In this document: in pieces, positions 1 to 45,019 of the stretch
How positions within the stretch are numbered: position 1 is the stretch's first letter
Layout of the letters: each line of letters begins with the position of its first letter
Source: Escherichia phage vB_EcoS-22664B1
Length of the DNA stretch: 45,019 bases
Reading direction: 5' to 3' (one strand)
Sequence record: MZ234008.1
Notes under the pieces: model-generated
Databases searched by the model: none
What the model was told of the DNA's origin: nothing
What the model saw: only the letters and a program-made list of their open reading frames with translations
Position numbers and translations under genes: made by a program

Positions 1-74
1 ATGGTGAGTGAAAAATGCAGTTTGCAGTTACAGCAGATAGGGATCGGCTTTTTCATACGCATGATTAATATTGG

Positions 75-103
75 TTGCATTCAGCCTAGCACCCTGCTAG
101 ATT
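75..103 (+). promoter_or_regulatory. putative sigma70-like promoter for left-end genes (-35 TTGCAT, 17-nt spacer, -10 TAGATT) flanked by two TTGGTTGCA copies
   Basis: Motif copies at 71-79 and 102-110; hexamers read directly. Confidence 0.35.
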
Positions 104-131
104 GGTTGCACACCAACATGAGGACTGAACA

Positions 132-437
132 ATGAGAGCATTAATCTGGAAATACTCACGGGCAATAGCGAAGCTGGACGAAGCGAAAAACACAAACGGC
201 AACGTAGACTATGCGCGCCAGTTTGCGGCACGGGCACACCAACACATCATGAGTGCGCTCGACGATATGGACGCCAGCATGGATGACCTGGGTCCGCTGC
301 GTAAGGCTATCCATGAATACGCGCTGGCATTCTCCCGTGAGCGCCTGGCCTATCGCTTCGGTATTGGCGATAAGGCAGTGACAAACGTCGCCCGGATTAA
401 AGCACAGCGCGAACTATTCGCCCAGCTTGCGAAATAA
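132..437 (+). CDS. hypothetical protein (101 aa)
   Basis: Intact ORF with GAGGA RBS-like sequence upstream of ATG; downstream of putative promoter at 75-103. No recognisable motif. Confidence 0.55.
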   Translation: MRALIWKYSRAIAKLDEAKNTNGNVDYARQFAARAHQHIMSALDDMDASMDDLGPLRKAIHEYALAFSRERLAYRFGIGDKAVTNVARIKAQRELFAQLAK

Positions 438-446
438 GGGGCCAAA

Positions 447-716
447 ATGGGCCGTAGACGAGCTAATCAGCTTTCTTGGCATATTCCCCTGCATTGCATA
501 CGAATATGGGCTAAGAACGCGATTGAGGGCGATTCCGTGTACTGGTGCTATCGCGACGATGTGAAGCCACTTACGCAGACTCGCTACTTGCACCAGTTCG
601 CAGCACAACATGGATTCTATGTGCGGACTTCCTTGCAACCAATGGGAATACGTATTACATTACGCCGGAAGCCCGCCGTTGAGCGGGTAGGCAAACACTG
701 GAGACTGCGCAAATGA
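447..716 (+). CDS. hypothetical protein, paralog family member 1 (C-terminal ERVGKHWRLRK)
   Basis: ORF with AAGGGG RBS-like sequence; C-terminus resembles C-terminus of next gene (YTRVGRNATWRLRK); stop overlaps next start (ATGA). Confidence 0.45.
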   Translation: MGRRRANQLSWHIPLHCIRIWAKNAIEGDSVYWCYRDDVKPLTQTRYLHQFAAQHGFYVRTSLQPMGIRITLRRKPAVERVGKHWRLRK

Positions 717-1057
717 TTCGAGTAACCGCACGCCACGAACAATCGGGGGCCACTTACGATGTAATCGACGTTCGCGGCGCGTTCGTCATCTTCGGACGGG
801 GTGACGACCGGCTGGCGCTGCCGATCGGTATGCTGAGCACATACGACTATTTCAAGCATAACGTCCGGTGTGGCGATGTGCTGCGCGATAAGCGCACCGG
901 TGAGCTATGGACGGTGGCGAGTATTTGGGTGAAAGATAAACGGCAGCACACGTTATTGCTCGCCCGCCCGGATTGCAAACAGCAAACTATTAACACTATT
1001 GGCCTGGTGGACTACACCCGCGTAGGCCGTAACGCTACCTGGAGACTGAGAAAATGA
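713..1057 (+). CDS. hypothetical protein, paralog family member 2
   Basis: Shares GDVLRD-R-G-LW-V and RVGR motifs with 1054..1578; ATGA overlap with both neighbours. Confidence 0.55.
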   Translation: MIRVTARHEQSGATYDVIDVRGAFVIFGRGDDRLALPIGMLSTYDYFKHNVRCGDVLRDKRTGELWTVASIWVKDKRQHTLLLARPDCKQQTINTIGLVDYTRVGRNATWRLRK

Positions 1058-1578
1058 AATTACTATTCCGCCGTAAATCAGATGGCTATATCCTGAAGCC
1101 GATCCAGACCTTATCGAACTGGGTACGCCTCCACCACGTTGCAAGCGATAAAGTCTGGTGGGCGACTAAGGCAAAGCTGCCGGAGTACTACGAAATCCTC
1201 ACACACGATATCGAGCGCGGCGATGTGCTGCGGGATATTCGCGACGGGCAATTGTGGGTCGTGGAATACGTGGGTCGGCACGGCCTGCGTATGAAGTCCT
1301 GCAAGGATGTCGTAGCGGGCAACATGGTCACGGGCATGACGTACTTCGGGCTAATCCACTACGAACGAGTGGGCCGCAAATCCCAGCCAGCGTATGCGAC
1401 CTACGACGCCCGCCAGGTGCAGGCCAGACTTAACAAGGCCACGCATGAGATAATTAATCACGTTGATGCCGTGACGAATGCGCAGCGCATGGCCCGCGAA
1501 TACGGCGTAGGATTCATCCGTGTCGAGCAAGACGGCAGCATGTCCGCTATAGACCCGCGCTCGGTAATACTGAAATGA
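1054..1578 (+). CDS. hypothetical protein, paralog family member 3
   Basis: Contains GDVLRDIRDGQLWVV and HYERVGRK segments paralogous to 713..1057. Confidence 0.55.
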   Translation: MKLLFRRKSDGYILKPIQTLSNWVRLHHVASDKVWWATKAKLPEYYEILTHDIERGDVLRDIRDGQLWVVEYVGRHGLRMKSCKDVVAGNMVTGMTYFGLIHYERVGRKSQPAYATYDARQVQARLNKATHEIINHVDAVTNAQRMAREYGVGFIRVEQDGSMSAIDPRSVILK

Positions 1579-1718
1579 GCGCGACTATCCGTGATATGCT
1601 TATGCATAACCGCTTTGAGATAGGCGGGCGAGTATTCTGCAATTACTTCGTGGCGCGTGCTTGGGCGCGCCATATCGGAAAACCAGTAGGGGCAATACGA
1701 TGCTACACGATTTGATAT
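1575..1718 (+). CDS. small hypothetical ORF (47 aa)
   Basis: ATG overlapping stop of preceding gene; short, overlaps next gene start; weak support. Confidence 0.25.
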
Positions 1719-1987
1719 TTTGGTTTGGTTTGGGGTGTGCGTCACTCTTTGTTGTGGTGCTGGCGCTGTTGGTATGGCTATTCCTGGTATGGCCCGCGGT
1801 GGAAGCTGCCAGCATTACCCGCATGACGTTCCAGATATACAAGCGCCGTGGCATAACGGAACACCCGACCAGGTTGCGCATGTGGTGGCTATGGTATCTG
1901 GATATGCTTGGAGGTCGGAGGTTTGAGGCCGTCCGGTCATCCGGGTGGGAATGGAAAGGCGTAGGCAAGTGGTCCATTTTCGATTAA
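1700..1987 (+). CDS. small membrane protein
   Basis: Start MLHDL with AGGGG RBS-like sequence 8 nt upstream; long hydrophobic stretch FWFGLGCASLFVVVLALLVWLFLVW; followed by terminator. Confidence 0.5.
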   Translation: MLHDLIFWFGLGCASLFVVVLALLVWLFLVWPAVEAASITRMTFQIYKRRGITEHPTRLRMWWLWYLDMLGGRRFEAVRSSGWEWKGVGKWSIFD

Positions 1988-2004
1988 ATATGCAAGCGTG
2001 ATAT

Positions 2005-2039
2005 AGTCCCAGTGAGCTAAAACTTACTGGGACTTTTTT
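2005..2039 (+). terminator. rho-independent terminator (agtcccagt...actgggact + T-run)
   Basis: 9-bp inverted repeat followed by TTTTTT directly read from sequence. Confidence 0.6.
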
Positions 2040-2330
2040 ATGGATAAGCTAAACGAGTGGTTATTCGCCCTCGCGTGTCTTGCAGGTGGCTTCGTTGGCG
2101 CTCGCATTCACGGTGAGGCAACGAAAGGGCCACTAAACTTTGTGCTGTTTATCGTGGTCGGCTTCTTGTGTGCCGTGTTCGGTGCACCTGCTATTGCTGA
2201 GTGGTTTAATCTAACCGGACCGAGAACTGTTGCCGGGCTTGGCTTCGTTACTGCCATCTTCTGGATGCCGGTAGCTGCCAGAATCCGTGAAGCAATTTCC
2301 TCGTTCCGTCTGCCGGGGAATGCAAAATGA
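2040..2330 (+). CDS. holin-like small membrane protein
   Basis: 96 aa, two to three hydrophobic helices, immediately upstream of endolysin; function by position. Confidence 0.5.
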   Translation: MDKLNEWLFALACLAGGFVGARIHGEATKGPLNFVLFIVVGFLCAVFGAPAIAEWFNLTGPRTVAGLGFVTAIFWMPVAARIREAISSFRLPGNAK

Positions 2331-2566
2331 TTATCGCCATCCTGTTATTAGTGATCGGGGCTTCGTCGCTGTATAACGTATACGCGCCATCCGTCCAGGA
2401 TGGCATTTGCGGACGGGTGCTCTACCTGCTTACAGCAATGACCTGTATTATTGGCCTGATGCAAACGGGGGACGTATCGAATACAGTCTGGTCCGTGCTA
2501 ATCTGGCTATTCGCATTACGCACACTGCGTAATGCTGTTTTAAATGGGGTAAAACATGCGATTTAG
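2327..2566 (+). CDS. holin/antiholin-like small membrane protein
   Basis: 79 aa, two hydrophobic helices, ATGA overlap with previous gene and overlap with endolysin start. Confidence 0.5.
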   Translation: MIIAILLLVIGASSLYNVYAPSVQDGICGRVLYLLTAMTCIIGLMQTGDVSNTVWSVLIWLFALRTLRNAVLNGVKHAI

Positions 2567-3047
2567 TGACAACGGTCTAAGATTTACGGCAGCGTGGGAG
2601 TCGTTCAGCCCAGTGCCGTATTTCGCGACTAAGAAGGAGCAGGCCCGCGGCTTGTACACCTGGGGCTACGGTCATACTGGCACTAATCCGCCACAGAGCA
2701 TTACCCGCGCGGAAGCGCTGGAGCTACTCAAGCGTGATGTGGCGTATGCCGAGAACTGGGTGAACAAGTACGCACACCCGAGCATCAATCAGGCGCAATT
2801 CGACGCGCTGGTGGATCTGGTAATCAATGCCGGTCAAGGTCCGATCGTACCGGATAACATTGCCAATGACTTCGATGACGCGGTGCGCCTGGGTGATTGG
2901 GCCAAAGTCCGTGCTACGCTGCCGCAGTTCCGCAAGCAAGGCGGTGAAGTGCTCAAGGGCCTGGTACGTCGTGCAATCGGCAGACAGGCGCTATTCGATG
3001 GTAAGCAGTGGGACGTTGCCGAGAAAATCGGTCGTAACGCGGCATAA
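2556..3047 (+). CDS. endolysin, lysozyme-like (GH24/T4-lysozyme-type muramidase)
   Basis: Motif ...WESF...GLYTWGYGHTG... resembles phage lysozyme catalytic region (E ... GYGHTG); located after holin candidates. Confidence 0.75.
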   Translation: MRFSDNGLRFTAAWESFSPVPYFATKKEQARGLYTWGYGHTGTNPPQSITRAEALELLKRDVAYAENWVNKYAHPSINQAQFDALVDLVINAGQGPIVPDNIANDFDDAVRLGDWAKVRATLPQFRKQGGEVLKGLVRRAIGRQALFDGKQWDVAEKIGRNAA

Positions 3048-3063
3048 TAAGAGGAAACACAGT

Positions 3064-3231
3064 ATGTTAAAAAGTATTCTTGATCATAACGCGGACGCGC
3101 TTGCCGCACTGGCTAAAACGGAAGACCCAGGCGCGCGCGCCATTATCGCGGACACTATCAGTCATGCGGGTGTCTTTGACGTGAAGCTGCCAAGCCCGCC
3201 ACCGCCGGAAGAACCAGGCCCAGCGGCATAA
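3064..3231 (+). CDS. hypothetical protein (55 aa, proline-rich C-terminus)
   Basis: AAGAGGA RBS-like sequence before ATG; followed by terminator at 3237-3262. Confidence 0.4.
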   Translation: MLKSILDHNADALAALAKTEDPGARAIIADTISHAGVFDVKLPSPPPPEEPGPAA

Positions 3232-3236
3232 ACACG

Positions 3237-3262
3237 AAGCCCGGTTAATTCCGGGCTTTTTA
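3237..3262 (+). terminator. rho-independent terminator (aagcccgg ttaatt ccgggctt ttttt)
   Basis: Perfect stem-loop plus T-run. Confidence 0.65.
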
Positions 3263-3265
3263 TTG

Positions 3266-3295
3266 CTTGACTTGCAACCAACATAAGGGCCATAC
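3266..3295 (+). promoter_or_regulatory. putative sigma70-like promoter (-35 TTGACT, 18-nt spacer containing TGCAACCAA, -10 CATACT)
   Basis: Hexamer matches read from sequence; spacer carries the recurrent GCAACCAA motif, with a second copy just downstream. Confidence 0.35.
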
Positions 3296-3327
3296 TGCAA
3301 CCAATCAACGAGAAGGAGTAATACACT

Positions 3328-3408
3328 ATGACACGCAATGATATTTATGTACTGGCAATCTGGTCCGCCGCCGCATTCATCGGTATGGCTATTTGCGAAT
3401 TGCTATAG
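3328..3408 (+). CDS. small hydrophobic peptide (26 aa, MTRNDIYVLAIWSAAAFIGMAICELL)
   Basis: Strong RBS-like GAGAAGGAG 8 nt upstream of ATG; not in ORF track because under 60 aa. Confidence 0.3.
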   Translation: MTRNDIYVLAIWSAAAFIGMAICELL

Positions 3409-3470
3409 CCCGCCGCCATAGGGACCGTGGTATATTGTCCTCGGTCCTCTCAATCAGGAAGTAAATTAAT

Positions 3471-4668
3471 ATGCACCCGCAAACTAAAATTACCGACGAG
3501 CAATTGATCGCTGAATTGCAATCTGGCACTACCTCGAAAGATATTGCGAAGAAATACGGCATTGCCCTTCGAAATGTCTATATGCGCAAAGCCCGCCTGT
3601 CGAAGAAAGGCATTGGTCACGGTAACGATGCCGTAATCCGTAAGCGCGTTGCCGATGGCTTCGGCGTTAAGCGTGTATCAGCCCTGGTGCGCGGCAATGG
3701 CGAAGAGGTCATGTCCTGGGTCATCACCGAGCAAGACAAGGAGCGCCAGCTTGAAGCAATGCGCGCCGTTGTCGAGGGCATGAATAGCGAAATCACACCG
3801 GCAGCACCAGTGAGCGCTCCGCCAGTCCCGATCCAGGCGCTTGACCTGCTTAACCTGTATACCGTGTCGGACTTCCACCTGGGAATGTTGGCGTGGGGCG
3901 AGGAGACTGGCGAGGACTGGGATATGGCAATCGCTGAAGACCTGTTCTACCGCTGGTTTGTCGAAGCCTTCGCCCGCGCACCGGACGCTGGAAGACCTGT
4001 TCTACCGCTGGTTTGTCGAAGCCTTCGCCCGCGCACCGGACGCTGGCACTGCCGTAATCAATATTCTCGGTGATATGGCGCATTTTGACAGCCTCGACGC
4101 CGTCACGCCAGCCAGTGGTCACGTACTGGACGCAGATACCCGCTACCAGAAACTGGTCCGCTACATGATTCGCATGGTGCGCAACGTGGTTGAACTGGCG
4201 CTGCAAAAACACCATAAGGTCAAACTGTTAATCGTCCAGGGTAATCATGATGAGTCCGGTATGATTTGGCTGGCTGAGATGTTCAATACCCTGTACGAGA
4301 ACGAGCCGCGCGTTGATGTGGACACGTCCCCGGACGTTTACAAAATGGTGCAGCACGGTAAAACAACGCTGTTCTTCCACCACGGACACAAAGCACGCTT
4401 TGACGCCATCGAACCGGTCATGATTTCTAAATTCAGACAGGCTTTCGGGTCCAGTGAGTACAGCTACGCGCACGTGGGCCACTTGCACCACCAGAAGATT
4501 GTTGAATCCCGCAACATGATTGTTGAACAGCACCGGACCCTTGCCGCGAAAGACGCATATGCGAGCCGCGGCGGTTGGATGTCTGGTCGTAGTGCTAACG
4601 TCATCACCTATAGCGCCAACTACGGCGAAGTAGCGCGCTTAACCATTAGCCCGGAAATGTTGAAATGA
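3471..4668 (+). pseudogene. HTH domain + calcineurin-like metallophosphoesterase gene, split by a 55-bp tandem duplication (frameshift)
   Basis: N-terminal HTH-like segment; metallophosphoesterase motifs SDFHLG, GDMAHFD, GNHDE, HHGH, GHLHH. ORFs 3471..4073 and 3841..4668 are the same gene in two frames; removing one 55-bp copy (3936-3990 or 3991-4045) restores one ORF of about 380 aa. Confidence 0.6.
3936..4045. repeat. perfect tandem duplication, 2 x 55 bp
   Basis: Unit gaagacctgttctaccgctggtttgtcgaagccttcgcccgcgcaccggacgctg occurs twice in tandem; cgctg microhomology at the junction. Confidence 0.9.
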
Positions 4669-4877
4669 TTAGACAAGTATTCATGAGCACGCAGGCCACC
4701 CGCCTGAAAGAGCTTCGCAAACAGCTTGAAGGCTTGCGCCGATTCGAACGAACGGCAGCGGCAATAGGCATGTCTATCAGTGAGCGGATCGAGATACTAT
4801 CGCAGATACGCTACACAGAAGGCGCTATAAGCGAAGTAGAAAGCATGTTGACCAGATACTACGGTCGAGCCGTTTAA
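4665..4877 (+). CDS. hypothetical protein (70 aa)
   Basis: ORF overlapping previous stop (ATGA); followed by terminator. Confidence 0.45.
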   Translation: MIRQVFMSTQATRLKELRKQLEGLRRFERTAAAIGMSISERIEILSQIRYTEGAISEVESMLTRYYGRAV

Positions 4878-4884
4878 CCCTCCC

Positions 4885-4910
4885 AGCCCGCCGATTTGGT
4901 GGGCTTTTTT
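4885..4910 (+). terminator. rho-independent terminator
   Basis: agcccgcc / ggtgggct stem (one G-U) followed by TTTTTT. Confidence 0.5.
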
Positions 4911-4994
4911 GTGCCTGTTATAATCCCCCTTAGATGGCTGGGCCGTCTCCTATGTTGCCGATGGTCGGCGCATATGCATAAAAGGGCTTATATC

Positions 4995-5546
4995 ATGGCA
5001 GAAATCAAAGTTAAGGGCCGTCGTGCCAAACTGGACGGACGAGTAGCAGTTACCCCGCGCCGTAAACCAGGCGAGCAAACAGAACACACCAATCTTGGAC
5101 CAGAGATCGAATACGGCAAGCGTCGTAAAGGCGGCAAATGCGGACGCCCGACCGACTACCGCACCGTGTATTGTGACCAGCTTCGTCGCTATTTCGCCGA
5201 TGCCGTAGCCTGGCAGATCAACTACTCCGACAAGGGCGCTGCGCAAGTCATCCCTCGAAACATGATGCCGACTCTCGGTCGATTCGCTGCAAATATTGGT
5301 GTAGGCATCGCCTGCCTGTATCGCTGGGCGCGCGCACATGAGGAGTTCGCCGAAGCGATGGCGGACGCTATGGAGTTGCAGAAAACTTTCCTGATGGAAG
5401 CTGGCGGCGTGACCATCGCGGCGGGCTTCGCTACGTTCCTGCTTAAAGCCAACCACGGCATTCGTGACGATGCGCCGCTGGATGACGACGAAGATGATAA
5501 CGGCGACGTCGTTGTGGAACCTACCGGCAAAGGCCAGGGTGAGTAA
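4995..5546 (+). CDS. terminase small subunit (putative)
   Basis: Position immediately upstream of TerL with overlapping stop/start; basic N-terminal region, acidic C-terminus; assignment mainly by synteny. Confidence 0.5.
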   Translation: MAEIKVKGRRAKLDGRVAVTPRRKPGEQTEHTNLGPEIEYGKRRKGGKCGRPTDYRTVYCDQLRRYFADAVAWQINYSDKGAAQVIPRNMMPTLGRFAANIGVGIACLYRWARAHEEFAEAMADAMELQKTFLMEAGGVTIAAGFATFLLKANHGIRDDAPLDDDEDDNGDVVVEPTGKGQGE

Positions 5547-6931
5547 TGCGTAACTATGCGGCAGAACACCGCGCACTTGAACGCGCGATCGCAAAGCGCA
5601 ACCGACCGCCACGCCCTACGCGCGTTGCGCAGGCCGTCCGCCTGTATCAGCCTGATTGCCTTCCGCACCAGGTAGAACTGCTGCGCGACACGAAGACTAA
5701 AATCCTCGGCCTTTGCTCCGGCTTCGGTGGCGGAAAGTCGTGGGTAGCGGCGCGTAAGGTCATCCAGCTTCTCACACTTAACCCCGGTCATGATGGCATC
5801 GTTACAGAACCGACTATTCCACTCCTGGTTAAAATCATGTACCCGGAGCTTGAGAAGGCATTCGACGAGGCTGGATTCCGGTGGAAGTTCAACAAGCAAG
5901 ACAAGATTTATAGCGTGCTGGTGAAAGGCAAATGGACCCGCGTTATTTGTGAGTCAATGGAGAACTACACCCGCCTGATCGGGGTTAACGCCGCGTGGAT
6001 TGTTGCCGATGAGTTCGACACCACTAAGCAAGACGTAGCTATGGCGGCATATCACAAATTGCTTGGTCGTCTGCGTGCGGGCCTGGTGCGCCAGTTCGTC
6101 ATCGTATCCACGCCTGAAGGCTTCCGGGCGATGTACCAGATTTTCGAAGTGGAGAAGGATAGCCAGAAACGTTTGATCAGGGCGAAGACTACCGATAATC
6201 ACCACTTACCGGCAGACTTTATCGACACGCTGCGGAGCCAGTACCCGGCAAACCTGATTGATGCATACCTGAACGGCCTGTTTGTCAACCTTACGTCTGG
6301 CGCGGTCTACAAGATGTTTAACCGCGAAGAGAACGCCAGCACCGAGGAAGTGCAACCGGATGATACGCTGATTATCGGTATGGACTTTAACGTAACGAAA
6401 ATGGCGGCGGTTGTGTACGTCAGACGGCAGCACACTACCGAGAACAAGGAGTTCCGCGACGAGATTCACGCAGTGGATGAATTCGTGGACCTGTTTGATA
6501 CCCCGGCTATGATTGAGGCGATCGAGGAGCGCTACCCCGATCATTGTGCTGCCGGTCGGGTCGTCGTTTACCCGGATAGCAGTGGCAAGTCTCGTAAGAC
6601 TGTTAACGCATCGTCGTCCGATATCGCGCAACTGGAAGACGCTGGCTTCGAGGTGGAGTATGACAGCGTCAACCCGCCTGTAAAAGACAGATTGATCGCG
6701 ATGAATACGATGATGTGCAACTCGAAGGGCGTGCGCCAGTATTTTGTCAACATGGATAAATGCCCTACACTAGCGAAATGTCTGGAACAGCAGGTTTATG
6801 ACCTGAAGAAAGGCGAGCCGGATAAAACCGCCGGTGTGGACCACATGAACGATGCCGCAGGCTACCCTGTTGCGCACCTGTTCCCAGTGATTCGTCCAAT
6901 CGCCGTTGTTCCAACTGTAGACTTCTACTAA
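5546..6931 (+). CDS. terminase large subunit
   Basis: Walker A-like LCSGFGGGKS and Walker B-like IVADEFD ATPase motifs plus C-terminal nuclease-sized domain; 461 aa. Confidence 0.85.
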   Translation: MRNYAAEHRALERAIAKRNRPPRPTRVAQAVRLYQPDCLPHQVELLRDTKTKILGLCSGFGGGKSWVAARKVIQLLTLNPGHDGIVTEPTIPLLVKIMYPELEKAFDEAGFRWKFNKQDKIYSVLVKGKWTRVICESMENYTRLIGVNAAWIVADEFDTTKQDVAMAAYHKLLGRLRAGLVRQFVIVSTPEGFRAMYQIFEVEKDSQKRLIRAKTTDNHHLPADFIDTLRSQYPANLIDAYLNGLFVNLTSGAVYKMFNREENASTEEVQPDDTLIIGMDFNVTKMAAVVYVRRQHTTENKEFRDEIHAVDEFVDLFDTPAMIEAIEERYPDHCAAGRVVVYPDSSGKSRKTVNASSSDIAQLEDAGFEVEYDSVNPPVKDRLIAMNTMMCNSKGVRQYFVNMDKCPTLAKCLEQQVYDLKKGEPDKTAGVDHMNDAAGYPVAHLFPVIRPIAVVPTVDFY

Positions 6932-6941
6932 GGAAACGACC

Positions 6942-8462
6942 ATGACCGTTAACGTTGACAACCAGCACCCACTCTATGCGCGCATCGCGCAGGAATGGAA
7001 AATGATCCGGGATTGCGTAGCAGGGGAGCGCGCCGTGAAGGCGTGCGGCCCCTTATACCTGCCACACCCAGCCAGTGGCGACAATACCGACCCGAAAGCA
7101 CGGGCGCGATATAAGGCATATAAGCAACGTGCTGTATTCCTGAACGCCACCGCACGTACACTTAACGCGCTGTTAGGCGTTGCCTTCGCTAAGCCGGTTA
7201 GCGTGGACCTTACCGGGGCGATGGCTGACCTGATTGATGACGTAGACGGCAGCGGGATGCCACTGGCGCAACTCCTGCGCGGTGCTATGTCTGAAGTGCT
7301 GCAATCTGGCCGCGCGGGCTTTATGGTGGACTACGACCGCCAGGCTAACTTTGATGAACTGGGTAACGTAGTGCCGCAGACCGCCGCCGAGATGGCGACG
7401 CATCGCCCGCTTATCCGCCTGTATACGGCAGAACAGATCATCAACTGGCGGCAGACCCACGGTGTTGATACGCTAATCGTGCTGAAGGAGACGGACGAAA
7501 TCAGCACCGAAGACCCGGACGACTTTGCAAACCACGAAGTAACGATCTGGACCGAGCTTCGCATGGTTGACGGCAAGGCACACGCCCGCCGCTGGTTTTA
7601 CAACGCGGACACGTCCGAGGTGCAAATGGACTTGCCGCGCGGATTCACCCGCACCGACCTTGTACCTTTGGTAGATGCTGCCGGTCGGGCGCTTACTCAA
7701 CTGCCATTTTGCTGGTGTGGTGCAGTGGACAACAACGCCACGCCGGACGCCGCGCCGCTGGCGGATATTGCATCCATCAACATTAAGCACTACAACGCTG
7801 AGGCGGACGTCGCCGAGATTGCGCACATCGTGGGCCAGCCTACCCTGGTTGCCACGGGCTTGACTCAATCATGGGCCGACAAAAACCTGAAGGGTGGCAT
7901 CGCTCTCGGTGCGACTAAGGGCGTTATCCTGGGCCAGAACATGGACGCTAAACTGATTCAGGCCGAGGAGCGCAACTTGTCTGTTGCACTTTGTGAGCGC
8001 CGCGAATTGCAGATGGCTAAACTGGGCGCGGCCCTGGTTGAGAAGGGGACCGCACCGAAGACGGCAACCGAAGCGGCCTACGATGCGCAGACTGATAACA
8101 GTATCTTGTCGCTCATTGCCGGTAACGTTGAGAAGGCTTTCAACCGTGCGCTGCAAATCGTCCAGCTATTCACCGGTGACACCGCAGTGCAGCAAGTCAC
8201 GTTGAACAAGTTCTACACCGAAATCACGGTTGACGCGCAGCTTATGACCGCAATGATGTCAGGTGTGCAGACTGGCACGGTCCGACTGGCTGACTTTATC
8301 AAGTGGATGATGGCGCAGGGCGTTATCGACGACTCGCAAACCGTCGAGCAGGTGGAAGACGAATTGCGAAATCAGAATCCATTGCCTCAAATGTCCCCTG
8401 ATGCGGTAGAATCTACCGAAGAAGACCCGGACAAGGTAACGGACAATGGCGAGAACAATTAA
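6942..8462 (+). CDS. portal protein
   Basis: 506-aa ORF immediately after TerL with acidic C-terminus; size and synteny typical of portal. Confidence 0.75.
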   Translation: MTVNVDNQHPLYARIAQEWKMIRDCVAGERAVKACGPLYLPHPASGDNTDPKARARYKAYKQRAVFLNATARTLNALLGVAFAKPVSVDLTGAMADLIDDVDGSGMPLAQLLRGAMSEVLQSGRAGFMVDYDRQANFDELGNVVPQTAAEMATHRPLIRLYTAEQIINWRQTHGVDTLIVLKETDEISTEDPDDFANHEVTIWTELRMVDGKAHARRWFYNADTSEVQMDLPRGFTRTDLVPLVDAAGRALTQLPFCWCGAVDNNATPDAAPLADIASINIKHYNAEADVAEIAHIVGQPTLVATGLTQSWADKNLKGGIALGATKGVILGQNMDAKLIQAEERNLSVALCERRELQMAKLGAALVEKGTAPKTATEAAYDAQTDNSILSLIAGNVEKAFNRALQIVQLFTGDTAVQQVTLNKFYTEITVDAQLMTAMMSGVQTGTVRLADFIKWMMAQGVIDDSQTVEQVEDELRNQNPLPQMSPDAVESTEEDPDKVTDNGENN

Positions 8463-9549
8463 TCAACATATGGCGGATCGTATGATTCGCCGTCACATCT
8501 TCACCCAGCGCCTGAGCAATGACCAGGCGCGAAGGGTGCTGACTATGTGGGAGAAGTTCCGGCCCACGTTACTTGGTAAGCTGACCGAGTTACTTGATGG
8601 CAAAAAGTCCATGAATAACAAGGCACTGACCACACTGTTAACGCAAATCGACAAGACCGTCAAAACGGAACTGCGCACCGAGTTTAAGGCGCTGGCTGAA
8701 AGCCTTCAGGAGTTCGCCGACACGGAGGCTGATTATCTTGCCGATACATTAACGGCAGCGATCCAGCCAGCGGTCGCCGTACCGGCTGTTGAGGTTGTTG
8801 GCGTAGTGACTGGCGCGCAGATCGCAGCGACGGCTATGAAAAACCCATTCCAGGGTAACACCATGATGCAATGGCCCGATTCACTTTCGGAGTGGACCAG
8901 GACGCAGATCGGTAATCAGGTGCGCGCTGGATTCATCCAGGGCAAGCCGACTATGGAAATTATCGCGGACGTAAGGCGCGCTCTCGGCGGTCGTAGTGCG
9001 CAGGCAATCTCAAGCGTTGTTAAGTCCGCAGTAAACCACTATGCGGCGACCGCCCGCGAATTAATGGTAAAAGCTAATGACGATATTCTCGAAGGTCGCC
9101 AATGGTTGGCTACATTGGATACGCATACTTCTCCCATGTGCCAGCTACGCGATCGCCTGTTTTATCCAGTTGATGTTACTCCCGACACCAAAGGAAAGCG
9201 CGGCGGGAAAGTGGTGGCTGGGTCACAATATGGCGCTGGTCCGGGCAAGCTGCATTATTGCTGCCGGTCTACGGAGACGTGGAAAGTCAAAGGCATGGAA
9301 GATTGGCCCAGTGGTAAGCGTCCGGCACTGAAGGCTGACGCGGGTCGATTGCTGAGTGAGCAGGTCGACGCGCAGACTGATTTCTTCTCATGGGTGCAGC
9401 GCCAGCCGCGCTATATTCTGGAGGAATTATATGGGGTGCAGCGCGCAGACCAGATTATGCGCGGCGTGAAAGTGCCGAATATGTTCACCGATACTGGCGA
9501 ACTAATGACTATCGCACAGCTTAAAAACCGGGGGTTATGGCGTGATTAA
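8446..9549 (+). CDS. head morphogenesis / minor capsid protein (Mu F / SPP1 gp7-like, putative)
   Basis: 367-aa ORF directly downstream of portal, overlapping its end; assignment by synteny. Confidence 0.5.
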   Translation: MARTINQHMADRMIRRHIFTQRLSNDQARRVLTMWEKFRPTLLGKLTELLDGKKSMNNKALTTLLTQIDKTVKTELRTEFKALAESLQEFADTEADYLADTLTAAIQPAVAVPAVEVVGVVTGAQIAATAMKNPFQGNTMMQWPDSLSEWTRTQIGNQVRAGFIQGKPTMEIIADVRRALGGRSAQAISSVVKSAVNHYAATARELMVKANDDILEGRQWLATLDTHTSPMCQLRDRLFYPVDVTPDTKGKRGGKVVAGSQYGAGPGKLHYCCRSTETWKVKGMEDWPSGKRPALKADAGRLLSEQVDAQTDFFSWVQRQPRYILEELYGVQRADQIMRGVKVPNMFTDTGELMTIAQLKNRGLWRD

Positions 9550-9850
9550 ATATGCAGCGATTGGACTGGTTATCGGTCTGGCGGTTGGATTCTGGCAGGG
9601 TGATTCCTACCGCACTGGCGTTGTGGCGAAAGCGGCGCAAGAAGCGCAAGCCGAAGCCCAACGGCAGCAAACTAAGGTTGTTGAGGGGTCGGTGAAGGCT
9701 GAGCAAGCCCGCGACGTGGAATACCGGACTATCACGAAAGAGGTTGTAAAATATGTTACGCGTCCTAACCGTCCTGATTGTAGTTTTGATGCTGAGCGCG
9801 TGCGGATCAAGCAAAGCGCCATCGACGCCGCTAACCGAGTCGGTCTATAG
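9542..9850 (+). CDS. i-spanin (Rz-like) candidate
   Basis: N-terminal TM helix (YAAIGLVIGLAVGFW) followed by charged coiled-coil-like region AKAAQEAQAEAQRQQ; contains an embedded +1 frame lipoprotein gene. Confidence 0.5.
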   Translation: MIKYAAIGLVIGLAVGFWQGDSYRTGVVAKAAQEAQAEAQRQQTKVVEGSVKAEQARDVEYRTITKEVVKYVTRPNRPDCSFDAERVRIKQSAIDAANRVGL

Positions 9851-9983
9851 ACCGCCTTGCACCTTTGAGAATGCCTCGGCAGATCCAGACGAGGACTTGC
9901 TTGTTGATGTTAAAAATATGGAATGCGGGGCTAAGCTGAGGGCGCAAGTGCTGGAGTTGCAGAAAATAATTCGGGGGCCGTAA
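9753..9983 (+). CDS. o-spanin (Rz1-like outer-membrane lipoprotein) candidate
   Basis: Signal peptide with lipobox LSAC (MLRVLTVLIVVLMLSAC), proline-containing mature part; starts inside the i-spanin gene in another frame and extends past its stop. Confidence 0.55.
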   Translation: MLRVLTVLIVVLMLSACGSSKAPSTPLTESVYRPPCTFENASADPDEDLLVDVKNMECGAKLRAQVLELQKIIRGP

Positions 9984-9996
9984 TGGCCCCCTTTTT
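9973..9996. terminator. bidirectional rho-independent terminator (gggggcc gtaat ggccccc + T-run)
   Basis: Stem-loop with T5 on + strand; lies between convergent genes 9753..9983 (+) and 9998..10762 (-). Confidence 0.65.
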
Positions 9997-9997
9997 G

Positions 9998-10762
9998 TTA
10001 GCGCGGAATACCGCAAATCTCGTTTAACGTCTTCACGTCCAGCGCTACTGCCGTTGACTTCGGCTTGTCCGGGTATGGAATGAACTGTTCAACTTCAGGC
10101 CACGCCGCGATCAGCTTCTTGTCAGTATTGTGCATATCCAGCACGCCGGTAACAGTTAGTTTGAACGCGTCATACTTCGCACGCAATTCACGGCGGGCCT
10201 TGTCGTTGCGGTCCAGGCGCTTGCAGAAATCATGATCTGCCGGGTAGTCTACGCGACCGCGCGGGAGATATATCGGCAGCGCGGCCCCGTTCTCGTCCAC
10301 TTCACACACTGACGCGAGCATAACTTCCTCGTACCCCGGTACTATATCGCTGAGATCCGGCGCGAGCGTATTCATATATTTCTCTTCCCAGTATCCGCGG
10401 TGCTGGCGGTAGCGGTATCCGTCGCCGCTCATATGCAGGGTACGGATGTTACCGCCTGCGTTGATTTCGAAAGTGGAGCAGTAAACGCGTCCAATGCCTT
10501 TCGTCCGGTCCTTGTTATAGCTGTACGACGCTTTCTCGGTGTAAACGCTGACGCCGTACATCTGCGACTGGTTATCGCGGATTTCTGCGATATATGCGCG
10601 TAGCTCGGCGAACGTGTGAATGCCTTTTGGCATACAGTGCAACGTAATGTCATACGCCAGGTCGCGAGAGTCCATCATGATTTTTTTGGCTTCAGTCGCG
10701 ATTTCGTGGTCGCGCAGGATGTTAGCCAGAATCTGGTTTTTAATGTCTTTTGTCAGTCTCAT
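9998..10762 (-). CDS. hypothetical protein (254 aa), opposite-strand gene island in structural module
   Basis: Intact ORF; start MRLTKD with GAGGA RBS-like sequence; own putative promoter at 10792-10821; no motif recognised. Confidence 0.6.
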   Translation of the reverse strand: MRLTKDIKNQILANILRDHEIATEAKKIMMDSRDLAYDITLHCMPKGIHTFAELRAYIAEIRDNQSQMYGVSVYTEKASYSYNKDRTKGIGRVYCSTFEINAGGNIRTLHMSGDGYRYRQHRGYWEEKYMNTLAPDLSDIVPGYEEVMLASVCEVDENGAALPIYLPRGRVDYPADHDFCKRLDRNDKARRELRAKYDAFKLTVTGVLDMHNTDKKLIAAWPEVEQFIPYPDKPKSTAVALDVKTLNEICGIPR

Positions 10763-10791
10763 TTGTGTGTCCTCATTGTTGGTGTGCAACC

Positions 10792-10821
10792 AATATAGTG
10801 CAACCAATACCTGGATTGCAA
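10792..10821 (-). promoter_or_regulatory. putative sigma70-like promoter (-35 TTGCAA, 18-nt spacer with TTGGTTGCA, -10 TATATT) for 9998..10762
   Basis: Read on - strand; same architecture as promoter at 30187-30216 (shared block tatagtgcaaccaa ... ttgcaag ... aattttgc). Confidence 0.4.
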
Positions 10822-10911
10822 GCGAATTTTGCGATTATTTTTATCGCTGATAATATTAGAGGCGTGAAGTCGAGCGGGTGGCCCGCTCTGCCACAATCCC
10901 AGGGGGATAGC

Positions 10912-11616
10912 ATGAAACTTACTAAAGCAGAATATGACGCGTTGCCGGAAAGTATGAAGGCGCTCTTTGTTGCCGATGGCGACGGGTATAAATCAACATT
11001 TATGTCCGCTGACGAAGTACAGGCGGAAATCAAGGGTCTGAAAGACAACAACGCAAAGCTGGTGAGCGAGAAGAAAGCAGAAGCTGAACGCCGCGCCGAA
11101 GCCGAGCGCCTTGCGAAAGAGAAAGAGGAAGCCGCCGCGCGCAAAAATGGCGACCTCGAAGCGATCGATAAGTCCTGGAAGGATAAGTTTGCAAAACACG
11201 AAGCAGACACATCGGGGAAAATCGAATCCTATCGCAAGCAGATCCATGACCTTACTATCGGCAGCGCTGCCAAAGACCTGGCCTCGAAGCTATTCGGTAA
11301 GAATGCTGGCATCATGCAACGCCACGTAATGGAGCGCCTCGCGCTGGAAGACGGCGAAGACGGCAGCTTGAAAGTGCGTGTCTTGCAGGATGGCAAACCG
11401 TCCGCGTTGACTATGGACGAGCTTGAAAAAGAGTTCCGTAATAACGCTGATTTTGCATCCGTCCTGGCTGGCACGCCAGCCGGTGGCGCACCGAGCAAAC
11501 CGACACAGGTTATCGAAGATGCGAAGTCTAAAATCACGATGGGCCATAGCTTCGGTATCACCGACCTGACGAAACAGGCAGGGGATATCATCGCTAAGAT
11601 GGGCGACGACGAGTAA
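10912..11616 (+). CDS. scaffolding protein (putative)
   Basis: 234-aa ORF rich in charged/helical segments (AEAERRAEAERLAKEKEEAAARK) immediately upstream of major capsid gene; AGGGGGA RBS-like sequence. Confidence 0.55.
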   Translation: MKLTKAEYDALPESMKALFVADGDGYKSTFMSADEVQAEIKGLKDNNAKLVSEKKAEAERRAEAERLAKEKEEAAARKNGDLEAIDKSWKDKFAKHEADTSGKIESYRKQIHDLTIGSAAKDLASKLFGKNAGIMQRHVMERLALEDGEDGSLKVRVLQDGKPSALTMDELEKEFRNNADFASVLAGTPAGGAPSKPTQVIEDAKSKITMGHSFGITDLTKQAGDIIAKMGDDE

Positions 11617-11620
11617 GCAG

Positions 11621-11646
11621 ATCGCCCGCGAAAGCGGGCGATTTTG
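11621..11646 (+). terminator. rho-independent terminator (atcgcccgc gaaa gcgggcgat tttg)
   Basis: 9-bp perfect stem, GAAA tetraloop, short T-run. Confidence 0.5.
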
Positions 11647-11713
11647 CGAGCGCGTAAATCTAAGGTAACATTAACGTCACTGGGCGAATGCTCACAACTC
11701 AAAGGATTTCGAT

Positions 11714-12814
11714 ATGTCTTTAACAGTGTTCCAGCGTAAACTCGTTACCGCGGTTACGCAGATGATTCCCGACAACCTGAACGTGTTCAACGCTGCCGCT
11801 AACGGCGCTGTTGTTCTCGGTACAGGTGAAGTGCTGAAGGACGTTGTAGAAAAAATGTCCGTAGGCTTGATCGCCAACCTCGTTACTGACCGTAACGCCT
11901 ACGCCCCTGTTGGTACTCCGGCAACCGCTAAAGTGCTGGCGCGTATGCTGACCAACTCGGTTAACCTCTCCGCGAAAGTGGGTCCGGTAGCAATCACCAA
12001 GGCTATGATGGCTAAGATCGAAACCAACGTTAACAGCGTTGCGGCTGAGATTGCGGCACAGGCTACTCAAGCGATTATGCTGCATTACCTGAAGGCCGGT
12101 ATCGGTGCAAGTAAAGCGGCGATCGAGAGCAACGCAGCGGCAGCATACACCCAACCGGCGCGCGTTGATGGCGTTGGCGGTCGTACCTTCCCGACCCTGG
12201 CAGACTTCCCGCTGGCGGCTTCTAAGTTCGGCGATCAGGCGTCTTTGATTAAGTCCTGGTTTATGGACGGCGTTACCTGGGCTAACTTCATTGCCTATCA
12301 GGCACTGCCTTCTGCGGAGCAGGTATTCGCTATCGGCGATCTGCAAGTAATGGGTGATGGCCTGGGCCGTCGTTTCATTATCTCCGATGCCGCTGCCGAT
12401 GCTATGGGCGCTGGCAAAATGCTGGGTCTGGTCCCTGGCGCGGTTGCAGTTACCACCAACGGCCTCGATATGCTGGCGCAGGAAAAAGGCGGTAACGAGA
12501 ACATCGAGCGCTGGTGGCAGGGTGAGTTCGACTTCAACGTGGCTGTTAAAGGCTACCGTCTGAAGGCGTCCGCTCGTACCCCGATCGAAGGCGTCCGCTC
12601 TTTTGCCCTGGGTGATATCACCACTAAGGACAACTGGGAACTGGATCAGGGCCAGGTTGACAACGCTCCGGCAACCGTCCAGGACGTTGGCGCGCAGGAC
12701 GGTAGCGGGTCACTCGGTCGTCGTAAGAAGCAGGCTGAACAGACCGCACCTACCCGTAACATCAAGGAAACGGCTGGCGTACTGGTTACGCTGACTGCTA
12801 CCAGCGCGTCTTAA
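11714..12814 (+). CDS. major capsid protein
   Basis: 366-aa ORF after scaffold, AAAGGA RBS-like sequence, terminator downstream; position and size typical of major capsid protein. Confidence 0.75.
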   Translation: MSLTVFQRKLVTAVTQMIPDNLNVFNAAANGAVVLGTGEVLKDVVEKMSVGLIANLVTDRNAYAPVGTPATAKVLARMLTNSVNLSAKVGPVAITKAMMAKIETNVNSVAAEIAAQATQAIMLHYLKAGIGASKAAIESNAAAAYTQPARVDGVGGRTFPTLADFPLAASKFGDQASLIKSWFMDGVTWANFIAYQALPSAEQVFAIGDLQVMGDGLGRRFIISDAAADAMGAGKMLGLVPGAVAVTTNGLDMLAQEKGGNENIERWWQGEFDFNVAVKGYRLKASARTPIEGVRSFALGDITTKDNWELDQGQVDNAPATVQDVGAQDGSGSLGRRKKQAEQTAPTRNIKETAGVLVTLTATSAS

Positions 12815-12830
12815 TCGGCGCACATCCCAA

Positions 12831-12858
12831 AGGGGCGGGCTTATGCCCGCCTTTTTTA
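12831..12858 (+). terminator. rho-independent terminator (ggggcgggc ttat gcccgcc TTTTTT)
   Basis: Stem-loop and T6 run read from sequence. Confidence 0.65.
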
Positions 12859-12872
12859 TAGGAGCGAATAAA

Positions 12873-13373
12873 ATGTATGGCGACCCGCAAACCTTTACTG
12901 ATTATGCCGCAGCGCGTGGCGTTGAAATTACGCTGGGCGATGCAACGCGACACCTTACCATCGTTAATGACTTCCTCAACGGCCTCAACTGGATCGGCGA
13001 ACAAGCAGACCAGACCGGAATCGACGCATGGCCCCGCATTAATTACCCGTCAGACGGTAAGCCGGTGCGAGACACGCTCACTGAAGTTGTGGCGGTAGTG
13101 CCTGCCGGGCAAATCGTAGACTTCGCATCAATCCCCGTTGCCGTTGAGCAAGCCGTTTACCGGCTGGCGCTGTTGGTGGCGGACGATATTGATATTTCGC
13201 CGATCGGCGGTGGCAAGGAGACTATCCGCGAAACTGTTGGCCCGATTACGATGGAATATGACCCCGCTACAATTGGCGGATACGTGGCGTTCCCGTGGTG
13301 GGATGGCTTGCTGGGCTACTGGGTGAACGTAGACGGCAACGCTTCAGGTAACTTTGACGTATACAGGGGCTAA
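12873..13373 (+). CDS. head-tail connector / head completion protein (putative)
   Basis: Start MYGD with AGGAG RBS-like sequence; position between capsid and tail genes. Confidence 0.45.
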   Translation: MYGDPQTFTDYAAARGVEITLGDATRHLTIVNDFLNGLNWIGEQADQTGIDAWPRINYPSDGKPVRDTLTEVVAVVPAGQIVDFASIPVAVEQAVYRLALLVADDIDISPIGGGKETIRETVGPITMEYDPATIGGYVAFPWWDGLLGYWVNVDGNASGNFDVYRG

Positions 13374-13374
13374 T

Positions 13375-13488
13375 ATGAATCCGGCTGTTATTGCAGCGTT
13401 GCTGGCAGCGCTGGCGACGAAAGAGAAAGAGGAAGAACCAGTACCTCCGGAAGCACCGGCGCGGGAGGAAGACGATGGCGGGCTTTGA
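13375..13488 (+). CDS. small hypothetical ORF (37 aa, Ala/Glu-rich)
   Basis: AGGGG RBS-like sequence; overlaps start of next gene; weak. Confidence 0.3.
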   Translation: MNPAVIAALLAALATKEKEEEPVPPEAPAREEDDGGL

Positions 13489-13828
13489 CTACGCGGGCTT
13501 AAAGCGGAAAGTTAATCCGCTGATTAAAAAATTCGGCATGACAGTTACCGTGACGCGTCCCGGATCTGTTGACCGCGTTAACGGCGACGAAGTGGTAATC
13601 CCGCCGACCTCGTTTGATATCATCGGACTGCGTGAGGAGTACAAGCCACGCGAGATCGACGGTACCCGGGTCATTGCCGGTGATGTTAAATTCTTATGCC
13701 AGGCGGTGGAGCAATTGCAGGTAGGCGATCTGGTTAACCTGAATAACACAGACTACCGGGTCGTTAATACTAACCCCCTGCAACCGGCGGGCACGACCAT
13801 GCTGTTTCAATTACAGCTAAGGGGGTAA
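13475..13828 (+). CDS. head-tail joining protein (putative)
   Basis: Start MAGFDYAG; 117 aa; position in connector module. Confidence 0.45.
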   Translation: MAGFDYAGLKRKVNPLIKKFGMTVTVTRPGSVDRVNGDEVVIPPTSFDIIGLREEYKPREIDGTRVIAGDVKFLCQAVEQLQVGDLVNLNNTDYRVVNTNPLQPAGTTMLFQLQLRG

Positions 13829-13829
13829 C

Positions 13830-14423
13830 GTGGCTGAGGTCTACTCGTTCGCCGCTACCATTGCAACATGGGTAGATAAGACGAAGGAGAACAACGACAA
13901 GGCGGTGCGGGCGACCGGTATGCAAATACTCGGACGCCTGATTGAGATCTCCCCGGTGGGCGACCCCCGCCGGTGGAAGATTAACAAGGCTTATGCGATG
14001 GCCCGCCAGCACGCGAACAAGGTGAACGCCGCACAGCGCCGCAAGAATGGCGGCAAACTGAAGCGCGGGCAGAAGAAGCACGCCAGTGTGCTAGTATCGT
14101 TCAAGACTAAAAACGGCAACGTCACGTTCCGCCAGCGTGGCTGGGCCGCGAAGAATTACACCGGCGGGCGCTTCCGGGGAAACTGGCAGGTGTCTTTCGA
14201 CCGTCCGGCTGTTGGCGCTGTTGACCGGGTGGACAAGGCCGGAACGGCAACATTGGCGGCGGGGCGTGACGTGCTGGCGCATTACGATTCTGGCGAATAC
14301 GGGTCGATCTGGTTTACTAACAATGTGCCATATGCGCAGCGGCTTGAGTATGGCTGGAGTAAACAAGCGCCCGCGGGGATTGTTCGCGTCGTAGCGGCAG
14401 AAATCAATTCGAAGGTGAAATAA
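13830..14423 (+). CDS. neck/tail component, HK97 gp10-like (putative)
   Basis: C-terminal motif NNVPYAQRLEYGWSKQAP resembles the HK97 gp10 family; position in connector module. Confidence 0.5.
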   Translation: MAEVYSFAATIATWVDKTKENNDKAVRATGMQILGRLIEISPVGDPRRWKINKAYAMARQHANKVNAAQRRKNGGKLKRGQKKHASVLVSFKTKNGNVTFRQRGWAAKNYTGGRFRGNWQVSFDRPAVGAVDRVDKAGTATLAAGRDVLAHYDSGEYGSIWFTNNVPYAQRLEYGWSKQAPAGIVRVVAAEINSKVK

Positions 14424-14845
14424 TGAGCAATACTCTAATCCGCAAGGCGCTTAACAGCGTAGTTGAAGAATTATCGGTAAGCCTGAGCACTAACCAGCGC
14501 CCGATCAAGGTTAACTGGGAGAACGTGAAGGGCGACCACGCTATCGGCAATGGCGTGTACCTGGAGCCGTACTTGCTTCCGGCACCGACCCAGTTTGTTG
14601 GCATTCAGCAGAAGGGCCGGATCTACGCAGGCGTGTATCAGGTTGCCGTAGTGTTCCCCGCGGGCACTGGCACACAGTATGCGAGCGAACTGGCGGACGC
14701 CATCGCGACGTCAGACAAATGGCAGGGCGTAAAGATTACCGGCGCTACCTTCCAGCTTCAGGACGCGCCCTACACCAGTTCGGTGATTGAAGATATCGAC
14801 CGCGCCCGCATCGTGGTATCGGTCCTGTATAACTGTTGCGCCTGA
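14423..14845 (+). CDS. tail terminator / tail completion protein (putative)
   Basis: 140-aa ORF immediately upstream of major tail gene; by synteny. Confidence 0.4.
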   Translation: MSNTLIRKALNSVVEELSVSLSTNQRPIKVNWENVKGDHAIGNGVYLEPYLLPAPTQFVGIQQKGRIYAGVYQVAVVFPAGTGTQYASELADAIATSDKWQGVKITGATFQLQDAPYTSSVIEDIDRARIVVSVLYNCCA

Positions 14846-14906
14846 TTTGGCGCAATTCTGCGCGTGCTGTATCATTAATCCGTATATCTAAACAGGAGCT
14901 TTCATT

Positions 14907-15632
14907 ATGGGTTATCAACTTCCTAACGGGTCTAGCGTCCAGATTGGGTCCGTACTGGGCGACGGCATCGCTGTTACGGCAGCTACCAACGCCACCGCGT
15001 CGATCTCTGACCTCGCTACCGGTTGCGTTATTACCTGCGCGGAATCTCATGGTCTGGTTGTTGGTGATGTGGTTATGTTCACTAAAACCCCGTGGGTCCG
15101 TGCGCTAAACCGCGCGTTTATCGTTGGCGCAGTGTCTACCAACGATGTGACGCTGGCGCGCTTCGACTCCTCGGACGTCACCAAATATCCTACCGGTGCT
15201 TTTGCAGTAGGCACTCCGGGTGAAGTGGTGAAGGTGTCGAGCTTTATCGACTTCCCGTTTATCACCAACGTTGCCGTGTCGGGTGGCGACCAGCAGACGA
15301 CTACCTTCCAGCCGTTGCAGGTTAACACCGCGATCAGCCTGAACACCACGAAAAACCCGTTGGTCCAGACTTACACCTTCACCCACGACGAAGAAGACCC
15401 GATCCGCCCAATCCTGGAAGACCTGGACGACACGCAGAAGACCACCGTGATCAAGTTCACTAACCCAGCGGCAGCAAGCGGCAAAGGTGAAATTCGTATT
15501 TACCCGGCTAAGGTATCTTTCCAGAAGATTCCGTCCGCTGAAGTAAACAACGTTGAAACGGTACAATCCACTCTGACCATGCAGTCTGATATGGTTATCT
15601 ACCGTAAGGATCTGGTCGAGGCATTGTCTTGA
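14907..15632 (+). CDS. major tail protein
   Basis: 241-aa ORF with good RBS-like sequence, followed by terminator and then the G/GT chaperone pair and tape measure. Confidence 0.65.
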   Translation: MGYQLPNGSSVQIGSVLGDGIAVTAATNATASISDLATGCVITCAESHGLVVGDVVMFTKTPWVRALNRAFIVGAVSTNDVTLARFDSSDVTKYPTGAFAVGTPGEVVKVSSFIDFPFITNVAVSGGDQQTTTFQPLQVNTAISLNTTKNPLVQTYTFTHDEEDPIRPILEDLDDTQKTTVIKFTNPAAASGKGEIRIYPAKVSFQKIPSAEVNNVETVQSTLTMQSDMVIYRKDLVEALS

Positions 15633-15662
15633 TTTGGTCGCTTAAATAGCGAGTGTTAATAT

Positions 15663-15686
15663 GGGGCCAGCACGGCCCCTTTTTTA
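15663..15686 (+). terminator. rho-independent terminator (ggggcc agcac ggcccc + T-run)
   Basis: Member of a near-identical terminator family (also at 9973, 25641, 28981). Confidence 0.65.
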
Positions 15687-16064
15687 TTGGAGAATATTAC
15701 AATGGCGAAAGCACCACTCTTCACACTTGACCCTAAGCCGACCTTTAAGCTGCCGATTGAGATCCCGCGCCCTGGTGAGAACGAGCCGGGCAAGATGACC
15801 TTTACCGTCCGCCACCGCCCGATCGACGAGTTTTCGCAGACCATGCAGGACACCGAGCGCAAGCTGTCGGAATATGACGACAATGACCCGGACGGCTTTA
15901 ACGTTATGGTTGAGGCCATCATGCACGTCGCTGAAGGCTGGAATCTGCCAGACCAATTTAACGCTGAGAACGTCCGCCGCCTGGTAGTCAACTACCCCCG
16001 TGCGTTCGGCGTGTTCCACACCTCGTACTATCTCGAACTGATGGGATTGCGTGAAAAAAACTGA
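15687..16064 (+). CDS. tail assembly chaperone (lambda G-like)
   Basis: 125-aa ORF between major tail and tape measure; ends one codon after the slippery heptamer. Confidence 0.7.
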   Translation: MENITMAKAPLFTLDPKPTFKLPIEIPRPGENEPGKMTFTVRHRPIDEFSQTMQDTERKLSEYDDNDPDGFNVMVEAIMHVAEGWNLPDQFNAENVRRLVVNYPRAFGVFHTSYYLELMGLREKN

Positions 16065-16378
16065 TTGAGGCGGCGCGACGCTTTTATGGCCCGCCGCCAC
16101 CCTCCGAAGATTTAGCCGCTAGTTTATGGGGTGCGGCCCCCGAGGATGTTTGTCCACCTGTTGCGCTATGGCCCGACAACGCGAAGATAGTCGCCGTATT
16201 CACAGATTGCTCTACGCAATGGCGCACCGGATTCGGTGGGGCATACGGCATCGACTACGGCGTTCTGGAGTGGCTATTTAAGATGCACGGCATCGAAAAC
16301 GAGCAACGTGCATTTAAAGATATCAAGCTAATGGAGCGAATCGCGCTTGATGAAATGGCGCAACAAAACCCCGCATAA
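15687..16378 (+). CDS. tail assembly chaperone frameshift product (lambda GT-like), via -1 frameshift at 16055-16061
   Basis: The -1 frame is open from 16055 to TAA at 16376-16378 (107 codons, translated manually); slippery heptamer A AAA AAC sits at the end of the G ORF. Confidence 0.6.
16055..16061 (+). promoter_or_regulatory. -1 programmed ribosomal frameshift slippery heptamer A_AAA_AAC
   Basis: Heptamer in correct phase (zero-frame codons AAA AAC) immediately before the G stop codon. Confidence 0.6.
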
Positions 16379-16720
16379 TGAAGCGGGACAAAACGGGACG
16401 TCCCGCTTTGTCCCGTTTTGTCCCGCCACCTGCAAAACTGCATACCTACTCACTTTCATTGCATAAACTCAAAGCGGGACGAGCGGGACGTCCCGATCCG
16501 TCCCGCCCCCTAAATGTGCATACCTATTCAGATTTCGTGCATAAAACAAACGGGACAGAAAGCGGGACAAACATGGGGCGGGACAAAGCGGGACAGCACC
16601 CCGTCCCCGTCAGTGCTGCCGCGGGTTTCAGCCGATCGGGACAAGCGGGACAAACCCCAGTCTTTCAGACTAGACGGGGGTCAATGGCCCCCCTCGTCTG
16701 AGACTGAATAAGGTTTGTTT
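16378..16720. repeat. non-coding repeat region A: GGGAC palindromes, GCGGGACA iterons, TGCATA(A) repeats and conserved GC hairpin
   Basis: GCGGGACA at 16383, 16562, 16578, 16588, 16645; palindrome centred on GGGACGTCCC near 16397; about 165 bp (16548-16710) is about 85% identical to 44770-44937. Confidence 0.85.
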
Positions 16721-16774
16721 GAAATTCGCTGATACAATGTCAATCGGCAACTGCATAAAAAAGGGGACTGCATA

Positions 16775-19420
16775 ATGGCAGATCAAGCAGCAGGCATCAC
16801 GCTAAAGGCGGATGTTGCACAAATCAGAACGGCGAATACGGTGCTGGACTCATTCGCGCAGAAGTCCGAGAACACCGAAAACAAGGTTAAGAAATTAAAC
16901 GACACACTCGGCAACACGAAAAAGGTGACGGGTGACGCCGCGGGCGGAATGGGGAAGCTGGCAACTGAATCGCAGCGCGCCGCAGATGGCATGACGAAGC
17001 AGGAGCGACTTGCCAACCGCTTAGGCATGTCAACCAAAAACCTCGGCTTTGCCTCACGTAACGCCGCATTTCAGTTACAAGATATTGCGGTCACGCTAGA
17101 GATGGGTATGCCGGTGCACCGCGTCATGATTCAGCAGCTACCGCAGTTAACCGGGGCATTCGGAGGACTGGGTAATACGCTGCGTTATGTTGCTGGCTTT
17201 CTCGGTCCGGTAGGGATCGGCCTTGCTGCGGTAACGGCGACGTTAGGTGTAGGCGTGGCGATTACGTCCCGCGCAGAAAACCAGGTAGCGGCGCTGAATA
17301 AGACGCTGGCGCTATCCGGTAATATCTCTGGCCTCACCGCTAACCAGATCCTGGTGCTGTCGGAGAACGCCGAACGCATGGGCGGATCATTCAGCAAGAC
17401 GCGTGACACAATTCAGGCACTGGCGGCAGCAGGTGTGAAAGCTGGTGCTGACTTTGGCGCGCTGGCGAAAGTGGTGAACGACTTCGCGAAGGTGTCTAAT
17501 CAGCCGATCGCTGACGTGGTGGAGTCCATCTCCAAATTATCCAACGACCCGGTGGGCGGCTTGCGCGCACTGGCAGACAAGTATCACGTCGTTACCGAGG
17601 CGCAGATCCAGCAGGTGCGGTCACTGGTTACGACGGGTCGCGAAACCGAAGCGGTGGCGCTGGCTAACAAAACAGCCGCGGCGTCGTTCACCAGCATGAC
17701 CAACGAGATCAAGTCCAACATGGGTACGCTTGAGCGGTCAATGAACGTCGTCACATCGGCAGCTAAATCTATGTGGGATGCCATCCTGGATGTGGGCCGC
17801 GCGCAGTCCTCGAATGAGTCCGAGATGAAAGCGCGTGAGTCCTTGCAGCGCATGACAACGGCTTACTATGCCGAGATGAAAGCGGTAAACGCTGCCGGTG
17901 GGGTAATGACCGAGGCGCAGAAAGCACGAATTAACATGCTTTATAGCGAACTGGTCGCCCAGGAGAAGGTCGTAGCGTCACTCACCCTGCGCAACCGTGC
18001 TGAGCGCGACAACGCCAGCGCCGCGGACAAATCAGCGAAGGCGAACGAGGAGGCCAACCGCACCGCCCGCGACCGCGCCGCGTTCGAGAAGGAATTTGCC
18101 ACCAACGCGCAGAAGCGCGCCGACGAGATCGCCCGCCTCAATTTGCTGAATAAGCGCGGTGTGATTAACGAGAAAGAACTAGCCGAGGCGGTGAAGCAGG
18201 TCAACGAGCGCTACAAAGACCCCGCACCGAAGAAGGCGGCGGCTATTCGCGTGGATGCCGGTGTCAAAATGCTGGAGGTCGCACGGAGCGAACTGGCACA
18301 GCTTAAGGAGTCCGGCAAGCAGATCGAGGCCAATGCAACAACGCAGACCCGCACGCAGCGCGCACAGGCCGCGTTGAATAAGCTGGTGGCGGATAATGAG
18401 CAGATGGTCGCCGCAAGCAAGGAGCGCACTCTAACGGCAGCAGAAAAGCAGCAAATGGCGGAGTTCGAGGCGGTTAAAGCGGTACGCGAGCAGATCGTCG
18501 AAGAAGCCAAATTGCTGGACGCGAAAGAGAAGCAGATCAAGGCACACGCCCAGGTCGAGGCATTCATCAAGAACCAGAACGCTGAGCTAAGGGCCACCGC
18601 TGCGGGCTATGCGCTTTCCACTCGCGAAGCGGCTAACCTGCGCGAAGAATTACAGCTAATTGACCGCCTTCAGCGTGTCGGCGCTAACGATACTGATATT
18701 GACAACGCGGTGTCTAAGCTGCGCGAAGTGCAGGAAGCACAGACCGGTGCTAACGCCTCGTTGTGGGATGGCTTCAGCCGCGGGCTTAAGGATAGCGTGG
18801 ATGAAATGGGTAACGGCTACACGCAGATGACGTCACTCACAAAATTCACGTTCGGCGCTATGCAGGACACGATGAACAAGTTTTTCGAGACGGGCAAGCT
18901 GAGCGCGAAGGATATGGTTAAGTCCATCCTGAGCGAATTAATCAAGCTGGCTACCTCGCAGGCGTTCAAATCCATCGTTAGCGCTTTCGGCGGTGACGGC
19001 GGCAAAAACGGATTGTTCGGCGCTATCTTCTCGGGCCTCACTAAGAACGCAGACGGCGGAGCGTACGCAGGAGGCAATCTAGCGGCCTATTCCGGGCAAG
19101 TGGTAAGCCAGCCTACCTTTTTCAGTTATGGCGTTCAGGCGTTCGCTAAGGGCGCTGGATTGATGGGTGAGGCCGGACCCGAGGCCATCATGCCACTGAA
19201 GCGCGGGCCGGACGGGAAACTGGGCGTTGCCGCTGCCGGTGCTGGTGGGGGTGGGATGATTGTAACGACCAACGTGAACATGGGGACCGGTAAAACGGAC
19301 ACCAGTGTGAGCGGACCGGACCCACGCACCGCGCAGGCGTTCGGAAAGCAAATCACCGAGTCGGTCAAGGCCGAGATCGTGAAAGCGACGAAACCGGGTG
19401 GAGTACTTTACAAACGATGA
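16775..19420 (+). CDS. tail tape measure protein
   Basis: 881-aa ORF, Ala/Gln-rich coiled-coil-like sequence, C-terminal Gly-rich segment; directly after G/GT. Confidence 0.85.
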   Translation: MADQAAGITLKADVAQIRTANTVLDSFAQKSENTENKVKKLNDTLGNTKKVTGDAAGGMGKLATESQRAADGMTKQERLANRLGMSTKNLGFASRNAAFQLQDIAVTLEMGMPVHRVMIQQLPQLTGAFGGLGNTLRYVAGFLGPVGIGLAAVTATLGVGVAITSRAENQVAALNKTLALSGNISGLTANQILVLSENAERMGGSFSKTRDTIQALAAAGVKAGADFGALAKVVNDFAKVSNQPIADVVESISKLSNDPVGGLRALADKYHVVTEAQIQQVRSLVTTGRETEAVALANKTAAASFTSMTNEIKSNMGTLERSMNVVTSAAKSMWDAILDVGRAQSSNESEMKARESLQRMTTAYYAEMKAVNAAGGVMTEAQKARINMLYSELVAQEKVVASLTLRNRAERDNASAADKSAKANEEANRTARDRAAFEKEFATNAQKRADEIARLNLLNKRGVINEKELAEAVKQVNERYKDPAPKKAAAIRVDAGVKMLEVARSELAQLKESGKQIEANATTQTRTQRAQAALNKLVADNEQMVAASKERTLTAAEKQQMAEFEAVKAVREQIVEEAKLLDAKEKQIKAHAQVEAFIKNQNAELRATAAGYALSTREAANLREELQLIDRLQRVGANDTDIDNAVSKLREVQEAQTGANASLWDGFSRGLKDSVDEMGNGYTQMTSLTKFTFGAMQDTMNKFFETGKLSAKDMVKSILSELIKLATSQAFKSIVSAFGGDGGKNGLFGAIFSGLTKNADGGAYAGGNLAAYSGQVVSQPTFFSYGVQAFAKGAGLMGEAGPEAIMPLKRGPDGKLGVAAAGAGGGGMIVTTNVNMGTGKTDTSVSGPDPRTAQAFGKQITESVKAEIVKATKPGGVLYKR

Positions 19421-19427
19421 TAAAATG

Positions 19428-19456
19428 GCCCTCACATACAACGTGGGGGCTTTTTT
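19428..19456 (+). terminator. rho-independent terminator / attenuator
   Basis: gccctcac / gtgggggc stem followed by TTTTTT; T-run abuts the ATG of the next gene. Confidence 0.45.
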
Positions 19457-20056
19457 ATGGCGCAAGGTACAATCACACTAACGAACGGAAGTAAGACCGT
19501 CACGGGCGCGGGAACGGCGTTCCTGAGCGAGATCGGGAAGGTCCGCGTATTTGCCCGCATCGACGGCAACGACTACACCGGTAAAATCACAGCATTCAAC
19601 TCTGACACCGTCATCACCCTGGTGGATAACTGGGCCGGACCGACAAAAGCCGGTGCCGCCTACGAGCTAATCGAAGCGCACGACCCGCGATCAAACGAAT
19701 GGCCCTATTACTGGCACATGCAATTGCAGGGCGGCGGCGACGTGCAATTGGCTTTCCGGTCGGAGGAATTGCAATTCGGTAACGGCTACGGGCAGAACAT
19801 CGCGGACGGCCCGAACGCTGAGACGAAACAGTTCCCCGTGCAATTCATCGGACTGACTACGGACAAGTGGTGTGACCCTAAACTGGTGTACAACTTCCTT
19901 CGCGGGCACTTCGTCAAGCCGTTTGTCGTCACCGCGCCGGATGGCGAAACAGGTTTATTCGTGGTCGAGCGTTCGAGCTTGTCGTACACTGACAACGGAC
20001 ACTACACGGCAACTGTATCAGCCACCCTTAAGACTGCTATTGGATTCGTAAGATGA
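19457..20056 (+). CDS. minor tail protein (lambda M-like position)
   Basis: 199-aa ORF directly after tape measure; by synteny. Confidence 0.5.
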   Translation: MAQGTITLTNGSKTVTGAGTAFLSEIGKVRVFARIDGNDYTGKITAFNSDTVITLVDNWAGPTKAGAAYELIEAHDPRSNEWPYYWHMQLQGGGDVQLAFRSEELQFGNGYGQNIADGPNAETKQFPVQFIGLTTDKWCDPKLVYNFLRGHFVKPFVVTAPDGETGLFVVERSSLSYTDNGHYTATVSATLKTAIGFVR

Positions 20057-20841
20057 ATAAACTATATCGCGAGGCGACGCGCTTTGACCCATCGGGCCGC
20101 GTTCGCCTGATTCACATTGACGCGCAGGACGTGGAGCCGGGCGACGGCGCGATCGGCGCGGGCCACCACTATTTTCATTACTGCTTTATTCCGCATACTG
20201 CCGAAGATATTGCTGCCGCTGGTGGAGACGAGGACAAGCTGAAGCCAAAATCTATCTTCTTTGGCGGGCAGGAGTTCGAATTTTGGCCCTTCGATTTGTC
20301 CGGCCTCAACTTCTCCACATCAACGGCAGCAGAACCGCAGCTAACTATCGTCGATATTGGCGGGATTATCACCCGGCTATCCCTGAATCACGACCAGCTA
20401 CTGGGCGCGAAGGTTGAAATCATAGACACGTTTGCGAAGTTCCTGGACAACGGGCCTGATCCAGACCCAACGCAAAAACGTGTACAGGAGTTTTACATCG
20501 ACTCACAGGTCGGTCGCAATCCGGGCAAACAAATCACCTTCGCATTATCCTCGCCCGCGGATATGGAGGGGCAAGTAGTCCCGCGCCGCCAAATCATGAA
20601 TATGTGCGAATGGGCGCTCAATGGGAAGTATGCCAGCGGGGACGGGTGCACCTGGAACCTTGCACAGCCTGGCATCAAGTATTATGACGAGCGAGGCAAT
20701 GAAGTCATCGCGATGGATATGGACCGATGTGGCGGCTGTTTGTCCGACTGTTATCTTCGTTTCGGACAAGGGCTTGCAGATCCGAAAGCGGCGGTGCTGG
20801 ACTATGGCGGCTTTCCGGGGTCCAGATTAATTAAGGGGTAG
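20053..20841 (+). CDS. minor tail protein (lambda L-like position)
   Basis: 262 aa, Cys cluster near C-terminus (CGGCLSDC); by synteny. Confidence 0.55.
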   Translation: MNKLYREATRFDPSGRVRLIHIDAQDVEPGDGAIGAGHHYFHYCFIPHTAEDIAAAGGDEDKLKPKSIFFGGQEFEFWPFDLSGLNFSTSTAAEPQLTIVDIGGIITRLSLNHDQLLGAKVEIIDTFAKFLDNGPDPDPTQKRVQEFYIDSQVGRNPGKQITFALSSPADMEGQVVPRRQIMNMCEWALNGKYASGDGCTWNLAQPGIKYYDERGNEVIAMDMDRCGGCLSDCYLRFGQGLADPKAAVLDYGGFPGSRLIKG

Positions 20842-20843
20842 TC

Positions 20844-21584
20844 ATGTTAACGAAGAAGGTTAAGAGCGATATCGCCGCGCACGTTGCGGCATGTCTGCCA
20901 GAAGAAGCCTGCGGCCTGGTCGTCATGGTGGGCCGCAAACAAGTATTTATCCCGTGCCTGAACGTATTCGAAGACCCGACCGGCGCGCGATCGCGTAAGG
21001 ACGCGTTTACAATTAGTGATATGGCATGGATGGACGCCGAGGATATTGGCGACGTCGTGCGCGTAGTCCACTCACATCCAGGTCAGCGGGAGTTAACCCC
21101 ATCATTGGGCGACGTTAACGGATGCAACGGCAGCGGCATAGTGTGGACCATTACCAACGAGTACGGCGACTTTATCGAGATCGACCCTGAAGACCCACCA
21201 CTGGTAGGTCGCCGATTTGTTCTCGGAATTACGGATTGCTATGGCCTCGTCATGGACTGGCACAAAAAGCAGGGCGTGAATCTGCCTGACTTCCGCGTGC
21301 CGTACAACTGGTGGGAGATGGGCGAAAGCCTGTACATGGATAACTGGTATGATGCGGGATTCAGGGAGTGCGCGGAGAATACGCCGGGGGCAATGGTCAT
21401 CATGCAGATTAGCGCACCAGTGCCAAACCATGCTGGGATCTTCCTTCCGGGCAACCAACTACTACACCATATCTACGGCAGCCTGTCGAGCGTGGTCCCC
21501 TTCCGGGCAGGATTTTTCCGCGACAATGTGGTTAAATGGGTACGTCATAAAGACTTACCTAGGGAAATCACAGAATGGCAATGA
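20844..21584 (+). CDS. tail assembly protein, lambda K-like (JAB/MPN + NlpC/P60-type)
   Basis: JAMM-like motif VVHSHPGQRELTPSLGD (HxH...S..D); position between L-like and I-like genes. Confidence 0.65.
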   Translation: MLTKKVKSDIAAHVAACLPEEACGLVVMVGRKQVFIPCLNVFEDPTGARSRKDAFTISDMAWMDAEDIGDVVRVVHSHPGQRELTPSLGDVNGCNGSGIVWTITNEYGDFIEIDPEDPPLVGRRFVLGITDCYGLVMDWHKKQGVNLPDFRVPYNWWEMGESLYMDNWYDAGFRECAENTPGAMVIMQISAPVPNHAGIFLPGNQLLHHIYGSLSSVVPFRAGFFRDNVVKWVRHKDLPREITEWQ

Positions 21585-22192
21585 CCACATTTAAATTGTA
21601 CGGCGTCTTAGGACGTCGTTTTGGTAAAGTGCATAAGCTGGACTGCTTCACACCTGGCGAGGGTATCACCGGCCTATGCGTGAAGTTGCCAGGCTTACAG
21701 GACTTTCTAATGTCGGCCCACCTGGAAAACATGATGTTCAAGGTGCGCAAGGGTAATCACACAATGACCGGCTACGACGAGTTGGGTGAGTTCCACGGCG
21801 ACCGCGTAGTTACCATCGCGCCGGTTATGACTGGTGCTAAAAGCGGACTTGGACAATTGCTGGCTGGCGTAGCTATCGTGGTGGCGTCGTTCTACACTGG
21901 CGGGCTTGCCGCTTCCGCTTTCGGGGCTTCCGCTGCGACCGCCGCCGCTATCGGAACGGCGACGTTTTCGTTCGGTATGTCGCTTGCGCTGGGCGGCGCT
22001 ATGCAATTGTTGTCACCGCAACCGAAAGGATTGCAGACACGGCAGGACGTGGATAACAAGGCGTCGTATGCGTTTGGCGGGCCTGTAAACACGACCGCGC
22101 AAGGTACGGCACTTGGTGTATTATGGGGCGAGCGTGAGATCGGCGGCGCTATTATTTCAGCCGGAATTGTAACCGAGGATTTGAACGAATGA
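21575..22192 (+). CDS. tail assembly protein, lambda I-like
   Basis: 205 aa with Gly/Ala-rich hydrophobic C-terminal half; located just before the J-like gene. Confidence 0.6.
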   Translation: MAMTTFKLYGVLGRRFGKVHKLDCFTPGEGITGLCVKLPGLQDFLMSAHLENMMFKVRKGNHTMTGYDELGEFHGDRVVTIAPVMTGAKSGLGQLLAGVAIVVASFYTGGLAASAFGASAATAAAIGTATFSFGMSLALGGAMQLLSPQPKGLQTRQDVDNKASYAFGGPVNTTAQGTALGVLWGEREIGGAIISAGIVTEDLNE

Positions 22193-25100
22193 CGATTGTA
22201 TACGACGTCACGGGTCATAAAGGCGGCGGTGGCAAACAGCACACCCCACAGGAGACGCCTGATAGCCTGCATTCGCTGGCTAAAATCCGCATCTTGCTCG
22301 CACTGGGCGAGGGCGAATTTGAAGGCATTCCCGACCCTAACGAATTACGGCAGCGTGTATACCTGGACGGCACACCGATCCAGAACGCCGACCTGTCGGA
22401 TAACTTCCCCGGCGCGCGTGTGGAGTTCCGCCCCGGCACGCAGCACCAGGATGTGATTCACGGTTTTTCAGCGGTGGAAAGCGAGCAAACAGTAGGCGTA
22501 AAACTGGAGAACGGCGCGCCGTGGGTGCGCCAGATTTCGGACACCAGTTTGGACGCCGTGCGCATTCGAATCGGTATTCCGGCCCTGTACACCAACGAAG
22601 ATAACGGCGACCTGGTGGGCGGGCGCATCGACTATAAAATCGTTGTGTATACAGATAACGCCGATCCGCGCGAGTTCACATTCGCTGCCGTTGGTAAAAC
22701 AATGTCGCTGTACGAGCGAGATCACCGCATCGAATTACCGTCTAACGTTAACACCGGCTGGCGCGTGGAGGTGATCCGCACAACGGCAGACTCCACATCG
22801 GCGAAAGTGGTCAACGATATCCAGGTACAATCCATTACTGAGATTATCGACGCCCGCCTGCGATACCCGCTAACCGCGCTGTTGTTCGTGGAGTTCGATG
22901 CTAAGGCGTTCCAGAACATCCCGCGTGTGTCCATCAAGTGCAAAGGCCGCAAAGTGCTGGTCCCGAACAACTATGACCCCGTGAATCATACCTATTCTGG
23001 TAACTGGGACGGCACATTTAAACGCGCCTGGACGGATAACCCTGCGTGGCACTGGTACGATATTTGTATTACTGAGCGCTTCGGCCTCGGTCGTCGTGTC
23101 AAACCACAAATGCTAAACCGTTACGCGCTCTACCAGATTGCGCAGCGCTGCGACCAGATGGTCAGTGACGGCAACGGCGGTCAGGAAATCCGATTTAAGA
23201 ATGATATGTACATTCAATCGCAGACCGACGCCTGGACCGTGCTGAAGGATTTAGCGGCTATCTTTGCTGGGATGACCTGGTGGGGCAACCAGATGCTGAA
23301 TATTGTCAGTGACCAGCCGGTCGCAGCGGTATCGCATACTATCACCAACGCCTCGGTTATTGATGGTCGATTCGACTACGCATCGGGAAGCCAGAAAACT
23401 CGGTATTCCACGTTCTCGGTAGCCTACGGCAACCCGAAAAACCATTACGAGGACGCCATCGCAACGGGCCAGCGTGTCGAACTGGTGCGCCGCCATAAGA
23501 TTAACCGCCTTGATATTACGGCGATCGGCTGTACGCGTGAATCTGAAGCGCAACGCCGCGGACACTGGGCGCTAATCTCCAACCAGCTTGATCAGCAAGT
23601 TAGCTTTAAGGTTGGCATGGAGGGGTTATTCTTTATTCCGGGGAGCGTAGTCGCGATCGCAGATACTAACATTTCTGGCGGCTTCGAGACACGCGGCGGA
23701 CGTCTGTTGTCAGATCCGGGCACGCGCACCGTGCTGAACACGGACAGCGAAATCACGTTCCGCCCTGGCGATAAATTCCTGGTGCGCACCGATAGCGGTA
23801 ATGTGGAGACTCGCGAGATTGCCAGCGTCAACGGCAACCAGGTCACGCTAAAAACCGCACTGGACGCCGACCCAATTCCTGATCAGCCGTTTTGCGTTGA
23901 TGGCGATGATATCCAGTTGCAGAAGTTCCGCATCACCGACCTGGAATATGACGACGCTACCAGCACTTTCTCGGTGCGCGGGATTGAGTACAATGACAGC
24001 AAATATGATGCCGTTGATAATGGCGCGCGTCTTGATCCGGGTATCTTCACGCAAGTGCCGGACGGTGTAATGAAGGGGCCAGAATCCGTTACCATCACCC
24101 CGTCGCAGATCTCATCACAAGGCCAGCTAATCACCAACGTGGATATTGTTTTTCCGCCGGTGAAGGATGCCGTTGTGTACGAAATCCAGTGGCGACGTAC
24201 CAGCTTGCAGAATCTGGAAATCCAGTGGGGCAACGACTGGGTTAACATCCCCCGCACGGCGTCGAATGGTGCGCATATCCCGAACGTGTTTTCTGGTAAC
24301 TACCAGGCACGCGTCCGCGCTATCGGTATGGGCGAGATTTCATCCCCGTGGGTGTCATCCGCCATCACGCCGGTGGAGGGTCGTCTTGGTGGGCTTAACG
24401 CGCCTATCATCACCAACGCGATTTCGGGCCTTCACCAAATTTTGTGGAAGTGGAATCACAACAACGCCGCAACGGATATTTCGTATACCGAGCTTGAAGT
24501 ACGCAAGCTGGGCGAAACGGAATGGAAATTCCTAACCAACGTCCCATATCCGGGGTCGGACTATGCGCAAACGTCGCTGGAGTTCGGGATCTACCAGCAG
24601 TTGCGCGCACGCGTAGCGGATAAAATCGGCAACCTGTCAGACTGGTCCGATCCGTTCGACGGGCAGGTGAGTGACAAAGTTGACGAGTACATGCAGGGGC
24701 TTGATGACGAGTTCTTGACTTCCGAGGACGGTAAACACTTCCAGGAAGCAATCGACACCATTCCGCAAGGCATCTATGAGTCAATGCTTACGGACGCCCA
24801 GCAGTTATTCAACGCCCGCGCCGAGTATAAAGGGATTTATGCAGAAATTACGGTGGCGTATAACGTGGCGGCGGACGCTCACGAAGCCGTAGCGCAACTG
24901 GAAACGTTAATCGGCACGCGCCTTGACGACGCCGAAGCGTCAATCCACACGTTGCAGACCGCGCAAAGCACGCATGAGCAAGCATTCGCCCAGTACCAAC
25001 AAACTGTTGCCGCTAAGTTCGGGGAGCAGGAAGCTGCCATCCAGCAGGTACAAACGGCAACGGCAGACGTAGCGGGCGCGCTGGCGGAGTATAAGACCCA

Positions 25101-25635
25101 GGTCGCGGCACAGTTCGGTCAGCAGTCCGCAGCTATCGAGCAGAAGATGACGTCCTCGTTTAACCATGCTGGCGGTAGCGCCACATACAGCCTTAAGGCT
25201 GGCGTGACGTATAACGGGACTTACTATGATGCCGGTATGCAGCTTTCCGTCGTGGCGGAAGGTGGCGCGGTTAAATCACGCATCGCGTTCAAGGCGGACC
25301 AGTTCTACATCATGCACCCATCTAACGGGTCGCTCTCGTCCGCGTTTATCGTTGACGGCGGGCAGGTGTATATTGACACGGCACGCATCAAGAACGCGTC
25401 TATTAACTTCGCGCAGATCACGGACACGCTGCAATCCAATAACTGGAATCCAGGTAACAGCGGCTGGCGTATCGCGAAGGATGGCGGGGCGGAGTTCAAC
25501 AACGTTACGGTACGCGGCAACTTGTTCGCAACTACGGGTAACTTTGGATTCTCCGGCGGGTCAGTGACTATCGACGCAACGGGCGTCAACGTGCCATTAC
25601 CTGGAGGGGGCAGGGTGAAAGTCGGGACGTGGTAA
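22189..25635 (+). CDS. tail tip / host specificity protein (lambda J-like central fibre)
   Basis: 1148-aa ORF after K/I-like genes; size and position typical of J-like proteins. Confidence 0.8.
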   Translation: MTIVYDVTGHKGGGGKQHTPQETPDSLHSLAKIRILLALGEGEFEGIPDPNELRQRVYLDGTPIQNADLSDNFPGARVEFRPGTQHQDVIHGFSAVESEQTVGVKLENGAPWVRQISDTSLDAVRIRIGIPALYTNEDNGDLVGGRIDYKIVVYTDNADPREFTFAAVGKTMSLYERDHRIELPSNVNTGWRVEVIRTTADSTSAKVVNDIQVQSITEIIDARLRYPLTALLFVEFDAKAFQNIPRVSIKCKGRKVLVPNNYDPVNHTYSGNWDGTFKRAWTDNPAWHWYDICITERFGLGRRVKPQMLNRYALYQIAQRCDQMVSDGNGGQEIRFKNDMYIQSQTDAWTVLKDLAAIFAGMTWWGNQMLNIVSDQPVAAVSHTITNASVIDGRFDYASGSQKTRYSTFSVAYGNPKNHYEDAIATGQRVELVRRHKINRLDITAIGCTRESEAQRRGHWALISNQLDQQVSFKVGMEGLFFIPGSVVAIADTNISGGFETRGGRLLSDPGTRTVLNTDSEITFRPGDKFLVRTDSGNVETREIASVNGNQVTLKTALDADPIPDQPFCVDGDDIQLQKFRITDLEYDDATSTFSVRGIEYNDSKYDAVDNGARLDPGIFTQVPDGVMKGPESVTITPSQISSQGQLITNVDIVFPPVKDAVVYEIQWRRTSLQNLEIQWGNDWVNIPRTASNGAHIPNVFSGNYQARVRAIGMGEISSPWVSSAITPVEGRLGGLNAPIITNAISGLHQILWKWNHNNAATDISYTELEVRKLGETEWKFLTNVPYPGSDYAQTSLEFGIYQQLRARVADKIGNLSDWSDPFDGQVSDKVDEYMQGLDDEFLTSEDGKHFQEAIDTIPQGIYESMLTDAQQLFNARAEYKGIYAEITVAYNVAADAHEAVAQLETLIGTRLDDAEASIHTLQTAQSTHEQAFAQYQQTVAAKFGEQEAAIQQVQTATADVAGALAEYKTQVAAQFGQQSAAIEQKMTSSFNHAGGSATYSLKAGVTYNGTYYDAGMQLSVVAEGGAVKSRIAFKADQFYIMHPSNGSLSSAFIVDGGQVYIDTARIKNASINFAQITDTLQSNNWNPGNSGWRIAKDGGAEFNNVTVRGNLFATTGNFGFSGGSVTIDATGVNVPLPGGGRVKVGTW

Positions 25636-25640
25636 ATGAG

Positions 25641-25665
25641 AAGGGGCCATCCGGCCCCTTTTTTA
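25641..25665. terminator. rho-independent terminator (aggggcc atcc ggcccct + T-run), between convergent genes
   Basis: Stem-loop with T6 on + strand; the - strand gene 25663..26637 ends right beside it. Confidence 0.65.
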
Positions 25666-26637
25666 ATAGATATTAGGAATGACGAGTAACGGGGTGGGTA
25701 CGGCAATATTTTTGCCCGGCATTTGGAATTGCTGCCGTGAGTAGTTGCCAATGACGCGGTTTTTGGCGATGCGCACATTATTACCCGCCATTCGTATCCC
25801 GTTCATGCGCACATGGTTATAGCCGCTGTTGTTCTCAATGAGCGCACCGGTATATGAAAGCTGGATCAGACTATTACCGATGTGCTGGTCGCCGCCACCG
25901 ATATTAATCGTGCGGTCGTAGACAAACGGCTTGTTTACCGTCGAGAACGTGACCTGCCCCTGGTTGTTAGTCATGGTGATACCGGTCCCCGGTGAGGGCG
26001 GCGTATTGTTGAATATCACCAGGTCCATATCAACGGCAGCGCCTACGTCGTCAATCCCGCCATAGGACGCATTACGGACAATGATACTTCCGCCATCGAA
26101 GCCAACCGATACGTTGCCGTCGTCCCAGCGCGCGAACGGGACACCGCCGACGGGAAGCGGCATACTTCCGTTTACATGCACGCGCTGCGCATATCGGCAG
26201 GTCATTAGCCGTGCGACGTTGGATATTGCGGTGAAGTCCGTTGAGTTAGCTACCAGTAAGCCCGCATTGCGTGACCCCACCGGCAGCACTTCCATAATCA
26301 CCCCGCCCCATGTTGGAAGCCCGCTGTATGCGTTATAGGCATCCTCACCGCGCAAGGTGATTCCGCCATCCCCGTTACGTTGTATCGACGTCACATAAAA
26401 CGGGTCTGGCAAGACCAGGGTCTGGTCGAATACTTCCATCACTTCTACCGGATTAGTTAGGGCAACGACCAGTTCGGACCCCGGTGTCAGCGGTGTGTTA
26501 ATGGTCAGCGTCTTGTCAGACTGACAGCGCTGATTAAAGGTAGTGCAGAACGACGGAGCGCGAAGGCCCGCGGTTATCTCCATGACAGGTCTACCGTCGT
26601 TGTAGTCGATAAGTATTCCAGCACCCATTATTACCAC
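25663..26637 (-). CDS. hypothetical protein (324 aa), possible tail/receptor-binding-associated protein
   Basis: Intact - strand ORF between J-like gene and tail fibre; Gly/Asn/Thr-rich, beta-rich composition; function unknown. Confidence 0.5.
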   Translation of the reverse strand: MVIMGAGILIDYNDGRPVMEITAGLRAPSFCTTFNQRCQSDKTLTINTPLTPGSELVVALTNPVEVMEVFDQTLVLPDPFYVTSIQRNGDGGITLRGEDAYNAYSGLPTWGGVIMEVLPVGSRNAGLLVANSTDFTAISNVARLMTCRYAQRVHVNGSMPLPVGGVPFARWDDGNVSVGFDGGSIIVRNASYGGIDDVGAAVDMDLVIFNNTPPSPGTGITMTNNQGQVTFSTVNKPFVYDRTINIGGGDQHIGNSLIQLSYTGALIENNSGYNHVRMNGIRMAGNNVRIAKNRVIGNYSRQQFQMPGKNIAVPTPLLVIPNIY

Positions 26638-26852
26638 TCCCGTGATTTAACTGATACAGTACCTGAGAAATTGCCGTCGCTATCGGCAGATAGGCCAGTG
26701 AAGCGCATGTCCACGTCTCCGGCAGGGACTTTTTGCCCGTCAACATAACGCAACATGCAGCTTCCGTAAGCCACCGTAATGCAATCACCGTTGTTGCGTT
26801 CTACGGCACAACCGGACAAAAGAACAGCACAAATCATAATTAAAGTTTTCAT
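26631..26852 (-). CDS. small lipoprotein (73 aa; possible superinfection-exclusion lipoprotein)
   Basis: Start MKTLIMICAVLLSGC with lipobox LSGC and AGGAG RBS-like sequence; first gene of the two-gene - strand cassette. Confidence 0.6.
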   Translation of the reverse strand: MKTLIMICAVLLSGCAVERNNGDCITVAYGSCMLRYVDGQKVPAGDVDMRFTGLSADSDGNFSGTVSVKSREW

Positions 26853-26932
26853 GTTATCATCTCCTATATTTGGTTGAGTTTTAGTATTACACCGCTCGAT
26901 CAAGAATGCAACCAATTTATGAGGATTCAGCT

Positions 26933-28975
26933 ATGGCAGCGGGTACACTATCCGTAACGAATAACAGCACCGCGGTGACTGGAGACGGCACAACGCTTAC
27001 CGCGCTGAAGGCTGGCGACTTCCTGTCGCTGGTAGTAGGGCAAGTCCCTTACACTATTGCTATTGCATCCATTGAGAGCGACACCGCGCTTACACTGGCG
27101 CTGCCGTTCGATGGCCCAACGGCAACCGGCCTCGCATGGGATAGCGTGGCGCGCGATACCATGTCCCTTGCAACGATGGGCGTAACCGTCCAGGCGCAGA
27201 AAGCACTACGCTTGATGATCGCGGATGAAAACAACTGGCGTGCAATCTTCGGCGACGCTGAAGAAGTCACGGTAACGCTGCCAAACGGGCAAGTTATGCA
27301 GGGAATGTCATGGGGCTACCTGTCATCCTTGTTGAAGGAAGTAGACCCCGTCGAAATGCGCGACCTGCAACAACAAGCCGCCGCATCGGAAGCCGCCGCG
27401 CTGGTGTCGCGCAATGAGGCCGAAGGCTTCAAGAACGATGCCAATGCCATCAAGACGCAGACCGACCAAATCAAGACTGACACGCAGGCAATCCACGACG
27501 CCACCAATACGATCAAGACGCAGACCGACCAGATTAAGACCGATACGCAGTCTATCAAGGACCAGACCGACCAGATTAAGACGGATACTGGCGTTATTCG
27601 CGATGAAGCCAATACTGCGAAGACTGACGCGCAAGCCGCCAGCACTGCCGCGCAGGGATTTCGCGATCAGGCCGAAGAATGGGCGCAAAGCGTAAACGCG
27701 GATAATCTGCTAACTAAATCCGGCAACCTTGCAGGCGTTGCCGATGTGCAGACGTCGCGCACCAACCTCGAACTGGGGGAGGGTAACGAGCCTATTTTTA
27801 AGGGTGCTCTCGCTGTTAAATCAGCCCCCGACACCGTATCGGCACAGGGCGGAATGTTCCAGTCTAAGCTAAAGAATAGCAACGGTGAGGACGTGGTAAC
27901 GACGCAAAGCTACGCAGAAACACAACTAGGGACCGGAAAGCACACGATCGGCGTAATCACGCCTTCGGGGGCACATTACTATCAACTCGACGTCGAAGGT
28001 AACTTTAACGGATTCAAGCGCCTGTCGTCTGCGCAGGGTGGCGAATTACTTCTGAACGGCGTCGATAGTAACACCGTGCAGCTACTGTCGCTTAACCCAC
28101 CAAAGCCGAACGACTATACCGGATTCACGCGGTATAACTGGCAAAATAGCGCGGTGTTTACCGGGCCGATTCGTCAGGGAGGGACGGGGCTTGAAGCCTA
28201 TGAGGTCTACGTCCTGAATGCTGGCGTGGCGGAATGGCGCTACCGGTTTAGACCCGATGGAAAGATGTCCGCCAGACGACTTATCGCCGAAGGTTTCCAG
28301 ACCGGCTGGGACCAGCCTAACAACTACGGGGACAGCGGTGTGTGGCTATCTGACGTCGGAAATAACGACGGCGGCTGGGTTCCTGCAATCTCCTGGCAGT
28401 CCCAATCAACCGGCGGTTACCCTATCCGCGCCACGTGGGGGCTTATCTCTCAGGGCACGGCGAACTGGCCCCGTGCGGCATTGCGATGCCGAGGGGATGG
28501 CGAAAACTGGACAAACTTCGAGTTCGTCGTTAACAGTTGCGATATCCAGGTCAGCGGTACATTCGGCGCGTACACATTTTCCAAAGCGCCTACGTCCGAC
28601 CGTGACCTGAAGCACGATATTAAGTACACGGAAGGGAAAGAAAGCTACGATCGAGTGATGCAGTGGCTTCCCACAATGTTTAAGTATAAAGGGTCGGAAA
28701 TCCAGCGCTATGGCCTTATCGCGCAGGACCTGGTGAAAATCGATCCGCAATACGTGAAGATTATCCCCGGCGCACTTAAAAACCCGGACCTCGTAGGGAC
28801 TGAAGGATTCAAAGCCGAAGACGGCGACTACTACGACGACACGCTGGCACTTGACAGCAACGTCATGTTAACAGATATGGCGTGCGCGATGGTCTTCATG
28901 GGGCGTAAAGTGGAAGATATGCAGAAAGAACTGGAGGAATTGAAAGCTGCCGTAGCGGCACTGACCAAAGCATAA
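26933..28975 (+). CDS. tail fibre with C-terminal intramolecular chaperone (peptidase S74-like) domain
   Basis: C-terminus SDRDLKHDIKY...YGLIAQDLVKIDPQYV matches the auto-cleaving chaperone domain seen in T5 L-shaped fibres and endosialidases; central TDQIKTDTQ repeats; start MAAGTLSV with GAGGA RBS-like sequence. Confidence 0.8.
   Translation: MAAGTLSVTNNSTAVTGDGTTLTALKAGDFLSLVVGQVPYTIAIASIESDTALTLALPFDGPTATGLAWDSVARDTMSLATMGVTVQAQKALRLMIADENNWRAIFGDAEEVTVTLPNGQVMQGMSWGYLSSLLKEVDPVEMRDLQQQAAASEAAALVSRNEAEGFKNDANAIKTQTDQIKTDTQAIHDATNTIKTQTDQIKTDTQSIKDQTDQIKTDTGVIRDEANTAKTDAQAASTAAQGFRDQAEEWAQSVNADNLLTKSGNLAGVADVQTSRTNLELGEGNEPIFKGALAVKSAPDTVSAQGGMFQSKLKNSNGEDVVTTQSYAETQLGTGKHTIGVITPSGAHYYQLDVEGNFNGFKRLSSAQGGELLLNGVDSNTVQLLSLNPPKPNDYTGFTRYNWQNSAVFTGPIRQGGTGLEAYEVYVLNAGVAEWRYRFRPDGKMSARRLIAEGFQTGWDQPNNYGDSGVWLSDVGNNDGGWVPAISWQSQSTGGYPIRATWGLISQGTANWPRAALRCRGDGENWTNFEFVVNSCDIQVSGTFGAYTFSKAPTSDRDLKHDIKYTEGKESYDRVMQWLPTMFKYKGSEIQRYGLIAQDLVKIDPQYVKIIPGALKNPDLVGTEGFKAEDGDYYDDTLALDSNVMLTDMACAMVFMGRKVEDMQKELEELKAAVAALTKA
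27447..27590. repeat. imperfect tandem repeats inside tail fibre gene (cagaccgaccagattaagaccgatacg units)
   Basis: Three to four nucleotide repeats encoding (A/T)IKTQTDQIKTDTQ. Confidence 0.7.
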
Positions 28976-28980
28976 TTAGA

Positions 28981-29004
28981 AGGGGCCGTACGGCCCCTTT
29001 TTTA
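28981..29004 (+). terminator. rho-independent terminator (aggggccg ta cggcccct + T-run)
   Basis: Perfect stem-loop plus T6; the - strand gene 29002..29577 ends here. Confidence 0.7.
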
Positions 29005-29577
29005 GTTTGAGTTTTCCCAATCCATTTTGCGCCGCACCAGCGGACTCTCATAATATTCCTTGCCTTCTACTTCCACCAACGGCCAATCGTTCACGATTAC
29101 GTACGGTTCCGCAATATCCTCAATCACGCCGTGCGCGCTATGTTGTCCGAACGATACACCCACCAGGATAACACCGGCAACTCGACGGGTTAGATACTCG
29201 CGAGCGCAACGGGCTTCTACCAGTCCGCGACGGATGCCGCTGGTGGCTTTGACCTCGTAGGTCCAGACGGCGTCAATCATGTGCTCACGGAAGTCGGGGC
29301 CGGACTTAACCTTGCGCTTACCGACCATTATAATATCGCCGCGGTCGATAGTATTGGCGCTAAACAGGCCGGTACGCATAAGTAAGCCTTGCGGAATACA
29401 ACTGCGTCCGCCTGCCTGCCCTTCAAGGTACATGCCCGCAAACATCTCGCCCAGCACACCGACAAGACGGCTTTGCTTGCACGCGTCAGACTTTAAGCGC
29501 CACTGGTCAAACTCGACGCTTGCTAACATTGCCGCGATGTGGAATTGTTTACCGGTTATTTCGTATTCGCCGTACAT
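29002..29577 (-). CDS. hypothetical protein (191 aa)
   Basis: Intact ORF, last gene of leftward operon; no motif recognised. Confidence 0.5.
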   Translation of the reverse strand: MYGEYEITGKQFHIAAMLASVEFDQWRLKSDACKQSRLVGVLGEMFAGMYLEGQAGGRSCIPQGLLMRTGLFSANTIDRGDIIMVGKRKVKSGPDFREHMIDAVWTYEVKATSGIRRGLVEARCAREYLTRRVAGVILVGVSFGQHSAHGVIEDIAEPYVIVNDWPLVEVEGKEYYESPLVRRKMDWENSN

Positions 29578-29619
29578 TGTGAAGTCCTCATTGCTGCGGG
29601 CCGAAGCCCGCTATTAGAA

Positions 29620-30142
29620 TTATTTAAGTGCGCTAGTCACCAGTGTTTTTTCCATGTTGCGGAAGTCTTCCGGCGTCATGAGAATTTTGGACCCATCCTC
29701 GCCAGTGAGCACGACCATAGGCTGGACTTCTTGATCTACCACACCGAAATTGGCGGCGTTAACCATCTTGCCAGCAGATGACGAAGGATGCCACGCACCG
29801 GCAATGTCAAGGGGCCAACCCTTGAGGCTGTCGAATTGCGCTGCCGTTGTATCGATCTGAATCTCATCATGCACGGTCATGTGCGACTCACCCAGTAGTG
29901 CGGCATACGCAACCAGGTCAACAATATTGTCTTCCTGGTGCTTACGGTGCTGGCGCACCAGCTTCAGGCAGATCAGGAAGGTCCAGGCTTCTTGCTCTGT
30001 AAGGTCGCGACCGGTAAGCGCGTTAAACACGGCAGCGATTTGCTTCGCGCTGCGTTCTTCTTTCGCGTTATCATAGCCGTTCTCTTTCCCGCGCTGTTCC
30101 ATAGTGGTGGCGGCGTTCTTGCAGTATTCAAATGCTTTCATG
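29620..30142 (-). CDS. hypothetical protein (174 aa)
   Basis: Start MKAFEY with AAAAGGAAAA upstream; preceded by putative promoter 30187-30216. Confidence 0.5.
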
Positions 30143-30186
30143 ATGTTTTCCTTTTTAGTGGGGGCCGGATTGCCCCCGACGAGATA

Positions 30187-30216
30187 ACTATAGTGCAACC
30201 AACCTATTGGTTGCAA
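30187..30216 (-). promoter_or_regulatory. putative sigma70-like promoter (-35 TTGCAA, 18-nt spacer, -10 TATAGT) overlapping palindrome TGCAACCAA-ccta-TTGGTTGCA
   Basis: Read on - strand; perfect 9-bp inverted repeat at 30194-30216 inside the spacer region. Confidence 0.4.
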
Positions 30217-30674
30217 GTAAATTTTGCTACGTTTATAGAATAAATTTTAGGGACCAGATCGCTGCACGCCCGACGGATGGCTTCGATATTCTTCGGGCAG
30301 TCTTCAATGATGACCAGTTCCGACACGTCCGCATAGCACACCATTTTGAACACAGCGCACGCCTTAAACTCTGGCGGAGGGGTGTCGTCCAGCATGTGGC
30401 GCATGAACAACCGGCCCGTCGGGAATACTTCCAATTGCTTGGCGGTCGTGTCCCAGCATTCGCGCTGCCGGTTAGTCAGATACGCTATCTCGAAGCCTTG
30501 CTCTTTGTACATGCGCAGCAGCGGCAGCATATCCATGTTAAGGTCTTCGCGTACGTGTGCTTTGTGCCACTTCGCCCAAAAGGTTGATTTGGTTTTTATG
30601 CCGGGCACCAGGTCAGCACGCGCATCACTTGAACCATTAATAACGCCATCCAGATCACAAATCAGTAGTTTCAT
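30204..30674 (-). CDS. HAD-superfamily phosphatase-like protein
   Basis: N-terminal motif LICDLDGVIN (DxDG), later LTNR and C-terminal Asp-containing segments typical of HAD phosphatases/nucleotidases. Confidence 0.5.
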   Translation of the reverse strand: MKLLICDLDGVINGSSDARADLVPGIKTKSTFWAKWHKAHVREDLNMDMLPLLRMYKEQGFEIAYLTNRQRECWDTTAKQLEVFPTGRLFMRHMLDDTPPPEFKACAVFKMVCYADVSELVIIEDCPKNIEAIRRACSDLVPKIYSINVAKFTCNQ

Positions 30675-30895
30675 TTTAAGCTCTCAATAAGGGTGTAGCG
30701 GGCGCTTCGCGCAGTAACGGAGTTGCATACAAAATGGCAACGCTTGGTTATGACAAGCCAGCCGGTGAGGTCCAGGCCCAGGATGTATTCCGGGCGGCTG
30801 GCGCGCATCACTCGGTCGCGGCGCGGGTCAATGATGAAGTCCCTTTGCATTTGGTCCACTACCGCGGGGTCGCGGTCAACGATTAAGATATTCAT
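30671..30895 (-). CDS. hypothetical protein (74 aa)
   Basis: ORF with overlapping stop/start couplings to both neighbours. Confidence 0.4.
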   Translation of the reverse strand: MNILIVDRDPAVVDQMQRDFIIDPRRDRVMRASRPEYILGLDLTGWLVITKRCHFVCNSVTARSARYTLIESLK

Positions 30896-31361
30896 GTAGT
30901 TCTCTCTCGCTCATTATTTCAATTTGTGCGCTGCCGATGGGCGGCGCTTCGTCAAATATTATCAATTGCTGGCACTTGTTATTGCTCGGCCCAACTTCGC
31001 CGGTCACAGCATGGATAAATCGCACACGCCAGTCCAGAAGAATTATCATATTGGCAGTCTTCCGGGCCAGCTTCGCCCACTTCGTTGACGTGTCCTGATT
31101 CAGTAGCATGACAGTACGGCGTCCGTGCGCAGCGCACTCGACCCACGGCAGCGGATCGGAGTACGGCGGGTTGCACCACTTCCACCCTTTCAACTCTGAC
31201 CAGTCCGCATCAAGCGCGCTATGCTCTGCCGTGAAGTAGCGCGGTAGCAGGTGATTGGCGTCGCTTGCAGCCATATCGTAACGAAATCGGTACTTACGGC
31301 GCAGCGGTTTAAATAAAGCTGGCGGAGTGCGCCAGCTATCCTTTTGCTCACTCTTCTGCAT
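30876..31361 (-). CDS. DNA N6-adenine methyltransferase (phage Dam-like)
   Basis: Motifs WRTPP.LF, RF.YDMAAS..N, YFT and CNPPYS match the phage N6-adenine methyltransferase family (motif IV NPPY). Confidence 0.75.
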   Translation of the reverse strand: MQKSEQKDSWRTPPALFKPLRRKYRFRYDMAASDANHLLPRYFTAEHSALDADWSELKGWKWCNPPYSDPLPWVECAAHGRRTVMLLNQDTSTKWAKLARKTANMIILLDWRVRFIHAVTGEVGPSNNKCQQLIIFDEAPPIGSAQIEIMSERELHEYLNR

Positions 31362-31812
31362 GGTCGGTGTCTATCGCGTAAAGGGCAATCTTTTCCCCTT
31401 TCTTCAGGATTCGCTGCAATCGCTGCGTCTCCGACACCCCCAAAGGGCGCGCGTCCGGGTAGAAGTTGCCGTTTGTTGGGTGTCGCCACGCCATAAGCAC
31501 CAGGTCTTTACGGGCGACCGCGGACTGGCGGCCCTTCGGACGCACGTACGCCTCGGCACGTTTGCAATGCTCACGCAGACCTTCAGCCGTCATGCGATTA
31601 AGCACCGCGGTGGTTGTGTATCCGGTGCGCTGCATAATCCCCATCAGTTCGAACAGCAGTTCGAAGCGCTCCTCTAACTCCTTGCGCACCTTCTCCTCAC
31701 CTTCATAGCTCGCAAGGTAGGTGTCTGCCAGCGCGTTCGCGCGTTCGGCCTGTTCGCGGGCTTCGAGGCACTGCGCGGCCCAGTAATTTTTCTCTTCTTG
31801 TAAAATTTTCAT
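31348..31812 (-). CDS. hypothetical protein (154 aa, coiled-coil-like N-terminus)
   Basis: Intact ORF in operon. Confidence 0.45.
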   Translation of the reverse strand: MKILQEEKNYWAAQCLEAREQAERANALADTYLASYEGEEKVRKELEERFELLFELMGIMQRTGYTTTAVLNRMTAEGLREHCKRAEAYVRPKGRQSAVARKDLVLMAWRHPTNGNFYPDARPLGVSETQRLQRILKKGEKIALYAIDTDHAEE

Positions 31813-32055
31813 TTATTTAAGCTCCGTAGTGCGGATTTCATCGCGTGGGATAAATTTGCCGTCCATCTCTACCCAGCAAACACCGTAGCGCCATTGGGTA
31901 TTACGGCCTGTTTGCTCGGCGTACACGGTCTGGCATTCGTAGCGGTCGACGTAGTAAATAGCCGTAGAAGGGATACCAATACAACCGGCAAACATGAGGG
32001 TTAGTATTACCCAAAATCGAAGGTCGCCATCGTAGTCGAAAAACAATGATTTCAT
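31813..32055 (-). CDS. small membrane protein (80 aa)
   Basis: Start MKSLFF with GGAGAC RBS-like sequence; hydrophobic helix FWVILTLMFAGCIGI. Confidence 0.45.
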   Translation of the reverse strand: MKSLFFDYDGDLRFWVILTLMFAGCIGIPSTAIYYVDRYECQTVYAEQTGRNTQWRYGVCWVEMDGKFIPRDEIRTTELK

Positions 32056-32073
32056 CGTAATGTCTCCAGGTAT

Positions 32074-32101
32074 TAAAAAGGGCGTCCAACCGGACACCCT
32101 T
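32074..32101 (-). terminator. putative - strand terminator/attenuator hairpin (gggtgtcc ggtt ggacgccc + U-run)
   Basis: Hairpin followed by T-run when read on - strand; lies between genes 32136..32459 and 31813..32055. Confidence 0.35.
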
Positions 32102-32135
32102 AAGATAATGCAACCAATCTAATTACGCAACCAAT

Positions 32136-32459
32136 TTATTCATAAAAATTTGGGTCGCGCGCTACGTCTACCAGATACAAGTTGCTCATGCGGTTGCCGT
32201 AGTGCCCTGGCGTGCGCTGGCGGCACACAACGGCGAAACCTGGAGGGATTGTATTGCCCGTCTCGATAATCCACGCCACGCGCGCGCCAGACAGCGTCTT
32301 GCCGTTGCATTCGATACGCGTACCGCCATCGGCAGTGTTAAGGTTGCCAATCTTGCAGCCGGTAGACTTCAGACGGATGACGCCGGTCTTACTGTCGTAG
32401 GTGAATAGTTGGTTAGTCATTGCTACCGAGAAGTCGATGGCTTCGAATGTAGTATTCAT
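32136..32459 (-). CDS. HNH-like endonuclease (putative)
   Basis: Motif ...ARVAWIIETGNTIPPGFAVV...GNRMSNLYLV resembles the HNH/AP2-type homing endonuclease pattern (G..IP.G..V.H.DG...NN...NL.LV) but lacks a clear His-Asp pair. Confidence 0.35.
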   Translation of the reverse strand: MNTTFEAIDFSVAMTNQLFTYDSKTGVIRLKSTGCKIGNLNTADGGTRIECNGKTLSGARVAWIIETGNTIPPGFAVVCRQRTPGHYGNRMSNLYLVDVARDPNFYE

Positions 32460-33151
32460 TTTAAATTTTCCTCATTGACTGCAATTGCGAAGCCGCGCGG
32501 AGTGAGCGACCGGATTAATTTGGTGCGGGCAGATTTGCCACCGAGGCGACTATACTGCTTCGAGTACCCTTTTTCAACGAATACCGGCTTTTTCTCCGGC
32601 ATACGAAAGCCATTGCCGGTCCATAAACAGGTCAGCTTTGGATATGAATCGCGGTCGTTGATGTATTCCGGGAACAACGGATGTACGTCATCCTCCGGCA
32701 GATAGCCGCCATACTCCCACGGATCAAACGAGTGGTCTGGCTTGCGCCACTGGGTGGATAGCACACTGCGCGGATTCTCAATCATATATGGCACTTCAAA
32801 GAAGTCACCCAGGTAAGCGGCAATCTTCGCGGTGCGCACTGCCTTAAGCTGAAAGGCGGGGTCTTTCGCACGCTTGCACGGGAAAGCTGTCGCACCGCTC
32901 ACCGCCAGATCCGTACACGGCGGAAACGCGTAGATAATATCCGGCGTGCCGAAATCGCCATTCATCGCGCGGTCCACGAAGTCCAGATCGATAAACTCGT
33001 TACGATAGCGGATACCGCGACCATAAATCCGGTAGTCAAGGTAAGACCCGTGATCGGCTTCCGAGTAGTTGAAACAGTAGCATTTATGCCCCATCTCGGC
33101 AGCGCGCTCTATCATCAAGCCGCTGCCGTCAAATAATGACCAGATAATCAC
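32456..33151 (-). CDS. DNA cytosine-C5 methyltransferase-like protein (putative, short)
   Basis: Motif I-like SLFDGSG, motif IV-like FPPC, motif VI-like ENP; only 231 aa, so domain completeness is uncertain. Confidence 0.4.
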   Translation of the reverse strand: MIIWSLFDGSGLMIERAAEMGHKCYCFNYSEADHGSYLDYRIYGRGIRYRNEFIDLDFVDRAMNGDFGTPDIIYAFPPCTDLAVSGATAFPCKRAKDPAFQLKAVRTAKIAAYLGDFFEVPYMIENPRSVLSTQWRKPDHSFDPWEYGGYLPEDDVHPLFPEYINDRDSYPKLTCLWTGNGFRMPEKKPVFVEKGYSKQYSRLGGKSARTKLIRSLTPRGFAIAVNEENLK

Positions 33152-34572
33152 TTGCGCACCTTCTTAGCTTTCATGTATTCCATCAAGTCGTCCTGGATGT
33201 CGCGCTTACCATCGCGGCGGTCCGCCACCAGTTCGTCCAGTGTCCCGCGTGCCTGGATAATATAGACGAATACCGGTCGAGGGTGCCCGGCTTGCATCTG
33301 GCGAACTGGCCCGATACGCTCCACGATCTGCGCAAAGTGCTCATAGTTCCACGTATCCGAGAAGATAGCCAGGTGATGACCGCCGTCCTGCAAGTTAAGG
33401 CCGTGACCAGCCGATGCCGGGTGTGCGAACATGATGGGAATCTCTCCCCTGTTCCACGCTTCCATATCCTTATTGCCCTGCTTACCCTTACCCATCGCAA
33501 CGCCGTGGGGAAACTTCTTCTTCAGACGTGCCAGGTCGTGCTTGTACTGGTACGCAACGAGCAACGGCGCTCCGTTCAACTCCTCTACGATACTTTCCAG
33601 CGCGTCCAGCTTGGCGTCGTGAATCTTCTCCCACTCGTCGGTCCGCTCTCCGTCTTCGTCCACCTTATACACGGCACCGGATGCAAGCTGAAGGCACTTG
33701 ATGGTCTTAGCCGCAGCGTTCGCCGCTTCCACTGTTCCGCTTTCCAGTTCGGCAAATAGCTCACTCTCAAACTGGTCATAAATCTTGCGGGCTTTCTTCG
33801 GCAGGTCCACGACAACCGGCGTGTAGATTGGCTTGTCACATCCGAAGTATTCAGCCGCGTCCACGGTAAGGGATACATCGGACAGGCGCTGTTGGATCTC
33901 CTTCTCGGAGTTCTTTAGCGGGGCGTGCTGCATAGTGAAGCTGCCTGGCTTAACAGGCTTGCTAATAAACCAGCGATCGGTGAATGCCTTATAGCTACTG
34001 CCGAGTCGTTCGCCACCGTCGACAAACCACGTCTGGCCCCATAGGTCTTTCAGTCCGTTTGGTGCTGGTGTGCCGGTCAGGTTAATCCAGCGCCTGACGT
34101 GCTTATGTGCGATCGCCGCCAGTGCGCGTGCGCGCTTACTGCCTTGCTTGCTGCGATAGCCTTTCAGCTTAGTGGATTCATCGGCAACAACGACCGTAAA
34201 AGGCCACTCGTCGCCGCAATACTCGACAAGCCACTCAACAACATCGTAGTTGACACAAACCACGTTAGCGTTGCTCTCAAGCGCCGCAATGCGGTCCTTC
34301 TCTGGCCCGGTGCCGTCTACTACCAGCAGGGCGGGGAATCTCCATTTTTCTTGTTCCGGGGGCCACGTACCGGACGCAACGCGCAGCGGGGCCAGCACCA
34401 GTACGCGGTCCTCCTGGTTGGACAGGATGCCAGTCTGGAACATTTTGTTTAGCGCCCACATAGTCGCGCCGGTTTTACCGGACCCCATTGTCGCCCAAAT
34501 ATTGCAGCGCTCATGCTTGAGAATAAACGCGGTTATCAATTTCTGATATTCGCGACGTCGGAATCGTGCCAT
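33148..34572 (-). CDS. SNF2/SF2-family helicase (ATPase)
   Basis: Walker A ATMGSGKTG, DExx-like VVADESTKLKG, C-terminal helicase motifs HGLNLQ and QIVERIGPVRQ; start taken as MARFRRREYQ. Confidence 0.8.
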   Translation of the reverse strand: MARFRRREYQKLITAFILKHERCNIWATMGSGKTGATMWALNKMFQTGILSNQEDRVLVLAPLRVASGTWPPEQEKWRFPALLVVDGTGPEKDRIAALESNANVVCVNYDVVEWLVEYCGDEWPFTVVVADESTKLKGYRSKQGSKRARALAAIAHKHVRRWINLTGTPAPNGLKDLWGQTWFVDGGERLGSSYKAFTDRWFISKPVKPGSFTMQHAPLKNSEKEIQQRLSDVSLTVDAAEYFGCDKPIYTPVVVDLPKKARKIYDQFESELFAELESGTVEAANAAAKTIKCLQLASGAVYKVDEDGERTDEWEKIHDAKLDALESIVEELNGAPLLVAYQYKHDLARLKKKFPHGVAMGKGKQGNKDMEAWNRGEIPIMFAHPASAGHGLNLQDGGHHLAIFSDTWNYEHFAQIVERIGPVRQMQAGHPRPVFVYIIQARGTLDELVADRRDGKRDIQDDLMEYMKAKKVRK

Positions 34573-34576
34573 ATCT

Positions 34577-34801
34577 TTATTCCGCCTTTTTCCAGACTTC
34601 GGTTTCACTGTTCCAATTCCTCTTTGTGGCGTCGTAGTTGGTGGCGTGTCCAATGTGCACACCGGTCGCGCGGAAGCTCTTAAACTTCTGCCAGCACACT
34701 GTCAACGGCAGCGGGTAATTCATGCCTGCGATAAACCATACGCGATCGCCAGGTTTGCACTCGCCCAGCTTGGTGAGTCGGTAATGTTCTTTCATCGTCA
34801 T
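34577..34801 (-). CDS. hypothetical protein (74 aa)
   Basis: Intact ORF in operon. Confidence 0.4.
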   Translation of the reverse strand: MTMKEHYRLTKLGECKPGDRVWFIAGMNYPLPLTVCWQKFKSFRATGVHIGHATNYDATKRNWNSETEVWKKAE

Positions 34802-34837
34802 GCCTCCAAAAATGGCGGGACAAGCCCGCCGTATTGA

Positions 34838-35011
34838 TTATTCTTGTTCTGCGCGATAGCGGCGCTGCCGTTCACGTTCTTTCTTATTGCGGCACGATTT
34901 GCACTCGGCCCGATGCCCGTCTGGACTGCGCGCAGTCTTTCCGGTGTATTTGTGGAACTGGGATAGCGGCTTGATGCATCCGCAATTACTACAACGTTTT
35001 TCTTCAATCAT
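34838..35011 (-). CDS. small zinc-ribbon-like protein (CxxC...CxxC)
   Basis: Start MIEEKRCSNCGC...; two Cys pairs (CSNCGC and CKSCRN) and basic C-terminus. Confidence 0.4.
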   Translation of the reverse strand: MIEEKRCSNCGCIKPLSQFHKYTGKTARSPDGHRAECKSCRNKKERERQRRYRAEQE

Positions 35012-35051
35012 TTCTAAAATCCTCGATAGGGCTAACCGGCACACTATACCG

Positions 35052-35330
35052 CTACGCGACCAATTCAGCAACCAATAAATCGCAGTCGGCTATGTTGTCA
35101 ATAACGCGAACGTCAGCACCGCGGCGGGCCATTCGCTCATGTTCTCGCACCTGGTGCGGCTTCGGTTTTCCTCCGGGGCGCTTCACTTCGACGAATACTA
35201 TGATGCCGTTGATGATAATAATCAGGTCGGGCGCACCTGCGCGCCCCTCCCATGCCAGCTTGCGGCAGAATCCGCCAACCTCTTTCACCCGTCGCATCAG
35301 GTGACTTTGAATCTTGCCTTCTGGTGTCAT
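35052..35330 (-). CDS. VRR-NUC domain nuclease
   Basis: Motif GAPDLIIIINGIIVFVEVKRPGGKPKPHQ matches the VRR-NUC signature (PDL ... E.K ... Q). Confidence 0.6.
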   Translation of the reverse strand: MTPEGKIQSHLMRRVKEVGGFCRKLAWEGRAGAPDLIIIINGIIVFVEVKRPGGKPKPHQVREHERMARRGADVRVIDNIADCDLLVAELVA

Positions 35331-35518
35331 TTGGTTTGCAACTCCACGTTACGCAGACGTAGATCTACCGGTATGTCAGATCTACCGGTTAGCGCCAGCG
35401 CCAGGTTTTCAGGCGTGACAAGTGCCGTGATGGTCTTGCCACGTTCCAGTCTAAGGACGATGCGAATCTCGTCATCGTCCGTCGCGCCAGCGCGCATTAT
35501 GCTTAATTCTGCTTTCAT
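35327..35518 (-). CDS. hypothetical protein (63 aa)
   Basis: Start MKAELSIM with AGGAAGT RBS-like sequence; between DNA polymerase and VRR-NUC. Confidence 0.4.
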   Translation of the reverse strand: MKAELSIMRAGATDDDEIRIVLRLERGKTITALVTPENLALALTGRSDIPVDLRLRNVELQTK

Positions 35519-35522
35519 AATC

Positions 35523-37814
35523 TTACTTCCTATACCGATACATGATGTCGCCTTCGGCGGCAAGTGGGAAACCTTTCGCCCATATAGGCAGGTCACACAT
35601 CAGCGCGCAAAGCTCCTCGGTCGTGTAATCGTCGGTGTCCGGCACTTCGGTGATCAATTCATCGTGCACTGACAGGACGATTTCATAGCCCGCAGCTTCA
35701 ACACCAGGCATGGACCATGCGAGAATATCGCGGCACAACGCCTGTACGATGTTCTCCGTAAGTTTGCCGCCGTAGGTGTACTGGAATCCCCACTGGCGCG
35801 TCGTCTGATTCTCGCCCTGGTATTTGATGCGGGTACTGGTGCGCTTCTTGCCGGTGTCTTCGTCAATCTCGGTAGTGACAGACAGCGCGATTCCGGGGTA
35901 GCTCATGATTCGCCCTGACGGCAACTCAACCTTCAGCCACCAGCCCGCGGCGTTCGGGTCGTCGCGTTCCTCGTCAAAGGTGGGGTCGTGCTTCGCCTTC
36001 GTGCGCACAATCTTGAGCGCTTTCTTGCCATCCGGGCGAACGTTCGCGCCAGCCCAGTATGCCTTACCTGGATTGCGTATCGCACATAACACCGCCTCCT
36101 CAAGCTCGGCCCAAAAGGCTACGGTCTTCGGGTGAGATTCACGCCACATACGTTTGATCGCGTCGCAGGTCAACCACACGTTTTTAGGCAGTATGTAAGT
36201 CGGGCGCTCGTCTTTCTTGCCGGGCTTCGGCGGGCGCTTCGCTTCGTTGATGCGGGCAAACTCATAACCGCGTTTAGCCGCCGCCCAAATATGATCGGGG
36301 AATGTTCCCTTCATGACGTCAGCCATTGCGTACAGGTCGAGGCCCAGGTTTTTAGCAAACTGCAAGAACGCCGCGACGCCGCCACCATAGCCCAGTCCCA
36401 ATTCACACGCCTTACCAATCTGGCGTAGGTCTTTGCGGTTGGCTTTGATGTAGTCCGGGTCAAGGCCAAACATCTTACCGGCAGTTTCACAATAGATATC
36501 GCGTCCGGCCTTAAACACCATAAGCGCGGTTTTCTCGCCAGCGATCCAGGCAAGGCCACGCCCTTCCACGTTGGAGTAGTCCGCTACAACAAACTTCTTG
36601 CCCTTAGCCGGGATAATGCACCCGCGAACGGTCGAGGCGGTTAGCTTCGATATGTCATACGCCCAGTGCGCGGTCCCGCGTAACAGGGAGTTGATGCCGT
36701 TGGTGAGCATGTGCGACCGTACCCAAAACGAGACGTCGCTCTCACCTTCGCGGCGCTTAATCTTCCCTTCGTGGTCATCACTGTACTCGCCACGTGCCAG
36801 GTTTTGAGGCTGAAAGCCTTTACCGGCCCAGCGTAGTGTGCGCTTTGCCCCACCATACTGAAGACAACCACGGCGGCGACCATCGGCAGAAAGACCATTG
36901 ACGAGCGGATTGTATTTAGTCGATGCCGTTGATGACGCGCCGAGGCGCATTTCAATAAGCACTTTGCCCTCGTCGGGGAAGTCTGGATCTTCCAGCAAAT
37001 CATTCAGCGTGGATTTCTGCGCGTTGTGAATGGTGAACGCCGGGGCAATATCACGCAGGATTGGCAGGAAGTCATTACCGGTCAGTTTACCGCCGAACAG
37101 TTCCCAGGCTTCTTCCTTCAATTCTTCTTTGTGCACCTGCACCGCCTTGATCGCGGCGTTCGCCAGGTCAACGTCCACATAGAAGCCACGGTCGTTAATC
37201 AACTGGTCGATACGCAGGATTTCATCTTCCTTCGGTGAGTTGCCCCAGTCCGGTATTCGCCAGTAGACTTCACGCATTGCGATAATATCCAGCGCGGCAT
37301 AGCGCAGGAATTTAGCCCATTCTTCAGGGTGAGTCTCGCGCGTGTAGCGGCGGATTTTGTAGGTCTTAGGGGTCGGCTTACAAAATCGCTTAATCAGCGC
37401 CTTGCCTGCCTTATCCTTCGCGTGCTCTGCGTCAACGCCCAGCACCTGGCATTGCATATCGAGGCCACCCGGCAGCGCGTGACGAAAGGCCATAATCATC
37501 GTATCTTCGATCTGGCTTACCGGCAGGTCGATGCCCCACTTTTCACGGATAACCAGGCGGTCAAACAGGAGGCCGTTAGCCATCACTATTTTTGCTTTCT
37601 TGCGGGTTACCTGGCGTAGCGCCTTGCGCAGTTCACGCGGCATCGTGGGGGATTCAGTGGCGTCCCATGTCTGCACGCGGCCCTCGTCGATGGCGTAGGT
37701 GCAAATCATAATCTCGGTGGATGGGTGTTCTGCATAGGCATACGCACCTGCTTTCTTCAGGTCCACCCCGCTATATGTCTCGGTGTCAAGAAACAGGCGT
37801 TCGAAGTCTTTCAT
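35523..37814 (-). CDS. DNA polymerase, family A (Pol I-like) with 3'-5' exonuclease domain
   Basis: Exo motif FLDTETYS; polymerase motif A VVADYSNVEGR, motif B K...LGLGYGGG, motif C LSVHDEL; 763 aa. Confidence 0.9.
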   Translation of the reverse strand: MKDFERLFLDTETYSGVDLKKAGAYAYAEHPSTEIMICTYAIDEGRVQTWDATESPTMPRELRKALRQVTRKKAKIVMANGLLFDRLVIREKWGIDLPVSQIEDTMIMAFRHALPGGLDMQCQVLGVDAEHAKDKAGKALIKRFCKPTPKTYKIRRYTRETHPEEWAKFLRYAALDIIAMREVYWRIPDWGNSPKEDEILRIDQLINDRGFYVDVDLANAAIKAVQVHKEELKEEAWELFGGKLTGNDFLPILRDIAPAFTIHNAQKSTLNDLLEDPDFPDEGKVLIEMRLGASSTASTKYNPLVNGLSADGRRRGCLQYGGAKRTLRWAGKGFQPQNLARGEYSDDHEGKIKRREGESDVSFWVRSHMLTNGINSLLRGTAHWAYDISKLTASTVRGCIIPAKGKKFVVADYSNVEGRGLAWIAGEKTALMVFKAGRDIYCETAGKMFGLDPDYIKANRKDLRQIGKACELGLGYGGGVAAFLQFAKNLGLDLYAMADVMKGTFPDHIWAAAKRGYEFARINEAKRPPKPGKKDERPTYILPKNVWLTCDAIKRMWRESHPKTVAFWAELEEAVLCAIRNPGKAYWAGANVRPDGKKALKIVRTKAKHDPTFDEERDDPNAAGWWLKVELPSGRIMSYPGIALSVTTEIDEDTGKKRTSTRIKYQGENQTTRQWGFQYTYGGKLTENIVQALCRDILAWSMPGVEAAGYEIVLSVHDELITEVPDTDDYTTEELCALMCDLPIWAKGFPLAAEGDIMYRYRK

Positions 37815-37981
37815 TGCTTTATCCTCACTACTGCGTCAGCGCTGCCGATCATGGAGAAGATACCATCCGACAAGGCAATCTCTTCGCCGTTGTTGCGAAT
37901 CTCGGCAACGGTAAAATACTCGCCCAGCAATTTGGACCATACACGCATTCCGACTTTTACTTCACTGGCTTTAATACGCAT
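37811..37981 (-). CDS. small hypothetical protein (56 aa), translationally coupled to DNA polymerase
   Basis: ATG with AGGA upstream; its TGA overlaps the polymerase ATG (ATGA). Not in ORF track (<60 aa). Confidence 0.35.
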   Translation of the reverse strand: MRIKASEVKVGMRVWSKLLGEYFTVAEIRNNGEEIALSDGIFSMIGSADAVVRIKQ

Positions 37982-37993
37982 TTTTCATTGTCC

Positions 37994-38020
37994 TAATAAA
38001 AAGCCCGCAATAAGCGGGCT
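37994..38020 (-). terminator. rho-independent terminator on - strand (agcccgc ... gcgggct + U-run)
   Basis: On - strand the hairpin is followed by TTTTATT; sits directly after the in-frame stop of the SSB tail frame (38040-38042). Confidence 0.55.
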
Positions 38021-38039
38021 TGAATAGTGGGCTTTGCCC

Positions 38040-38773
38040 TTAACGGCGGCGACGTTTACGTGGTGCTTCGTCTTCGTCGTCGTCGTCCTCGTCTTCGTCA
38101 TCACGACGTTTGGACTTCTTAGCCTTGCGCGGTGCTTCATCTTCGTCATCGTCATCACGACGTTTGGACTTCTTAGCCTTGCGCGGTGCTTCATCTTCGT
38201 CATCGCGTCGCCCAGGTCGTCATCGGAACAAGAAGACCCGCCGCCACCGAAGGAGTCACCATCGTCACGGAAGCGAAGACCCATCAAACCCGCACCTAGA
38301 CCTTTGCCGTTGGTGTTGTTCCACGCCCAAATATCCAGGGACACGTTGCAATAACAACCGGAATAGATTTCCTGGCCTTCGATCTCGTCGCCGTCGATAG
38401 TCAGACCCTGTTCGGTCTGCTTCTCGCCCAGTGACGTTTGGATGTTAGGCTGTTTGAACGATTTGGCGTTGATGTACAACATTCCTTCGAATTCTTCGGT
38501 TACTTCGTCGCGCTCGTCACCGTCGCGAACTGCGCATTCCTTAGAATCCTGGGCGTAGTGGCGGTCCATCCACTTATCGGCGTTCTTCTCGGATTTCAGC
38601 TTGTCGGTAAGCACTGCGCGCGCTGCCGCTTCCACTTTGTCCACCTGCGGATCTTCTTTATCAAGAAGAATCACGGCACGGTATGCCGGTTTTTGTCCAT
38701 CCTGTTTAGGGGTATCACGTTCCCAAATTTTCAGGAAGCATACGCGTACATTTTTCAGGTTGACTTTAGCCAT
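38040..38773 (-). CDS. ssDNA-binding-protein-like (T7 gp2.5 / DUF2815-like) with charged repeat tail; -1 frame discontinuity near 38200-38219
   Basis: Body (start MAKVNLKNVRV, GAGGA RBS-like) is in the ORF-track frame. The C-terminal tail (DDEDEAPRKAKKSKRR x2 then DDEDEDDDDEDEAPRKRRRR) is in another frame ending at TAA 38040-38042; its third module differs from the first two only by synonymous changes in that frame. Confidence 0.5.
38098..38205. repeat. perfect tandem duplication, 2 x 54 bp, inside SSB-like tail
   Basis: Unit tcatcacgacgtttggacttcttagccttgcgcggtgcttcatcttcgtcatcg repeated head-to-tail; a degenerate third copy lies at about 38044-38097. Confidence 0.9.
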
Positions 38774-38836
38774 TTTCATTTCCTCATTTCGCATGTATCG
38801 GGGTTATTGTGAGCCACCCCGTTCGGCTTGGTTGCT

Positions 38837-38865
38837 AATTTACTTGGTTGCGCCTAAGCGGTCAA
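38837..38865 (-). promoter_or_regulatory. putative sigma70-like promoter (-35 TTGACC, 17-nt spacer with GCAACCAAG, -10 TAAATT) upstream of SSB-like gene
   Basis: Read on - strand; a second GCAACCAAG copy lies just downstream of the -10. Confidence 0.4.
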
Positions 38866-39104
38866 GCACTTTTATTAAAAAGATTTCGTGTCACGTAGTT
38901 GGTGGCGTTCTCGATCCAGCTTAACGGCGGGCGGTCGATGTGCTTCTCAACCCAGTCGACGGCGACGTCGCTATATCCGTCGTCCAGCCAGCGGGATGGA
39001 TGGCGAATCATCCAGGCCAACATTAACACGCCTTGCACGCAATGCAGGATAAATCCCAGCGCGCCGAGCATAATCATCAATACGAATGCGAATACCTTAT
39101 TCAT
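38862..39104 (-). CDS. small membrane protein (80 aa)
   Basis: Hydrophobic N-terminus VFAFVLMIMLGALGFILHCVQGVLMLAWMI; overlaps end of upstream nuclease gene. Confidence 0.45.
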   Translation of the reverse strand: MNKVFAFVLMIMLGALGFILHCVQGVLMLAWMIRHPSRWLDDGYSDVAVDWVEKHIDRPPLSWIENATNYVTRNLFNKSA

Positions 39105-40527
39105 TGCTTAAGTCCTCGTCAGTAGCTTCAGACCACGCGGGGCGCGGGTCGTCGATTGGTGCCAATACCGGTTTAGCCGGTGCGCGCGTGATTTTATCAC
39201 ACAATTTAGCCCACACTTTCGGTTTCTCGTCCTTCAATACCTTCTCGGCATCGGTAGGACTGAGCAATGTTTCTTTGTACATTACATCGCGCTTGATCCG
39301 GGCCTTCGTGAAGATTTCAATCACTTCGCTCTCATCCGCCCACTTGCGATTACCTTCCTTACCGGCAACCATCTTGAGGCCCAGCGATTCGCCATCACCC
39401 GCCATCACCGCCTTGAATACTGCGGACTCGATAGCCTTGATGTGCTGACGCATTGCGTCGAGGCCTTCGTATGCATTACGCAGTTCCGCCGCGCTCATAG
39501 CGCCATTGGATTCTTCCTTATAGCCGCGCTTCGCACGTCGTGCCGCTTTCCGGGCTTCGCGGGCTGTATTGCGGTCGTGGTTGGCGCATTCTTCTTCTGT
39601 CGCCACGCTCACGTCGTCCGCCAGGTCGTCGTCTGTTGCCGTTGGTGGGGTCATCGTGTCGACGGCGGCCTTAGCGCGGGCACTACACTGATCCGCAAAT
39701 CGGCACCACTGACAGGCGTCAACGCTCGGTCGGAAGTCGGCACGGGTAAGTCCCTTCTTGCCTCGGGAATACGCGTCCAGTGCCGCGACCGCTCGCTTGG
39801 ACGCAAACTTAGCGAATATCTCCAGCGCTCCCACTGTAATATCCCACTCCGACGCCCCGCCGCAATACGGCTGGAAGATTACCAGGCGAACGGTCGTAAT
39901 GTCGTACATGGTTTGCAGCTTGCGCAGCAGGCCCAGCGCGTACAACATAAGCTGTTTGTTTTCTTTCGCCTCGACCTTATGTCGCCCGGTCTTCAGGTCG
40001 CCAACAATAAGCATGTACGTGCCGTCGGTCTTCTTCATGACCATGACCATATCGGCAGTTCCGAACGTCTTCACCTTGTTGCCGTCTATCTCGAAGCCAG
40101 GGTGCAAGATGCGGGTGAGATCGGCGCGCATTTCAAGCTGAACAAACTCCGCCACTTCAAGGAGCGGTCGCCAGTGGTCGATGTATGCATCGCACTGTTT
40201 CACCATATCGTCGTTGACCAGTACGCCGCCTTTCGGTGCTTTCGGGTGGGCCTTTACCGGTCCCTTACCTTCGTTCTCGACGTAGCACCCTTTGTACGTC
40301 TTCGCGGATAGCTTCTTCTCACCGGCAATGATGCGGTTTAACACGACCTCTGATACGGTGTGCATACTCGTACCGTTAATCGCAGCTTGCCCGGATTCGT
40401 TCGGGATACCTTTTTCGACTACCAGGGCGGCAGGACACCCCATCCATTTTTTAGATCCCGATGGTCCGAGTAATGAGTGTTCCGTATTGCTACCGGATTG
40501 CGTTTTGCGCTTCGGTTTAATAGCCAT
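39097..40527 (-). CDS. PD-(D/E)XK / Cas4-like exonuclease (DUF2800-like, RecB-family nuclease with Cys cluster)
   Basis: 476 aa; conserved-looking core with Cys cluster DACQWCRFADQC typical of Cas4/RecB-like nucleases; co-located with SSB-like gene and PolA. Confidence 0.55.
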   Translation of the reverse strand: MAIKPKRKTQSGSNTEHSLLGPSGSKKWMGCPAALVVEKGIPNESGQAAINGTSMHTVSEVVLNRIIAGEKKLSAKTYKGCYVENEGKGPVKAHPKAPKGGVLVNDDMVKQCDAYIDHWRPLLEVAEFVQLEMRADLTRILHPGFEIDGNKVKTFGTADMVMVMKKTDGTYMLIVGDLKTGRHKVEAKENKQLMLYALGLLRKLQTMYDITTVRLVIFQPYCGGASEWDITVGALEIFAKFASKRAVAALDAYSRGKKGLTRADFRPSVDACQWCRFADQCSARAKAAVDTMTPPTATDDDLADDVSVATEEECANHDRNTAREARKAARRAKRGYKEESNGAMSAAELRNAYEGLDAMRQHIKAIESAVFKAVMAGDGESLGLKMVAGKEGNRKWADESEVIEIFTKARIKRDVMYKETLLSPTDAEKVLKDEKPKVWAKLCDKITRAPAKPVLAPIDDPRPAWSEATDEDLSNE

Positions 40528-40715
40528 TATTCCACCCTTGAAAATTGAGCAATGTAATAATCGTGTTTAACATTGGCGCGCTTCGCGGCTTCGTTCATGG
40601 TTGATGCCAGTCCGCGGGCTTGCGTCCAGCAACAATTCCAGTTTTGATTCATAACAATTTCTGGTTGCTCGTCGCCGGTAATACGGCAGCGAAATAAAAC
40701 AAAGAATATAGTCAT
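40527..40715 (-). CDS. hypothetical protein (62 aa)
   Basis: Start MTIFFVLF overlapping upstream stop (TAATG); weak RBS. Confidence 0.35.
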   Translation of the reverse strand: MTIFFVLFRCRITGDEQPEIVMNQNWNCCWTQARGLASTMNEAAKRANVKHDYYIAQFSRVE

Positions 40716-40966
40716 TATTTTGTTTCCCAACGGTCAATTACTTTTTCTTCCGACGATACGGCAAAGCGAACATATTCCAGATTGGAGTCCGCCCAAATAT
40801 AGAAGTCGGGGTTAGTAAGTGTGGTGCGCTTAATTTGCGCGGGGTTATCGCGGCGTTTATCTATTACGGCAACGCGTGATTTAAAGTTGCCGATGCGTTC
40901 GAATAGCCAATAATAAGGGCGCTGGTTGCGTGAATCCACCGCCTCGATTAGCGTGAAGCGTGCCAT
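40715..40966 (-). CDS. hypothetical protein (83 aa)
   Basis: Start MARFTL with GAGGACGAGA RBS-like sequence; preceded by terminator hairpin. Confidence 0.5.
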   Translation of the reverse strand: MARFTLIEAVDSRNQRPYYWLFERIGNFKSRVAVIDKRRDNPAQIKRTTLTNPDFYIWADSNLEYVRFAVSSEEKVIDRWETK

Positions 40967-40980
40967 TGTCTCGTCCTCTA

Positions 40981-41006
40981 AAAATAGGCCCGCAGATTAG
41001 CGGGCC
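40981..41006 (-). terminator. rho-independent terminator on - strand (ggcccgc agatta gcgggcc + U-run)
   Basis: Perfect 7-bp stem; on - strand followed by TATTTTTAG. Confidence 0.5.
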
Positions 41007-41014
41007 GGATAATA

Positions 41015-41128
41015 TTAATCTTCACCGCCGAGTTGTCTATAAACCTCGTCCGGGTCGTCGCCTCTTTCTTCGCAGAAGGCGGTGAATGCCGCCCAATTTT
41101 CTGCTATGAAATCGAGCGTGATTCTCAT
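41015..41128 (-). CDS. small hypothetical ORF (37 aa)
   Basis: ATG..TAA ORF between charged-repeat gene and terminator; not in ORF track; weak. Confidence 0.25.
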   Translation of the reverse strand: MRITLDFIAENWAAFTAFCEERGDDPDEVYRQLGGED

Positions 41129-41144
41129 TTCATAGTCCATTATA

Positions 41145-41663
41145 TTAATCTTCTAATTCGAAATAAGTTTCGACGATTGCTTTTAATTCCTGGTGGAACT
41201 CTTCCACGTCGTCATCTTCCAGCTTGGCAACGGATTTAATTTCGAATTCTTCCAGCAGGTCGTCAAATTCGTCGTTTGCGTCGTCGTCATCACCGCCAGC
41301 AATAATAGCGGCATACTGCTTGATTTCGTCGCGCATCTCTTTCAGCGGATCGGCATCTTTCTTGCCTTTACCTTTCGCCGGTGCTTTCTTAGATTTCGCC
41401 GGGGCTTCTTCTTCGTCGTCCGCGTCGTCTTCTTCTACGGCTTCTTTCTTAGCCTTGCCCTTTGCTGGCGCTTTTTTTGTCTTAGCCGGTGCTTCGTCTT
41501 CAGCGTCGTCATCTTCGACTACTTCTTCTTTTGCCTTGCCCTTAGCCGGGGCTTTCTTCGCTTCCTGTTTACCAACGGCAGCGCCAGCAGTTTCATAATG
41601 CTTAGCGATGGTTTCCAGTGCTACTACGCCGCGTGTGATCAGGTTTACGATTTGCTCAAACAT
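41145..41663 (-). CDS. charged-repeat protein (172 aa; repeated DEAPAK-KKAPAKGKAKK modules), first gene of leftward early operon
   Basis: Start MFEQIVNLITRG with GGAGA RBS-like sequence; internal nucleotide repeats 41363-41550 encode alternating acidic/basic modules. Confidence 0.55.
   Translation of the reverse strand: MFEQIVNLITRGVVALETIAKHYETAGAAVGKQEAKKAPAKGKAKEEVVEDDDAEDEAPAKTKKAPAKGKAKKEAVEEDDADDEEEAPAKSKKAPAKGKGKKDADPLKEMRDEIKQYAAIIAGGDDDDANDEFDDLLEEFEIKSVAKLEDDDVEEFHQELKAIVETYFELED
41363..41550. repeat. imperfect tandem repeats (about 66-bp unit, about 2.5 copies) within charged-repeat gene
   Basis: Units containing cttagccggtgcttcgtcttc...gtcgtcatcttc recur; they encode the charged protein repeats. 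Confidence 0.7.
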
Positions 41664-41859
41664 TGTATATCTCCGATTGGTTAAGTTTAGGTGTCGGCAG
41701 TCAACTTCGTCGGTGGCCTTAACATAGTGCCAGGTTACGCGTTCTCCCTTTCGGGTAGTGGACCTGGTTATATAATCACGGTTGGGAATCCTGACACTTC
41801 GATCCGGCCCCTGCGTTGCCCCTCTCCAGTTTGCGTCCTGCATCCTGTCGACGGAGTGA

Positions 41860-41910
41860 ATAATAGATTGGTTGCAGGTGGGGTGTCAACAACTAATTTC
41901 AAAAAAAAAA
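41860..41910 (-). promoter_or_regulatory. putative strong early promoter for leftward operon (-10 TATTAT, 18-nt spacer with TGCAACCAA, -35 TTGACA, upstream A/T tract as UP-like element)
   Basis: On - strand: T10 tract (plus 41901-41910), TTGACA (41889-41884), spacer, TATTAT (41865-41860). Confidence 0.5.
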
Positions 41911-42006
41911 GCGCCGAGGCAAAATGCGACGGCGCTAACCAATAAGAGACAATGAGACGTGATTATTATTACACGCGTGCGCGCCCGTTTCAATATACAA
42001 AAGGAG

Positions 42007-42035
42007 TTGACACCCTGCAATTTTAGGTGTAGTTT
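42007..42035 (+). promoter_or_regulatory. putative sigma70-like promoter (-35 TTGACA, 17-nt spacer, -10 TAGTTT) for HTH regulator and primase-helicase
   Basis: Consensus -35 with 17-nt spacing, divergent from the leftward promoter. Confidence 0.5.
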
Positions 42036-42066
42036 CGTTGGTCATTAACCAATAGGAGACAGAACA

Positions 42067-42396
42067 ATGCATATCAACGACGCAATCGAAATGTTAACTA
42101 AGACCGTTAGTTGTGAGACAAGCCGGTCCTGGGCTTATACCGATGCCGTTGGTGCGGCGTTATTTGAAATCGAACGCCTGCGCAGTGTCGAAAAAGAATT
42201 GCGCGCCAAGCTGGAATTACTCAACGGTACGGCAGCAAGCAAGCTGCAAAAACACAATGAAGAAATGGAAGAATACAAAAAGCAGGTTATCCGTTTACGC
42301 GACGAGGGCAAGTCCTGGGCGATGATTGCCGAGTTGACCGGAATTAATCAGAGCACCGTGCGCTCCTGGGTACGCAATAATAAAACTTCTAAGTAA
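42067..42396 (+). CDS. HTH DNA-binding protein (putative transcriptional regulator)
   Basis: C-terminal helix-turn-helix-like segment SWAMIAELTGINQSTVRSWVRN; coiled-coil-like middle; AGGAGA RBS-like sequence. Confidence 0.55.
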   Translation: MHINDAIEMLTKTVSCETSRSWAYTDAVGAALFEIERLRSVEKELRAKLELLNGTAASKLQKHNEEMEEYKKQVIRLRDEGKSWAMIAELTGINQSTVRSWVRNNKTSK

Positions 42397-42406
42397 GGCA
42401 ACGGCA

Positions 42407-44671
42407 ATGAGCTTAATTAAATTCGCAGTAACAAGACCCGCTAAAAAAGGCGAAAAAGCCAGGGCGGAAAACTTCGAGATGACCACTGATGAGTTTTTCG
42501 AATTTATCAATGATGCGAAAGAAATCTCCTCGGTGCACATCAACAAGACTGAAGATAAAGCCGAGTATGCGCGCCGCAAGCGTAAGGCCGATGGCATCGT
42601 GGCCTATACCAATGATGGGTTACGCCGCAAGACCAGTGCGGTCGACCGCTCGATCCTGTTCTTCGATATTGACCGCACCGACACCCGCACATTACGCCGC
42701 TGCCGTAAAGCGTTCACCGACGCTGGTCTGGAGCATGTATTCCACACCACGACCGGCGACCGTCACCCACTGAAAGGCGGCACACGTTGCGCCCGTTTCC
42801 TGGTGCTCACTGACAAGCCTGTACCGGCTGAAGACCTGGGCCGCGTCCAGTATGCGCTATTAGACCAACTGGGCCTGTCAGATGTGGACTTCGACGATTG
42901 TACGAAAGACACCAACCGCCTTATGTACCTGCCTCACCAGCAGTCTGTCATAAAGTGCCACTATGGAAAGCGCGCCCGTGTCCGTCGTCTGCTTCGCCTG
43001 GCTGACAAGCTGGGAGTGGAGAAAGAGGAAGTGCGCCGCGAACTGACCCAGGGCGCCGATGGCGTGGCGGACGGCATTCTGGATTGGTGCTTCCAGGCTG
43101 GCTTTGAACCACTGTCATCCGGTCGCGGTTATGAAGTGCCTTGCCCGAACGAGCACCTGCATAGCGGCGGCGGGTCGACGGCTATCATGGTTAAGGATGG
43201 CGAGATCCGTTTCAAGTGTATGCACACCGGCAACGAATGCTGTTCCGAACTGAATAAACACCAGCACCTGGCGTTACGTCTGATTGGTATCCCGGACCAC
43301 TTGAACGTCGAGCCACACAACATGTCACGCAAGCAAATCGCCGCCATCCTTCCGGGACTGGACGACGAGGAAGTGGAATCGTGCTATGAACATATTGTTG
43401 ATGCGGTCGGAGACGGCGACGAGTACGGCGAATGCACCGACGCTGACCTGGACAACGAGCCGGTCGCTCTGTTCAGTAAGCACGACCCGATTATCGAAGG
43501 CCTGGTCAACTTCAAATCTACCTGGTATATGGCGGGTGAGTCGAACATTGGTAAGTCGTTCTACGTGCTGGGCCAGATGGGCGCTGTTGCCGCGGGGATT
43601 CCGTTCGGTGGCGCGAAGGTCGTCCAGTCGCATTGCTTCTATTTCGATGCGGAAGGTGGCGAAGCCTCCAACCAGCGTAAGGAAGCATTGCAGATTAAAT
43701 ACGAGCACGACCTCGACAAGCTGCACATTATCGACCTGCAATCACGCGGCTGGGATATTACCAGCAAGTCAGGCTTGCGCGAGGTTATCAGCTTTATCAA
43801 CCGCACCGCTAACGGGGAGCCGGTTGGCCTGGTGGCCTTCGACTCACTCAACCAGACTGTAGCGCTGCGGTCCGCTGATGCCAAACCGTTCGACGAGAAC
43901 AACGCAAGCGATATGGGTGAAGTGGTCAAAGCGCTGAAGTCCATTGCGGAAAATACAGGCGGCAGTGCGGGCGTCATCCATCACCCGGCTAAGGGTGCAA
44001 ACGGCAGCAGATCCCCACGCGGGTCCGGCGCGCTTCATGGTGCTGTCGATTCTGCGTTCTTCCTGGAACAGCCGGACGATAATCAGCCAGGCCAACTCAA
44101 CCTGTATCACGAAAAATCCCGTAACGGCATCAAGCAAGCGCCGCGTGGCTTCGTCCTGCTCAAGTGCAAGGTTAAGGTGGATCTCCGCAAGTCTGATGCG
44201 TTCGAAGCCCACCAATCCACCAGCACCGGGCCAGACTTCGGTGATGTGGTTGCCGGTTGGGACGTCAAGCCAATTGCATCTACACCACGCGACGAGACTC
44301 TTTACCTCGTACCGGTCGCCCTGGCACCGTTCGCTATCGAACAGGCTAAGGCAGCAGGCAAGGCAGCAGTTAAGGAAGAGAACACCGCCGGACCGCGCAA
44401 CGAGAAAGAGAAGGTGCTTTATGCGGCACTGGAAAAACTGATGGAAGATAACCCGGACCATACTGGATTCAGTAAATCGGCAATTGTCCGCCAGGCTGGA
44501 CTTGCGAAAGGTGGCACATCGACGAAGGCAATTGACGATATGGTGGAGCGCGGCGTGCTCGGGTTTTATACAGATCCACACACCGGGGCCATCTATGGGT
44601 CGTCGAATCTGGTCATCAAATCGGATATACCCATCACGCTTTCAGCGACCGATGATGACTTAAAAGATTAA
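42407..44671 (+). CDS. DNA primase/helicase (N-terminal primase-like domain, C-terminal RecA/DnaB-like ATPase)
   Basis: N-terminal acidic motif LFFDIDRTD; C-terminal Walker A GESNIGKS and Walker B-like LVAFDSLN, plus HHPAKG; 754 aa. Confidence 0.75.
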   Translation: MSLIKFAVTRPAKKGEKARAENFEMTTDEFFEFINDAKEISSVHINKTEDKAEYARRKRKADGIVAYTNDGLRRKTSAVDRSILFFDIDRTDTRTLRRCRKAFTDAGLEHVFHTTTGDRHPLKGGTRCARFLVLTDKPVPAEDLGRVQYALLDQLGLSDVDFDDCTKDTNRLMYLPHQQSVIKCHYGKRARVRRLLRLADKLGVEKEEVRRELTQGADGVADGILDWCFQAGFEPLSSGRGYEVPCPNEHLHSGGGSTAIMVKDGEIRFKCMHTGNECCSELNKHQHLALRLIGIPDHLNVEPHNMSRKQIAAILPGLDDEEVESCYEHIVDAVGDGDEYGECTDADLDNEPVALFSKHDPIIEGLVNFKSTWYMAGESNIGKSFYVLGQMGAVAAGIPFGGAKVVQSHCFYFDAEGGEASNQRKEALQIKYEHDLDKLHIIDLQSRGWDITSKSGLREVISFINRTANGEPVGLVAFDSLNQTVALRSADAKPFDENNASDMGEVVKALKSIAENTGGSAGVIHHPAKGANGSRSPRGSGALHGAVDSAFFLEQPDDNQPGQLNLYHEKSRNGIKQAPRGFVLLKCKVKVDLRKSDAFEAHQSTSTGPDFGDVVAGWDVKPIASTPRDETLYLVPVALAPFAIEQAKAAGKAAVKEENTAGPRNEKEKVLYAALEKLMEDNPDHTGFSKSAIVRQAGLAKGGTSTKAIDDMVERGVLGFYTDPHTGAIYGSSNLVIKSDIPITLSATDDDLKD

Positions 44672-44759
44672 ATTTTGCGCGCATTGGTTGCCATTTTGAG
44701 TGTTTTTAGCTGGTCGCATTGGTTGCCGTGTAGTGTAAATATAGTGAATAGTTATGCAG

Positions 44760-44940
44760 TTTTATTGCATAAAGTAAGCGGGACAAAAAGCGGGACAGAC
44801 AGGGGGCGGGACAAGGCGGGACAGCACCCCCGTCCCGCCCCGGATTACGCGGCTTGCGGGGGAGCGGGACAGGCGGGACAAACCCCAGTCTTTCAGACTA
44901 GACGGGGGTCAGTTGGCCCCCTCGTCTGAGACTGCATAAA
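44760..44940. repeat. non-coding repeat region B: GCGGGACA iterons, inverted GGGAC and conserved GC hairpin (homologous to 16548-16710)
   Basis: GCGGGACA at 44778, 44789, 44806, 44816, 44864, 44873; the 3' 60 nt is nearly identical to region A. Confidence 0.85.
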
Positions 44941-45019
44941 ATCCGGGATTGCATAATACACGGCAACATGATGTGAATTGCGGTCGTTGATGAACTAGGC
45001 AACCAATGCGAGTTGTATT

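What the first reader, a model, noticed from the sequence alone, without database searches (positions are those of the whole stretch)
71..45006. Genome-wide intergenic motif GCAACCAA / TTGGTTGC, usually paired and embedded in promoter-like hexamers
At least 20 copies of an 8-9 nt motif occur in non-coding regions only as far as I could see: 71-79, 102-110, 3273-3281, 3296-3304, 10785-10793, 10799-10807, 26907-26915, 30194-30202, 30208-30216 (perfect inverted pair), 32109-32117, 32126-32134, 35059-35066, 38829-38836, 38846-38853, 41868-41876, 44685-44693, 44719-44727, 44999-45006. A random 8-mer is expected once or twice in 45 kb. Copies sit in the spacer or beside the -10 of sigma70-like promoters in both orientations. 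Two promoters (10792-10821 and 30187-30216) share a longer block tatagtgcaaccaa...ttgcaag..aattttgc. This looks like an operator or promoter-specificity element for a phage or host DNA-binding protein.
Basis: seen in the sequence. Interest (0 to 1): 0.75.

Follow-up and report, generated by a model that had tools for sequence, protein, structure and literature searches.

The report
Promoter-embedded 8-mer operator of Dhillonvirus
A strictly conserved 8-base word (TTGGTTGC) is built into almost every classical promoter of this E. coli phage. It is most likely the docking site of a small phage-encoded DNA-binding protein that sets the timing of early gene expression, which is a familiar kind of control that has not been described for this phage group.

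Summary
GCAACCAA/TTGGTTGC occurs 20 times against 1.9 expected. Sixteen copies lie in the 5% of the genome that is non-coding, two lie in the last codons of a gene next to the following promoter, and two lie deep in genes, which is the chance level. The window is a complete Dhillonvirus genome, Escherichia phage vB_EcoS-101114B2. The 8-mer is kept at 17-22 copies in seven other Dhillonviruses and at 12-13 copies per 20 kb in three relatives of about 72% identity. It changes five times less often than the surrounding intergenic DNA. It occupies discrete registers of nine sigma70-type promoters: over the -35, abutting the -10, or across the -10/+1. These promoters serve replication, host-interaction and small unknown genes. 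Lysis and structural genes are instead preceded by conserved, motif-free extended -10 promoters. Paired copies are direct repeats with variable spacing, not palindromes. The best candidate reader is a 109-aa coiled-coil plus HTH protein (42067..42396). It is the only gene present in all motif-bearing genomes and absent from motif-free Kagunavirus relatives. Binding and the sign of control are untested. I favour an early-promoter operator, probably repressive. This is a new member of a known kind and of moderate interest.

The parts
71..78 (+). TTGGTTGC copy over the -35 of promoter R1 (+). The -35 is TTGCAT 75-80, then a 17-nt spacer, then -10 TAGATT 98-103. R1 drives gene 132..437 and the following small genes.
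102..109 (+). TTGGTTGC copy overlapping the 3' end of the R1 -10 and the start site (TAGATTGGTTGC).
3274..3281 (+). GCAACCAA copy just after the -35 of promoter R2 (+). The -35 is TTGACT 3267-3272, then 18 nt, then CATACT 3291-3296. R2 follows terminator 3236-3259.
3297..3304 (+). GCAACCAA copy starting directly after the R2 -10 (positions -6 to +2).
10786..10793 (-). TTGGTTGC on the - strand, overlapping the -10 and start of promoter R3 (-). R3 is TTGCAA 10821-10816, 18 nt, TATATT 10797-10792, and drives the Nmad5 gene 9998..10762.
10800..10807 (-). TTGGTTGC on the - strand, in the R3 spacer and abutting the -10 (TTGGTTGCacTATATT).
26908..26915 (-). TTGGTTGC on the - strand, over the -35 of promoter R6 (-). 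R6 is TTGCAT 26911-26906, 16 nt, TAATAC 26889-26884, and drives lipoprotein gene 26631..26852. A one-mismatch inverted copy (TTGGTTGA) lies at 26870-26877.
30195..30214 (-). Inverted pair in promoter R7 (-). TTGCAACCAA supplies the -35 TTGCAA 30216-30211. TTGGTTGCac abuts the -10 TATAGT 30192-30187. R7 drives 29620..30141.
32110..32134 (-). Direct pair, 17 nt apart, in promoter R8 (-). The distal copy gives the -35 TTGCGT 32130-32125. The proximal copy abuts the -10 TATCTT 32107-32102.
35056..35075 (-). Promoter R9 (-), inside the last codons of gene 35052..35330. The exact copy 35068-35075 gives the -35 TTGCTG 35071-35066. A conserved one-mismatch copy (TTGGTCGC) lies at 35056-35063. The -10 is TATAGT 35048-35043.
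38828..38851 (-). Direct pair, 16 nt apart and read as GCAACCAA in the direction of transcription, in promoter R10 (-). R10 is TTGACC 38865-38860, 17 nt, TAAATT 38842-38837. One copy ends 1 nt before the -10 and the other starts 1 nt after it. R10 drives the ssDNA-binding protein and DNA polymerase genes.
41868..41875 (-). GCAACCAA (as read on the - strand) in the spacer of the near-consensus promoter R11 (-). R11 is TTGACA 41889-41884, 18 nt, TATTAT 41865-41860, and is the first promoter of the leftward replication arm.
44684..45006 (.). Three copies of the subclass CGCA-TTGGTTGC-C at 44684, 44719 and 44999. They lie downstream of the primase-helicase gene and flank the GCGGGACA iteron block ('region B' in the SO-1 record). 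None sits in a standard promoter register.
42067..42396 (+). Candidate reader: a 109-aa protein with a long helix (residues 22-79) and a C-terminal HTH (84-108). Its own promoter, TTGACA 42007-42012 / 17 nt / TAGTTT 42030-42035, has no exact copy. A two-mismatch copy (TTAACCAA, 42045-42052) lies in its leader. The same position holds an exact copy in relatives L049 and L051.
635..642 (+). Copy deep inside gene 447..716. Together with 21451-21458 it accounts for the chance expectation, and it is probably not functional.
21451..21458 (+). Copy deep inside the tail assembly gene 20844..21584. It is conserved with the gene in other genomes and is probably not regulatory.

Best explanation
TTGGTTGC is a cis-regulatory protein-binding site (operator half-site) built into the core of the phage's sigma70-type, -35-dependent promoters. 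These promoters serve the replication/recombination arm, the small early genes, the Nmad5 gene and the superinfection-exclusion lipoprotein gene. The most likely reader is the phage's own 109-aa coiled-coil plus HTH protein (42067..42396). Its gene sits in the divergent control region just upstream of the primase-helicase gene, at the position where related Kagunavirus phages carry a Cro-like gene. The protein would recognise each asymmetric 8-mer with one HTH. Because the sites cover the -35, the spacer next to the -10, or the -10/+1 region, occupancy would compete with RNA polymerase and shut these promoters down as the protein accumulates. Lysis and structural genes would escape, because they are preceded by motif-free extended -10 promoters that do not depend on -35 recognition. 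Shown here: the enrichment, the registers, the selection on the 8-mer, the two promoter classes and the co-occurrence with the HTH gene. Inferred: that the hexamers are real promoters, that this protein binds, and that the effect is negative.
For: Enrichment and location. The motif is sharp and its 8 columns differ in 2.0% of comparisons against 10.6% for other intergenic columns. It occupies discrete registers: -10-like hexamers peak at offsets +27, +10 and -4 on the same strand and directly adjacent on the opposite strand, and a -35-like TTGCnn lies at offset +4 in 73 of 168 distinct contexts. Five of the promoters were found independently by the scan, and all nine have 16-18-nt spacers. Copy number and positions are conserved in seven Dhillonviruses and in the ~72%-identical relatives L049, L051 and L053. 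Conserved extended -10 promoters without the motif lie in front of the holin, gp58-like, terminase, scaffold and tape-measure genes. The HTH protein passes the Pfam gathering scores for HTH_23, HTH_28 and Sigma70_r4_2, and the model shows a long helix plus an HTH. Its residues 47-106 are nearly invariant across 21 homologues. It is restricted to Dhillonvirus among 50,697 phage records. It is the only window gene present in every motif-bearing genome and absent from the motif-free Kagunavirus genomes L009 and L010. The other HTH candidate, the 380-aa gp58-like protein, is present in motif-free Kagunavirus and absent from motif-rich loci L049 and L051. L051 has no GCGGGACA iterons yet keeps both the HTH and the 8-mer, so the HTH tracks this motif and not the iterons. 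Kagunavirus has a Cro-type regulator at the syntenic position.
Against: There is no binding, footprint or transcript data. In L053 the HTH protein is only 44% identical and its recognition helix changes from STVRSWVRN to STIKNWIYR, yet the motif is unchanged. There is therefore no covariation to tie protein to site, and an unchanging host reader would explain that invariance equally well. The phyletic test effectively compares one clade with one outgroup, and three of the motif-bearing genomes are 20-kb partial loci. In five promoters the motif sits in one fixed register and orientation and supplies a weak -35 (TTGCnn). That pattern is more typical of an activator box than of a repressor operator. 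Direct repeats with 9-35-nt spacing are unusual for a dimeric coiled-coil HTH. The three region-B copies are not in a promoter register.
Confidence: 0.5

Rival explanations
1. The site is an activator box (positive control). The 8-mer at -39..-32 replaces a poor -35, and the bound phage protein recruits or re-targets sigma70 RNA polymerase, as the T4 MotA box and the lambda CII site TTGC-N6-TTGC do. Copies over the -10/+1 or in strong TTGACn promoters would act negatively, giving a dual-function regulator like phi29 p4.
For: The distal copy sits exactly 27 nt (once 26) upstream of the -10 start, in one orientation, in R1, R6, R8 and R9 and in the L008 variants of R6 and R7. Promoters of this type match the consensus poorly (6-9 of 12), whereas promoters with the inverted orientation have TTGACn (9-11 of 12). 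The HTH gene has its own strong promoter with no exact copy, as expected for an immediate-early activator. The HTH scores as Sigma70 region 4-like.
Against: The motif also occurs inverted, inside spacers and across the -10/+1, where an activator is not expected. R11 is nearly consensus (11 of 12) and should not need help. No homologue of MotA, AsiA, CII or Mor was detected. TTGC can serve as a partial -35, so the fixed register may only reflect compact overlap of two signals.
Confidence: 0.25
2. The reader is a host protein, such as an E. coli transcription factor or nucleoid protein, which the phage uses to couple its early promoters to host physiology.
For: The 8-mer is invariant across phages whose candidate regulator has diverged to 44% identity. 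A reader that cannot co-evolve with the phage would explain this. From memory only: ATTGGT resembles the PdhR half-site and GTTGCATT resembles the CytR octamer, and CytR tolerates direct or inverted repeats with variable spacing.
Against: Kagunavirus phages that infect the same hosts and share the replication genes have 0-1 copies. The conserved core (TTGGTTGC) matches neither remembered host motif. The positions CytR would need (ATT after GC) vary, and PdhR needs a dyad that is absent. No host motif database could be searched.
Confidence: 0.1
3. The sites are replication-origin iterons. The 8-mer would primarily be the binding site of the replication initiator (the HTH protein or the primase-helicase) at an origin in region B, and the promoter copies would be secondary autoregulatory sites.
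For: A distinct subclass, CGCA-TTGGTTGC-C, occurs only just downstream of the primase-helicase gene, at 3-7 copies in every genome. In Teewinot it is amplified as 53-nt tandem units, next to the GCGGGACA iterons. The gene order HTH, primase-helicase, repeats resembles an initiator-helicase-origin module.
Against: Three quarters of the copies are dispersed over nine promoters in precise registers with the promoter hexamers, which origin iterons do not explain. No origin has been mapped.
Confidence: 0.1
4. There is no dedicated reader. The 8-mer would simply be shared ancestry among duplicated promoter cassettes, or part of what sigma70 itself reads.
For: Several promoters share longer blocks (R3/R7; R1/R3 share TTGGTTGCACACCAACA). 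TTGC and TT do overlap the -35 and -10 hexamers.
Against: The flanks and the spacers between copies have diverged freely while the 8-mer stays invariant in 11 genomes. The word occurs in both orientations and in spacer positions that sigma70 does not read. Promoters have been rebuilt with new copies in L008.
Confidence: 0.05

Closest known systems
Lambdoid Cro/CI operators (OR/OL) and the Cro-like regulators of Kagunavirus
   Same: A small phage HTH protein is encoded in a divergent early control region. Its binding sites overlap the -35, spacer and -10 of the early promoters. Kagunavirus relatives carry a Cro-type gene at the syntenic position.
   Different: Those operators are 17-bp dyads clustered at two loci, and they diversify together with their repressors. 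Here an asymmetric 8-mer is dispersed over about ten loci, mostly as direct repeats with variable spacing. The protein matches HTH_23/sigma-r4-like models better than the Cro/CI HTH_3 model, where the hit is weak and below threshold. The phage is virulent.
T4 MotA box and the lambda CII site (TTGC-N6-TTGC)
   Same: A short phage-specific word replaces or overlaps the -35 of a temporal promoter class at a fixed distance from the -10. CII sites also contain TTGC direct repeats (from established knowledge).
   Different: The motif also occurs inverted, in the spacer and across the -10/+1. No MotA, AsiA or CII homologue was detected.
Bacillus phage phi29 protein p4
   Same: One small phage protein binds several promoters and gives opposite outcomes depending on where the site lies. 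This creates the early-to-late switch (from established knowledge).
   Different: p4 sites are inverted repeats upstream of the promoters and work together with p6. There is no sequence or fold relationship here.
E. coli CytR octamer repeats (GTTGCATT)
   Same: Octamer half-sites are tolerated in direct or inverted orientation with variable spacing. Three phage copies read TTGGTTGCATT.
   Different: The bases conserved here are TTGG plus TTGC, not the ATT that CytR needs. CytR requires flanking CRP sites. The comparison rests on memory and was not tested.

Membership tests
Repressor operator overlapping a sigma70 promoter | The site overlaps the -35, spacer, -10 or +1 of a promoter | tested here: met
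   Registers at -39..-32, -22..-15, -8..-1 and -6..+2 relative to -10 hexamers. The promoters themselves are predicted, not mapped.
Repressor operator overlapping a sigma70 promoter | Dyad-symmetric operator bound by a dimeric HTH | tested here: not met
   The 8-mer is asymmetric. Across 10 genomes, 59 of 67 pairs within 60 nt are direct repeats, with spacing from 9 to 54 nt. All seven pairs at the one inverted locus (R7) are 12 nt apart.
Repressor operator overlapping a sigma70 promoter | A specific protein binds the site and lowers transcription | not testable with these tools
   Needs EMSA or footprinting and in vitro or in vivo transcription.
Repressor operator overlapping a sigma70 promoter | The regulator gene is linked to, and controlled by, its own sites | tested here: inconclusive
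   The HTH gene lies in the divergent control region next to R11. Its leader carries an exact copy in L049 and L051 but only a two-mismatch copy in the window.
Activator box replacing the -35 (MotA box / CII site type) | Fixed position and single orientation relative to the -10 | tested here: inconclusive
   This holds for the distal copy of R1, R6, R8 and R9 (27 or 26 nt) but not for the other registers or for the inverted copies.
Activator box replacing the -35 (MotA box / CII site type) | A homologue of the known activators (MotA/AsiA, CII, Mor/C) is present | tested here: not met
   About 45 window proteins scanned against Pfam, and 30 of them against PHROGs, gave no such hit.
Promoters of a phage-encoded RNA polymerase or sigma factor | The phage encodes its own RNA polymerase or sigma factor, and the conserved element has one position and one orientation | tested here: not met
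   No RNA polymerase or full sigma factor appears in the annotation or the scans. The motif occurs in both orientations and in four registers.
Replication-origin iterons | Copies clustered in one or two arrays rather than at promoters | tested here: not met
   Copies lie at ten separate loci. Only the CGCA-TTGGTTGC-C subclass clusters, in region B.
Sigma54 promoter (GG-N10-GC) | GG and GC elements 10 nt apart | tested here: not met
   This would need two copies 8 nt apart. The observed spacings are 9, 12-17, 23, 31-32, 35, 37, 42, 47 and 53-54 nt.
Restriction/modification target or oriented genome-wide word (Chi/KOPS-like) | Spread through coding DNA, strand-skewed or avoided | tested here: not met
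   Sixteen of 20 copies lie in the 5.3% of non-coding DNA. The co-occurring Dcm-like methyltransferase is absent from EP23, which keeps 17 copies.

The most novel reading that the evidence does not exclude
The 109-aa protein is not a plain repressor but a sigma70 region-4-like adaptor. It would let host RNA polymerase read TTGGTTGC in place of a -35 element, defining a phage-specific promoter class by a minimal form of sigma appropriation. The same protein, bound to the CGCA-TTGGTTGC-C subclass beside the iterons, would mark the replication origin. One 8-mer would then couple the early transcription programme to the start of replication.
Probability: 0.1. Interest if true: 0.75.

Novelty: new member of a known kind. 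Interest (0 to 1): 0.45.

Why it matters
Dhillonviruses are among the commonest E. coli siphophages. More than 150 genomes exist, and members are used in the BASEL collection and in many anti-phage defence studies. Their gene regulation is nonetheless undescribed in the literature I could search. This motif gives a first regulatory map: nine predicted early or middle promoters marked by the 8-mer, six predicted late promoters of the extended -10 type, and one candidate regulator. It also corrects several dubious annotated CDSs that lie over the control regions. It yields simple experiments and engineering handles, namely operator-bearing promoters and a cognate small protein. Conceptually it is an ordinary kind of phage control. 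Three features are unusual: the exactness of the 8-mer, its asymmetric direct-repeat use, and its occurrence in four registers.

Tried and rejected
1. Literature. Searches for Dhillonvirus, HK578, SO-1, EP23 and SSL-2009a combined with promoter, motif or transcription, and for the motif as text, found no description. The text search for the 8-mer returned only primer sequences.
2. gp58-like protein. It is present at 70-74% identity in motif-free Kagunavirus and absent from the motif-rich loci L049 and L051.
3. Dcm-like methyltransferase and gp53-like protein. Both share the phyletic pattern at first sight. The methyltransferase is missing from EP23 and truncated in Teewinot, and the gp53-like gene is reduced to a 22-aa match in Teewinot. 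Both phages keep the motif.
4. GCGGGACA iterons as the HTH target. L051 has none of them but keeps the invariant HTH and the 8-mer.
5. Covariation test with the most distant homologue, P0025/L053. The protein has diverged but the motif is unchanged, so the test is uninformative.
6. IMG/VR scan for TTGGTTGC-N9-TTGGTTGC. Apart from Dhillonvirus contigs it found only unrelated phages with their own TTGGTTGC-containing tandem arrays (L022, L035), judged coincidental.
7. Fold and sequence searches of the HTH model against the PDB. Only generic 35-residue HTH matches appeared (LuxR/GerE, IstA, resolvase, sigma), none significant.
8. Rfam. No hit in the window.
9. RNA-level function. Rejected because copies occur in both orientations and upstream of the predicted starts.
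10. Sigma54, CytR and PdhR. Considered and set aside (spacing check; the rest from memory).

Full report
IDENTITY OF THE WINDOW. The 45,019-nt window is a complete Dhillonvirus genome (HK578/SO-1-like virulent E. coli siphophage). It is identical to Escherichia phage vB_EcoS-101114B2 (MZ234014.1) rotated by 30 nt. The one difference is a perfect 55-nt tandem duplication at 3936-4045. I transferred the record's 70 CDS to window coordinates. I set aside four small CDS as dubious (61..135, 10743..10850, 41935..42072 and the TTG-started 44675..44929), because they lie over conserved control sequences. With the first, second and fourth excluded, 2378 nt (5.3%) of the genome is non-coding.

THE OBSERVATION. 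GCAACCAA/TTGGTTGC occurs 20 times, against 1.87 +/- 1.43 in shuffles with a maximum of 6.
- Sixteen copies lie in non-coding DNA (binomial P = 1.4e-17).
- Two copies (30207, 35068) lie in the final codons of a gene, immediately upstream of the next gene.
- Two copies (635, 21451) lie deep in genes, which is what chance predicts.

The one exception is that the copy listed near 35059 is a one-mismatch variant, and the exact copy is at 35068. One-mismatch variants are not enriched in non-coding DNA (2 of 34), so the word is unusually sharp. Its extended consensus is A-TTGGTTGC-A. Under an order-3 Markov background it is the second most over-represented 8-mer of the genome (z = 14).

ANATOMY. Nine of the ten loci are sigma70-like promoters with 16-18-nt spacers. 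Five were picked up independently by the consensus scan, and all hexamers were verified. There are two architectures.

Type II reads TTGGTTGC in the direction of transcription. The word can occupy three registers:
- -39..-32, where its TTGC forms the -35 hexamer TTGCnn, 27 nt (once 26) upstream of the -10 start. This applies to R1 at 71, R6 at 26908, R8 at 32127 and R9 at 35068.
- -22..-15, abutting the -10 as TTGGTTGCayTAT. This applies to R3 at 10800, R7 at 30195 and R8 at 32110.
- -8..-1, where its TT forms the end of the -10 as TAnATTGGTTGC. This applies to R1 at 102 and R3 at 10786.

Type I reads GCAACCAA in the direction of transcription and has a canonical TTGACn -35. The word lies in the spacer (R2 at 3274, R10 at 38844, R11 at 41868) and/or starts 0-1 nt after the -10 (R2 at 3297, R10 at 38828).

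A blind scan over 168 distinct contexts from nine genomes recovers exactly these registers. It shows peaks of -10-like hexamers at offsets +27, +10 and -4 and directly adjacent on the opposite strand. Paired copies are direct repeats in six of seven window loci, and in 59 of 67 pairs within 60 nt across ten genomes. Their spacings are 9, 13, 14, 16, 17, 23, 31, 32, 35, 37, 47, 53 and 54 nt, with no helical phasing. That fits independent recognition of each 8-mer rather than a symmetric dimer site.

CONSERVATION. Seven other Dhillonviruses carry 17-22 copies at syntenic positions: bob, EP23, SO-1, Teewinot, CHD5UKE2, BF9 and LM40P1. In alignments of the control regions the 8-mers are invariant while the DNA between and around them varies. 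Motif columns differ in 2.0% of comparisons, against 10.6% for other intergenic columns. 104 of 120 motif columns are invariant against 593 of 872 other columns (Fisher P = 1e-5). The most divergent genus member (L008) has rebuilt two promoters with new copies in the same registers. Three metagenomic relatives with about 72% nucleotide identity (L049, L051, L053) keep 12-13 copies per 20 kb in the same promoter geometry. Kagunavirus phages share the replication genes and the hosts but have 0-1 copies.

TWO PROMOTER CLASSES. Motif-free intergenic regions hold either terminators or conserved extended -10 elements (TGnTAnnnT). Ten of 37 such elements fall in the non-coding 5%. Six of them lie on the + strand before late functions:
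- 1999, holin
- 3428, gp58-like gene
- 4916, small terminase
- 10848, scaffold
- 15654
- 16730, tape measure

Their cores are conserved in up to eight genomes. The 8-mer therefore marks the -35-dependent promoters of the replication/recombination arm, the small genes after region B, the Nmad5 gene and the lipoprotein gene. Lysis and morphogenesis genes use promoters that do not depend on -35 recognition. This is an inference from sequence. No start sites have been mapped.

WHO READS IT. Pfam and PHROGs scans of about 45 proteins found only two HTH candidates.

(a) A 109-aa protein at 42067..42396. It passes the gathering scores for HTH_23 (4.5e-7), HTH_28 and Sigma70_r4_2. The AlphaFold model (pLDDT 87) shows a 58-residue helix followed by an HTH. 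Fold matches are generic HTH domains only. Residues 47-106 are almost invariant across 21 homologues, while the N-terminus is hypervariable.

(b) A 380-aa protein with a weak N-terminal GerE-like HTH and a metallophosphoesterase domain. It is broken in this window by the 55-nt duplication.

Phyletic tests separate the two. Protein (b) is present at 70-74% identity in motif-free Kagunavirus and absent from the motif-rich loci L049 and L051. Protein (a) is confined to Dhillonvirus among 50,697 phage records. Of all window genes, it is the only one present in every motif-bearing genome and absent from both outgroups. The two other genes with that pattern, a Dcm-like methyltransferase and gp53, are missing or truncated in EP23 and Teewinot, which keep the motif.

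L051 lacks the second repeat family (GCGGGACA) but keeps both the HTH and the 8-mer, so the HTH tracks this motif. Kagunavirus has a Cro-type gene at the syntenic position.

One caveat applies. The most distant homologue (L053, 44% identity, recognition helix STIKNWIYR instead of STVRSWVRN) goes with an unchanged motif. There is no covariation, so an invariant host reader cannot be excluded. A regulon of about 18 sites in a virulent phage, with no pressure for heteroimmunity, would also freeze both partners.

MECHANISM. I favour an operator model. The HTH gene has a strong promoter without an exact copy (TTGACA-17-TAGTTT, 42007-42035). Its product accumulates and occupies 8-mers that overlap the -35, spacer or -10/+1 of the early promoters. 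This shuts them down while the extended -10 late promoters continue. The main rival is positive or dual control. The fixed register and orientation of the distal copy, and the weak TTGCnn -35 of type II promoters, look like an activator box. The inverted copies in strong TTGACn promoters look like repression sites. Sequence alone cannot decide between the two.

A subclass, CGCA-TTGGTTGC-C, occurs only downstream of the primase-helicase gene beside the GCGGGACA iterons. It is present in every genome and amplified as 53-nt repeats in Teewinot. These copies are not in a promoter register and may serve replication.

NOVELTY. I found no description of this motif or of Dhillonvirus transcription control in the searchable literature, and there is no Rfam hit. 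The phenomenon, a phage regulator with sites in its promoters, is well known. The specific word, its asymmetric use in four registers and the candidate protein family are new. I rate it a new member of a known kind, with interest 0.45.

Noticed in passing
window 41903-41993 (- strand): Candidate small RNA. A conserved promoter (TTGAAA-17-(TG)AATAAT, 41993..41965) is followed by a transcript of about 55 nt. The transcript ends in a GC hairpin plus U10 terminator (dG -17, z -3.1). Its single-stranded 5' part, CAUUGUCUCUUAUUGGUU, is complementary over 15 bp to the ribosome-binding site of the HTH gene (42048-42062). The block is invariant in 7 genomes and has no Rfam match. GenBank places a dubious 45-aa CDS here.
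   Followed up: partly
window 44770-44885 and 16380-16711: A second repeat family, GCGGGACA(A/G): 12 copies on the + strand and 2 on the - strand, 12 of them in two paralogous blocks of 82.7% identity. These correspond to 'region A' and 'region B' of the SO-1 record. The annotated CDS 44675..44929 and 16514..16711 lie over them. They may be origin or packaging iterons. They are absent from relative L051.
   Followed up: partly
window-wide, e.g. 940, 1532, 2586, 30029, 41575: The octamers ACGGCAGC and ACGGCAAC occur 31 and 24 times, against about 3.5 expected. They are dispersed through coding DNA. ACGGCAGC is biased to the + strand (23:8) regardless of gene orientation. They are also over-represented in the Kagunavirus outgroups.
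   Followed up: no
window 3936-4045: A perfect 55-nt tandem duplication, absent from MZ234014.1. It frameshifts the 380-aa HTH/metallophosphoesterase gene (3471..4668). It is either a natural variant or an assembly artefact.
   Followed up: partly
window 1999-2034, 15654-15679, 19418-19451: Extended -10-like elements (TGATATAGT, TGTTAATAT, TGATAAAAT) sit directly against terminator hairpins. A transcript started there would begin inside the 5' arm of the hairpin and escape termination. This looks like a terminate-and-restart module. At 19418 the TGA is also the stop codon of the tape-measure gene.
   Followed up: partly
window 30150-30185 and 32070-32100 (- strand): Promoters R7 and R8 are followed at once by conserved GC-rich hairpins. 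The one after R8 has a T-run like a terminator. They may be 5' stabilising stem-loops or attenuators.
   Followed up: no
L005 (Teewinot) 37702-37949: Six copies of CG(C/T)A-TTGGTTGC-C: five spaced 53 nt apart as tandem repeats, and a sixth 35 nt further on. The array lies downstream of the primase-helicase gene and is an expansion of the region-B subclass.
   Followed up: no
L022 1865-4422; L035 6129-6340: Unrelated IMG/VR phage contigs (a 299-kb one at 36% GC and a 41-kb one at 58% GC) carry their own dense arrays of TTGGTTGCAATTTC or TTGGTTGCCCTT. They have no similarity to the window, so this is probably coincidence.
   Followed up: no

What the first reader, a model, noticed from the sequence alone, without database searches (positions are those of the whole stretch)
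447..1578. Tandem array of three paralogous small genes at the left end
Three consecutive genes with ATGA-overlapping boundaries share sequence blocks: GDVLRD(K/I)R.G.LW.V in genes 2 and 3, and a C-terminal (Y/V).RVG(R/K)....(WRLRK) block in all three. Tandem paralog expansion in an early region is typical of fast-evolving host-interaction or anti-defence families. I do not recognise the family.
Basis: seen in the sequence. Interest (0 to 1): 0.5.

Follow-up and report, generated by a model that had tools for sequence, protein, structure and literature searches.

The report
Two phage paralogues, not three
In this E. coli Dhillonvirus, two of three back-to-back small genes share one ~70-residue domain; the third resembles them only in an 11-residue tail, partly encoded by a reused ribosome-binding junction, so this is an ordinary variable accessory-gene slot of unknown function.

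Summary
The window is a complete Dhillonvirus genome (Escherichia phage vB_EcoS-22664B1, near-identical to 101114B2). The three ATGA-coupled genes exist as described: G1 447-716, G2 713-1057, G3 1054-1578.

G2 and G3 are true paralogues, but only over about 70 residues, the GDVLRD domain plus an RVGR tail (BLASTP 6e-9; G3-family HMM 1e-13).

G1 is not a detectable paralogue. Profile-profile probability is below 1%, and its predicted fold is alpha/beta whereas G3's model is beta-rich before residue 110. G1 resembles G2 only in its last 11 residues. The last five (WRLRK) are encoded by the Shine-Dalgarno/spacer/ATGA junction of the next gene. That junction recurs at other gene starts and is read in another frame (EETEQ*) in the alternative slot gene.

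G1 and G3 are core genes (156 and 155 phage records). G2 is a rare insert (6 records) in a hypervariable slot that is elsewhere empty or holds unrelated mini-genes.

G2 is under purifying selection (pN/pS 0.13-0.27), so it is not fast-evolving. One metagenomic contig carries a G2::G3 hybrid, crossed over inside the 14-nt GDVLRD repeat.

Function is unknown and no known family matches. Weak hints point to RNA polymerase. Ordinary; low interest.

The parts
447..716 (+). G1, 89 aa, very basic (pI 11.2, net +13). Core Dhillonvirus gene (SO-1 gp51 family, phrog_12533). Not a paralogue of G2/G3.
698..716 (+). Junction copy 1, CTGGAGACTGCGCAAATGA. It holds the Shine-Dalgarno GGAG, the spacer and the ATGA stop/start overlap. 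It encodes G1's last residues WRLRK* and G2's start.
   Evidence: Direct repeat D2. Pattern search gives 2 hits vs 0.24 expected. The same junction lies at the G1 stop in all 17 related loci examined.
713..1057 (+). G2, 114 aa, basic. Rare accessory gene in the variable slot between G1 and G3. Residues 42-113 are paralogous to G3 residues 44-~115. Residues 1-41 have no detectable relatives outside the G2 family.
   Evidence: Full-length copies occur in only 6 phage records, i.e. 4 phages. Only 5 clusters in 5.8 billion proteins. pN/pS 0.13-0.27.
872..917 (+). DNA repeat D1 copy 1, encoding GDVLRDKRTGELWTV. Its first 14 nt, GGCGATGTGCTGCG, are identical to copy 2.
   Evidence: The crossover of the natural G2::G3 hybrid maps inside the 14-nt identity.
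1039..1057 (+). Junction copy 2, CTGGAGACTGAGAAAATGA. It encodes G2's WRLRK* and G3's start.
   Evidence: The same junction precedes the G3 start in 15 of the 16 loci that have a separate G3 start.
1054..1578 (+). G3, 174 aa. Core Dhillonvirus gene (SO-1 gp52 family, phrog_10243). It consists of an N-terminal beta-barrel-like part (residues 1-50), the GDVLRD domain plus RVGR tail (residues ~44-110), a length-variable linker (deleted here) and a C-terminal helix-hairpin domain (residues 121-174, phrog_27442).
   Evidence: tblastn finds it in 155 phage records. The profile search of 1.84 billion representatives returns only 24 hits, nearly all from this locus type.
1219..1264 (+). DNA repeat D1 copy 2, encoding GDVLRDIRDGQLWVV.
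1414..1575 (+). G3 C-terminal domain. It is separable: it occurs alone or behind other N-termini elsewhere. It contains the helix with weak similarity to the E. coli RNA polymerase omega N-terminus.
   Evidence: phrog_27442 E=3.6e-20. Stand-alone relatives P0149, P0162, P0163. In phage BF9 only the C-domain matches. Omega hit E=0.39 vs PDB; hhalign probability 42%.
132..437 (+). G0 (context), 101 aa, phrog_9839. Its start uses the same type of junction (GAGGACTGAACAATGA).
1575..1987 (+). G4 (1575-1715, ATGA-coupled to G3) and G5 (about 1700-1987, membrane protein). These are the last genes of the transcription unit.
2005..2034 (+). Intrinsic-terminator-like hairpin plus T-run. It separates the small-gene block from the holin/endolysin genes.
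   Evidence: Annotated as a terminator in WF5505.

Best explanation
The locus is the tail end of a translationally coupled string of small basic proteins in a Dhillonvirus. The string runs G0-G1-G2-G3-G4-G5, lies downstream of the helicase-primase gene, and ends at a terminator just before the holin genes.

Shown:
- G1 and G3 are core genes of the genus.
- Between them lies an insertion slot whose content differs between phages. It can be empty, hold an acidic 44-50 aa gene (the commonest state), hold a basic 50 aa gene, hold two small genes, or, in this phage and three other phages (four phages, six database records), hold G2.
- G2 is a diverged copy (about 30% identity) of one ~70-residue domain of G3, the GDVLRD domain plus RVGR tail, behind its own unrelated 41-residue N-terminus. 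It lacks G3's linker and C-terminal domain.
- G2 is an intact gene under purifying selection.
- G2 can recombine with G3 through the 14-nt identical stretch of the GDVLRD repeat, which produces a hybrid gene.
- The apparent third paralogue, G1, is unrelated in sequence profile and in predicted fold.
- G1 and G2 share the C-terminal WRLRK because every gene placed upstream of another gene in this slot ends in the same DNA junction, GGAGAC-N8/9-ATGA. That junction is the ribosome-binding site and overlapping start codon of the downstream gene.

Inferred:
- The junction gives translational coupling.
- Because one copy flanks each side of every insert, the junction is also the likely homology used to swap cassettes.
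- G2 and G3 are non-structural proteins that bind nucleic acid or protein, made together with the replication genes. G2 probably acts as a variant or competitor of G3's shared domain.
- The biochemical function is not established.
For: Identity of the phage.

G2-G3 homology. It is limited to G2 residues 42-113.

G1 is unrelated. Predicted folds differ.

Slot variability: the 12 loci compared plus four more share the order G0-G1-[slot]-G3-G4-G5-holins-lysin. Slot length is 0, about 130-150, or about 313-341 nt.

Counts in 50,697 phage records: G1 156, G3 155, acidic slot gene 105, basic slot gene 25, full-length G2 6.

Junction: it is present at the G1 stop in 17 of 17 loci and at the G3 start in 15 of 16. 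It is read as WRL(S/R)K* in G1, G2 and the basic slot gene, but as EETEQ* in the acidic slot gene. In the window the same type of junction lies at four real gene starts (132, 713, 1054, 42067), against 0.5 motif hits expected by chance; a fifth hit at 3924 is internal to the exonuclease gene.

Purifying selection.

Natural hybrid: P0166 / L013 is 100% G2-like up to GGCGATGTGCTGCG and G3-like afterwards.

Modularity of G3: linker indels give orthologues of 174-214 aa. Stand-alone C-domains exist.

Terminator.

Prior notice: annotators of WF5505 already recorded G2 as 'weakly similar to gp52 [Sodalis phage SO1]'.
Against: - The 4-residue RVG(K/R) that precedes the junction in G1 is not explained by the junction. 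It aligns without gaps to ERVGRKYSLRDR of G3 orthologues. This is marginal (E about 0.03 for one comparison) and could be a real remnant.
- The G3 model is of modest quality (pLDDT 62.5, and 44-68 across the shared domain), so fold comparisons for the shared domain are weak.
- Translational coupling and cassette exchange at the junction are inferred from sequence only.
- No expression or functional data for these genes turned up in the two literature searches and four papers I read.
- The hybrid comes from a short-read metagenome assembly and has not been verified independently.
Confidence: 0.8

Rival explanations
1. G1, G2 and G3 are three members of one tandemly expanded, fast-evolving family of host-interaction or anti-defence proteins.
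For: G2-G3 homology. All three carry x-RVG-(K/R), and G1 and G2 end in WRLRK. The slot varies between phages as accessory or anti-defence loci often do. Dhillonviruses are known to carry small lineage-specific anti-defence and trigger proteins elsewhere in the genome (PMC11846954, PMC11564622).
Against: G1 shows no profile similarity. Its predicted topology differs. WRLRK is encoded by the reused ribosome-binding junction. pN/pS is 0.13-0.37. G1 and G3 are near-universal and conserved. G2 is rare and old, not a recent expansion. No PADLOC or anti-defence family hit.
Confidence: 0.08
2. The shared tail, E-R-V-G-(K/R)-x-(W/Y)-x-L-R-(K/D), is a real functional peptide. It could be a basic beta-hairpin that docks on a common partner, or a remnant of a common 3' gene end spread by recombination at the junction. 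On this view G1 shares a short module with G2/G3 without sharing a fold.
For: G1's VERVGKHWRLRK aligns without gaps to YERVGRKYSLRDR of most G3 orthologues and to G2's tail. HMM E=0.027 for one comparison. In the G1 model, residues 78-81 and 84-87 form a hairpin.
Against: The score is about 0 bits, within the range expected by chance after looking for a match. The second half of the motif in G1 and G2 is constrained by the junction DNA anyway. The other slot genes that use the same junction lack RVG.
Confidence: 0.15
3. G3, and through the shared domain G2, target the host RNA polymerase. On this view an SH3/Tudor-like part binds RNA polymerase, and the C-terminal helix imitates the N-terminal beta-prime-binding helix of the omega subunit.
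Against: The PDB E-value is 0.39-0.85, which is not significant. Pfam's omega/Rpb6 model does not match any of 25 family members. This window's own G3 has NHVD instead of NRFD, and distant C-domain relatives lack the motif. SH3-like barrels match many unrelated binders with the same Z. The model confidence is low.
Confidence: 0.07
4. G2 is a decaying remnant of a duplication and has no function.
For: It is rare. It can be lost by recombination with G3.
Against: The ORF is intact in every carrier. pN/pS is 0.13-0.27 at pS 0.20-0.25. It keeps the coupled junctions on both sides.
Confidence: 0.03

Closest known systems
Sodalis phage SO-1 gp52 family (PHROG 10243; C-terminal domain PHROG 27442), uncharacterised
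   Same: G3 matches the whole profile (E=3.4e-80). G2 matches its central part (E=2.5e-11). Same genus, same position between gp51 and the lysis genes.
   Different: G2 has only the central domain plus tail, with a different N-terminus and no C-terminal domain. No function is known for the family.
Sodalis phage SO-1 gp51 family (PHROG 12533), uncharacterised
   Same: G1 is a full-length member (E=9.7e-58).
   Different: It is unrelated to the gp52 family apart from the 11-residue tail.
Mosaic gene-boundary junctions and 'moron'-type insertion slots in tailed phages. This is general knowledge of lambdoid and other siphophage mosaicism, not tested against a specific paper here.
   Same: A short conserved sequence at gene boundaries flanks alternative small cassettes. 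The slot is empty in some relatives and filled with unrelated genes in others.
   Different: Here the inserts have no promoter or terminator of their own. They are spliced into a translationally coupled operon, and the conserved boundary is the ribosome-binding site with an ATGA overlap.
SH3 / Tudor / KOW-like small beta-barrels (e.g. CarD N-terminal domain, UvrD C-terminal domain, Spt5 KOW)
   Different: No sequence-family match. The match probably concerns G3 residues 1-50, the only confident part of the model, which is not the domain shared with G2. The fold is too common to imply a function.
Known small Dhillonvirus proteins with a defence-related role: anti-Tmn (ORF35 of phage SMS22) and Ksap1 (74 aa, trigger of KpAvs2)
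   Same: Small, genus-restricted proteins of non-structural regions (PMC11846954, PMC11564622).
   Different: Ksap1 lies between a methyltransferase gene and a phosphatase gene. Anti-Tmn is helical at its N-terminus and is absent from phage SM_A8, which does carry a G3 homologue. Neither description fits G1, G2 or G3. I had no sequences for a direct comparison.

Membership tests
PHROG 10243 (SO-1 gp52-like) | Significant match to the family profile over most of its length | tested here: met
   G3: E=3.4e-80, residues 1-174 on profile positions 1-184. G2: partial only, E=2.5e-11, residues 42-112 on profile positions 44-109. My own HMM gives 1e-13.
PHROG 10243 (SO-1 gp52-like) | G1 belongs to the same family | tested here: not met
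   No hit for G1. hhalign probability <1%. HMM E=0.027 on an 11-residue tail only. Different predicted secondary-structure order.
PHROG 12533 (SO-1 gp51-like) | Full-length profile match | tested here: met
   G1: E=9.7e-58, residues 1-89 on profile positions 1-89.
SH3/Tudor/KOW-like beta-barrel fold | Five-stranded small barrel that superposes on known members with a convincing score | tested here: inconclusive
RNA polymerase omega / Rpb6 (PF01192) | Significant match to the family model or to omega sequences | tested here: not met
   Pfam gives no hit at E<=10 for 25 members. PDB profile search gives E=0.39-0.85. Pairwise hhalign gives probability 42%, P=2.7e-4. This is a lead only.
HNH endonuclease (the annotation given to the G3 orthologue in phage UDS3lw) | HNH / beta-beta-alpha-metal motif detectable by a profile | tested here: not met
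   No Pfam or NCBIfam HNH hit for G3 or for 24 relatives. The annotation appears.
Known anti-phage-defence or counter-defence protein families | Match to a PADLOC model, or to a described Dhillonvirus anti-defence or trigger protein | tested here: not met
   PADLOC gives 0 hits for G0-G5. PADLOC models defence systems, not counter-defence proteins, so this is only a partial test. The published descriptions of anti-Tmn and Ksap1 do not fit in position or size. No sequence comparison was possible.
Tandem paralogue array (three members) | All members pairwise or profile-related beyond short peptides | tested here: not met
   Only G2-G3 are related. G1-G2 gives E=0.055 and G1-G3 is not significant.
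Alba / IF3-C-like alpha/beta fold (considered for G1) | b-a-b-a-b-b topology with a convincing structural match to members | tested here: inconclusive

The most novel reading that the evidence does not exclude
G3 may be a phage factor that docks on the host RNA polymerase. On this reading it combines a Tudor/SH3-like barrel with a C-terminal helix copied from, or converged on, the beta-prime-binding N-terminal helix of the E. coli omega subunit. G2 would then be a truncated paralogue that modulates or competes with it. The conserved GGAGAC...ATGA junction would serve as a built-in exchange site for mini-gene cassettes next to it.
Probability: 0.06. Interest if true: 0.7.

Novelty: new member of a known kind. 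Interest (0 to 1): 0.22.

Why it matters
The practical value is mostly as a caution. Short C-terminal 'motifs' shared by neighbouring, translationally coupled phage genes can be the footprint of a reused ribosome-binding junction rather than evidence of homology.

The locus also gives a clean small example of how a siphophage operon takes in and swaps mini-genes at one fixed junction. It further shows two paralogous domains recombining through 14 nt of identity.

G2, the acidic slot gene and the basic slot gene are reasonable candidates for host-range or counter-defence screens in Dhillonviruses, a genus used in the BASEL collection and in therapy-oriented work. Nothing here shows such a role.

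Tried and rejected
1. G1 as a remote paralogue. BLASTP, hhalign in global and local modes, HMMs in both directions and structure prediction were all negative except for the tail.

2. G2's N-terminus (residues 1-45) as a homologue of G3's first 45 residues, or of the basic 50-aa slot gene that also starts MIRV. Neither is significant: E=1.5 by BLASTP and E=0.06-0.08 by HMM, below shuffled controls. The only support is a fold-level match between the G3 model and a 50-aa protein of phage 011D5 (TM 0.83 normalised to the target, E=0.039). That protein is probably this slot gene.

3. Finding relatives outside Dhillonvirus. The word-indexed searches, the exhaustive profile search of 1.84 billion representatives (24 hits) and BFVD found only this locus type, plus two distant stand-alone C-domains.

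4. Known families. Pfam, NCBIfam, PADLOC and PDB sequences gave nothing significant.

5. Literature. Anti-Tmn, Ksap1 and the escape mutants of SECphi4/18 concern other genes. The EE09 proteomics paper does not mention these CDSs.

6. The first IMG/VR scan with G3 alone found nothing. The scan with an alignment gave 10 loci.

7. The 'HNH endonuclease' label on a G3 orthologue was rejected.
Full report
**What the window is.** Megablast of positions 1-2600 gives 100% identity to Escherichia phage vB_EcoS-101114B2 (MZ234014), and 81.2-98.2% identity in the other listed rows among the 156 matching records, nearly all Dhillonviruses of E. coli. The G3 protein is on record from phage vB_EcoS-22664B1 on a contig of 45,019 bp, which is the length of the window. 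The window is therefore a complete Dhillonvirus genome. Its 'left end' is a matter of linearisation. In phage Bas83 the same block lies at 40.2-41.9 kb, after the helicase-primase gene and before the holins and endolysin.

**Anatomy.** The + strand carries these genes:
- G0, 132-437
- G1, 447-716 (89 aa)
- G2, 713-1057 (114 aa)
- G3, 1054-1578 (174 aa)
- G4, 1575-1715
- G5, about 1700-1987

G1/G2, G2/G3 and G3/G4 overlap as ATGA. A strong terminator-like hairpin with a T-run lies at 2005-2034 (annotated as a terminator in WF5505). It separates this block from the holins (2040-2566) and the endolysin (2556-3047, Pfam Phage_lysozyme 1.5e-21). All of G0-G5 are basic, and G1 is extreme (pI 11.2, net +13).

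**Checking the observation.** The GDVLRD block is real and is part of a longer similarity.
- BLASTP of G2 vs G3 gives E=6e-9, 21 of 65 residues identical, no gaps.
- The PHROG 10243 profile, which G3 matches end to end at 3.4e-80, matches G2 residues 42-112 at 2.5e-11.
- An HMM built from 121 G3-family sequences matches G2 residues 42-113 at 1e-13.
- At DNA level the block is a 46-nt direct repeat with 72% identity, 872-917 / 1219-1264.

The similarity does not extend to the N-termini. G2 residues 1-45 against a G3 1-45 HMM score -0.6 bits, below many shuffled controls. The paralogy is therefore one domain of about 70 residues plus a short basic tail.

G1 is different. Results against G2 and G3 were:
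- BLASTP vs G2: E=0.055, tail only.
- BLASTP vs G3: not significant.
- hhalign of the G1 family vs the G3 family: probability below 1%.
- G3 HMM: aligns only VERVGKHWRLR, at 0.3 bits.

**The C-terminal block.** G1 ends ...VERVGKHWRLRK* and G2 ends ...YTRVGRNATWRLRK*. The window's G3 has YERVGRK at residues 103-109 followed by SQPAY. Most orthologues read YERVGRKYSLRDRQPHER..., and the G3 linker is an indel hot spot, with orthologues of 174 to 214 aa.

The last five codons of G1 and G2 are a 19-nt DNA repeat, CTGGAGACTG(C/A)G(C/A)AAATGA. I compared 17 related loci (10 from IMG/VR, 4 from GenBank phage records, 3 from metagenome assemblies). GGAGAC-N8/9-ATG sits at the G1 stop in all 17. It sits again directly at the G3 start in 15 of the 16 that have a separate G3 start.

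In phages whose slot holds the acidic mini-gene, that gene ends GAG GAG ACT GAG CAA TGA (EETEQ*). G1 ends TGG AGA CTG AGC AAA TGA (WRLSK*). The DNA is the same but the reading frame differs, and one extra A keeps the ATGA overlap. In the window, the same type of junction also precedes G0 (start at 132) and the ORF starting at 42067. That makes four real gene starts, against 0.5 motif hits expected in shuffles; a fifth hit, at 3924, is internal to the exonuclease gene.

WRLRK is therefore what the ribosome-binding site (GGAG), the spacer and the overlapping start of the next gene encode in one frame. It is not evidence of protein homology. Only the four residues RVG(K/R) remain unexplained. Statistically they are marginal.

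**The slot between G1 and G3.** Gene order G0-G1-[slot]-G3-G4-G5-holin-holin-lysin is conserved. The slot holds one of the following:
- nothing, with G1 overlapping G3 directly (L003, L009)
- an acidic 44-50 aa gene (phrog_15977, pI 4)
- a basic 50-aa gene starting MIRV
- two small genes (L004, L012)
- G2

Across 50,697 phage records tblastn finds G1 in 156, G3 in 155, the acidic gene in 105, the basic 50-aa gene in 25, and full-length G2 in 6. Those 6 records represent four phages: 101114B2, WFI, WF5505 and CHD2B1. In 5.8 billion protein clusters G2 has five clusters.

G2 is 29-38% identical to the G3 orthologues it detectably matches in BLASTP, including the most divergent ones, whereas G3 orthologues are 59-93% identical to the window's G3 in my 25-sequence alignment, falling to 38-48% in a few divergent forms. 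G2 is thus an old or imported copy, not a recent tandem duplication. The annotators of WF5505 had already noted it as 'weakly similar to gp52'.

**Is G2 a working gene, and is it fast-evolving?** Two metagenomic carriers (L018, L019) have G2 in the same place, flanked by intact G1 and G3. Pairwise Nei-Gojobori estimates give pN/pS of 0.13-0.27 for G2 at pS 0.20-0.25, and 0.17-0.37 for the first 110 codons of G3. This is purifying selection, so the data give no support for rapid adaptive evolution.

**Recombination between the paralogues.** Protein P0166 (190 aa, Logan contig from ERR13244735) consists of G2 residues 1-59 joined to G3 from residue 61 onwards. At DNA level it is identical to G2 up to GGCGATGTGCTGCG and G3-like after it. 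The 14-nt identity is far shorter than typical short-read assembly k-mers (my understanding; the assembler's setting was not checked), so an assembly artefact is unlikely. It has not been verified independently.

**Wider relatives and domain structure.** A profile of the G3 family plus G2, searched against 1.84 billion representatives, returned 24 hits. Nearly all are variants, fragments or fusions from this same locus type. Two are distant stand-alone C-terminal domains (P0162, P0163), which match phrog_27442. P0149 and phage BF9 carry the C-domain without the N-terminal part. G3 is therefore modular: an N-terminal part, the shared domain plus tail, a variable linker, and the C-domain.

**Structure.** The AlphaFold2 model of G3 is mediocre (pLDDT 62.5).
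- Residues 1-50 (pLDDT 74-83) form five strands and a short helix.
- The shared domain (residues 51-110) is beta-rich but low in confidence.
- The C-domain is a long helix plus a hairpin.

**Function.** Nothing in Pfam, NCBIfam, PADLOC or PDB sequences matches significantly. The known small Dhillonvirus proteins with a defence-related role, anti-Tmn and Ksap1, are other genes by position, size and distribution. No expression or functional data for these genes turned up in the two literature searches and four papers I read.

By inference, these are non-structural, basic binding proteins. They are co-transcribed and translationally coupled with the genes that follow the helicase-primase.

One weak lead concerns RNA polymerase. 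The profile search against PDB sequences returns only the E. coli RNA polymerase omega subunit at the top (E=0.39-0.85), with 14 of 29 residues identical over omega residues 4-32. Pairwise hhalign gives probability 42% and P=2.7e-4. However, Pfam's omega model is silent, and the window's own G3 has NHVD where most orthologues have NRFD. I give this reading about 6%.

**Verdict.** The locus is a normal accessory-gene slot in a known phage genus, holding a rare domain paralogue of a core ORFan gene. Interest is low. The main lesson is methodological.

Noticed in passing
window 3936-4045 (ORFs 3471-4073 and 3841-4668): A perfect 55-bp tandem duplication (3936-3990 = 3991-4045) lies inside the gene annotated 'DNA repair exonuclease' in Bas83. 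That gene is a single 380-aa ORF in 101114B2 and Bas83. Because 55 is not a multiple of 3, the gene is split into two overlapping ORFs here. This is either a genuine inactivating mutation or a sequencing/assembly artefact.
   Followed up: partly
locus L015 (PQ658967, UDS3lw_00004, 832-1404): The G3 orthologue is annotated 'HNH endonuclease'. No HNH or any other Pfam/NCBIfam domain is detectable in G3 or 24 relatives, so this is probably a propagated mis-annotation.
   Followed up: yes
window 1414-1575 (G3 residues 121-174): The helix of the G3 C-domain resembles the N-terminal helix of the E. coli RNA polymerase omega subunit (NRFD..V..A.R.AR...VG in most orthologues). PDB E=0.39, hhalign probability 42%. 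Not significant, but it is the only thing at the top of the list.
   Followed up: partly
loci L001, L005, L006, L008, L011, L015-L017 (slot between G1 and G3): The commonest slot occupant is a 44-50 aa strongly acidic protein (pI about 4, phrog_15977...GIATVCDGD.KT.DEIEETEQ), present in 105 phage records. Its function is unknown, and its small size and charge make it a candidate for a mimic- or inhibitor-type protein.
   Followed up: partly
proteins P0141-P0160 (metagenome representatives of the G3-G5 block): Many database 'proteins' are in-frame or out-of-frame fusions of G3 fragments with G5 or with the slot gene (e.g. P0148, P0156, P0157, P0144, P0146). They appear to be natural deletion variants, which suggests that parts of the G3-G5 block are dispensable, at least in mixed populations.
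   Followed up: no
window 117-134, 700-715, 1041-1056, 42055-42069: One ribosome-binding-site-plus-spacer sequence, (GGAGAC or GAGGAC)-N8/9-ATG, lies at four real gene starts of the same + strand gene string, against 0.5 motif hits expected by chance; a fifth hit at 3924 is internal to the exonuclease gene. Related phages also use it in front of the gene annotated 'transposase' in Bas83.
   Followed up: yes
loci L018 (2225-2501) and L019 (742-1018): An intact G1 ORF is present in both metagenomic contigs but is absent from their lists of called genes. Small basic genes of this block are under-called in public assemblies.
   Followed up: yes
phage BF9 (MW822006, 27044-27501, minus strand): BF9 appears to lack the N-terminal two-thirds of G3. 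Only the C-domain matches (75% identity over residues 123-174), about 150 nt from the basic 50-aa slot gene, and nothing is annotated there.
   Followed up: no

What the first reader, a model, noticed from the sequence alone, without database searches (positions are those of the whole stretch)
3936..4045. 55-bp perfect tandem duplication frameshifts an HTH-metallophosphoesterase gene
The 55-nt unit at 3936-3990 is repeated exactly at 3991-4045. Because 55 is not a multiple of 3, the gene splits into ORFs 3471..4073 and 3841..4668, which both translate the repeat as EDLFYRWFVEAFARAPDAG. Deleting one copy restores a single ORF of about 380 aa with an N-terminal HTH-like region and a complete calcineurin-like phosphoesterase motif set. 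A 5-nt microhomology (cgctg) flanks the repeat, consistent with replication slippage. It could be an assembly artefact, a recent inactivating mutation, or a reversible on/off switch.
Basis: seen in the sequence. Interest (0 to 1): 0.7.

Follow-up and report, generated by a model that had tools for sequence, protein, structure and literature searches.

The report
Untrimmed assembler overlap, not a mutation
The perfect 55-bp duplication that seems to break a conserved phage gene is almost certainly a leftover of genome assembly (the 55-base end overlap that SPAdes leaves on circular contigs, moved inside when the record was rotated), so the real phage very probably has an intact gene.

Summary
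Positions 3936-3990 equal 3991-4045 exactly, the gene splits into ORFs 3471..4073 and 3841..4668, and deleting one copy restores a 380-aa HTH + metallophosphoesterase protein.

It is very probably an artefact. The window is a Dhillonvirus genome, almost certainly vB_EcoS-22664B1 (MZ234008, 45,019 bp; Loose et al. 2021, assembled with SPAdes). It equals its sister isolate MZ234014 rotated by 30 nt, plus this duplication and four small differences.

- All 167 matching phage records are single-copy, and the junction is absent from IMG/VR, GTDB genomes and JGI metagenomes.
- MZ234009, an unrelated T7-like phage from the same host batch, carries an internal perfect duplication of exactly 55 nt that splits its endolysin. 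That record is also rotated to start at an ATG.
- MZ234010 has a 51-nt end overlap. Four other records of the study have exact 127-nt end overlaps.
- 55 and 127 are SPAdes k values, and such overlaps are documented artefacts.
- The 'cgctg' microhomology is out of register (54 nt, not 55), so slippage is not supported.

The true genome is probably 44,964 bp with the gene intact. Interest is low, apart from flagging erroneous database records.

The parts
3936..3990 (+). Copy 1 of the 55-nt unit. Inferred to be the 3' end (last k=55 bases) of the original SPAdes contig.
   Evidence: Identical to 3991-4045. In frame with the upstream part of the gene, covering codons E156-A173 plus 1 nt.
3991..4045 (+). 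Copy 2 of the 55-nt unit. Inferred to be the 5' end (first k=55 bases) of the original SPAdes contig. The junction 3990|3991 is where the contig ends were joined when the record was re-opened.
   Evidence: No phage record has this junction as one contiguous piece. It has 0 hits in IMG/VR, GTDB genomes and JGI metagenomes.
3471..4073 (+). Apparent N-terminal ORF (200 aa): LuxR/GerE-like HTH, a linker, metallophosphoesterase motif I (DFH), then 26 out-of-frame residues and a stop.
   Evidence: Weak Pfam GerE/HTH_28 hits at residues 11-46. The exact 200-aa product is on record nowhere.
3841..4668 (+). Apparent C-terminal ORF (275 aa as the longest ORF). Only the part from 3991 onward is genuine coding sequence, holding motifs II-V of the metallophosphoesterase.
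3471..4668 (+). The real gene. After removing 55 nt it is 1143 nt / 380 aa, an HTH + calcineurin-like metallophosphoesterase (PHROG 704, 'DNA repair exonuclease'). It lies between the lysis genes and the small/large terminase genes.
   Evidence: Repaired ORF of 380 aa. PHROG 704 E=5.9e-161 over the full length. Single ORFs of 376-380 aa in 3708 homologues, of which the 120 listed are 75-98% identical. Annotated as one 1143-nt CDS in MZ234014, MZ234016, MZ234026 and MZ234029.
1..135 (+). The record starts exactly at the ATG of the first small ORF, which shows the sequence was re-opened (rotated) after assembly.
   Evidence: The window's first 30 nt equal the last 30 nt of MZ234014. Sister records MZ234009, MZ234011 and MZ234012 also begin at a CDS start at position 1.

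Best explanation
The duplication is a record-construction artefact, not a feature of the phage. The genome, most probably vB_EcoS-22664B1 (GenBank MZ234008), was assembled with SPAdes at a final k of 55. For a circular or circularly permuted genome, SPAdes outputs a linear contig whose first and last k bases are identical. The contig was then re-opened so that the record starts at the ATG of a small ORF, but the overlap was not trimmed first. The two copies of the 55-mer were therefore joined head to tail inside the record, at 3990|3991. That point happens to lie between motifs I and II of a conserved HTH-metallophosphoesterase gene. Because 55 is not a multiple of 3, the gene appears frameshifted. 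The real genome is then 44,964 bp and carries one intact 380-aa gene. Shown here: the exact repeat, its uniqueness to this record, the rotation of the record, and the same signatures in sister records. Inferred: that the window is MZ234008, and that k=55 was used for its batch.
For: (1) The repeat is an exact 55+55 nt with no in-register flanking homology beyond 1 nt.
(2) With one copy removed, the window equals MZ234014 (vB_EcoS-101114B2) rotated by 30 nt. Only 2 SNPs, one repeat-length change and one homopolymer indel remain over 44,964 nt.
(3) Table 1 of Loose et al. 2021 lists Dhillonvirus 22664B1 at 45,019 bp (MZ234008), exactly the window length. The methods name SPAdes 3.13.0/3.14.1. 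That accession is missing from the searchable collection.
(4) All 167 matching phage records are single-copy. None of 118 has the junction in one piece. The junction has 0 hits in IMG/VR, GTDB genomes and JGI metagenomes.
(5) MZ234009 is an unrelated T7-like Kayfunavirus with the adjacent accession, isolated on the same host, and also rotated to begin at an ATG. It has an internal perfect tandem duplication of exactly 55 nt at 19805-19914 that splits its endolysin. Its relatives match over 746 nt against 801, so they are single-copy.
(6) MZ234010 has a 51-nt end overlap. MZ234016, MZ234026, MZ234029 and MZ234048 have exact 127-nt end overlaps. So 7 of the 10 records of this study that I checked retain assembler overlaps.
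(7) Published reports document this. [quoted passage not shown] 127-bp repeats were removed after SPAdes 3.13 (PMC8104045). metaSPAdes contig ends overlapped by 55 bp (PMC8851603).
(8) The gene is under strong conservation: mean column identity is 89% across 17 homologues at 74-97% identity, and all catalytic motifs are invariant.
Against: No raw reads or assembly graph could be inspected, so the artefact is inferred, not observed. The identification of the window as MZ234008 rests on length, genus, study and near-identity to a sister isolate, not on the record itself. Sister records show k=127 overlaps, so the study did not use one k throughout; a k=55 batch has to be assumed. The 55-nt repeat in MZ234009 and the 51-nt overlap in MZ234010 support that assumption. 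Real tandem duplications without microhomology do occur.
Confidence: 0.93

Rival explanations
1. It is a real, recent 55-bp tandem duplication in the phage stock that inactivates the HTH-metallophosphoesterase gene. The gene would then be dispensable for plaque formation on E. coli DSM22664.
For: The window differs from its sister isolate by a few other genuine-looking changes, for example a T323A substitution in the 680-aa tail-fibre-like protein, so it is an independent isolate that could carry private mutations. Nothing in the sequence alone forbids a duplication.
Against: The length equals a SPAdes k value. An unrelated phage of the same batch has a perfect duplication of the identical length in another conserved gene. 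In-register microhomology is only 1 nt. All relatives are single-copy. The gene is highly conserved. Split as in the record, motif I would sit on one polypeptide and motifs II-V on another.
Confidence: 0.05
2. It is a reversible on/off (phase-variable) switch: copy-number change of the 55-nt unit toggles expression of the gene within the phage population.
For: A perfect tandem repeat can in principle be lost again by recombination between the copies, which would restore the frame.
Against: No copy-number variation is seen at this site in 167 related phage genomes or in the homologues from metagenomes. The unit is a unique coding sequence, not a repeat-prone tract. All the evidence for an artefact applies here as well.
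Confidence: 0.01
3. The gene is naturally split, or is expressed by programmed frameshifting, in this lineage.
For: PHROGs holds separate families that match only the N-terminal part (phrog_20703, residues 5-199) and only the C-terminal part (phrog_20762, residues 264-378). So split annotations of this gene do exist in some phage records.
Against: Those fragment boundaries do not coincide with this site. The 99.97%-identical sister genome has an uninterrupted 1143-nt CDS. The split here is created only by the exact duplicate. No slippery-site logic applies to a +55 insertion.
Confidence: 0.01

Closest known systems
SPAdes / de Bruijn-graph k-mer end overlap on circular or circularly permuted genomes (55, 77, 99 or 127 bp), a documented assembly artefact (PMC8483715, PMC5923482, PMC8104045)
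   Same: An exact repeat whose length equals an assembler k value. It has two copies only, is unique to the record, and falls at an arbitrary position relative to genes. The same pipeline left 127-nt and 51-nt overlaps at the ends of sister records.
   Different: Here the two copies are internal and adjacent instead of terminal, because the contig was re-opened at a new start before the overlap was trimmed. It therefore looks like a tandem duplication and a frameshift.
Genuine tandem duplications by replication slippage or illegitimate recombination in phage genomes
   Same: Head-to-tail arrangement with perfect identity, as expected for a very recent event.
   Different: There is no in-register microhomology; the cgctg pentamers are 54 nt apart. 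The length coincides with k=55. The same length recurs in an unrelated genome of the same batch.
PHROG 704 'DNA repair exonuclease': HTH + calcineurin-like metallophosphoesterase of Dhillonvirus, Jersey-like Salmonella phages and relatives
   Same: The repaired 380-aa protein matches the family end to end (E=5.9e-161). It has all five metallophosphoesterase motifs and sits in the same position upstream of the terminase genes as in the sister genomes.
   Different: In this record the ORF is interrupted by the extra 55 nt. The family's biochemical function is not established. Pfam Metallophos hits fall below the curated cut-offs, and the fold matches to Mre11 and purple acid phosphatase are weak and come from a low-confidence model.
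Contingency loci / phase-variable repeat tracts
   Same: A repeat whose copy number would set the reading frame.
   Different: The unit is 55 nt long and unique, with exactly two copies. No copy-number polymorphism is seen in any relative.

Membership tests
Assembler (SPAdes) k-mer overlap artefact | The repeat is 100% identical and its length equals a SPAdes k value (55/77/99/127) | tested here: met
   55/55 identical. A 55-bp SPAdes overlap is documented in PMC8483715 and PMC8851603. That SPAdes' default k set is 21, 33, 55 (plus 77, 99, 127 for longer reads) is my own knowledge.
Assembler (SPAdes) k-mer overlap artefact | The genome was assembled with SPAdes and represents a circular or permuted molecule | tested here: met
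   The methods of Loose et al. 2021 name SPAdes 3.13.0/3.14.1. The window and MZ234014 are circular permutations of each other. This depends on the inference that the window is MZ234008.
Assembler (SPAdes) k-mer overlap artefact | The record was re-opened or rotated after assembly, so that contig ends become internal and adjacent | tested here: met
   Window position 1 is the ATG of the first ORF, and the record is offset by 30 nt from MZ234014. Sister records MZ234009, MZ234011 and MZ234012 start at a CDS start at position 1.
Assembler (SPAdes) k-mer overlap artefact | The same signature appears in other, unrelated genomes from the same pipeline | tested here: met
   MZ234009 has an internal 55-nt perfect duplication. 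MZ234010 has a 51-nt end overlap. MZ234016, MZ234026, MZ234029 and MZ234048 have 127-nt end overlaps.
Assembler (SPAdes) k-mer overlap artefact | The repeat is absent from close relatives and from independent assemblies | tested here: met
   A Logan contig of a related phage carries an intact 380-aa gene.
Assembler (SPAdes) k-mer overlap artefact | No read spans the two-copy junction together with both unique flanks, and coverage is not doubled | not testable with these tools
Look-ups of window-specific proteins found no read-derived assembly of this phage.
Slippage-generated real tandem duplication | A short direct repeat (microhomology) at both ends, in register with the duplicated length | tested here: not met
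   In-register extension is 0 nt on the left and 1 nt on the right. The cgctg copies are 54 nt apart.
Slippage-generated real tandem duplication | The duplication is present in the DNA of the phage stock | not testable with these tools
   This needs reads or PCR.
Phase-variable contingency locus | Copy-number polymorphism of the unit among close relatives or within populations | tested here: not met
   All 167 related records are single-copy.
Calcineurin-like metallophosphoesterase superfamily (the underlying gene) | Motifs I-V (DxH, GD, GNH[DE], H, GHxH) present and conserved | tested here: met
   D134/H136, G182-D183, G239-N-H-D242, H286/H288 and G318-H-L-H321 are invariant in 17 homologues.
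Calcineurin-like metallophosphoesterase superfamily (the underlying gene) | Profile match above Pfam's curated threshold, and a metallophosphoesterase fold | tested here: inconclusive
   PF12850 scores 22.1 bits (cut-off 27) and PF00149 scores 20 bits (cut-off 21.5). The AF2 model has mean pLDDT 58.5. The best Foldseek hits are Mre11 and purple acid phosphatases, but with TM about 0.3.

The most novel reading that the evidence does not exclude
The duplication is physically present in phage 22664B1. A spontaneous 55-bp duplication would then have knocked out a strongly conserved HTH-metallophosphoesterase ('DNA repair exonuclease', PHROG 704) without preventing isolation and propagation. That would show the gene is dispensable on this host, and possibly that its loss was selected, for example to escape a host defence that senses it.
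Probability: 0.04. Interest if true: 0.3.

Novelty: not a real feature. Interest (0 to 1): 0.06.

Why it matters
Biologically it matters little: the phage almost certainly has an ordinary intact gene. It matters for data quality.
- A public 'complete genome' very probably contains 55 spurious bases that split a conserved gene into two false hypothetical proteins.
- The same fault splits the endolysin in MZ234009.
- Five further records of the same study carry untrimmed 51- or 127-nt end redundancies.
- Such artefacts inflate genome lengths, create false pseudogenes and fragment protein families, and can be mistaken for direct terminal repeats or for mutations.

A practical screening rule follows: an exact tandem duplication whose length equals 55, 77, 99 or 127 nt in a short-read assembly should be treated as an artefact until reads prove otherwise.

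Tried and rejected
- Exact-match scans for the 34-nt junction in IMG/VR, GTDB genomes and JGI metagenomes found nothing.
- Look-ups of the truncated 200-aa product and of the window-specific tail-fibre-like protein (T323 variant) found no record, so no independent assembly of this phage's reads could be located.
- The 254-aa protein look-up hit a Logan contig (SRR22877836) with an intact 380-aa gene. That protein is identical in the sister phage, so the contig is not specific to this phage.
- Accession MZ234008 is not in the searchable collection.
- The cgctg-mediated slippage model was rejected because the pentamers are 54 nt apart, not 55.
- The sequence search against PDB gave only spurious hits to designed repeat proteins.
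- NCBIfam gave only sub-threshold HTH hits.
- The AF2 model was of low confidence (pLDDT 58.5), and Foldseek gave weak metallophosphoesterase and LuxR-HTH hits that I use only as consistency checks.
- Rfam found nothing in the window.
- I considered a real 55-nt direct terminal repeat. I rejected it because the site lies inside a conserved ORF, and the sister genome is a plain circular permutation without it.

Full report
**1. The observation.** The 55-nt unit at 3936-3990 is repeated exactly at 3991-4045. Tandem Repeats Finder reports the same array, with period 55, at 3932-4046.
- The mechanical ORF list shows 3471..4073 (200 aa) and 3841..4668 (275 aa).
- ORF1 reads copy 1, and ORF2 reads copy 2, as EDLFYRWFVEAFARAPDAG.
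- Deleting one copy gives a single 380-aa ORF. Codon E156 starts exactly at 3936, and the unit covers 18 codons plus one base.
- One detail of the finding does not hold. The 'cgctg' pentamers at 3932-3936 and 3986-3990 are 54 nt apart, not 55.
- In register with the 55-nt period, identity extends 0 nt to the left and 1 nt to the right. Slippage between those pentamers would have produced a 54-nt, in-frame duplication, which is not what is seen.

**2. What the window is.** The region matches 167 phage records, nearly all of them Escherichia Dhillonvirus genomes.
- The best match is MZ234014 (vB_EcoS-101114B2) at 99.9% identity, over a span exactly 55 nt shorter.
- Whole-genome comparison shows that the window is MZ234014 rotated by 30 nt.
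- With one repeat copy removed, the two genomes differ over 44,964 nt only by two SNPs (10658, 27899), an indel pair inside a 54-bp repeat (38094 and 38204-38205), and an A10/A11 homopolymer (about 41900).
- A full-text search for '101114B2' led to Loose et al. 2021 (PMC8614997). Its Table 1 lists a Dhillonvirus '22664B1, 45019 bp, MZ234008', which is exactly the window's length.
- Its methods state that MiSeq (600-cycle) reads were trimmed with prinseq and assembled with SPAdes 3.13.0/3.14.1.
- MZ234008 is the only one of these accessions missing from the searchable collection. I infer that the window is that record.

**3. The duplication is unique to this record.** None of 118 phage records that match a 70-nt probe across the junction has it in one piece.
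- The 34-nt junction has no exact match in IMG/VR, in one genome per GTDB species, or in JGI metagenomes.
- The truncated 200-aa product is not on record anywhere.
- The repaired protein has 3708 homologues. The 120 listed are 75-98% identical, and almost all are single proteins of 376-380 aa from Dhillonvirus, Jersey-like Salmonella phages, Raoultella phage RP180 and metagenomes.
- In 17 of these, the five metallophosphoesterase motifs are invariant.

**4. The decisive comparison: sister records from the same pipeline.** I fetched nine other genomes of the same study and searched each for identical ends and for perfect internal tandem duplications with periods of 20-1000 nt.

| Record | Finding |
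|---|---|
| Window (inferred MZ234008) | Internal perfect 55-nt duplication at 3936-4045; record rotated to start at an ATG |
| MZ234009 | Internal perfect 55-nt duplication at 19805-19914; record rotated to start at an ATG |
| MZ234010 | First 51 nt equal last 51 nt |
| MZ234016, MZ234026, MZ234029, MZ234048 | First 127 nt exactly equal last 127 nt |
| MZ234011, MZ234012, MZ234014 | Clean |

- The four records with 127-nt overlaps start at arbitrary positions and in arbitrary orientations, as raw contigs do.
- MZ234009 is vB_EcoP-22664BS1, a T7-like Kayfunavirus unrelated to the window. It was isolated on the same host, DSM22664, and has the adjacent accession number.
- Its record begins at position 1 with the ATG of gp16, so it was clearly re-opened.
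- Its duplication splits the T7-gp3.5-type endolysin into ORFs of 89 and 117 aa. Its close relatives match over 746 nt instead of 801, so they are single-copy.
- Two unrelated phages of one batch, each with a private, perfect, frameshifting duplication of exactly 55 nt in a conserved gene, in records that were both rotated, is not credible as biology. It is what an untrimmed k=55 overlap produces when a contig is re-opened.

**5. Why 55 and 127.** SPAdes writes a circular or circularly permuted genome as a linear contig whose ends overlap by the final k.
- Published phage work reports this directly:
  - Removal of 127-bp terminal repeats after SPAdes 3.13 (PMC8104045).
  - A metaSPAdes contig whose ends overlapped by 55 bp (PMC8851603).
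- That the default k series is 21, 33, 55, extended to 77, 99 and 127 for longer reads, is my own knowledge.
- If a contig X...X (with |X| = k) is cut at a new start and its two parts are swapped without removing one X, the two copies become adjacent. That gives an exact tandem duplication of length k at an arbitrary place.
- Here that place is 3990|3991, inside a gene, and 55 mod 3 = 1 gives the apparent frameshift.

**6. The gene underneath.** The repaired protein matches PHROG 704 ('DNA repair exonuclease') end to end (E=5.9e-161).
- Pfam gives sub-threshold Metallophos, Metallophos_2 and GerE/HTH_28 hits.
- An AlphaFold model from a shallow alignment is of low confidence (pLDDT 58.5). Its best PDB matches are Mre11 and purple acid phosphatases at TM about 0.3, and a DosR/LuxR-type HTH for the N-terminus.
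- I take this only as consistent with the motif evidence.
- If the split were real, motif I would be on one polypeptide and motifs II-V on another, so the enzyme would be dead.

**7. Rivals.** A real recent duplication cannot be excluded without reads, but it requires a coincidence in length with k=55 and with the unrelated MZ234009. It also lacks in-register microhomology (confidence 0.05). A reversible switch, or a naturally split or frameshifted gene, has no support: no relative varies at this site, and the 99.97%-identical sister genome has one uninterrupted 1143-nt CDS.

**8. Verdict.** The feature is not real, with confidence about 0.93. The true genome is probably 44,964 bp. The value of the finding lies in curation, not biology.

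Noticed in passing
window 38094-38205 (minus-strand gene at about 37985..38800, the homologue of the CDS annotated 'gp41' in MZ234014): A 54-bp tandem repeat encodes the unit DDEDEAPRKAKKSKRR. Sister genomes assembled at k=127 end this gene with a conserved tail...DDEDEAPRKRRRR*. Compared with them, the window has an extra 'CG' at 38204-38205 that puts the whole repeat and tail out of frame. MZ234014 has a different 8-nt insertion at the other edge of the repeat. This is probably a second assembly error at a repeat array longer than k=55, but it could be real variation.
   Followed up: partly
L005 (MZ234009) 19805-19914: A perfect 55-nt tandem duplication splits the T7-gp3.5-type endolysin of an unrelated phage from the same study. 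Its relatives are single-copy. It has the same artefact signature as the window.
   Followed up: yes
L002 (MZ234016), L003 (MZ234026), L004 (MZ234029) and L009 (MZ234048) ends; L006 (MZ234010) ends: In the first four deposited 'complete genomes' the first 127 nt are identical to the last 127 nt. In MZ234010 the overlap is 51 nt. These are untrimmed assembler overlaps that inflate the genome lengths.
   Followed up: yes
window 16516-16711 and 44744-44939: Two non-coding modules of about 195 nt are 83-86% identical. Each contains six copies of the motif GCGGGACA(A/G) followed by a GC-rich hairpin (GACGGGGGTCA..GGCCCCCTCGTC). One lies before the tape-measure gene and the other near the end of the early region. 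They could be iteron-like or regulator-binding arrays with a terminator. No Rfam family matches.
   Followed up: partly
window 27899 (ORF 26933..28975, +): This is the only amino-acid substitution between the window and its sister isolate MZ234014: T323 versus A323 in a 680-aa tail-fibre-like protein. The two phages were isolated on different E. coli hosts (DSM22664 and DSM101114), so it may bear on host range.
   Followed up: no
window 41890-41900: An intergenic homopolymer is A10 in the window and A11 in MZ234014. This is either a sequencing or assembly uncertainty or a real length polymorphism.
   Followed up: no
window 41351-41558 and 27449-27583: Further in-frame tandem repeats: an 87-bp unit in 2.5 copies at 75% identity, and a 63-bp unit in 2.1 copies at 77% identity. 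The 63-bp array lies inside the tail-fibre-like ORF 26933..28975. The 87-bp array falls within the equivalent of MZ234014's minus-strand CDS 41066..41764.
   Followed up: no
PHROG families 20703 and 20762: These two separate PHROG families match only residues 5-199 and only residues 264-378 of the same 380-aa protein. Other phage records therefore annotate this gene in pieces, perhaps because of similar sequence or annotation errors elsewhere.
   Followed up: no

What the first reader, a model, noticed from the sequence alone, without database searches (positions are those of the whole stretch)
9542..9983. Lysis functions split between two loci: overlapped spanin pair about 6.5 kb from holin/endolysin
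Holin-like genes and the lysozyme-type endolysin sit at 2040-3047, whereas a candidate i-spanin (N-terminal TM helix plus coiled-coil region) with an embedded +1 frame lipoprotein o-spanin (lipobox LSAC) sits at 9542-9983, between head morphogenesis and scaffold genes. Lysis cassettes are usually contiguous; a split suggests rearrangement or separate regulation. The i-spanin candidate is short (102 aa), so the assignment needs testing.
Basis: partly seen in the sequence, partly recalled or inferred. Interest (0 to 1): 0.5.

Follow-up and report, generated by a model that had tools for sequence, protein, structure and literature searches.

The report
Known phage spanin pair, away from holin
The two overlapping genes are real and almost certainly make the inner- and outer-membrane "spanin" proteins that break the host outer membrane at lysis. 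This pair and its position away from the other lysis genes are already catalogued for this phage group, so the finding is correct but ordinary.

Summary
The window is a Dhillonvirus coliphage, 100% identical over 8400-11700 to Escherichia phage vB_EcoS-101114B2. ORF 9542-9850 (GTG start, 102 aa) has an N-terminal membrane helix. ORF 9753-9983 (76 aa) lies in the +1 frame and has a lipobox LSAC with Cys17. The o-spanin gene runs 133 nt past the i-spanin stop, so the pair is overlapped by 98 nt, not embedded.

Both ORFs are intact in 16 of 16 relatives and vary mainly at third codon positions. They match PHROG "Rz-like spanin" families 2536 and 5672/1267. They are 39-47% identical to the spanins of Jerseyvirus and Kagunavirus phages. 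More distant relatives of the pair sit directly after endolysin and holin genes.

Kongari et al. 2018 already list HK578-like phages in the overlapped "Jersey" spanin family and describe its shorter subfamily. BASEL phage records annotate i-spanin and o-spanin at this position. The gene order holins-endolysin, packaging, portal, head morphogenesis, spanins, scaffold is shared by three genera, so the split is old, not a recent rearrangement. Separate transcription is plausible from hairpins alone and remains untested. No member of this family has been tested experimentally as far as I found.

Verdict: already known, low interest.

The parts
9542..9850 (+). i-spanin gene (102 aa, GTG start). It has an N-terminal membrane helix at about residues 2-19, a long predicted helix, a linker RPNRPDC containing Cys80, and a short C-terminal helix.
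   Evidence: ORF and translation. Hydropathy. PHROG 2536 'Rz-like spanin', E 5.7e-34. 39-41% identical to Jerseyvirus and Kagunavirus i-spanins, with Cys80 and the motif ITxEVxKYVxxPxRxxCxF conserved. Intact in 16 of 16 relatives with third-position bias. The AF2 secondary structure is low confidence.
9753..9983 (+). o-spanin gene (76 aa). It has a 16-residue signal peptide, lipobox LSAC, lipid-modified Cys17 and Gly at +2. The mature protein is 60 aa with 6 Pro, Cys36, Cys58 and a C-terminal amphipathic stretch.
   Evidence: Lipobox and composition. PHROG 5672 E 1.2e-25 and PHROG 1267 E 2.5e-12, both 'Rz-like spanin'. 45-47% identical to Jerseyvirus and Kagunavirus o-spanins, with all three Cys invariant. 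Intact in 16 of 16 relatives.
9753..9850 (+). Dual-coding overlap of 98 nt. It encodes the i-spanin C-terminus in frame 0 and the o-spanin signal peptide plus first mature residues in frame +1.
   Evidence: Frame offset 1 and overlap 98 nt. The fraction of variable sites is lower here (0.20) than in the single-coding parts (0.27 and 0.30).
9530..9549 (+). Translation start region of the i-spanin. A GGGGG Shine-Dalgarno-like run at 9530-9534 precedes the GTG start at 9542. The start lies within GTGATTAA, which also holds the head-morphogenesis stop codon TAA (9547-9549), giving an 8-nt stop/start overlap.
   Evidence: Sequence. GTGATTAA is invariant in 16 of 16 relatives. The same overlap is annotated in phage Oekolampad (3452-4555 and 4548-4856).
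9973..9991 (.). GC-rich hairpin followed by a T-run, with the o-spanin stop codon in its loop. It is terminator-like on both strands and lies between the convergent o-spanin and Nmad5 genes.
   Evidence: Scan hit with 8 pairs, 7 of them GC, on the + strand, and a hit on the - strand. Conserved in relatives. Annotated as a terminator by the authors of phage WFI.
2040..2330 (+). Holin-like gene 1 (96 aa, at least 2 hydrophobic helices).
   Evidence: PHROG 2359 holin, E 1.5e-32. Hydropathy.
2327..2566 (+). Holin-like gene 2 (79 aa, 2 hydrophobic helices).
   Evidence: PHROG 2508 holin, E 1.4e-24. Hydropathy.
2556..3047 (+). Endolysin (163 aa, lysozyme type, with no N-terminal hydrophobic signal-anchor).
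   Evidence: Pfam PF00959, 77.5 bits against a cut-off of 22.3. PHROG 7 endolysin. No hydrophobic segment.
8446..9549 (+). Context: head-morphogenesis (MuF/SPP1 gp7-like) gene, whose stop overlaps the i-spanin start.
   Evidence: PHROG 241, E 1.9e-114.
10912..11616 (+). Context: head scaffolding gene downstream of the spanins.
   Evidence: PHROG 206, E 2e-50.

Best explanation
Genes 9542-9850 and 9753-9983 encode a two-component spanin of the 'Jersey' family, short subfamily, in the overlapped arrangement.

**Shown by the data:**
- Both genes are real and under purifying selection.
- The first product has an N-terminal membrane helix.
- The second product has an outer-membrane-type lipoprotein signal.
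- Both are homologous to catalogued spanin pairs.
- More distant homologous pairs sit directly after endolysin and holin genes.

**Inferred from what is established for lambda Rz/Rz1:**
- The i-spanin is anchored in the inner membrane.
- The o-spanin is lipidated on Cys17 and sorted to the outer membrane.
- The two bind through their C-terminal parts and form disulfide-linked dimers through Cys80, Cys36 and Cys58.
- The complexes wait in the envelope, threaded through the peptidoglycan.
- Once the holins (2040-2566) release the endolysin (2556-3047) and the wall is degraded, the complexes fuse the inner and outer membranes.

The spanin genes are the last genes of the packaging, portal and head-morphogenesis gene block, and the i-spanin start overlaps the upstream stop codon. 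I infer that they are made together with late structural proteins.

Spanins are held inactive by the cell wall until the endolysin acts. They therefore need no tight genetic linkage to the holin and endolysin genes, which would explain why the split is stable. The split is ancestral to Dhillonvirus, Jerseyvirus and Kagunavirus.
For: - **Family matches:** PHROG 2536 (E 5.7e-34) for the i-spanin, and PHROG 5672 and 1267 (E 1.2e-25 and 2.5e-12) for the o-spanin, all named 'Rz-like spanin'.
- **Sequence features:** a membrane helix at residues 1-19, lipobox LSAC with Cys17, Gly at +2, 6 prolines in the 60-aa mature o-spanin, and periplasmic cysteines in both proteins.
- **Conservation:** both ORFs are intact in 16 of 16 relatives with third-position bias. 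Competing ORFs are not conserved: 1/16, 6/16 and 5/16 intact.
- **Homology to catalogued spanins:** 39-47% identity to annotated Jerseyvirus and Kagunavirus spanins, with invariant cysteines.
- **Gene context in distant relatives:** the homologous overlapped pair lies directly after the lysozyme gene in Klebsiella phage 2 LV-2017. It lies after endolysin and holin genes in Vibrio phage pYD38-A.
- **Prior cataloguing:** Kongari 2018 lists HK578, JL1, SSL-2009a, EP23 and SO-1 in the Jersey overlapped family. HK578 is 89% identical to this i-spanin. BASEL records annotate i-spanin and o-spanin at this position.
- **Shared synteny:** the same split gene order is found in Shelanagig and fKuEco01. 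Published SeF1 and Golestan have the same gene-number layout, and SeF1 has the same four PHROGs.
- **No alternative near the endolysin:** the 55-aa gene after the endolysin has no membrane helix or lipobox.
Against: - I found no experimental test of any member of this spanin family. Function rests on homology, sequence features and gene context.
- There is no match to the Pfam lambda Rz or Rz1 models. The NCBIfam P2 LysC model scores only 14.4 bits against a cut-off of 27.
- The i-spanin membrane helix is glycine-rich and only moderately hydrophobic, with Kyte-Doolittle window means of 1.6-1.95.
- The i-spanin is at the short end of its family. It lacks the C-terminal IPGYDD..AVQ tail found in most relatives.
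- The AF2 model is low confidence, with mean pLDDT 57.
- Nothing here shows when the genes are transcribed.
Confidence: 0.9

Rival explanations
1. The two proteins are not lysis proteins. The small membrane protein would serve head assembly or packaging at the membrane. The lipoprotein would be an accessory protein, for example a superinfection-exclusion lipoprotein like Cor or T5 Llp, that happens to overlap it.
For: The pair sits inside the head gene block, and the i-spanin start overlaps the head-morphogenesis stop codon. No experiment exists for this family. The i-spanin is short. Pfam models for lambda Rz and Rz1 do not match.
Against: Both partners co-occur and co-vary as a pair across distant phages. 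In Klebsiella phage 2 LV-2017 and Vibrio phage pYD38-A, the pair lies directly after endolysin and holin genes. All significant PHROG hits of both proteins are spanin families. The phage has a separate Cor-like lipoprotein candidate at 26631-26852. Without this pair the phage would have no recognisable outer-membrane disruptor.
Confidence: 0.05
2. The split reflects a recent rearrangement in this phage that moved the spanins away from an originally contiguous lysis cassette.
For: Contiguous cassettes are the textbook arrangement. Distant members of the same spanin family are contiguous with endolysin genes.
Against: The same order is seen in every Dhillonvirus whose surroundings were examined: the closest record, Oekolampad and WFI. 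That order is holins-endolysin, then terminase, portal, head morphogenesis, spanins, scaffold. It is also seen in the Jerseyvirus Shelanagig and, for the spanin position, in the Kagunavirus fKuEco01. Of 158 phage records with a match, 143 cover at least 80% of 8400-11700. Any relocation therefore predates the divergence of these genera.
Confidence: 0.03
3. One or both ORFs are chance open reading frames, and the real gene is the 47-aa ORF 9552-9695 annotated in the closest GenBank record.
For: MZ234014 annotates the 47-aa ORF and not the 102-aa ORF.
Against: The 47-aa ORF is intact in only 1 of 16 relatives. Its variable sites peak at its own codon position 2 (6/27/14), which is position 3 of the i-spanin frame. 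Its ATG is lost in several relatives.
Confidence: 0.01

Closest known systems
Jersey family of overlapped two-component spanins (Kongari et al. 2018, PMC6139136), short subfamily EP23 to SO-1; HK578, JL1 and SSL-2009a are among the listed family members
   Same: Both subunits are homologous. HK578 is 89% identical in the i-spanin. Jerseyvirus and Kagunavirus are 39-41% identical in the i-spanin and 45-47% in the o-spanin. The architecture is overlapped, the cysteines are conserved, and the position after the head-morphogenesis gene is the same.
   Different: The overlap is 98 nt here, against 155 bp reported for Jersey. The i-spanin is 102 aa against 128 aa, through small deletions in the first helix region and loss of the C-terminal tail. 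In this clade the i-spanin stops 7 codons earlier than in the HK578 clade, 102 against 109 aa.
Lambda Rz/Rz1 (prototype two-component spanin)
   Same: Same predicted parts: a type II inner-membrane protein, an outer-membrane lipoprotein encoded in the +1 frame of the same DNA, and periplasmic cysteines. The presumed mechanism is the same: membrane fusion after wall degradation.
   Different: There is no detectable sequence membership, as the Pfam Rz and Rz1 models do not match. The gene is overlapped, not embedded. The i-spanin is shorter and the o-spanin longer: lambda Rz is 153 aa with a 40-aa mature Rz1 (my own knowledge). The pair is not adjacent to the holin and endolysin genes.
T4 PseT.3/PseT.2 spanins
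   Same: The spanin genes lie far from the holin and endolysin genes. The i-spanin is short (117 aa) and is paired with a comparatively large o-spanin (83 aa) that has a predicted C-terminal helix.
   Different: The T4 genes are in the 'separated' arrangement, not overlapped. No sequence similarity was detected here. The lysis genes of T4-like phages are not clustered.
P2 LysB/LysC (prototype overlapped spanin)
   Same: Overlapped arrangement, with the o-spanin gene extending past the i-spanin stop.
   Different: The NCBIfam LysC model scores 14.4 bits against a cut-off of 27. The P2 genes are part of a contiguous lysis cassette (my own knowledge).

Membership tests
Two-component spanin (class as defined by Summer 2007 and Kongari 2018) | i-spanin: a small protein with a single N-terminal transmembrane helix and a periplasmic domain that is mostly helical | tested here: met
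   One hydrophobic segment at residues 1-19. AF2 predicts helices 3-72 and 84-97, at low confidence (pLDDT 57).
Two-component spanin (class as defined by Summer 2007 and Kongari 2018) | o-spanin: an outer-membrane lipoprotein signal, meaning a lipobox with Cys and no Asp at +2 | tested here: met
   VLIVVLMLSAC fits the PROSITE-type pattern, with Cys17 and Gly at +2. The lipobox is LSAC or MSAC in 16 of 16 relatives. Actual processing was not tested.
Two-component spanin (class as defined by Summer 2007 and Kongari 2018) | The o-spanin gene is embedded in, overlapping, or directly after the i-spanin gene | tested here: met
   Overlapped, +1 frame, 98 nt shared.
Two-component spanin (class as defined by Summer 2007 and Kongari 2018) | Periplasmic cysteines available for intermolecular disulfide bonds | tested here: met
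   Cys80 in the i-spanin and Cys36 and Cys58 in the o-spanin are invariant across three genera. Cys80 is nearly invariant in 43 distant representatives. Disulfide formation itself was not tested.
Two-component spanin (class as defined by Summer 2007 and Kongari 2018) | Required for outer-membrane disruption, shown by a lysis defect or by complementation of lambda Rz/Rz1 | not testable with these tools
   This needs phage genetics. I found no published test for this family.
Jersey spanin family (Kongari 2018) | Sequence homology of both subunits to the family members | tested here: met
   Listed member HK578 is 89% identical. The Jerseyvirus Shelanagig is 41% (i) and 47% (o) identical, and the Kagunavirus fKuEco01 is 39% and 45%. 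Published Jerseyvirus SeF1 has the same PHROGs, 2536 and 5672.
Lambda Rz (Pfam PF03245) and Rz1 (Pfam PF06085) | Match to the Pfam family model above the gathering score | tested here: not met
   No hit to either model at E up to 0.1. None of 43 distant representatives of the i-spanin family hit PF03245 at E up to 0.01.
P2 LysC (NCBIfam NF038368) | Match above the curated cut-off | tested here: not met
   14.4 bits against a cut-off of 27.
Contiguous lysis cassette (lambda type) | Holin, endolysin and spanin genes adjacent in one cluster | tested here: not met
   6494 nt, containing about seven other genes, separate the endolysin stop from the i-spanin start.

The most novel reading that the evidence does not exclude
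The spanin pair may be what is left of an ancestral complete lysis cassette that sat after the head-morphogenesis gene. That arrangement is seen today in Vibrio phage pYD38-A: portal, head morphogenesis, three reverse genes, endolysin, holin, spanins. In this reading the holin and endolysin genes later moved or were replaced upstream of the terminase. The invariant stop/start overlap with the head-morphogenesis gene would now tie spanin dosage to head-protein translation, which would be a real regulatory feature.
Probability: 0.15. Interest if true: 0.3.

Novelty: already known. Interest (0 to 1): 0.12.

Why it matters
The finding has little value as a discovery. This spanin family, its overlapped architecture, its short subfamily and its position in these genomes are already in the literature and in GenBank annotations.

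Its practical value is in annotation. The closest GenBank record (MZ234014) misses the i-spanin, annotates a non-conserved 47-aa ORF in its place, and labels the o-spanin only as 'hypothetical protein'. The o-spanin is also largely absent from protein databases, with 6 clusters against 61 for the i-spanin.

The case also illustrates that spanin genes can sit stably inside a structural operon. That fits the established view that spanins are controlled by the cell wall and not by their own timing.

Tried and rejected
- **Pfam and NCBIfam scans of both proteins:** no hit to the lambda Rz or Rz1 models, and only a sub-threshold hit to P2 LysC.
- **Solved structures:** only chance-level ribosomal protein hits at E 0.3 or worse.
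- **AlphaFold2 on the i-spanin with 25 close homologues:** mean pLDDT 57 and pTM 0.22. This is too weak for a fold search, so only the secondary structure was used, with caution.
- **Exhaustive HMMER search of 1.84 billion representatives:** 44 small proteins of about 80-165 aa with the same layout, but none linking to a Pfam Rz model.
- **A second spanin or other outer-membrane disruptor near the endolysin:** the 55-aa gene 3064-3231 is acidic, soluble and proline-rich at its end, with no membrane helix or lipobox. I rejected it.
- **Lipoprotein ORF 26631-26852:** considered as an alternative o-spanin and rejected. It is weakly Cor-like, lies after the tail genes, and has no partner with an N-terminal helix in the right arrangement.
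- **Alternative ORFs in the region:** the 47-aa ORF on the + strand and the 97-aa and 71-aa ORFs on the - strand are not conserved.
- **Literature:** searches for an experimental test of this family, or an explicit discussion of the split in these genera, found only genome descriptions. The Cahill and Young 2019 review is not held in the library.
Full report
**What the window is.** Region 8400-11700 is 100% identical to Escherichia phage vB_EcoS-101114B2 (MZ234014, genus Dhillonvirus). In total, 158 phage records match it at 80-100% identity.

Genes from 132 to 9983 lie on the + strand. In order they include:
- two holin-like genes (2040-2330, 2327-2566);
- a lysozyme-type endolysin (2556-3047);
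- small and large terminase;
- portal;
- a head-morphogenesis gene (8446-9549);
- the two ORFs of the finding.

After these come a reverse-strand Nmad5 gene (9998-10762), the scaffold gene (10912-11616) and the major capsid gene.

**Checking the observation.**
- ORF 9542-9850 starts with GTG. It encodes 102 aa with a single N-terminal hydrophobic segment, IKYAAIGLVIGLAVGFW.
- ORF 9753-9983 encodes 76 aa that begin MLRVLTVLIVVLMLSAC. This fits the standard lipoprotein signal pattern, with Cys17 followed by Gly. Asp at +2 is the inner-membrane retention signal in E. coli (established knowledge), so Gly predicts sorting to the outer membrane.
- The second ORF is in the +1 frame, shares 98 nt with the first, and continues 133 nt beyond it. 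The arrangement is overlapped, not embedded.
- The distance from the endolysin stop to the i-spanin start is 6494 nt.

**Are they real genes?** I aligned the region from 15 other Dhillonvirus genomes at 87-95% nucleotide identity.
- Both ORFs are intact in all 16 sequences.
- Variable sites fall on codon positions 1/2/3 as 15/6/36 in the i-spanin-only part and 8/4/27 in the o-spanin-only part.
- The shared 98 nt vary less (0.20 of sites) than either single-coding part (0.27 and 0.30).
- The 47-aa ORF 9552-9695, which the closest GenBank record annotates in place of the i-spanin, is intact in only 1 of 16 sequences. Its variation pattern is out of frame. The antisense ORFs are intact in 5-6 of 16.
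- A six-frame scan of the whole window for lipoprotein signals found one other ORF I judged convincing, at 26631-26852 on the - strand. It is weakly Cor-like and unrelated to this locus.

**What they are.**
- *Family matches.* The i-spanin matches PHROG 2536 (E 5.7e-34). The o-spanin matches PHROG 5672 (E 1.2e-25) and PHROG 1267 (E 2.5e-12). All three are named 'Rz-like spanin'.
- *Relatives in other genera.* The i-spanin is 41% and 39% identical to the annotated i-spanins of the Jerseyvirus Shelanagig and the Kagunavirus fKuEco01. It shares the motif ITxEVxKYVxxPxRxxCxF and an invariant Cys80. The o-spanin is 47% and 45% identical, with invariant Cys17, PPC (Cys36), D-x-DEDL and EC (Cys58).
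- *Breadth of the family.* An exhaustive search of 1.84 billion representative proteins found 44 relatives. All are small (about 80-165 aa), and nearly all have an N-terminal hydrophobic segment and the same conserved C-terminal block.
- *Gene context, the most telling functional evidence.* In Klebsiella phage 2 LV-2017, the homologous overlapped pair follows the lysozyme gene downstream of the Q antiterminator. There the i-spanin is 120 aa and the o-spanin is 80 aa with lipobox LCSC. In Vibrio phage pYD38-A, the pair follows endolysin and holin genes (i 126 aa, o 81 aa, lipobox ISGC).
- *No alternative near the endolysin.* Nothing next to the endolysin in this window could replace a spanin. 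The 55-aa gene 3064-3231 has no membrane helix or lipobox.

**What is already known.**
- Kongari et al. 2018 list HK578, JL1, SSL-2009a, EP23 and SO-1 in the overlapped 'Jersey' family for both subunits. They describe a second, shorter i-spanin subfamily (EP23 to SO-1) and note two constant o-spanin cysteines.
- HK578 is 89% identical to this i-spanin.
- BASEL phage records (Oekolampad, KarlBarth and others) annotate i-spanin and o-spanin at exactly this position, with help from the spanin database.
- UniRef names the protein I-spanin.
- A Dhillonvirus paper lists endolysin, two holins and an Rz-like spanin with non-adjacent gene numbers.
- Jerseyvirus SeF1 is described with spanins gp9 and gp10 (PHROG 2536 and 5672) and holins gp63 and gp64 (PHROG 2359 and 2508). 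These are the same four PHROGs as here.
- Kagunavirus Golestan has spanins at ORF7-8 and holins plus endolysin at ORF66-68.

**The split.** The order in Shelanagig is holin, endolysin (39644-40400), genome end, terminase, portal, capsid morphogenesis, i-spanin and o-spanin (6023-6518), scaffold, capsid. fKuEco01 has the spanins at the same position. The split is therefore ancestral to at least three genera and is not a recent rearrangement.

Precedents for unlinked spanin genes are known. T4 pseT.3 and pseT.2 are not near the holin or endolysin genes. T7 18.5 and 18.7 lie among packaging genes (my own knowledge).

**Regulation.**
- Strong terminator-like hairpins lie at 2005-2034, 3236-3259, 4885-4905 and 9973-9991. 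The authors of phage WFI annotated the equivalent sites as terminators.
- These hairpins would place the holin-endolysin cluster and the terminase-to-spanin block in separate units. The scan found no more terminator-like sites than shuffled sequence gives (15 against 13.4), and no transcript data exist.
- The i-spanin GTG lies within GTGATTAA, which contains the head-morphogenesis stop codon. This is invariant in 16 of 16 genomes and is preceded by a GGGGG run. It suggests translational coupling, which is an inference.
- The o-spanin stop codon sits in the loop of the 9973-9991 hairpin, which is conserved.

**How it most likely works.** This section is inferred from the lambda model. The i-spanin is anchored in the inner membrane with about 83 residues in the periplasm. 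The o-spanin is lipidated on Cys17 and sorted to the outer membrane, leaving 60 mature residues. The two bind through their C-terminal parts and are stabilised by disulfide-linked homodimers.

The complexes accumulate during late expression and are held in check by the peptidoglycan mesh. The holins then release the soluble endolysin, which has no signal-anchor segment, and the wall is degraded. The complexes are then free to bring the two membranes together and fuse them.

A rough length estimate (my own arithmetic) gives about 20 nm or more, similar to the width of the periplasm:
- a helix of about 53 residues at 0.15 nm per residue;
- the linker and the second helix;
- about 40 extended proline-rich o-spanin residues.

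The short i-spanin is therefore not a problem, and the longer o-spanin compensates, as in T4.

**Limits.** No member of this family has been tested experimentally as far as I could find. The proteins are not sequence members of the lambda Rz/Rz1 or P2 LysC families. The structure model is low confidence.

**Verdict.** Novelty: already known. Interest: low.

Noticed in passing
window 3932-4046 (within 3471-4668): A 55-nt unit is present in 2.1 tandem copies here, but only once in MZ234014 and in all other relatives. The extra copy shifts the frame. It splits the PHROG 704 'DNA repair exonuclease' (calcineurin-like phosphoesterase) gene into ORFs 3471-4073 and 3841-4668. It could be a real inactivating mutation or an assembly artefact.
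   Followed up: partly
window 9998-10762 (- strand) and 9973-9991: A reverse-strand gene with a full-length Nmad5 domain (PF18757, 190 bits) is wedged between the o-spanin and the scaffold gene. It converges on a hairpin that looks like a terminator on both strands. Some relatives (WF5505, rolling, 101114BS4) carry a second reverse gene there, annotated 'DNA polymerase III beta subunit'. This looks like a variable accessory-gene spot inside the head module.
   Followed up: partly
window 9552-9695: The closest GenBank record (MZ234014) annotates a 47-aa ORF here and omits the 102-aa i-spanin. It labels the o-spanin 'hypothetical protein gp6'. The 47-aa ORF is intact in 1 of 16 relatives, so this is a mis-annotation.
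   Followed up: yes
window 26631-26852 and 25663-26637 (- strand): A 73-aa lipoprotein (MKTLIMICAVLLSGC...; PHROG 4281, with a weak hit to PHROG 1119 'Cor superinfection exclusion', E 6e-4) is followed by a 324-aa 'membrane protein' of the moron class (PHROG 1265). Both lie just after the tail-tip gene. They are a likely superinfection-exclusion pair.
   Followed up: partly
window 9753-9983: The o-spanin has only 6 clusters in the 5.8-billion-protein collection, against 61 for the i-spanin. This fits the report by Kongari et al. that gene callers often miss overlapped o-spanin genes.
   Followed up: no
window 2005-2034, 3236-3259, 4885-4905: Strong terminator-like hairpins bracket the holin-endolysin cluster and precede the small terminase gene. 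The equivalent sites are annotated as terminators in phage WFI. If they work, late transcription of this phage is cut into several short units, or it needs read-through.
   Followed up: no
window 3064-3231: The 55-aa gene after the endolysin (PHROG 11068, unknown function) is acidic with a proline-rich end. In phage WFI the same position holds a 137-aa protein with a Big_2 Ig-like domain. The last position of the lysis cluster is therefore variable.
   Followed up: no
L021 (Vibrio phage pYD38-A) 1727-5337: In this distant relative the whole lysis set (endolysin, holin, and the overlapped spanin pair of the same family) lies shortly after the head-morphogenesis gene. This hints that the head-module position of the spanins may be the older one.
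   Followed up: no

Follow-up and report, generated by a model that had tools for sequence, protein, structure and literature searches.

The window analysed here is a stretch of 45,019 nucleotides, the sequence record MZ234008.1 of Escherichia phage vB_EcoS-22664B1, a virulent member of Dhillonvirus. According to the gene calls and the annotations of relatives, its lysis, packaging, head and tail genes form a plus-strand block; the replication and nucleotide-metabolism genes form a minus-strand block at 29002-42072, and the gene order agrees with that of annotated relatives. One minus-strand open reading frame, nmad5, sits between the Rz1 spanin gene and the scaffold gene. The 2.3 kb around this locus are 100% identical to Escherichia phage vB_EcoS-101114B2 (MZ234014.1) and 91-99% identical to more than 130 further Dhillonvirus members. 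The features of the locus, together with a related site elsewhere in the window, are as follows.

9542-9850 and 9753-9983, plus strand: overlapping Rz and Rz1 spanin genes (Rz-like spanin annotation in Bas85 and SECphi18)
9973-9991, both strands: GC-rich hairpin, putative terminator for the Rz1 transcript (plus) and for nmad5 (minus)
9998-10762, minus strand: nmad5 coding sequence, 254 aa, ATG start, stop codon at 9998-10000 (open reading frame, Pfam, PHROG, orthologue mass spectrometry)
10763-10911, no strand: highly conserved divergent control region that separates nmad5 from the scaffold gene (alignment, 90% mean column identity)
10770-10774, minus strand: ribosome-binding site GAGGA, 7 nt 5' of the ATG (read from the sequence)
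10785-10807, minus strand: two tandem copies of the 9-mer TTGGTTGCA (10807-10799 and 10793-10785), which overlap the spacer, the -10 element and the predicted start
10792-10821, minus strand: predicted sigma-70-like promoter, -35 TTGCAA (10821-10816), 18-nt spacer, -10 TATATT (10797-10792) (scanner)
10829-10856, plus strand: weak candidate promoter, TTGCGA (10829-10834), 16-nt spacer, TAATAT (10851-10856), 8/12 consensus positions (read by eye)
10872-10888: conserved hairpin within the control region, -13.8 kcal/mol
10912-11616, plus strand: scaffold gene (head scaffolding protein annotation in Bas85 and SECphi18)
30187-30216, minus strand: sister promoter, TTGCAA, 18-nt spacer, TATAGT, preceding the DUF6378 gene at 29620-30141

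A sequence-only reading of the window had described a 254-aa minus-strand gene inside the plus-strand head module. The gene is real. It has an ATG start and a ribosome-binding site, and the GAGGA site is kept in those relatives in which nmad5 is the first gene after the promoter. The small open reading frames at 10620-10850 (plus strand) and 10773-11210 (minus strand), as well as a short deposited coding sequence (record 10658-10765, about 10743-10850 of the window), were rejected as spurious because they lie across the conserved promoter or antisense to a real gene. Against Rfam, 9700-11100 gave nothing above threshold. The GC content of 10001-11000 is 0.517 and that of each flanking window 0.535, a gap too small to interpret.

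The GC-rich hairpin downstream of nmad5 has folding energies of -17.1 and -17.3 kcal/mol on the two strands, with z-scores of -2.8 and -3.2. Its U-tract is clean and canonical on the plus strand but interrupted on the minus strand (GAAUUAUUUU). The hairpin could end transcription on both strands, as the earlier reading had claimed. We speculate that late plus-strand read-through of this shared hairpin could switch nmad5 off late in infection.

What kind of protein does the gene encode? The protein had been said to show no recognisable motif, which proved wrong. It matches the Pfam family PF18757, "Nucleotide modification associated domain 5" (Nmad5), with E=4.8e-56 and 190.5 bits against a gathering cut-off of 27, and the alignment is full length, with protein residues 1-253 on model positions 1-206 of 206. 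It also belongs to phrog_1965 (PHROG 1965), whose function is given there as unknown, and lambdoid homologues are already named "Nmad5 family putative nucleotide modification protein" by the NCBI pipeline. The sensitive profile search that the earlier reading had proposed therefore found a family, but neither a homologue of solved structure nor a structural protein. NCBIfam and PADLOC gave no match for the protein, and a PDB sequence search gave nothing significant, whether run with the protein by itself or with a profile of 141 sequences.

An exhaustive profile search of the family gave 735 clusters at 50% identity, with a typical length of 190-230 aa. The family alignment consists of 141 sequences, each representing a 50%-identity cluster. 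Its conserved N-terminus comprises R2, L3, T4, R/K8, I11 and N14. The most conserved motif of the family is T213-x-x-K216-L217-x-x-x-W221-P222-E223 in the C-terminal part, with K216 inside it, and P229, L246-N247 and G251-x-P253 are conserved further on. Nearly invariant polar residues are R2, T213, E223 and N247, while D176-H177 is conserved in part. All family-wide motifs were found in the window protein when it was checked on this alignment: the N-terminal M-R-L-T..I(R/K)..I..N, the central G104 and G113, and the C-terminal signature TxxKLxxxWPE...P...LNxxxGLP. Dhillonvirus members of the family carry insertions at about residues 79-94 and 119-160.

The gene is under purifying selection yet evolves faster than its structural neighbours. 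Pairwise dN/dS is 0.12-0.30 for nmad5 against 0.02-0.18 for the adjacent scaffold gene, and in amino-acid sequence it is 85% identical to its SECphi18 counterpart, where the flanking genes reach 94-98%. Two other identities were tried and ruled out. The protein is not a DNA mimic, since its pI is 7.0 and the family median is likewise about 7. Nor is the gene Ksap1, the KpAvs2 trigger of SECphi18, which is a 74-aa gene at 30671-30895.

Is the gene driven by a promoter of its own? The predicted sigma-70-like promoter, from which a transcription start near 10785 is inferred, is the sole scanner match in 9000-12000, where 2.1 are expected by chance, so the count alone gives no support. The call is supported because the site resembles the sister promoter, because the 9-mer is enriched and because the control region is conserved. 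By manual count, 23 of 30 positions are identical between the nmad5 promoter and the site at 30216-30187, and the nmad5 promoter is nearly invariant in nine Dhillonviruses. The 9-mer TTGGTTGCA has 12 exact copies in the window where 0.44 are expected (100 shuffles never gave as many), and all but one of these copies lie outside called genes. It is present in both promoters, is part of the perfect palindrome TTGCAACCAA-TAGG-TTGGTTGCA in the sister promoter, and has copies at corresponding positions in SECphi18 and SO-1. The 9-mer is specific to the genus. The control region is 93-98% identical across the nine Dhillonviruses, against 68-91% at third-codon positions of nmad5, which indicates that this non-coding DNA is more constrained than synonymous sites. 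The earlier assignment of a separate promoter to the gene is borne out by the predicted site, the 9-mer enrichment and the conservation, and the grouping of the two promoters in one class agrees with the 23 matching positions and the common 9-mer. The site at 30187-30216 was mistaken, however, for an early-operon promoter: it is internal to the minus-strand array, 5' of the DUF6378 gene. As for the scaffold side of the control region, the weak plus-strand candidate at 10829-10856 is absent from the scanner output.

The promoter class has other members in the window. The same promoter-plus-leader module is found at 102-124, ahead of a gene at 132-437. A copy of TTGGTTGCA also precedes the other minus-strand island, 25663-26852, which encodes a Cor-like lipoprotein and a DUF6453 membrane protein.

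The sequence-only reading had suggested that related phages be compared for the presence or absence of the gene. Dhillonvirus retains the promoter with its leader, which reaches to ...TTGGTTGCACACCAACA, as well as the terminator, and five cargo configurations were found between them.

nmad5 alone: this window, SECphi18, SM_S22
a 104-109-aa gene (phrog_24635), then nmad5: Bas85, welsh, SM_A2, SM_A8 (about 61 records at identity of at least 80%)
nmad5, then a 171-184-aa clamp-like gene: WF5505 (16 records at identity of at least 80%)
all three genes: CHD5UKE2
only the clamp-like gene, immediately after this promoter: Sodalis phage SO-1

The product of the 171-184-aa gene weakly resembles the beta sliding clamp's central domain. 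SO-1 has the same head module without nmad5, and neither tblastn nor a profile HMM on the six-frame translation found Nmad5 in its genome. The cargo therefore varies, and nmad5 is missing from at least one member of the genus. The earlier picture of a minus-strand unit with signals of its own inside the head module was correct in its architecture, and the content of the unit differs among relatives. Morons, as reportedly defined by Juhala and Hendrix in 2000, are independently transcribed accessory genes within late operons. At the sequence level, the locus has a promoter and a terminator of its own in a structural operon, both conserved in relatives, and its cargo differs among collinear relatives in five configurations. 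It thus presents itself as a self-contained moron-type accessory cassette in a conserved promoter-to-terminator slot. The locus exemplifies how a virulent siphophage keeps a fixed promoter/terminator "socket" in its head module, with accessory genes swapped through it.

The structure prediction that had been proposed together with the profile search gave a confident AlphaFold2 model when run with the family alignment (pLDDT 91.3, pTM 0.84). The modelled protein is a helical bundle with a four-stranded sheet. In the secondary-structure output there is a beta-bridge between residue 2 and residue 213, which makes the two most conserved segments adjacent and puts K216 within that site. We propose a putative pocket formed by the N-terminus and the C-terminal motif, as placed from the secondary-structure output alone. 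With a pLDDT of 91 the model still had no match among solved structures: Foldseek against the PDB gave none (best E=1.4), and viral structure models gave matches only to Nmad5 family members. No catalytic or cofactor-binding motif or fold of a base-modifying enzyme was recognisable by Pfam, NCBIfam, PDB and Foldseek searches. Homology to a structural protein, which the sequence-only reading had named as a point that would tell against it, was likewise not found by Pfam, PHROG, PDB, Foldseek or the viral models.

The gene has already been studied in two other Dhillonviruses, SM_A8 and SM_S22 (Yamashita et al. 2025, Commun Biol 8:290, PMC11846954). Tmn-escape mutants of these phages that arose independently have in common a Lys-to-Glu change in nmad5, given as K216E and "K296E"; reversion of the change brought sensitivity back, and the engineered change led to escape (PMC11846954). 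Deletion of nmad5 gave viable phage and no escape from Tmn, and cloning of the gene failed, apparently from toxicity (PMC11846954). Phages with wild-type nmad5 are Tmn-sensitive, the true anti-Tmn being another gene, ORF35, and phage T1 is strongly blocked by Tmn (PMC11846954); we found no Nmad5 in T1. The window protein is 82% identical to the Nmad5 proteins of SM_A8 and SM_S22, with K216 at the same position. The published 334-aa form of SM_S22 is an annotation artefact: its extra 80 residues come from reading across the promoter and into the antisense strand of the scaffold gene. The genuine protein begins at M81 (MRLTKDIK, conserved family-wide), so that K296 is K216. For groups working on Tmn this means that the escape residue lies within the most conserved motif of the family, and that the N-terminal "extension" of SM_S22 should be disregarded.

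These published data speak against an anti-Tmn activity of wild-type Nmad5, since wild-type phages are sensitive and deletion leaves sensitivity unchanged. They also speak against Nmad5 as the trigger of Tmn, since deletion gives no escape and T1, without Nmad5, is still blocked. The sequence-only reading had guessed at a host-interaction, exclusion or anti-defence function. The guess fits the Tmn-escape point mutants, the dispensability and the toxicity, although any direct role of wild-type Nmad5 in anti-defence or exclusion is hypothetical.

Is the gene expressed? The same reading had counted absence of expression against itself, and the SECphi18 orthologue is detected in infected cells. 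This orthologue, YP_010844185.1, has 254 aa and starts with MRLTKDIK; by mass spectrometry it is covered by 18 peptides and 154 spectra, from residue 6 to residue 254, and its signal is about 2-6e5 at 0 min and about 1.2-3e7 at 30 min post infection (Béchon et al. 2024, Supplementary Table S2, bioRxiv 10.1101/2024.01.31.578182). The rise is about 20-70 fold over 0-30 min, taken from a pulldown background and not from a designed time course. The proteomics of the orthologue show that nmad5 is translated during infection.

Where do other members of the family occur? In Pseudomonas phage M6, the Nmad5 gene lies between the genes for a 5-hmdU DNA kinase and a hydroxymethylase. The thymidine hypermodification of M6 was rebuilt in vitro from gp54, gp51, gp53 and gp52 alone (PMC8989533), which argues against an enzymatic role of Nmad5. 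In the Stx-converting lambdoid phages (Traversvirus), the Nmad5 gene directly follows that of the N antiterminator in the pL operon, and 211 of 5426 complete E. coli genomes have this version. In lambda, the place just after N is taken by ral and sieB. In phage Bas97, the gene is inside the replication module. A survey of diverse viral contigs, in which an alignment of a 20-sequence subset was searched, gave 25 loci, and the gene was callable in 20. Neighbours among these 20 loci were thymidylate-synthase-like genes (3), HMUDK (2), lysozyme (3), AAA_24 (2) and DNA polymerase A (2), besides RusA, NinX, YqaJ, and capsid and cement proteins. Neighbours of the modification type (thymidylate-synthase-like or HMUDK) were seen at 3 of the 20 loci. 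No partner gene is conserved beside nmad5, no neighbour family being found at more than 3 of the 20 diverse loci. A scan of bacterial genomes gave only two loci, too few to use. Nmad5 is thus a stand-alone family, a minority of whose members are tied to hypermodification cassettes. The association with modification genes on which the family name is based, a contextual trait and not a criterion of sequence membership, is not seen at the window locus, where the neighbours are the spanin and scaffold genes. Genes for a Dam methyltransferase and, behind the sister promoter, for a DUF6378 protein are also present in the window phage; no hypermodification genes were found in the deposited annotations or in a Pfam scan of ten non-structural window proteins.

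Then what does Nmad5 do in this phage? The known gene nmad5 lies in a moron-like slot, and its product is most likely an accessory factor directed at the host, not an enzyme that modifies bases and not a structural protein. That it is not a virion or assembly protein is shown by the viable deletion, its absence from SO-1 and the lack of structural homology. On balance we lean to the joint explanation of a moron-type cassette with a stand-alone, probably non-catalytic, host-directed Nmad5, where the non-catalytic part draws on negative evidence (no catalytic motif and no fold match). In this scenario, Nmad5 would bind a conserved DNA- or nucleotide-metabolism component of the host through a site made of the invariant N-terminal R2-L3-T4 and the C-terminal TxxKLxxxWPE. 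The charge reversal at K216 would alter what the Tmn defence sees, which deletion would not, and the behaviour of K216E would be neomorphic relative to the deletion. Binding of such a host factor would explain the toxicity on cloning, the usual position of the family in early or replication modules, and the effect of K216E on Tmn without an effect of deletion. Two observations are counted against this explanation. One is the near-invariant polar residues together with the partly conserved D176-H177, for an enzyme of a new fold could look so. The other is that in M6 and at 3 of the 20 loci the family is linked to genes for 5-hmdU kinase and hydroxymethylase.

Several alternatives should be weighed against it. 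Nmad5 might be a dedicated inhibitor of a specific bacterial defence system, with K216E merely retargeting the inhibitor onto Tmn, which we consider possible but unlikely. The gene has its own promoter in a variable-cargo slot, it evolves faster than its neighbours in both identity and dN/dS, its Stx-phage version takes the position just after N that ral and sieB hold in lambda, and a single missense change gives evasion of Tmn (PMC11846954). However, no defence system is known to be countered by wild-type Nmad5, and phages of Escherichia, Pseudomonas, Vibrio, Bordetella and alphaproteobacteria all keep its N- and C-terminal motifs. Such a range of hosts speaks for a target that is itself widely conserved, not for a defence system of patchy distribution, and the toxicity in defence-free cloning strains suggests a housekeeping target as well (PMC11846954). 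Another reading, that adopted by Yamashita et al. (PMC11846954), takes Nmad5 to be an enzyme that does modify bases in DNA or nucleotides, or a cofactor that such an enzyme cannot do without; Tmn would sense the modified DNA, and K216E would change the modification. The family name, the position in M6 between the two 5-hmdU genes, the thymidylate-synthase-like or HMUDK neighbours at 3 of 20 sampled loci, the Dam and DUF6378 genes of the window phage, the latter behind the sister promoter, and some polar residues that are invariant family-wide all agree with it. But an enzyme whose product is sensed by Tmn is hard to reconcile with a deletion that leaves Tmn sensitivity unchanged (PMC11846954), and the M6 pathway was rebuilt without Nmad5 (PMC8989533). 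Sequence and structure searches found no cofactor motif, catalytic motif or enzyme fold, the 20 loci have no conserved adjoining partner gene, and modification genes are absent from most contexts. Furthermore, restriction-modification systems act comparatively strongly on Dhillonviruses (PMC8594841), and the gene is missing from SO-1 and also from T1, which is still blocked by Tmn. A base-modifying role in the window phage is therefore unlikely.

A role in head assembly, as a component working with the scaffold and capsid genes, would suit the location between the head-morphogenesis and spanin genes and the scaffold gene, and a few distant homologues also adjoin capsid or cement genes. It is scarcely credible, however, for a gene on the opposite strand with its own predicted promoter and terminator, which can be deleted with viable phage (PMC11846954) and is absent from SO-1 despite the same head module. 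In addition, no similarity to structural families was found (Pfam, PHROG, Foldseek, viral models), and most homologues lie in early or replication modules.

The preferred explanation, a host-directed accessory factor in a moron-type slot, can also be given a much bolder form. Nmad5 would then be the founding member of a widespread phage family of host takeover or immune interface, with its own fold, and not a modification protein. The pocket of the N-terminus and TxxKLxxxWPE would engage a conserved host DNA-metabolism factor, and the KAP-type NTPase Tmn would monitor that interaction or its product. K216E would turn Nmad5 into an active blocker of Tmn signalling, and the slot would be a genus-wide exchange site for counter-defence cargo, with a regulator that recognises TTGGTTGCA. 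Taken as a whole, this bolder form is quite unlikely.

Earlier publications already describe nmad5 and its family, place the gene beside the scaffold gene and connect it with Tmn, and the genome was deposited. What is new here is the variable-cargo slot, the promoter class with the 9-mer, the finding that the escape residue falls within the core motif, the revised start of the 334-aa form, and the case against an enzyme. The last point concerns a large family of 735 clusters, whose name implies an enzymatic role that the assembled evidence does not support.

How does the locus compare with known systems? Its nearest counterparts are the nmad5 genes of SM_S22 and SM_A8, with which it shares the locus beside the scaffold gene, the length of 254 aa, Lys216 and the promoter region; unlike them, the gene of the window isolate is known from sequence alone. 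With M6 and its relatives the window protein shares the Pfam family (E=2e-33 for M6) and the N- and C-terminal motifs, but the M6 protein has 186 aa and is without the Dhillonvirus insertions at about 79-94 and 119-160, and the window phage has no detected hypermodification genes. The Traversvirus protein, a full-length family member (E=3e-71), is like it an accessory gene in a phage without known base hypermodification. Traversvirus differs in being temperate, with an Nmad5 of 207 aa that lies in the pL early operon and not in an isolated late-region unit.

The gene cor is an example of a moron in lambdoid and T1-like phages. Unlike the morons of those phages, the window cassette lies in a virulent phage, with no prophage expression and no benefit to a lysogen, its base composition is only marginally off that of its flanks, and its Nmad5 cargo belongs to a phage-typical, DNA-metabolism-associated family and is not a host-fitness gene. 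Like them, it has its own predicted promoter and terminator and is transcribed against the structural module in which it lies, and its nmad5 is dispensable and present or absent between close relatives.

The 9-mer TTGGTTGCA, a genus-specific motif, occurs 12 times in the window against 0.44 copies expected, at the following positions:

71-79, 102-110, 634-642, 3273-3281: copies 1-4
3296-3304, 10785-10793, 10799-10807, 26907-26915: copies 5-8
30194-30202, 30207-30215, 32109-32117, 41868-41876: copies 9-12

Only one of the 12 copies lies inside a called gene, and copies are found at equivalent positions in SECphi18 and Sodalis phage SO-1. At 30193-30216 the motif forms a perfect palindrome, TTGCAACCAA-TAGG-TTGGTTGCA. 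What is the role of this 9-mer? At most sites its 3' half, TTGCAx, also serves as the -35 hexamer. One possibility is an extended -35 element; another is an operator bound by a regulator of the phage, with the HTH protein at 42067-42396 as a candidate. The GTTGCA(TT) core of the 9-mer is similar to the E. coli CytR octamer.

One module, covering the -10 region to the RBS, is found in almost the same form at 102-124 on the plus strand (TTGGTTGCACACCAACATGAGGAC) and at 10770-10793 on the minus strand (TTGGTTGCACACCAACAATGAGGAC). The genes behind the two copies, 132-437 and the accessory gene nmad5, are unrelated, which points to duplication or exchange of a regulatory cassette.

The promoter-to-terminator slot around nmad5 holds optional cargo in relatives (each with its own coordinates):

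L003 903-1457, L004 903-1418, L036 5082-5600: clamp-like gene in the nmad5 slot
L005 1703-2032, L004 2280-2609: gene of 104-109 aa between the promoter and nmad5

The clamp-like product (171-184 aa) weakly matches PF02767, the central domain of the beta clamp of DNA polymerase III (E ~1e-4), and has distant homologues in about 220 other phage records, mainly of Salmonella, Escherichia and Klebsiella phages; it might mimic the clamp or bind to it. The 104-109-aa gene is phrog_24635, present in about 61 Dhillonvirus records, and its product gave no match in Pfam. Since homologues with 54-62% identity occur both in a Pantoea phage and in phages whose genomes measure about 155 kb, this accessory gene seems to be mobile.

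In the relative SM_S22 (PP627283.1), the deposited 334-aa "Nmad5" CDS (L038 2006-3010) overlaps both the promoter and the scaffold gene. The N-terminus of SM_A8 Nmad5 is described as truncated in published work because this SM_S22 annotation is over-extended.

Compared with MZ234014.1, the window carries a perfect 55-bp tandem duplication (3936-3990 and 3991-4045). The resulting frameshift splits the gene of an SbcD-like, calcineurin-like phosphoesterase into two ORFs, 3471-4073 and 4075-4668. Possible explanations for the duplication are natural variation, an artefact of assembly and an inactivating mutation.

Other known or probable defence or exclusion genes are carried in the window:

25663-26852, minus strand: second minus-strand island, within the tail module
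30671-30895, minus strand: Ksap1 homologue, 74 aa

The island encodes a Cor-like lipoprotein of 73 aa and a DUF6453 membrane protein of 321 aa, and the TTGGTTGCA copy at 26907 lies ahead of it. This is probably a cassette for superinfection exclusion, with a promoter of the same class as that of nmad5. The Ksap1 homologue shares 89% identity with Ksap1 of SECphi18, a protein that directly activates the Avs2 defence of Klebsiella (Béchon et al. 2024), and is thus a second known defence-interface gene of the window.
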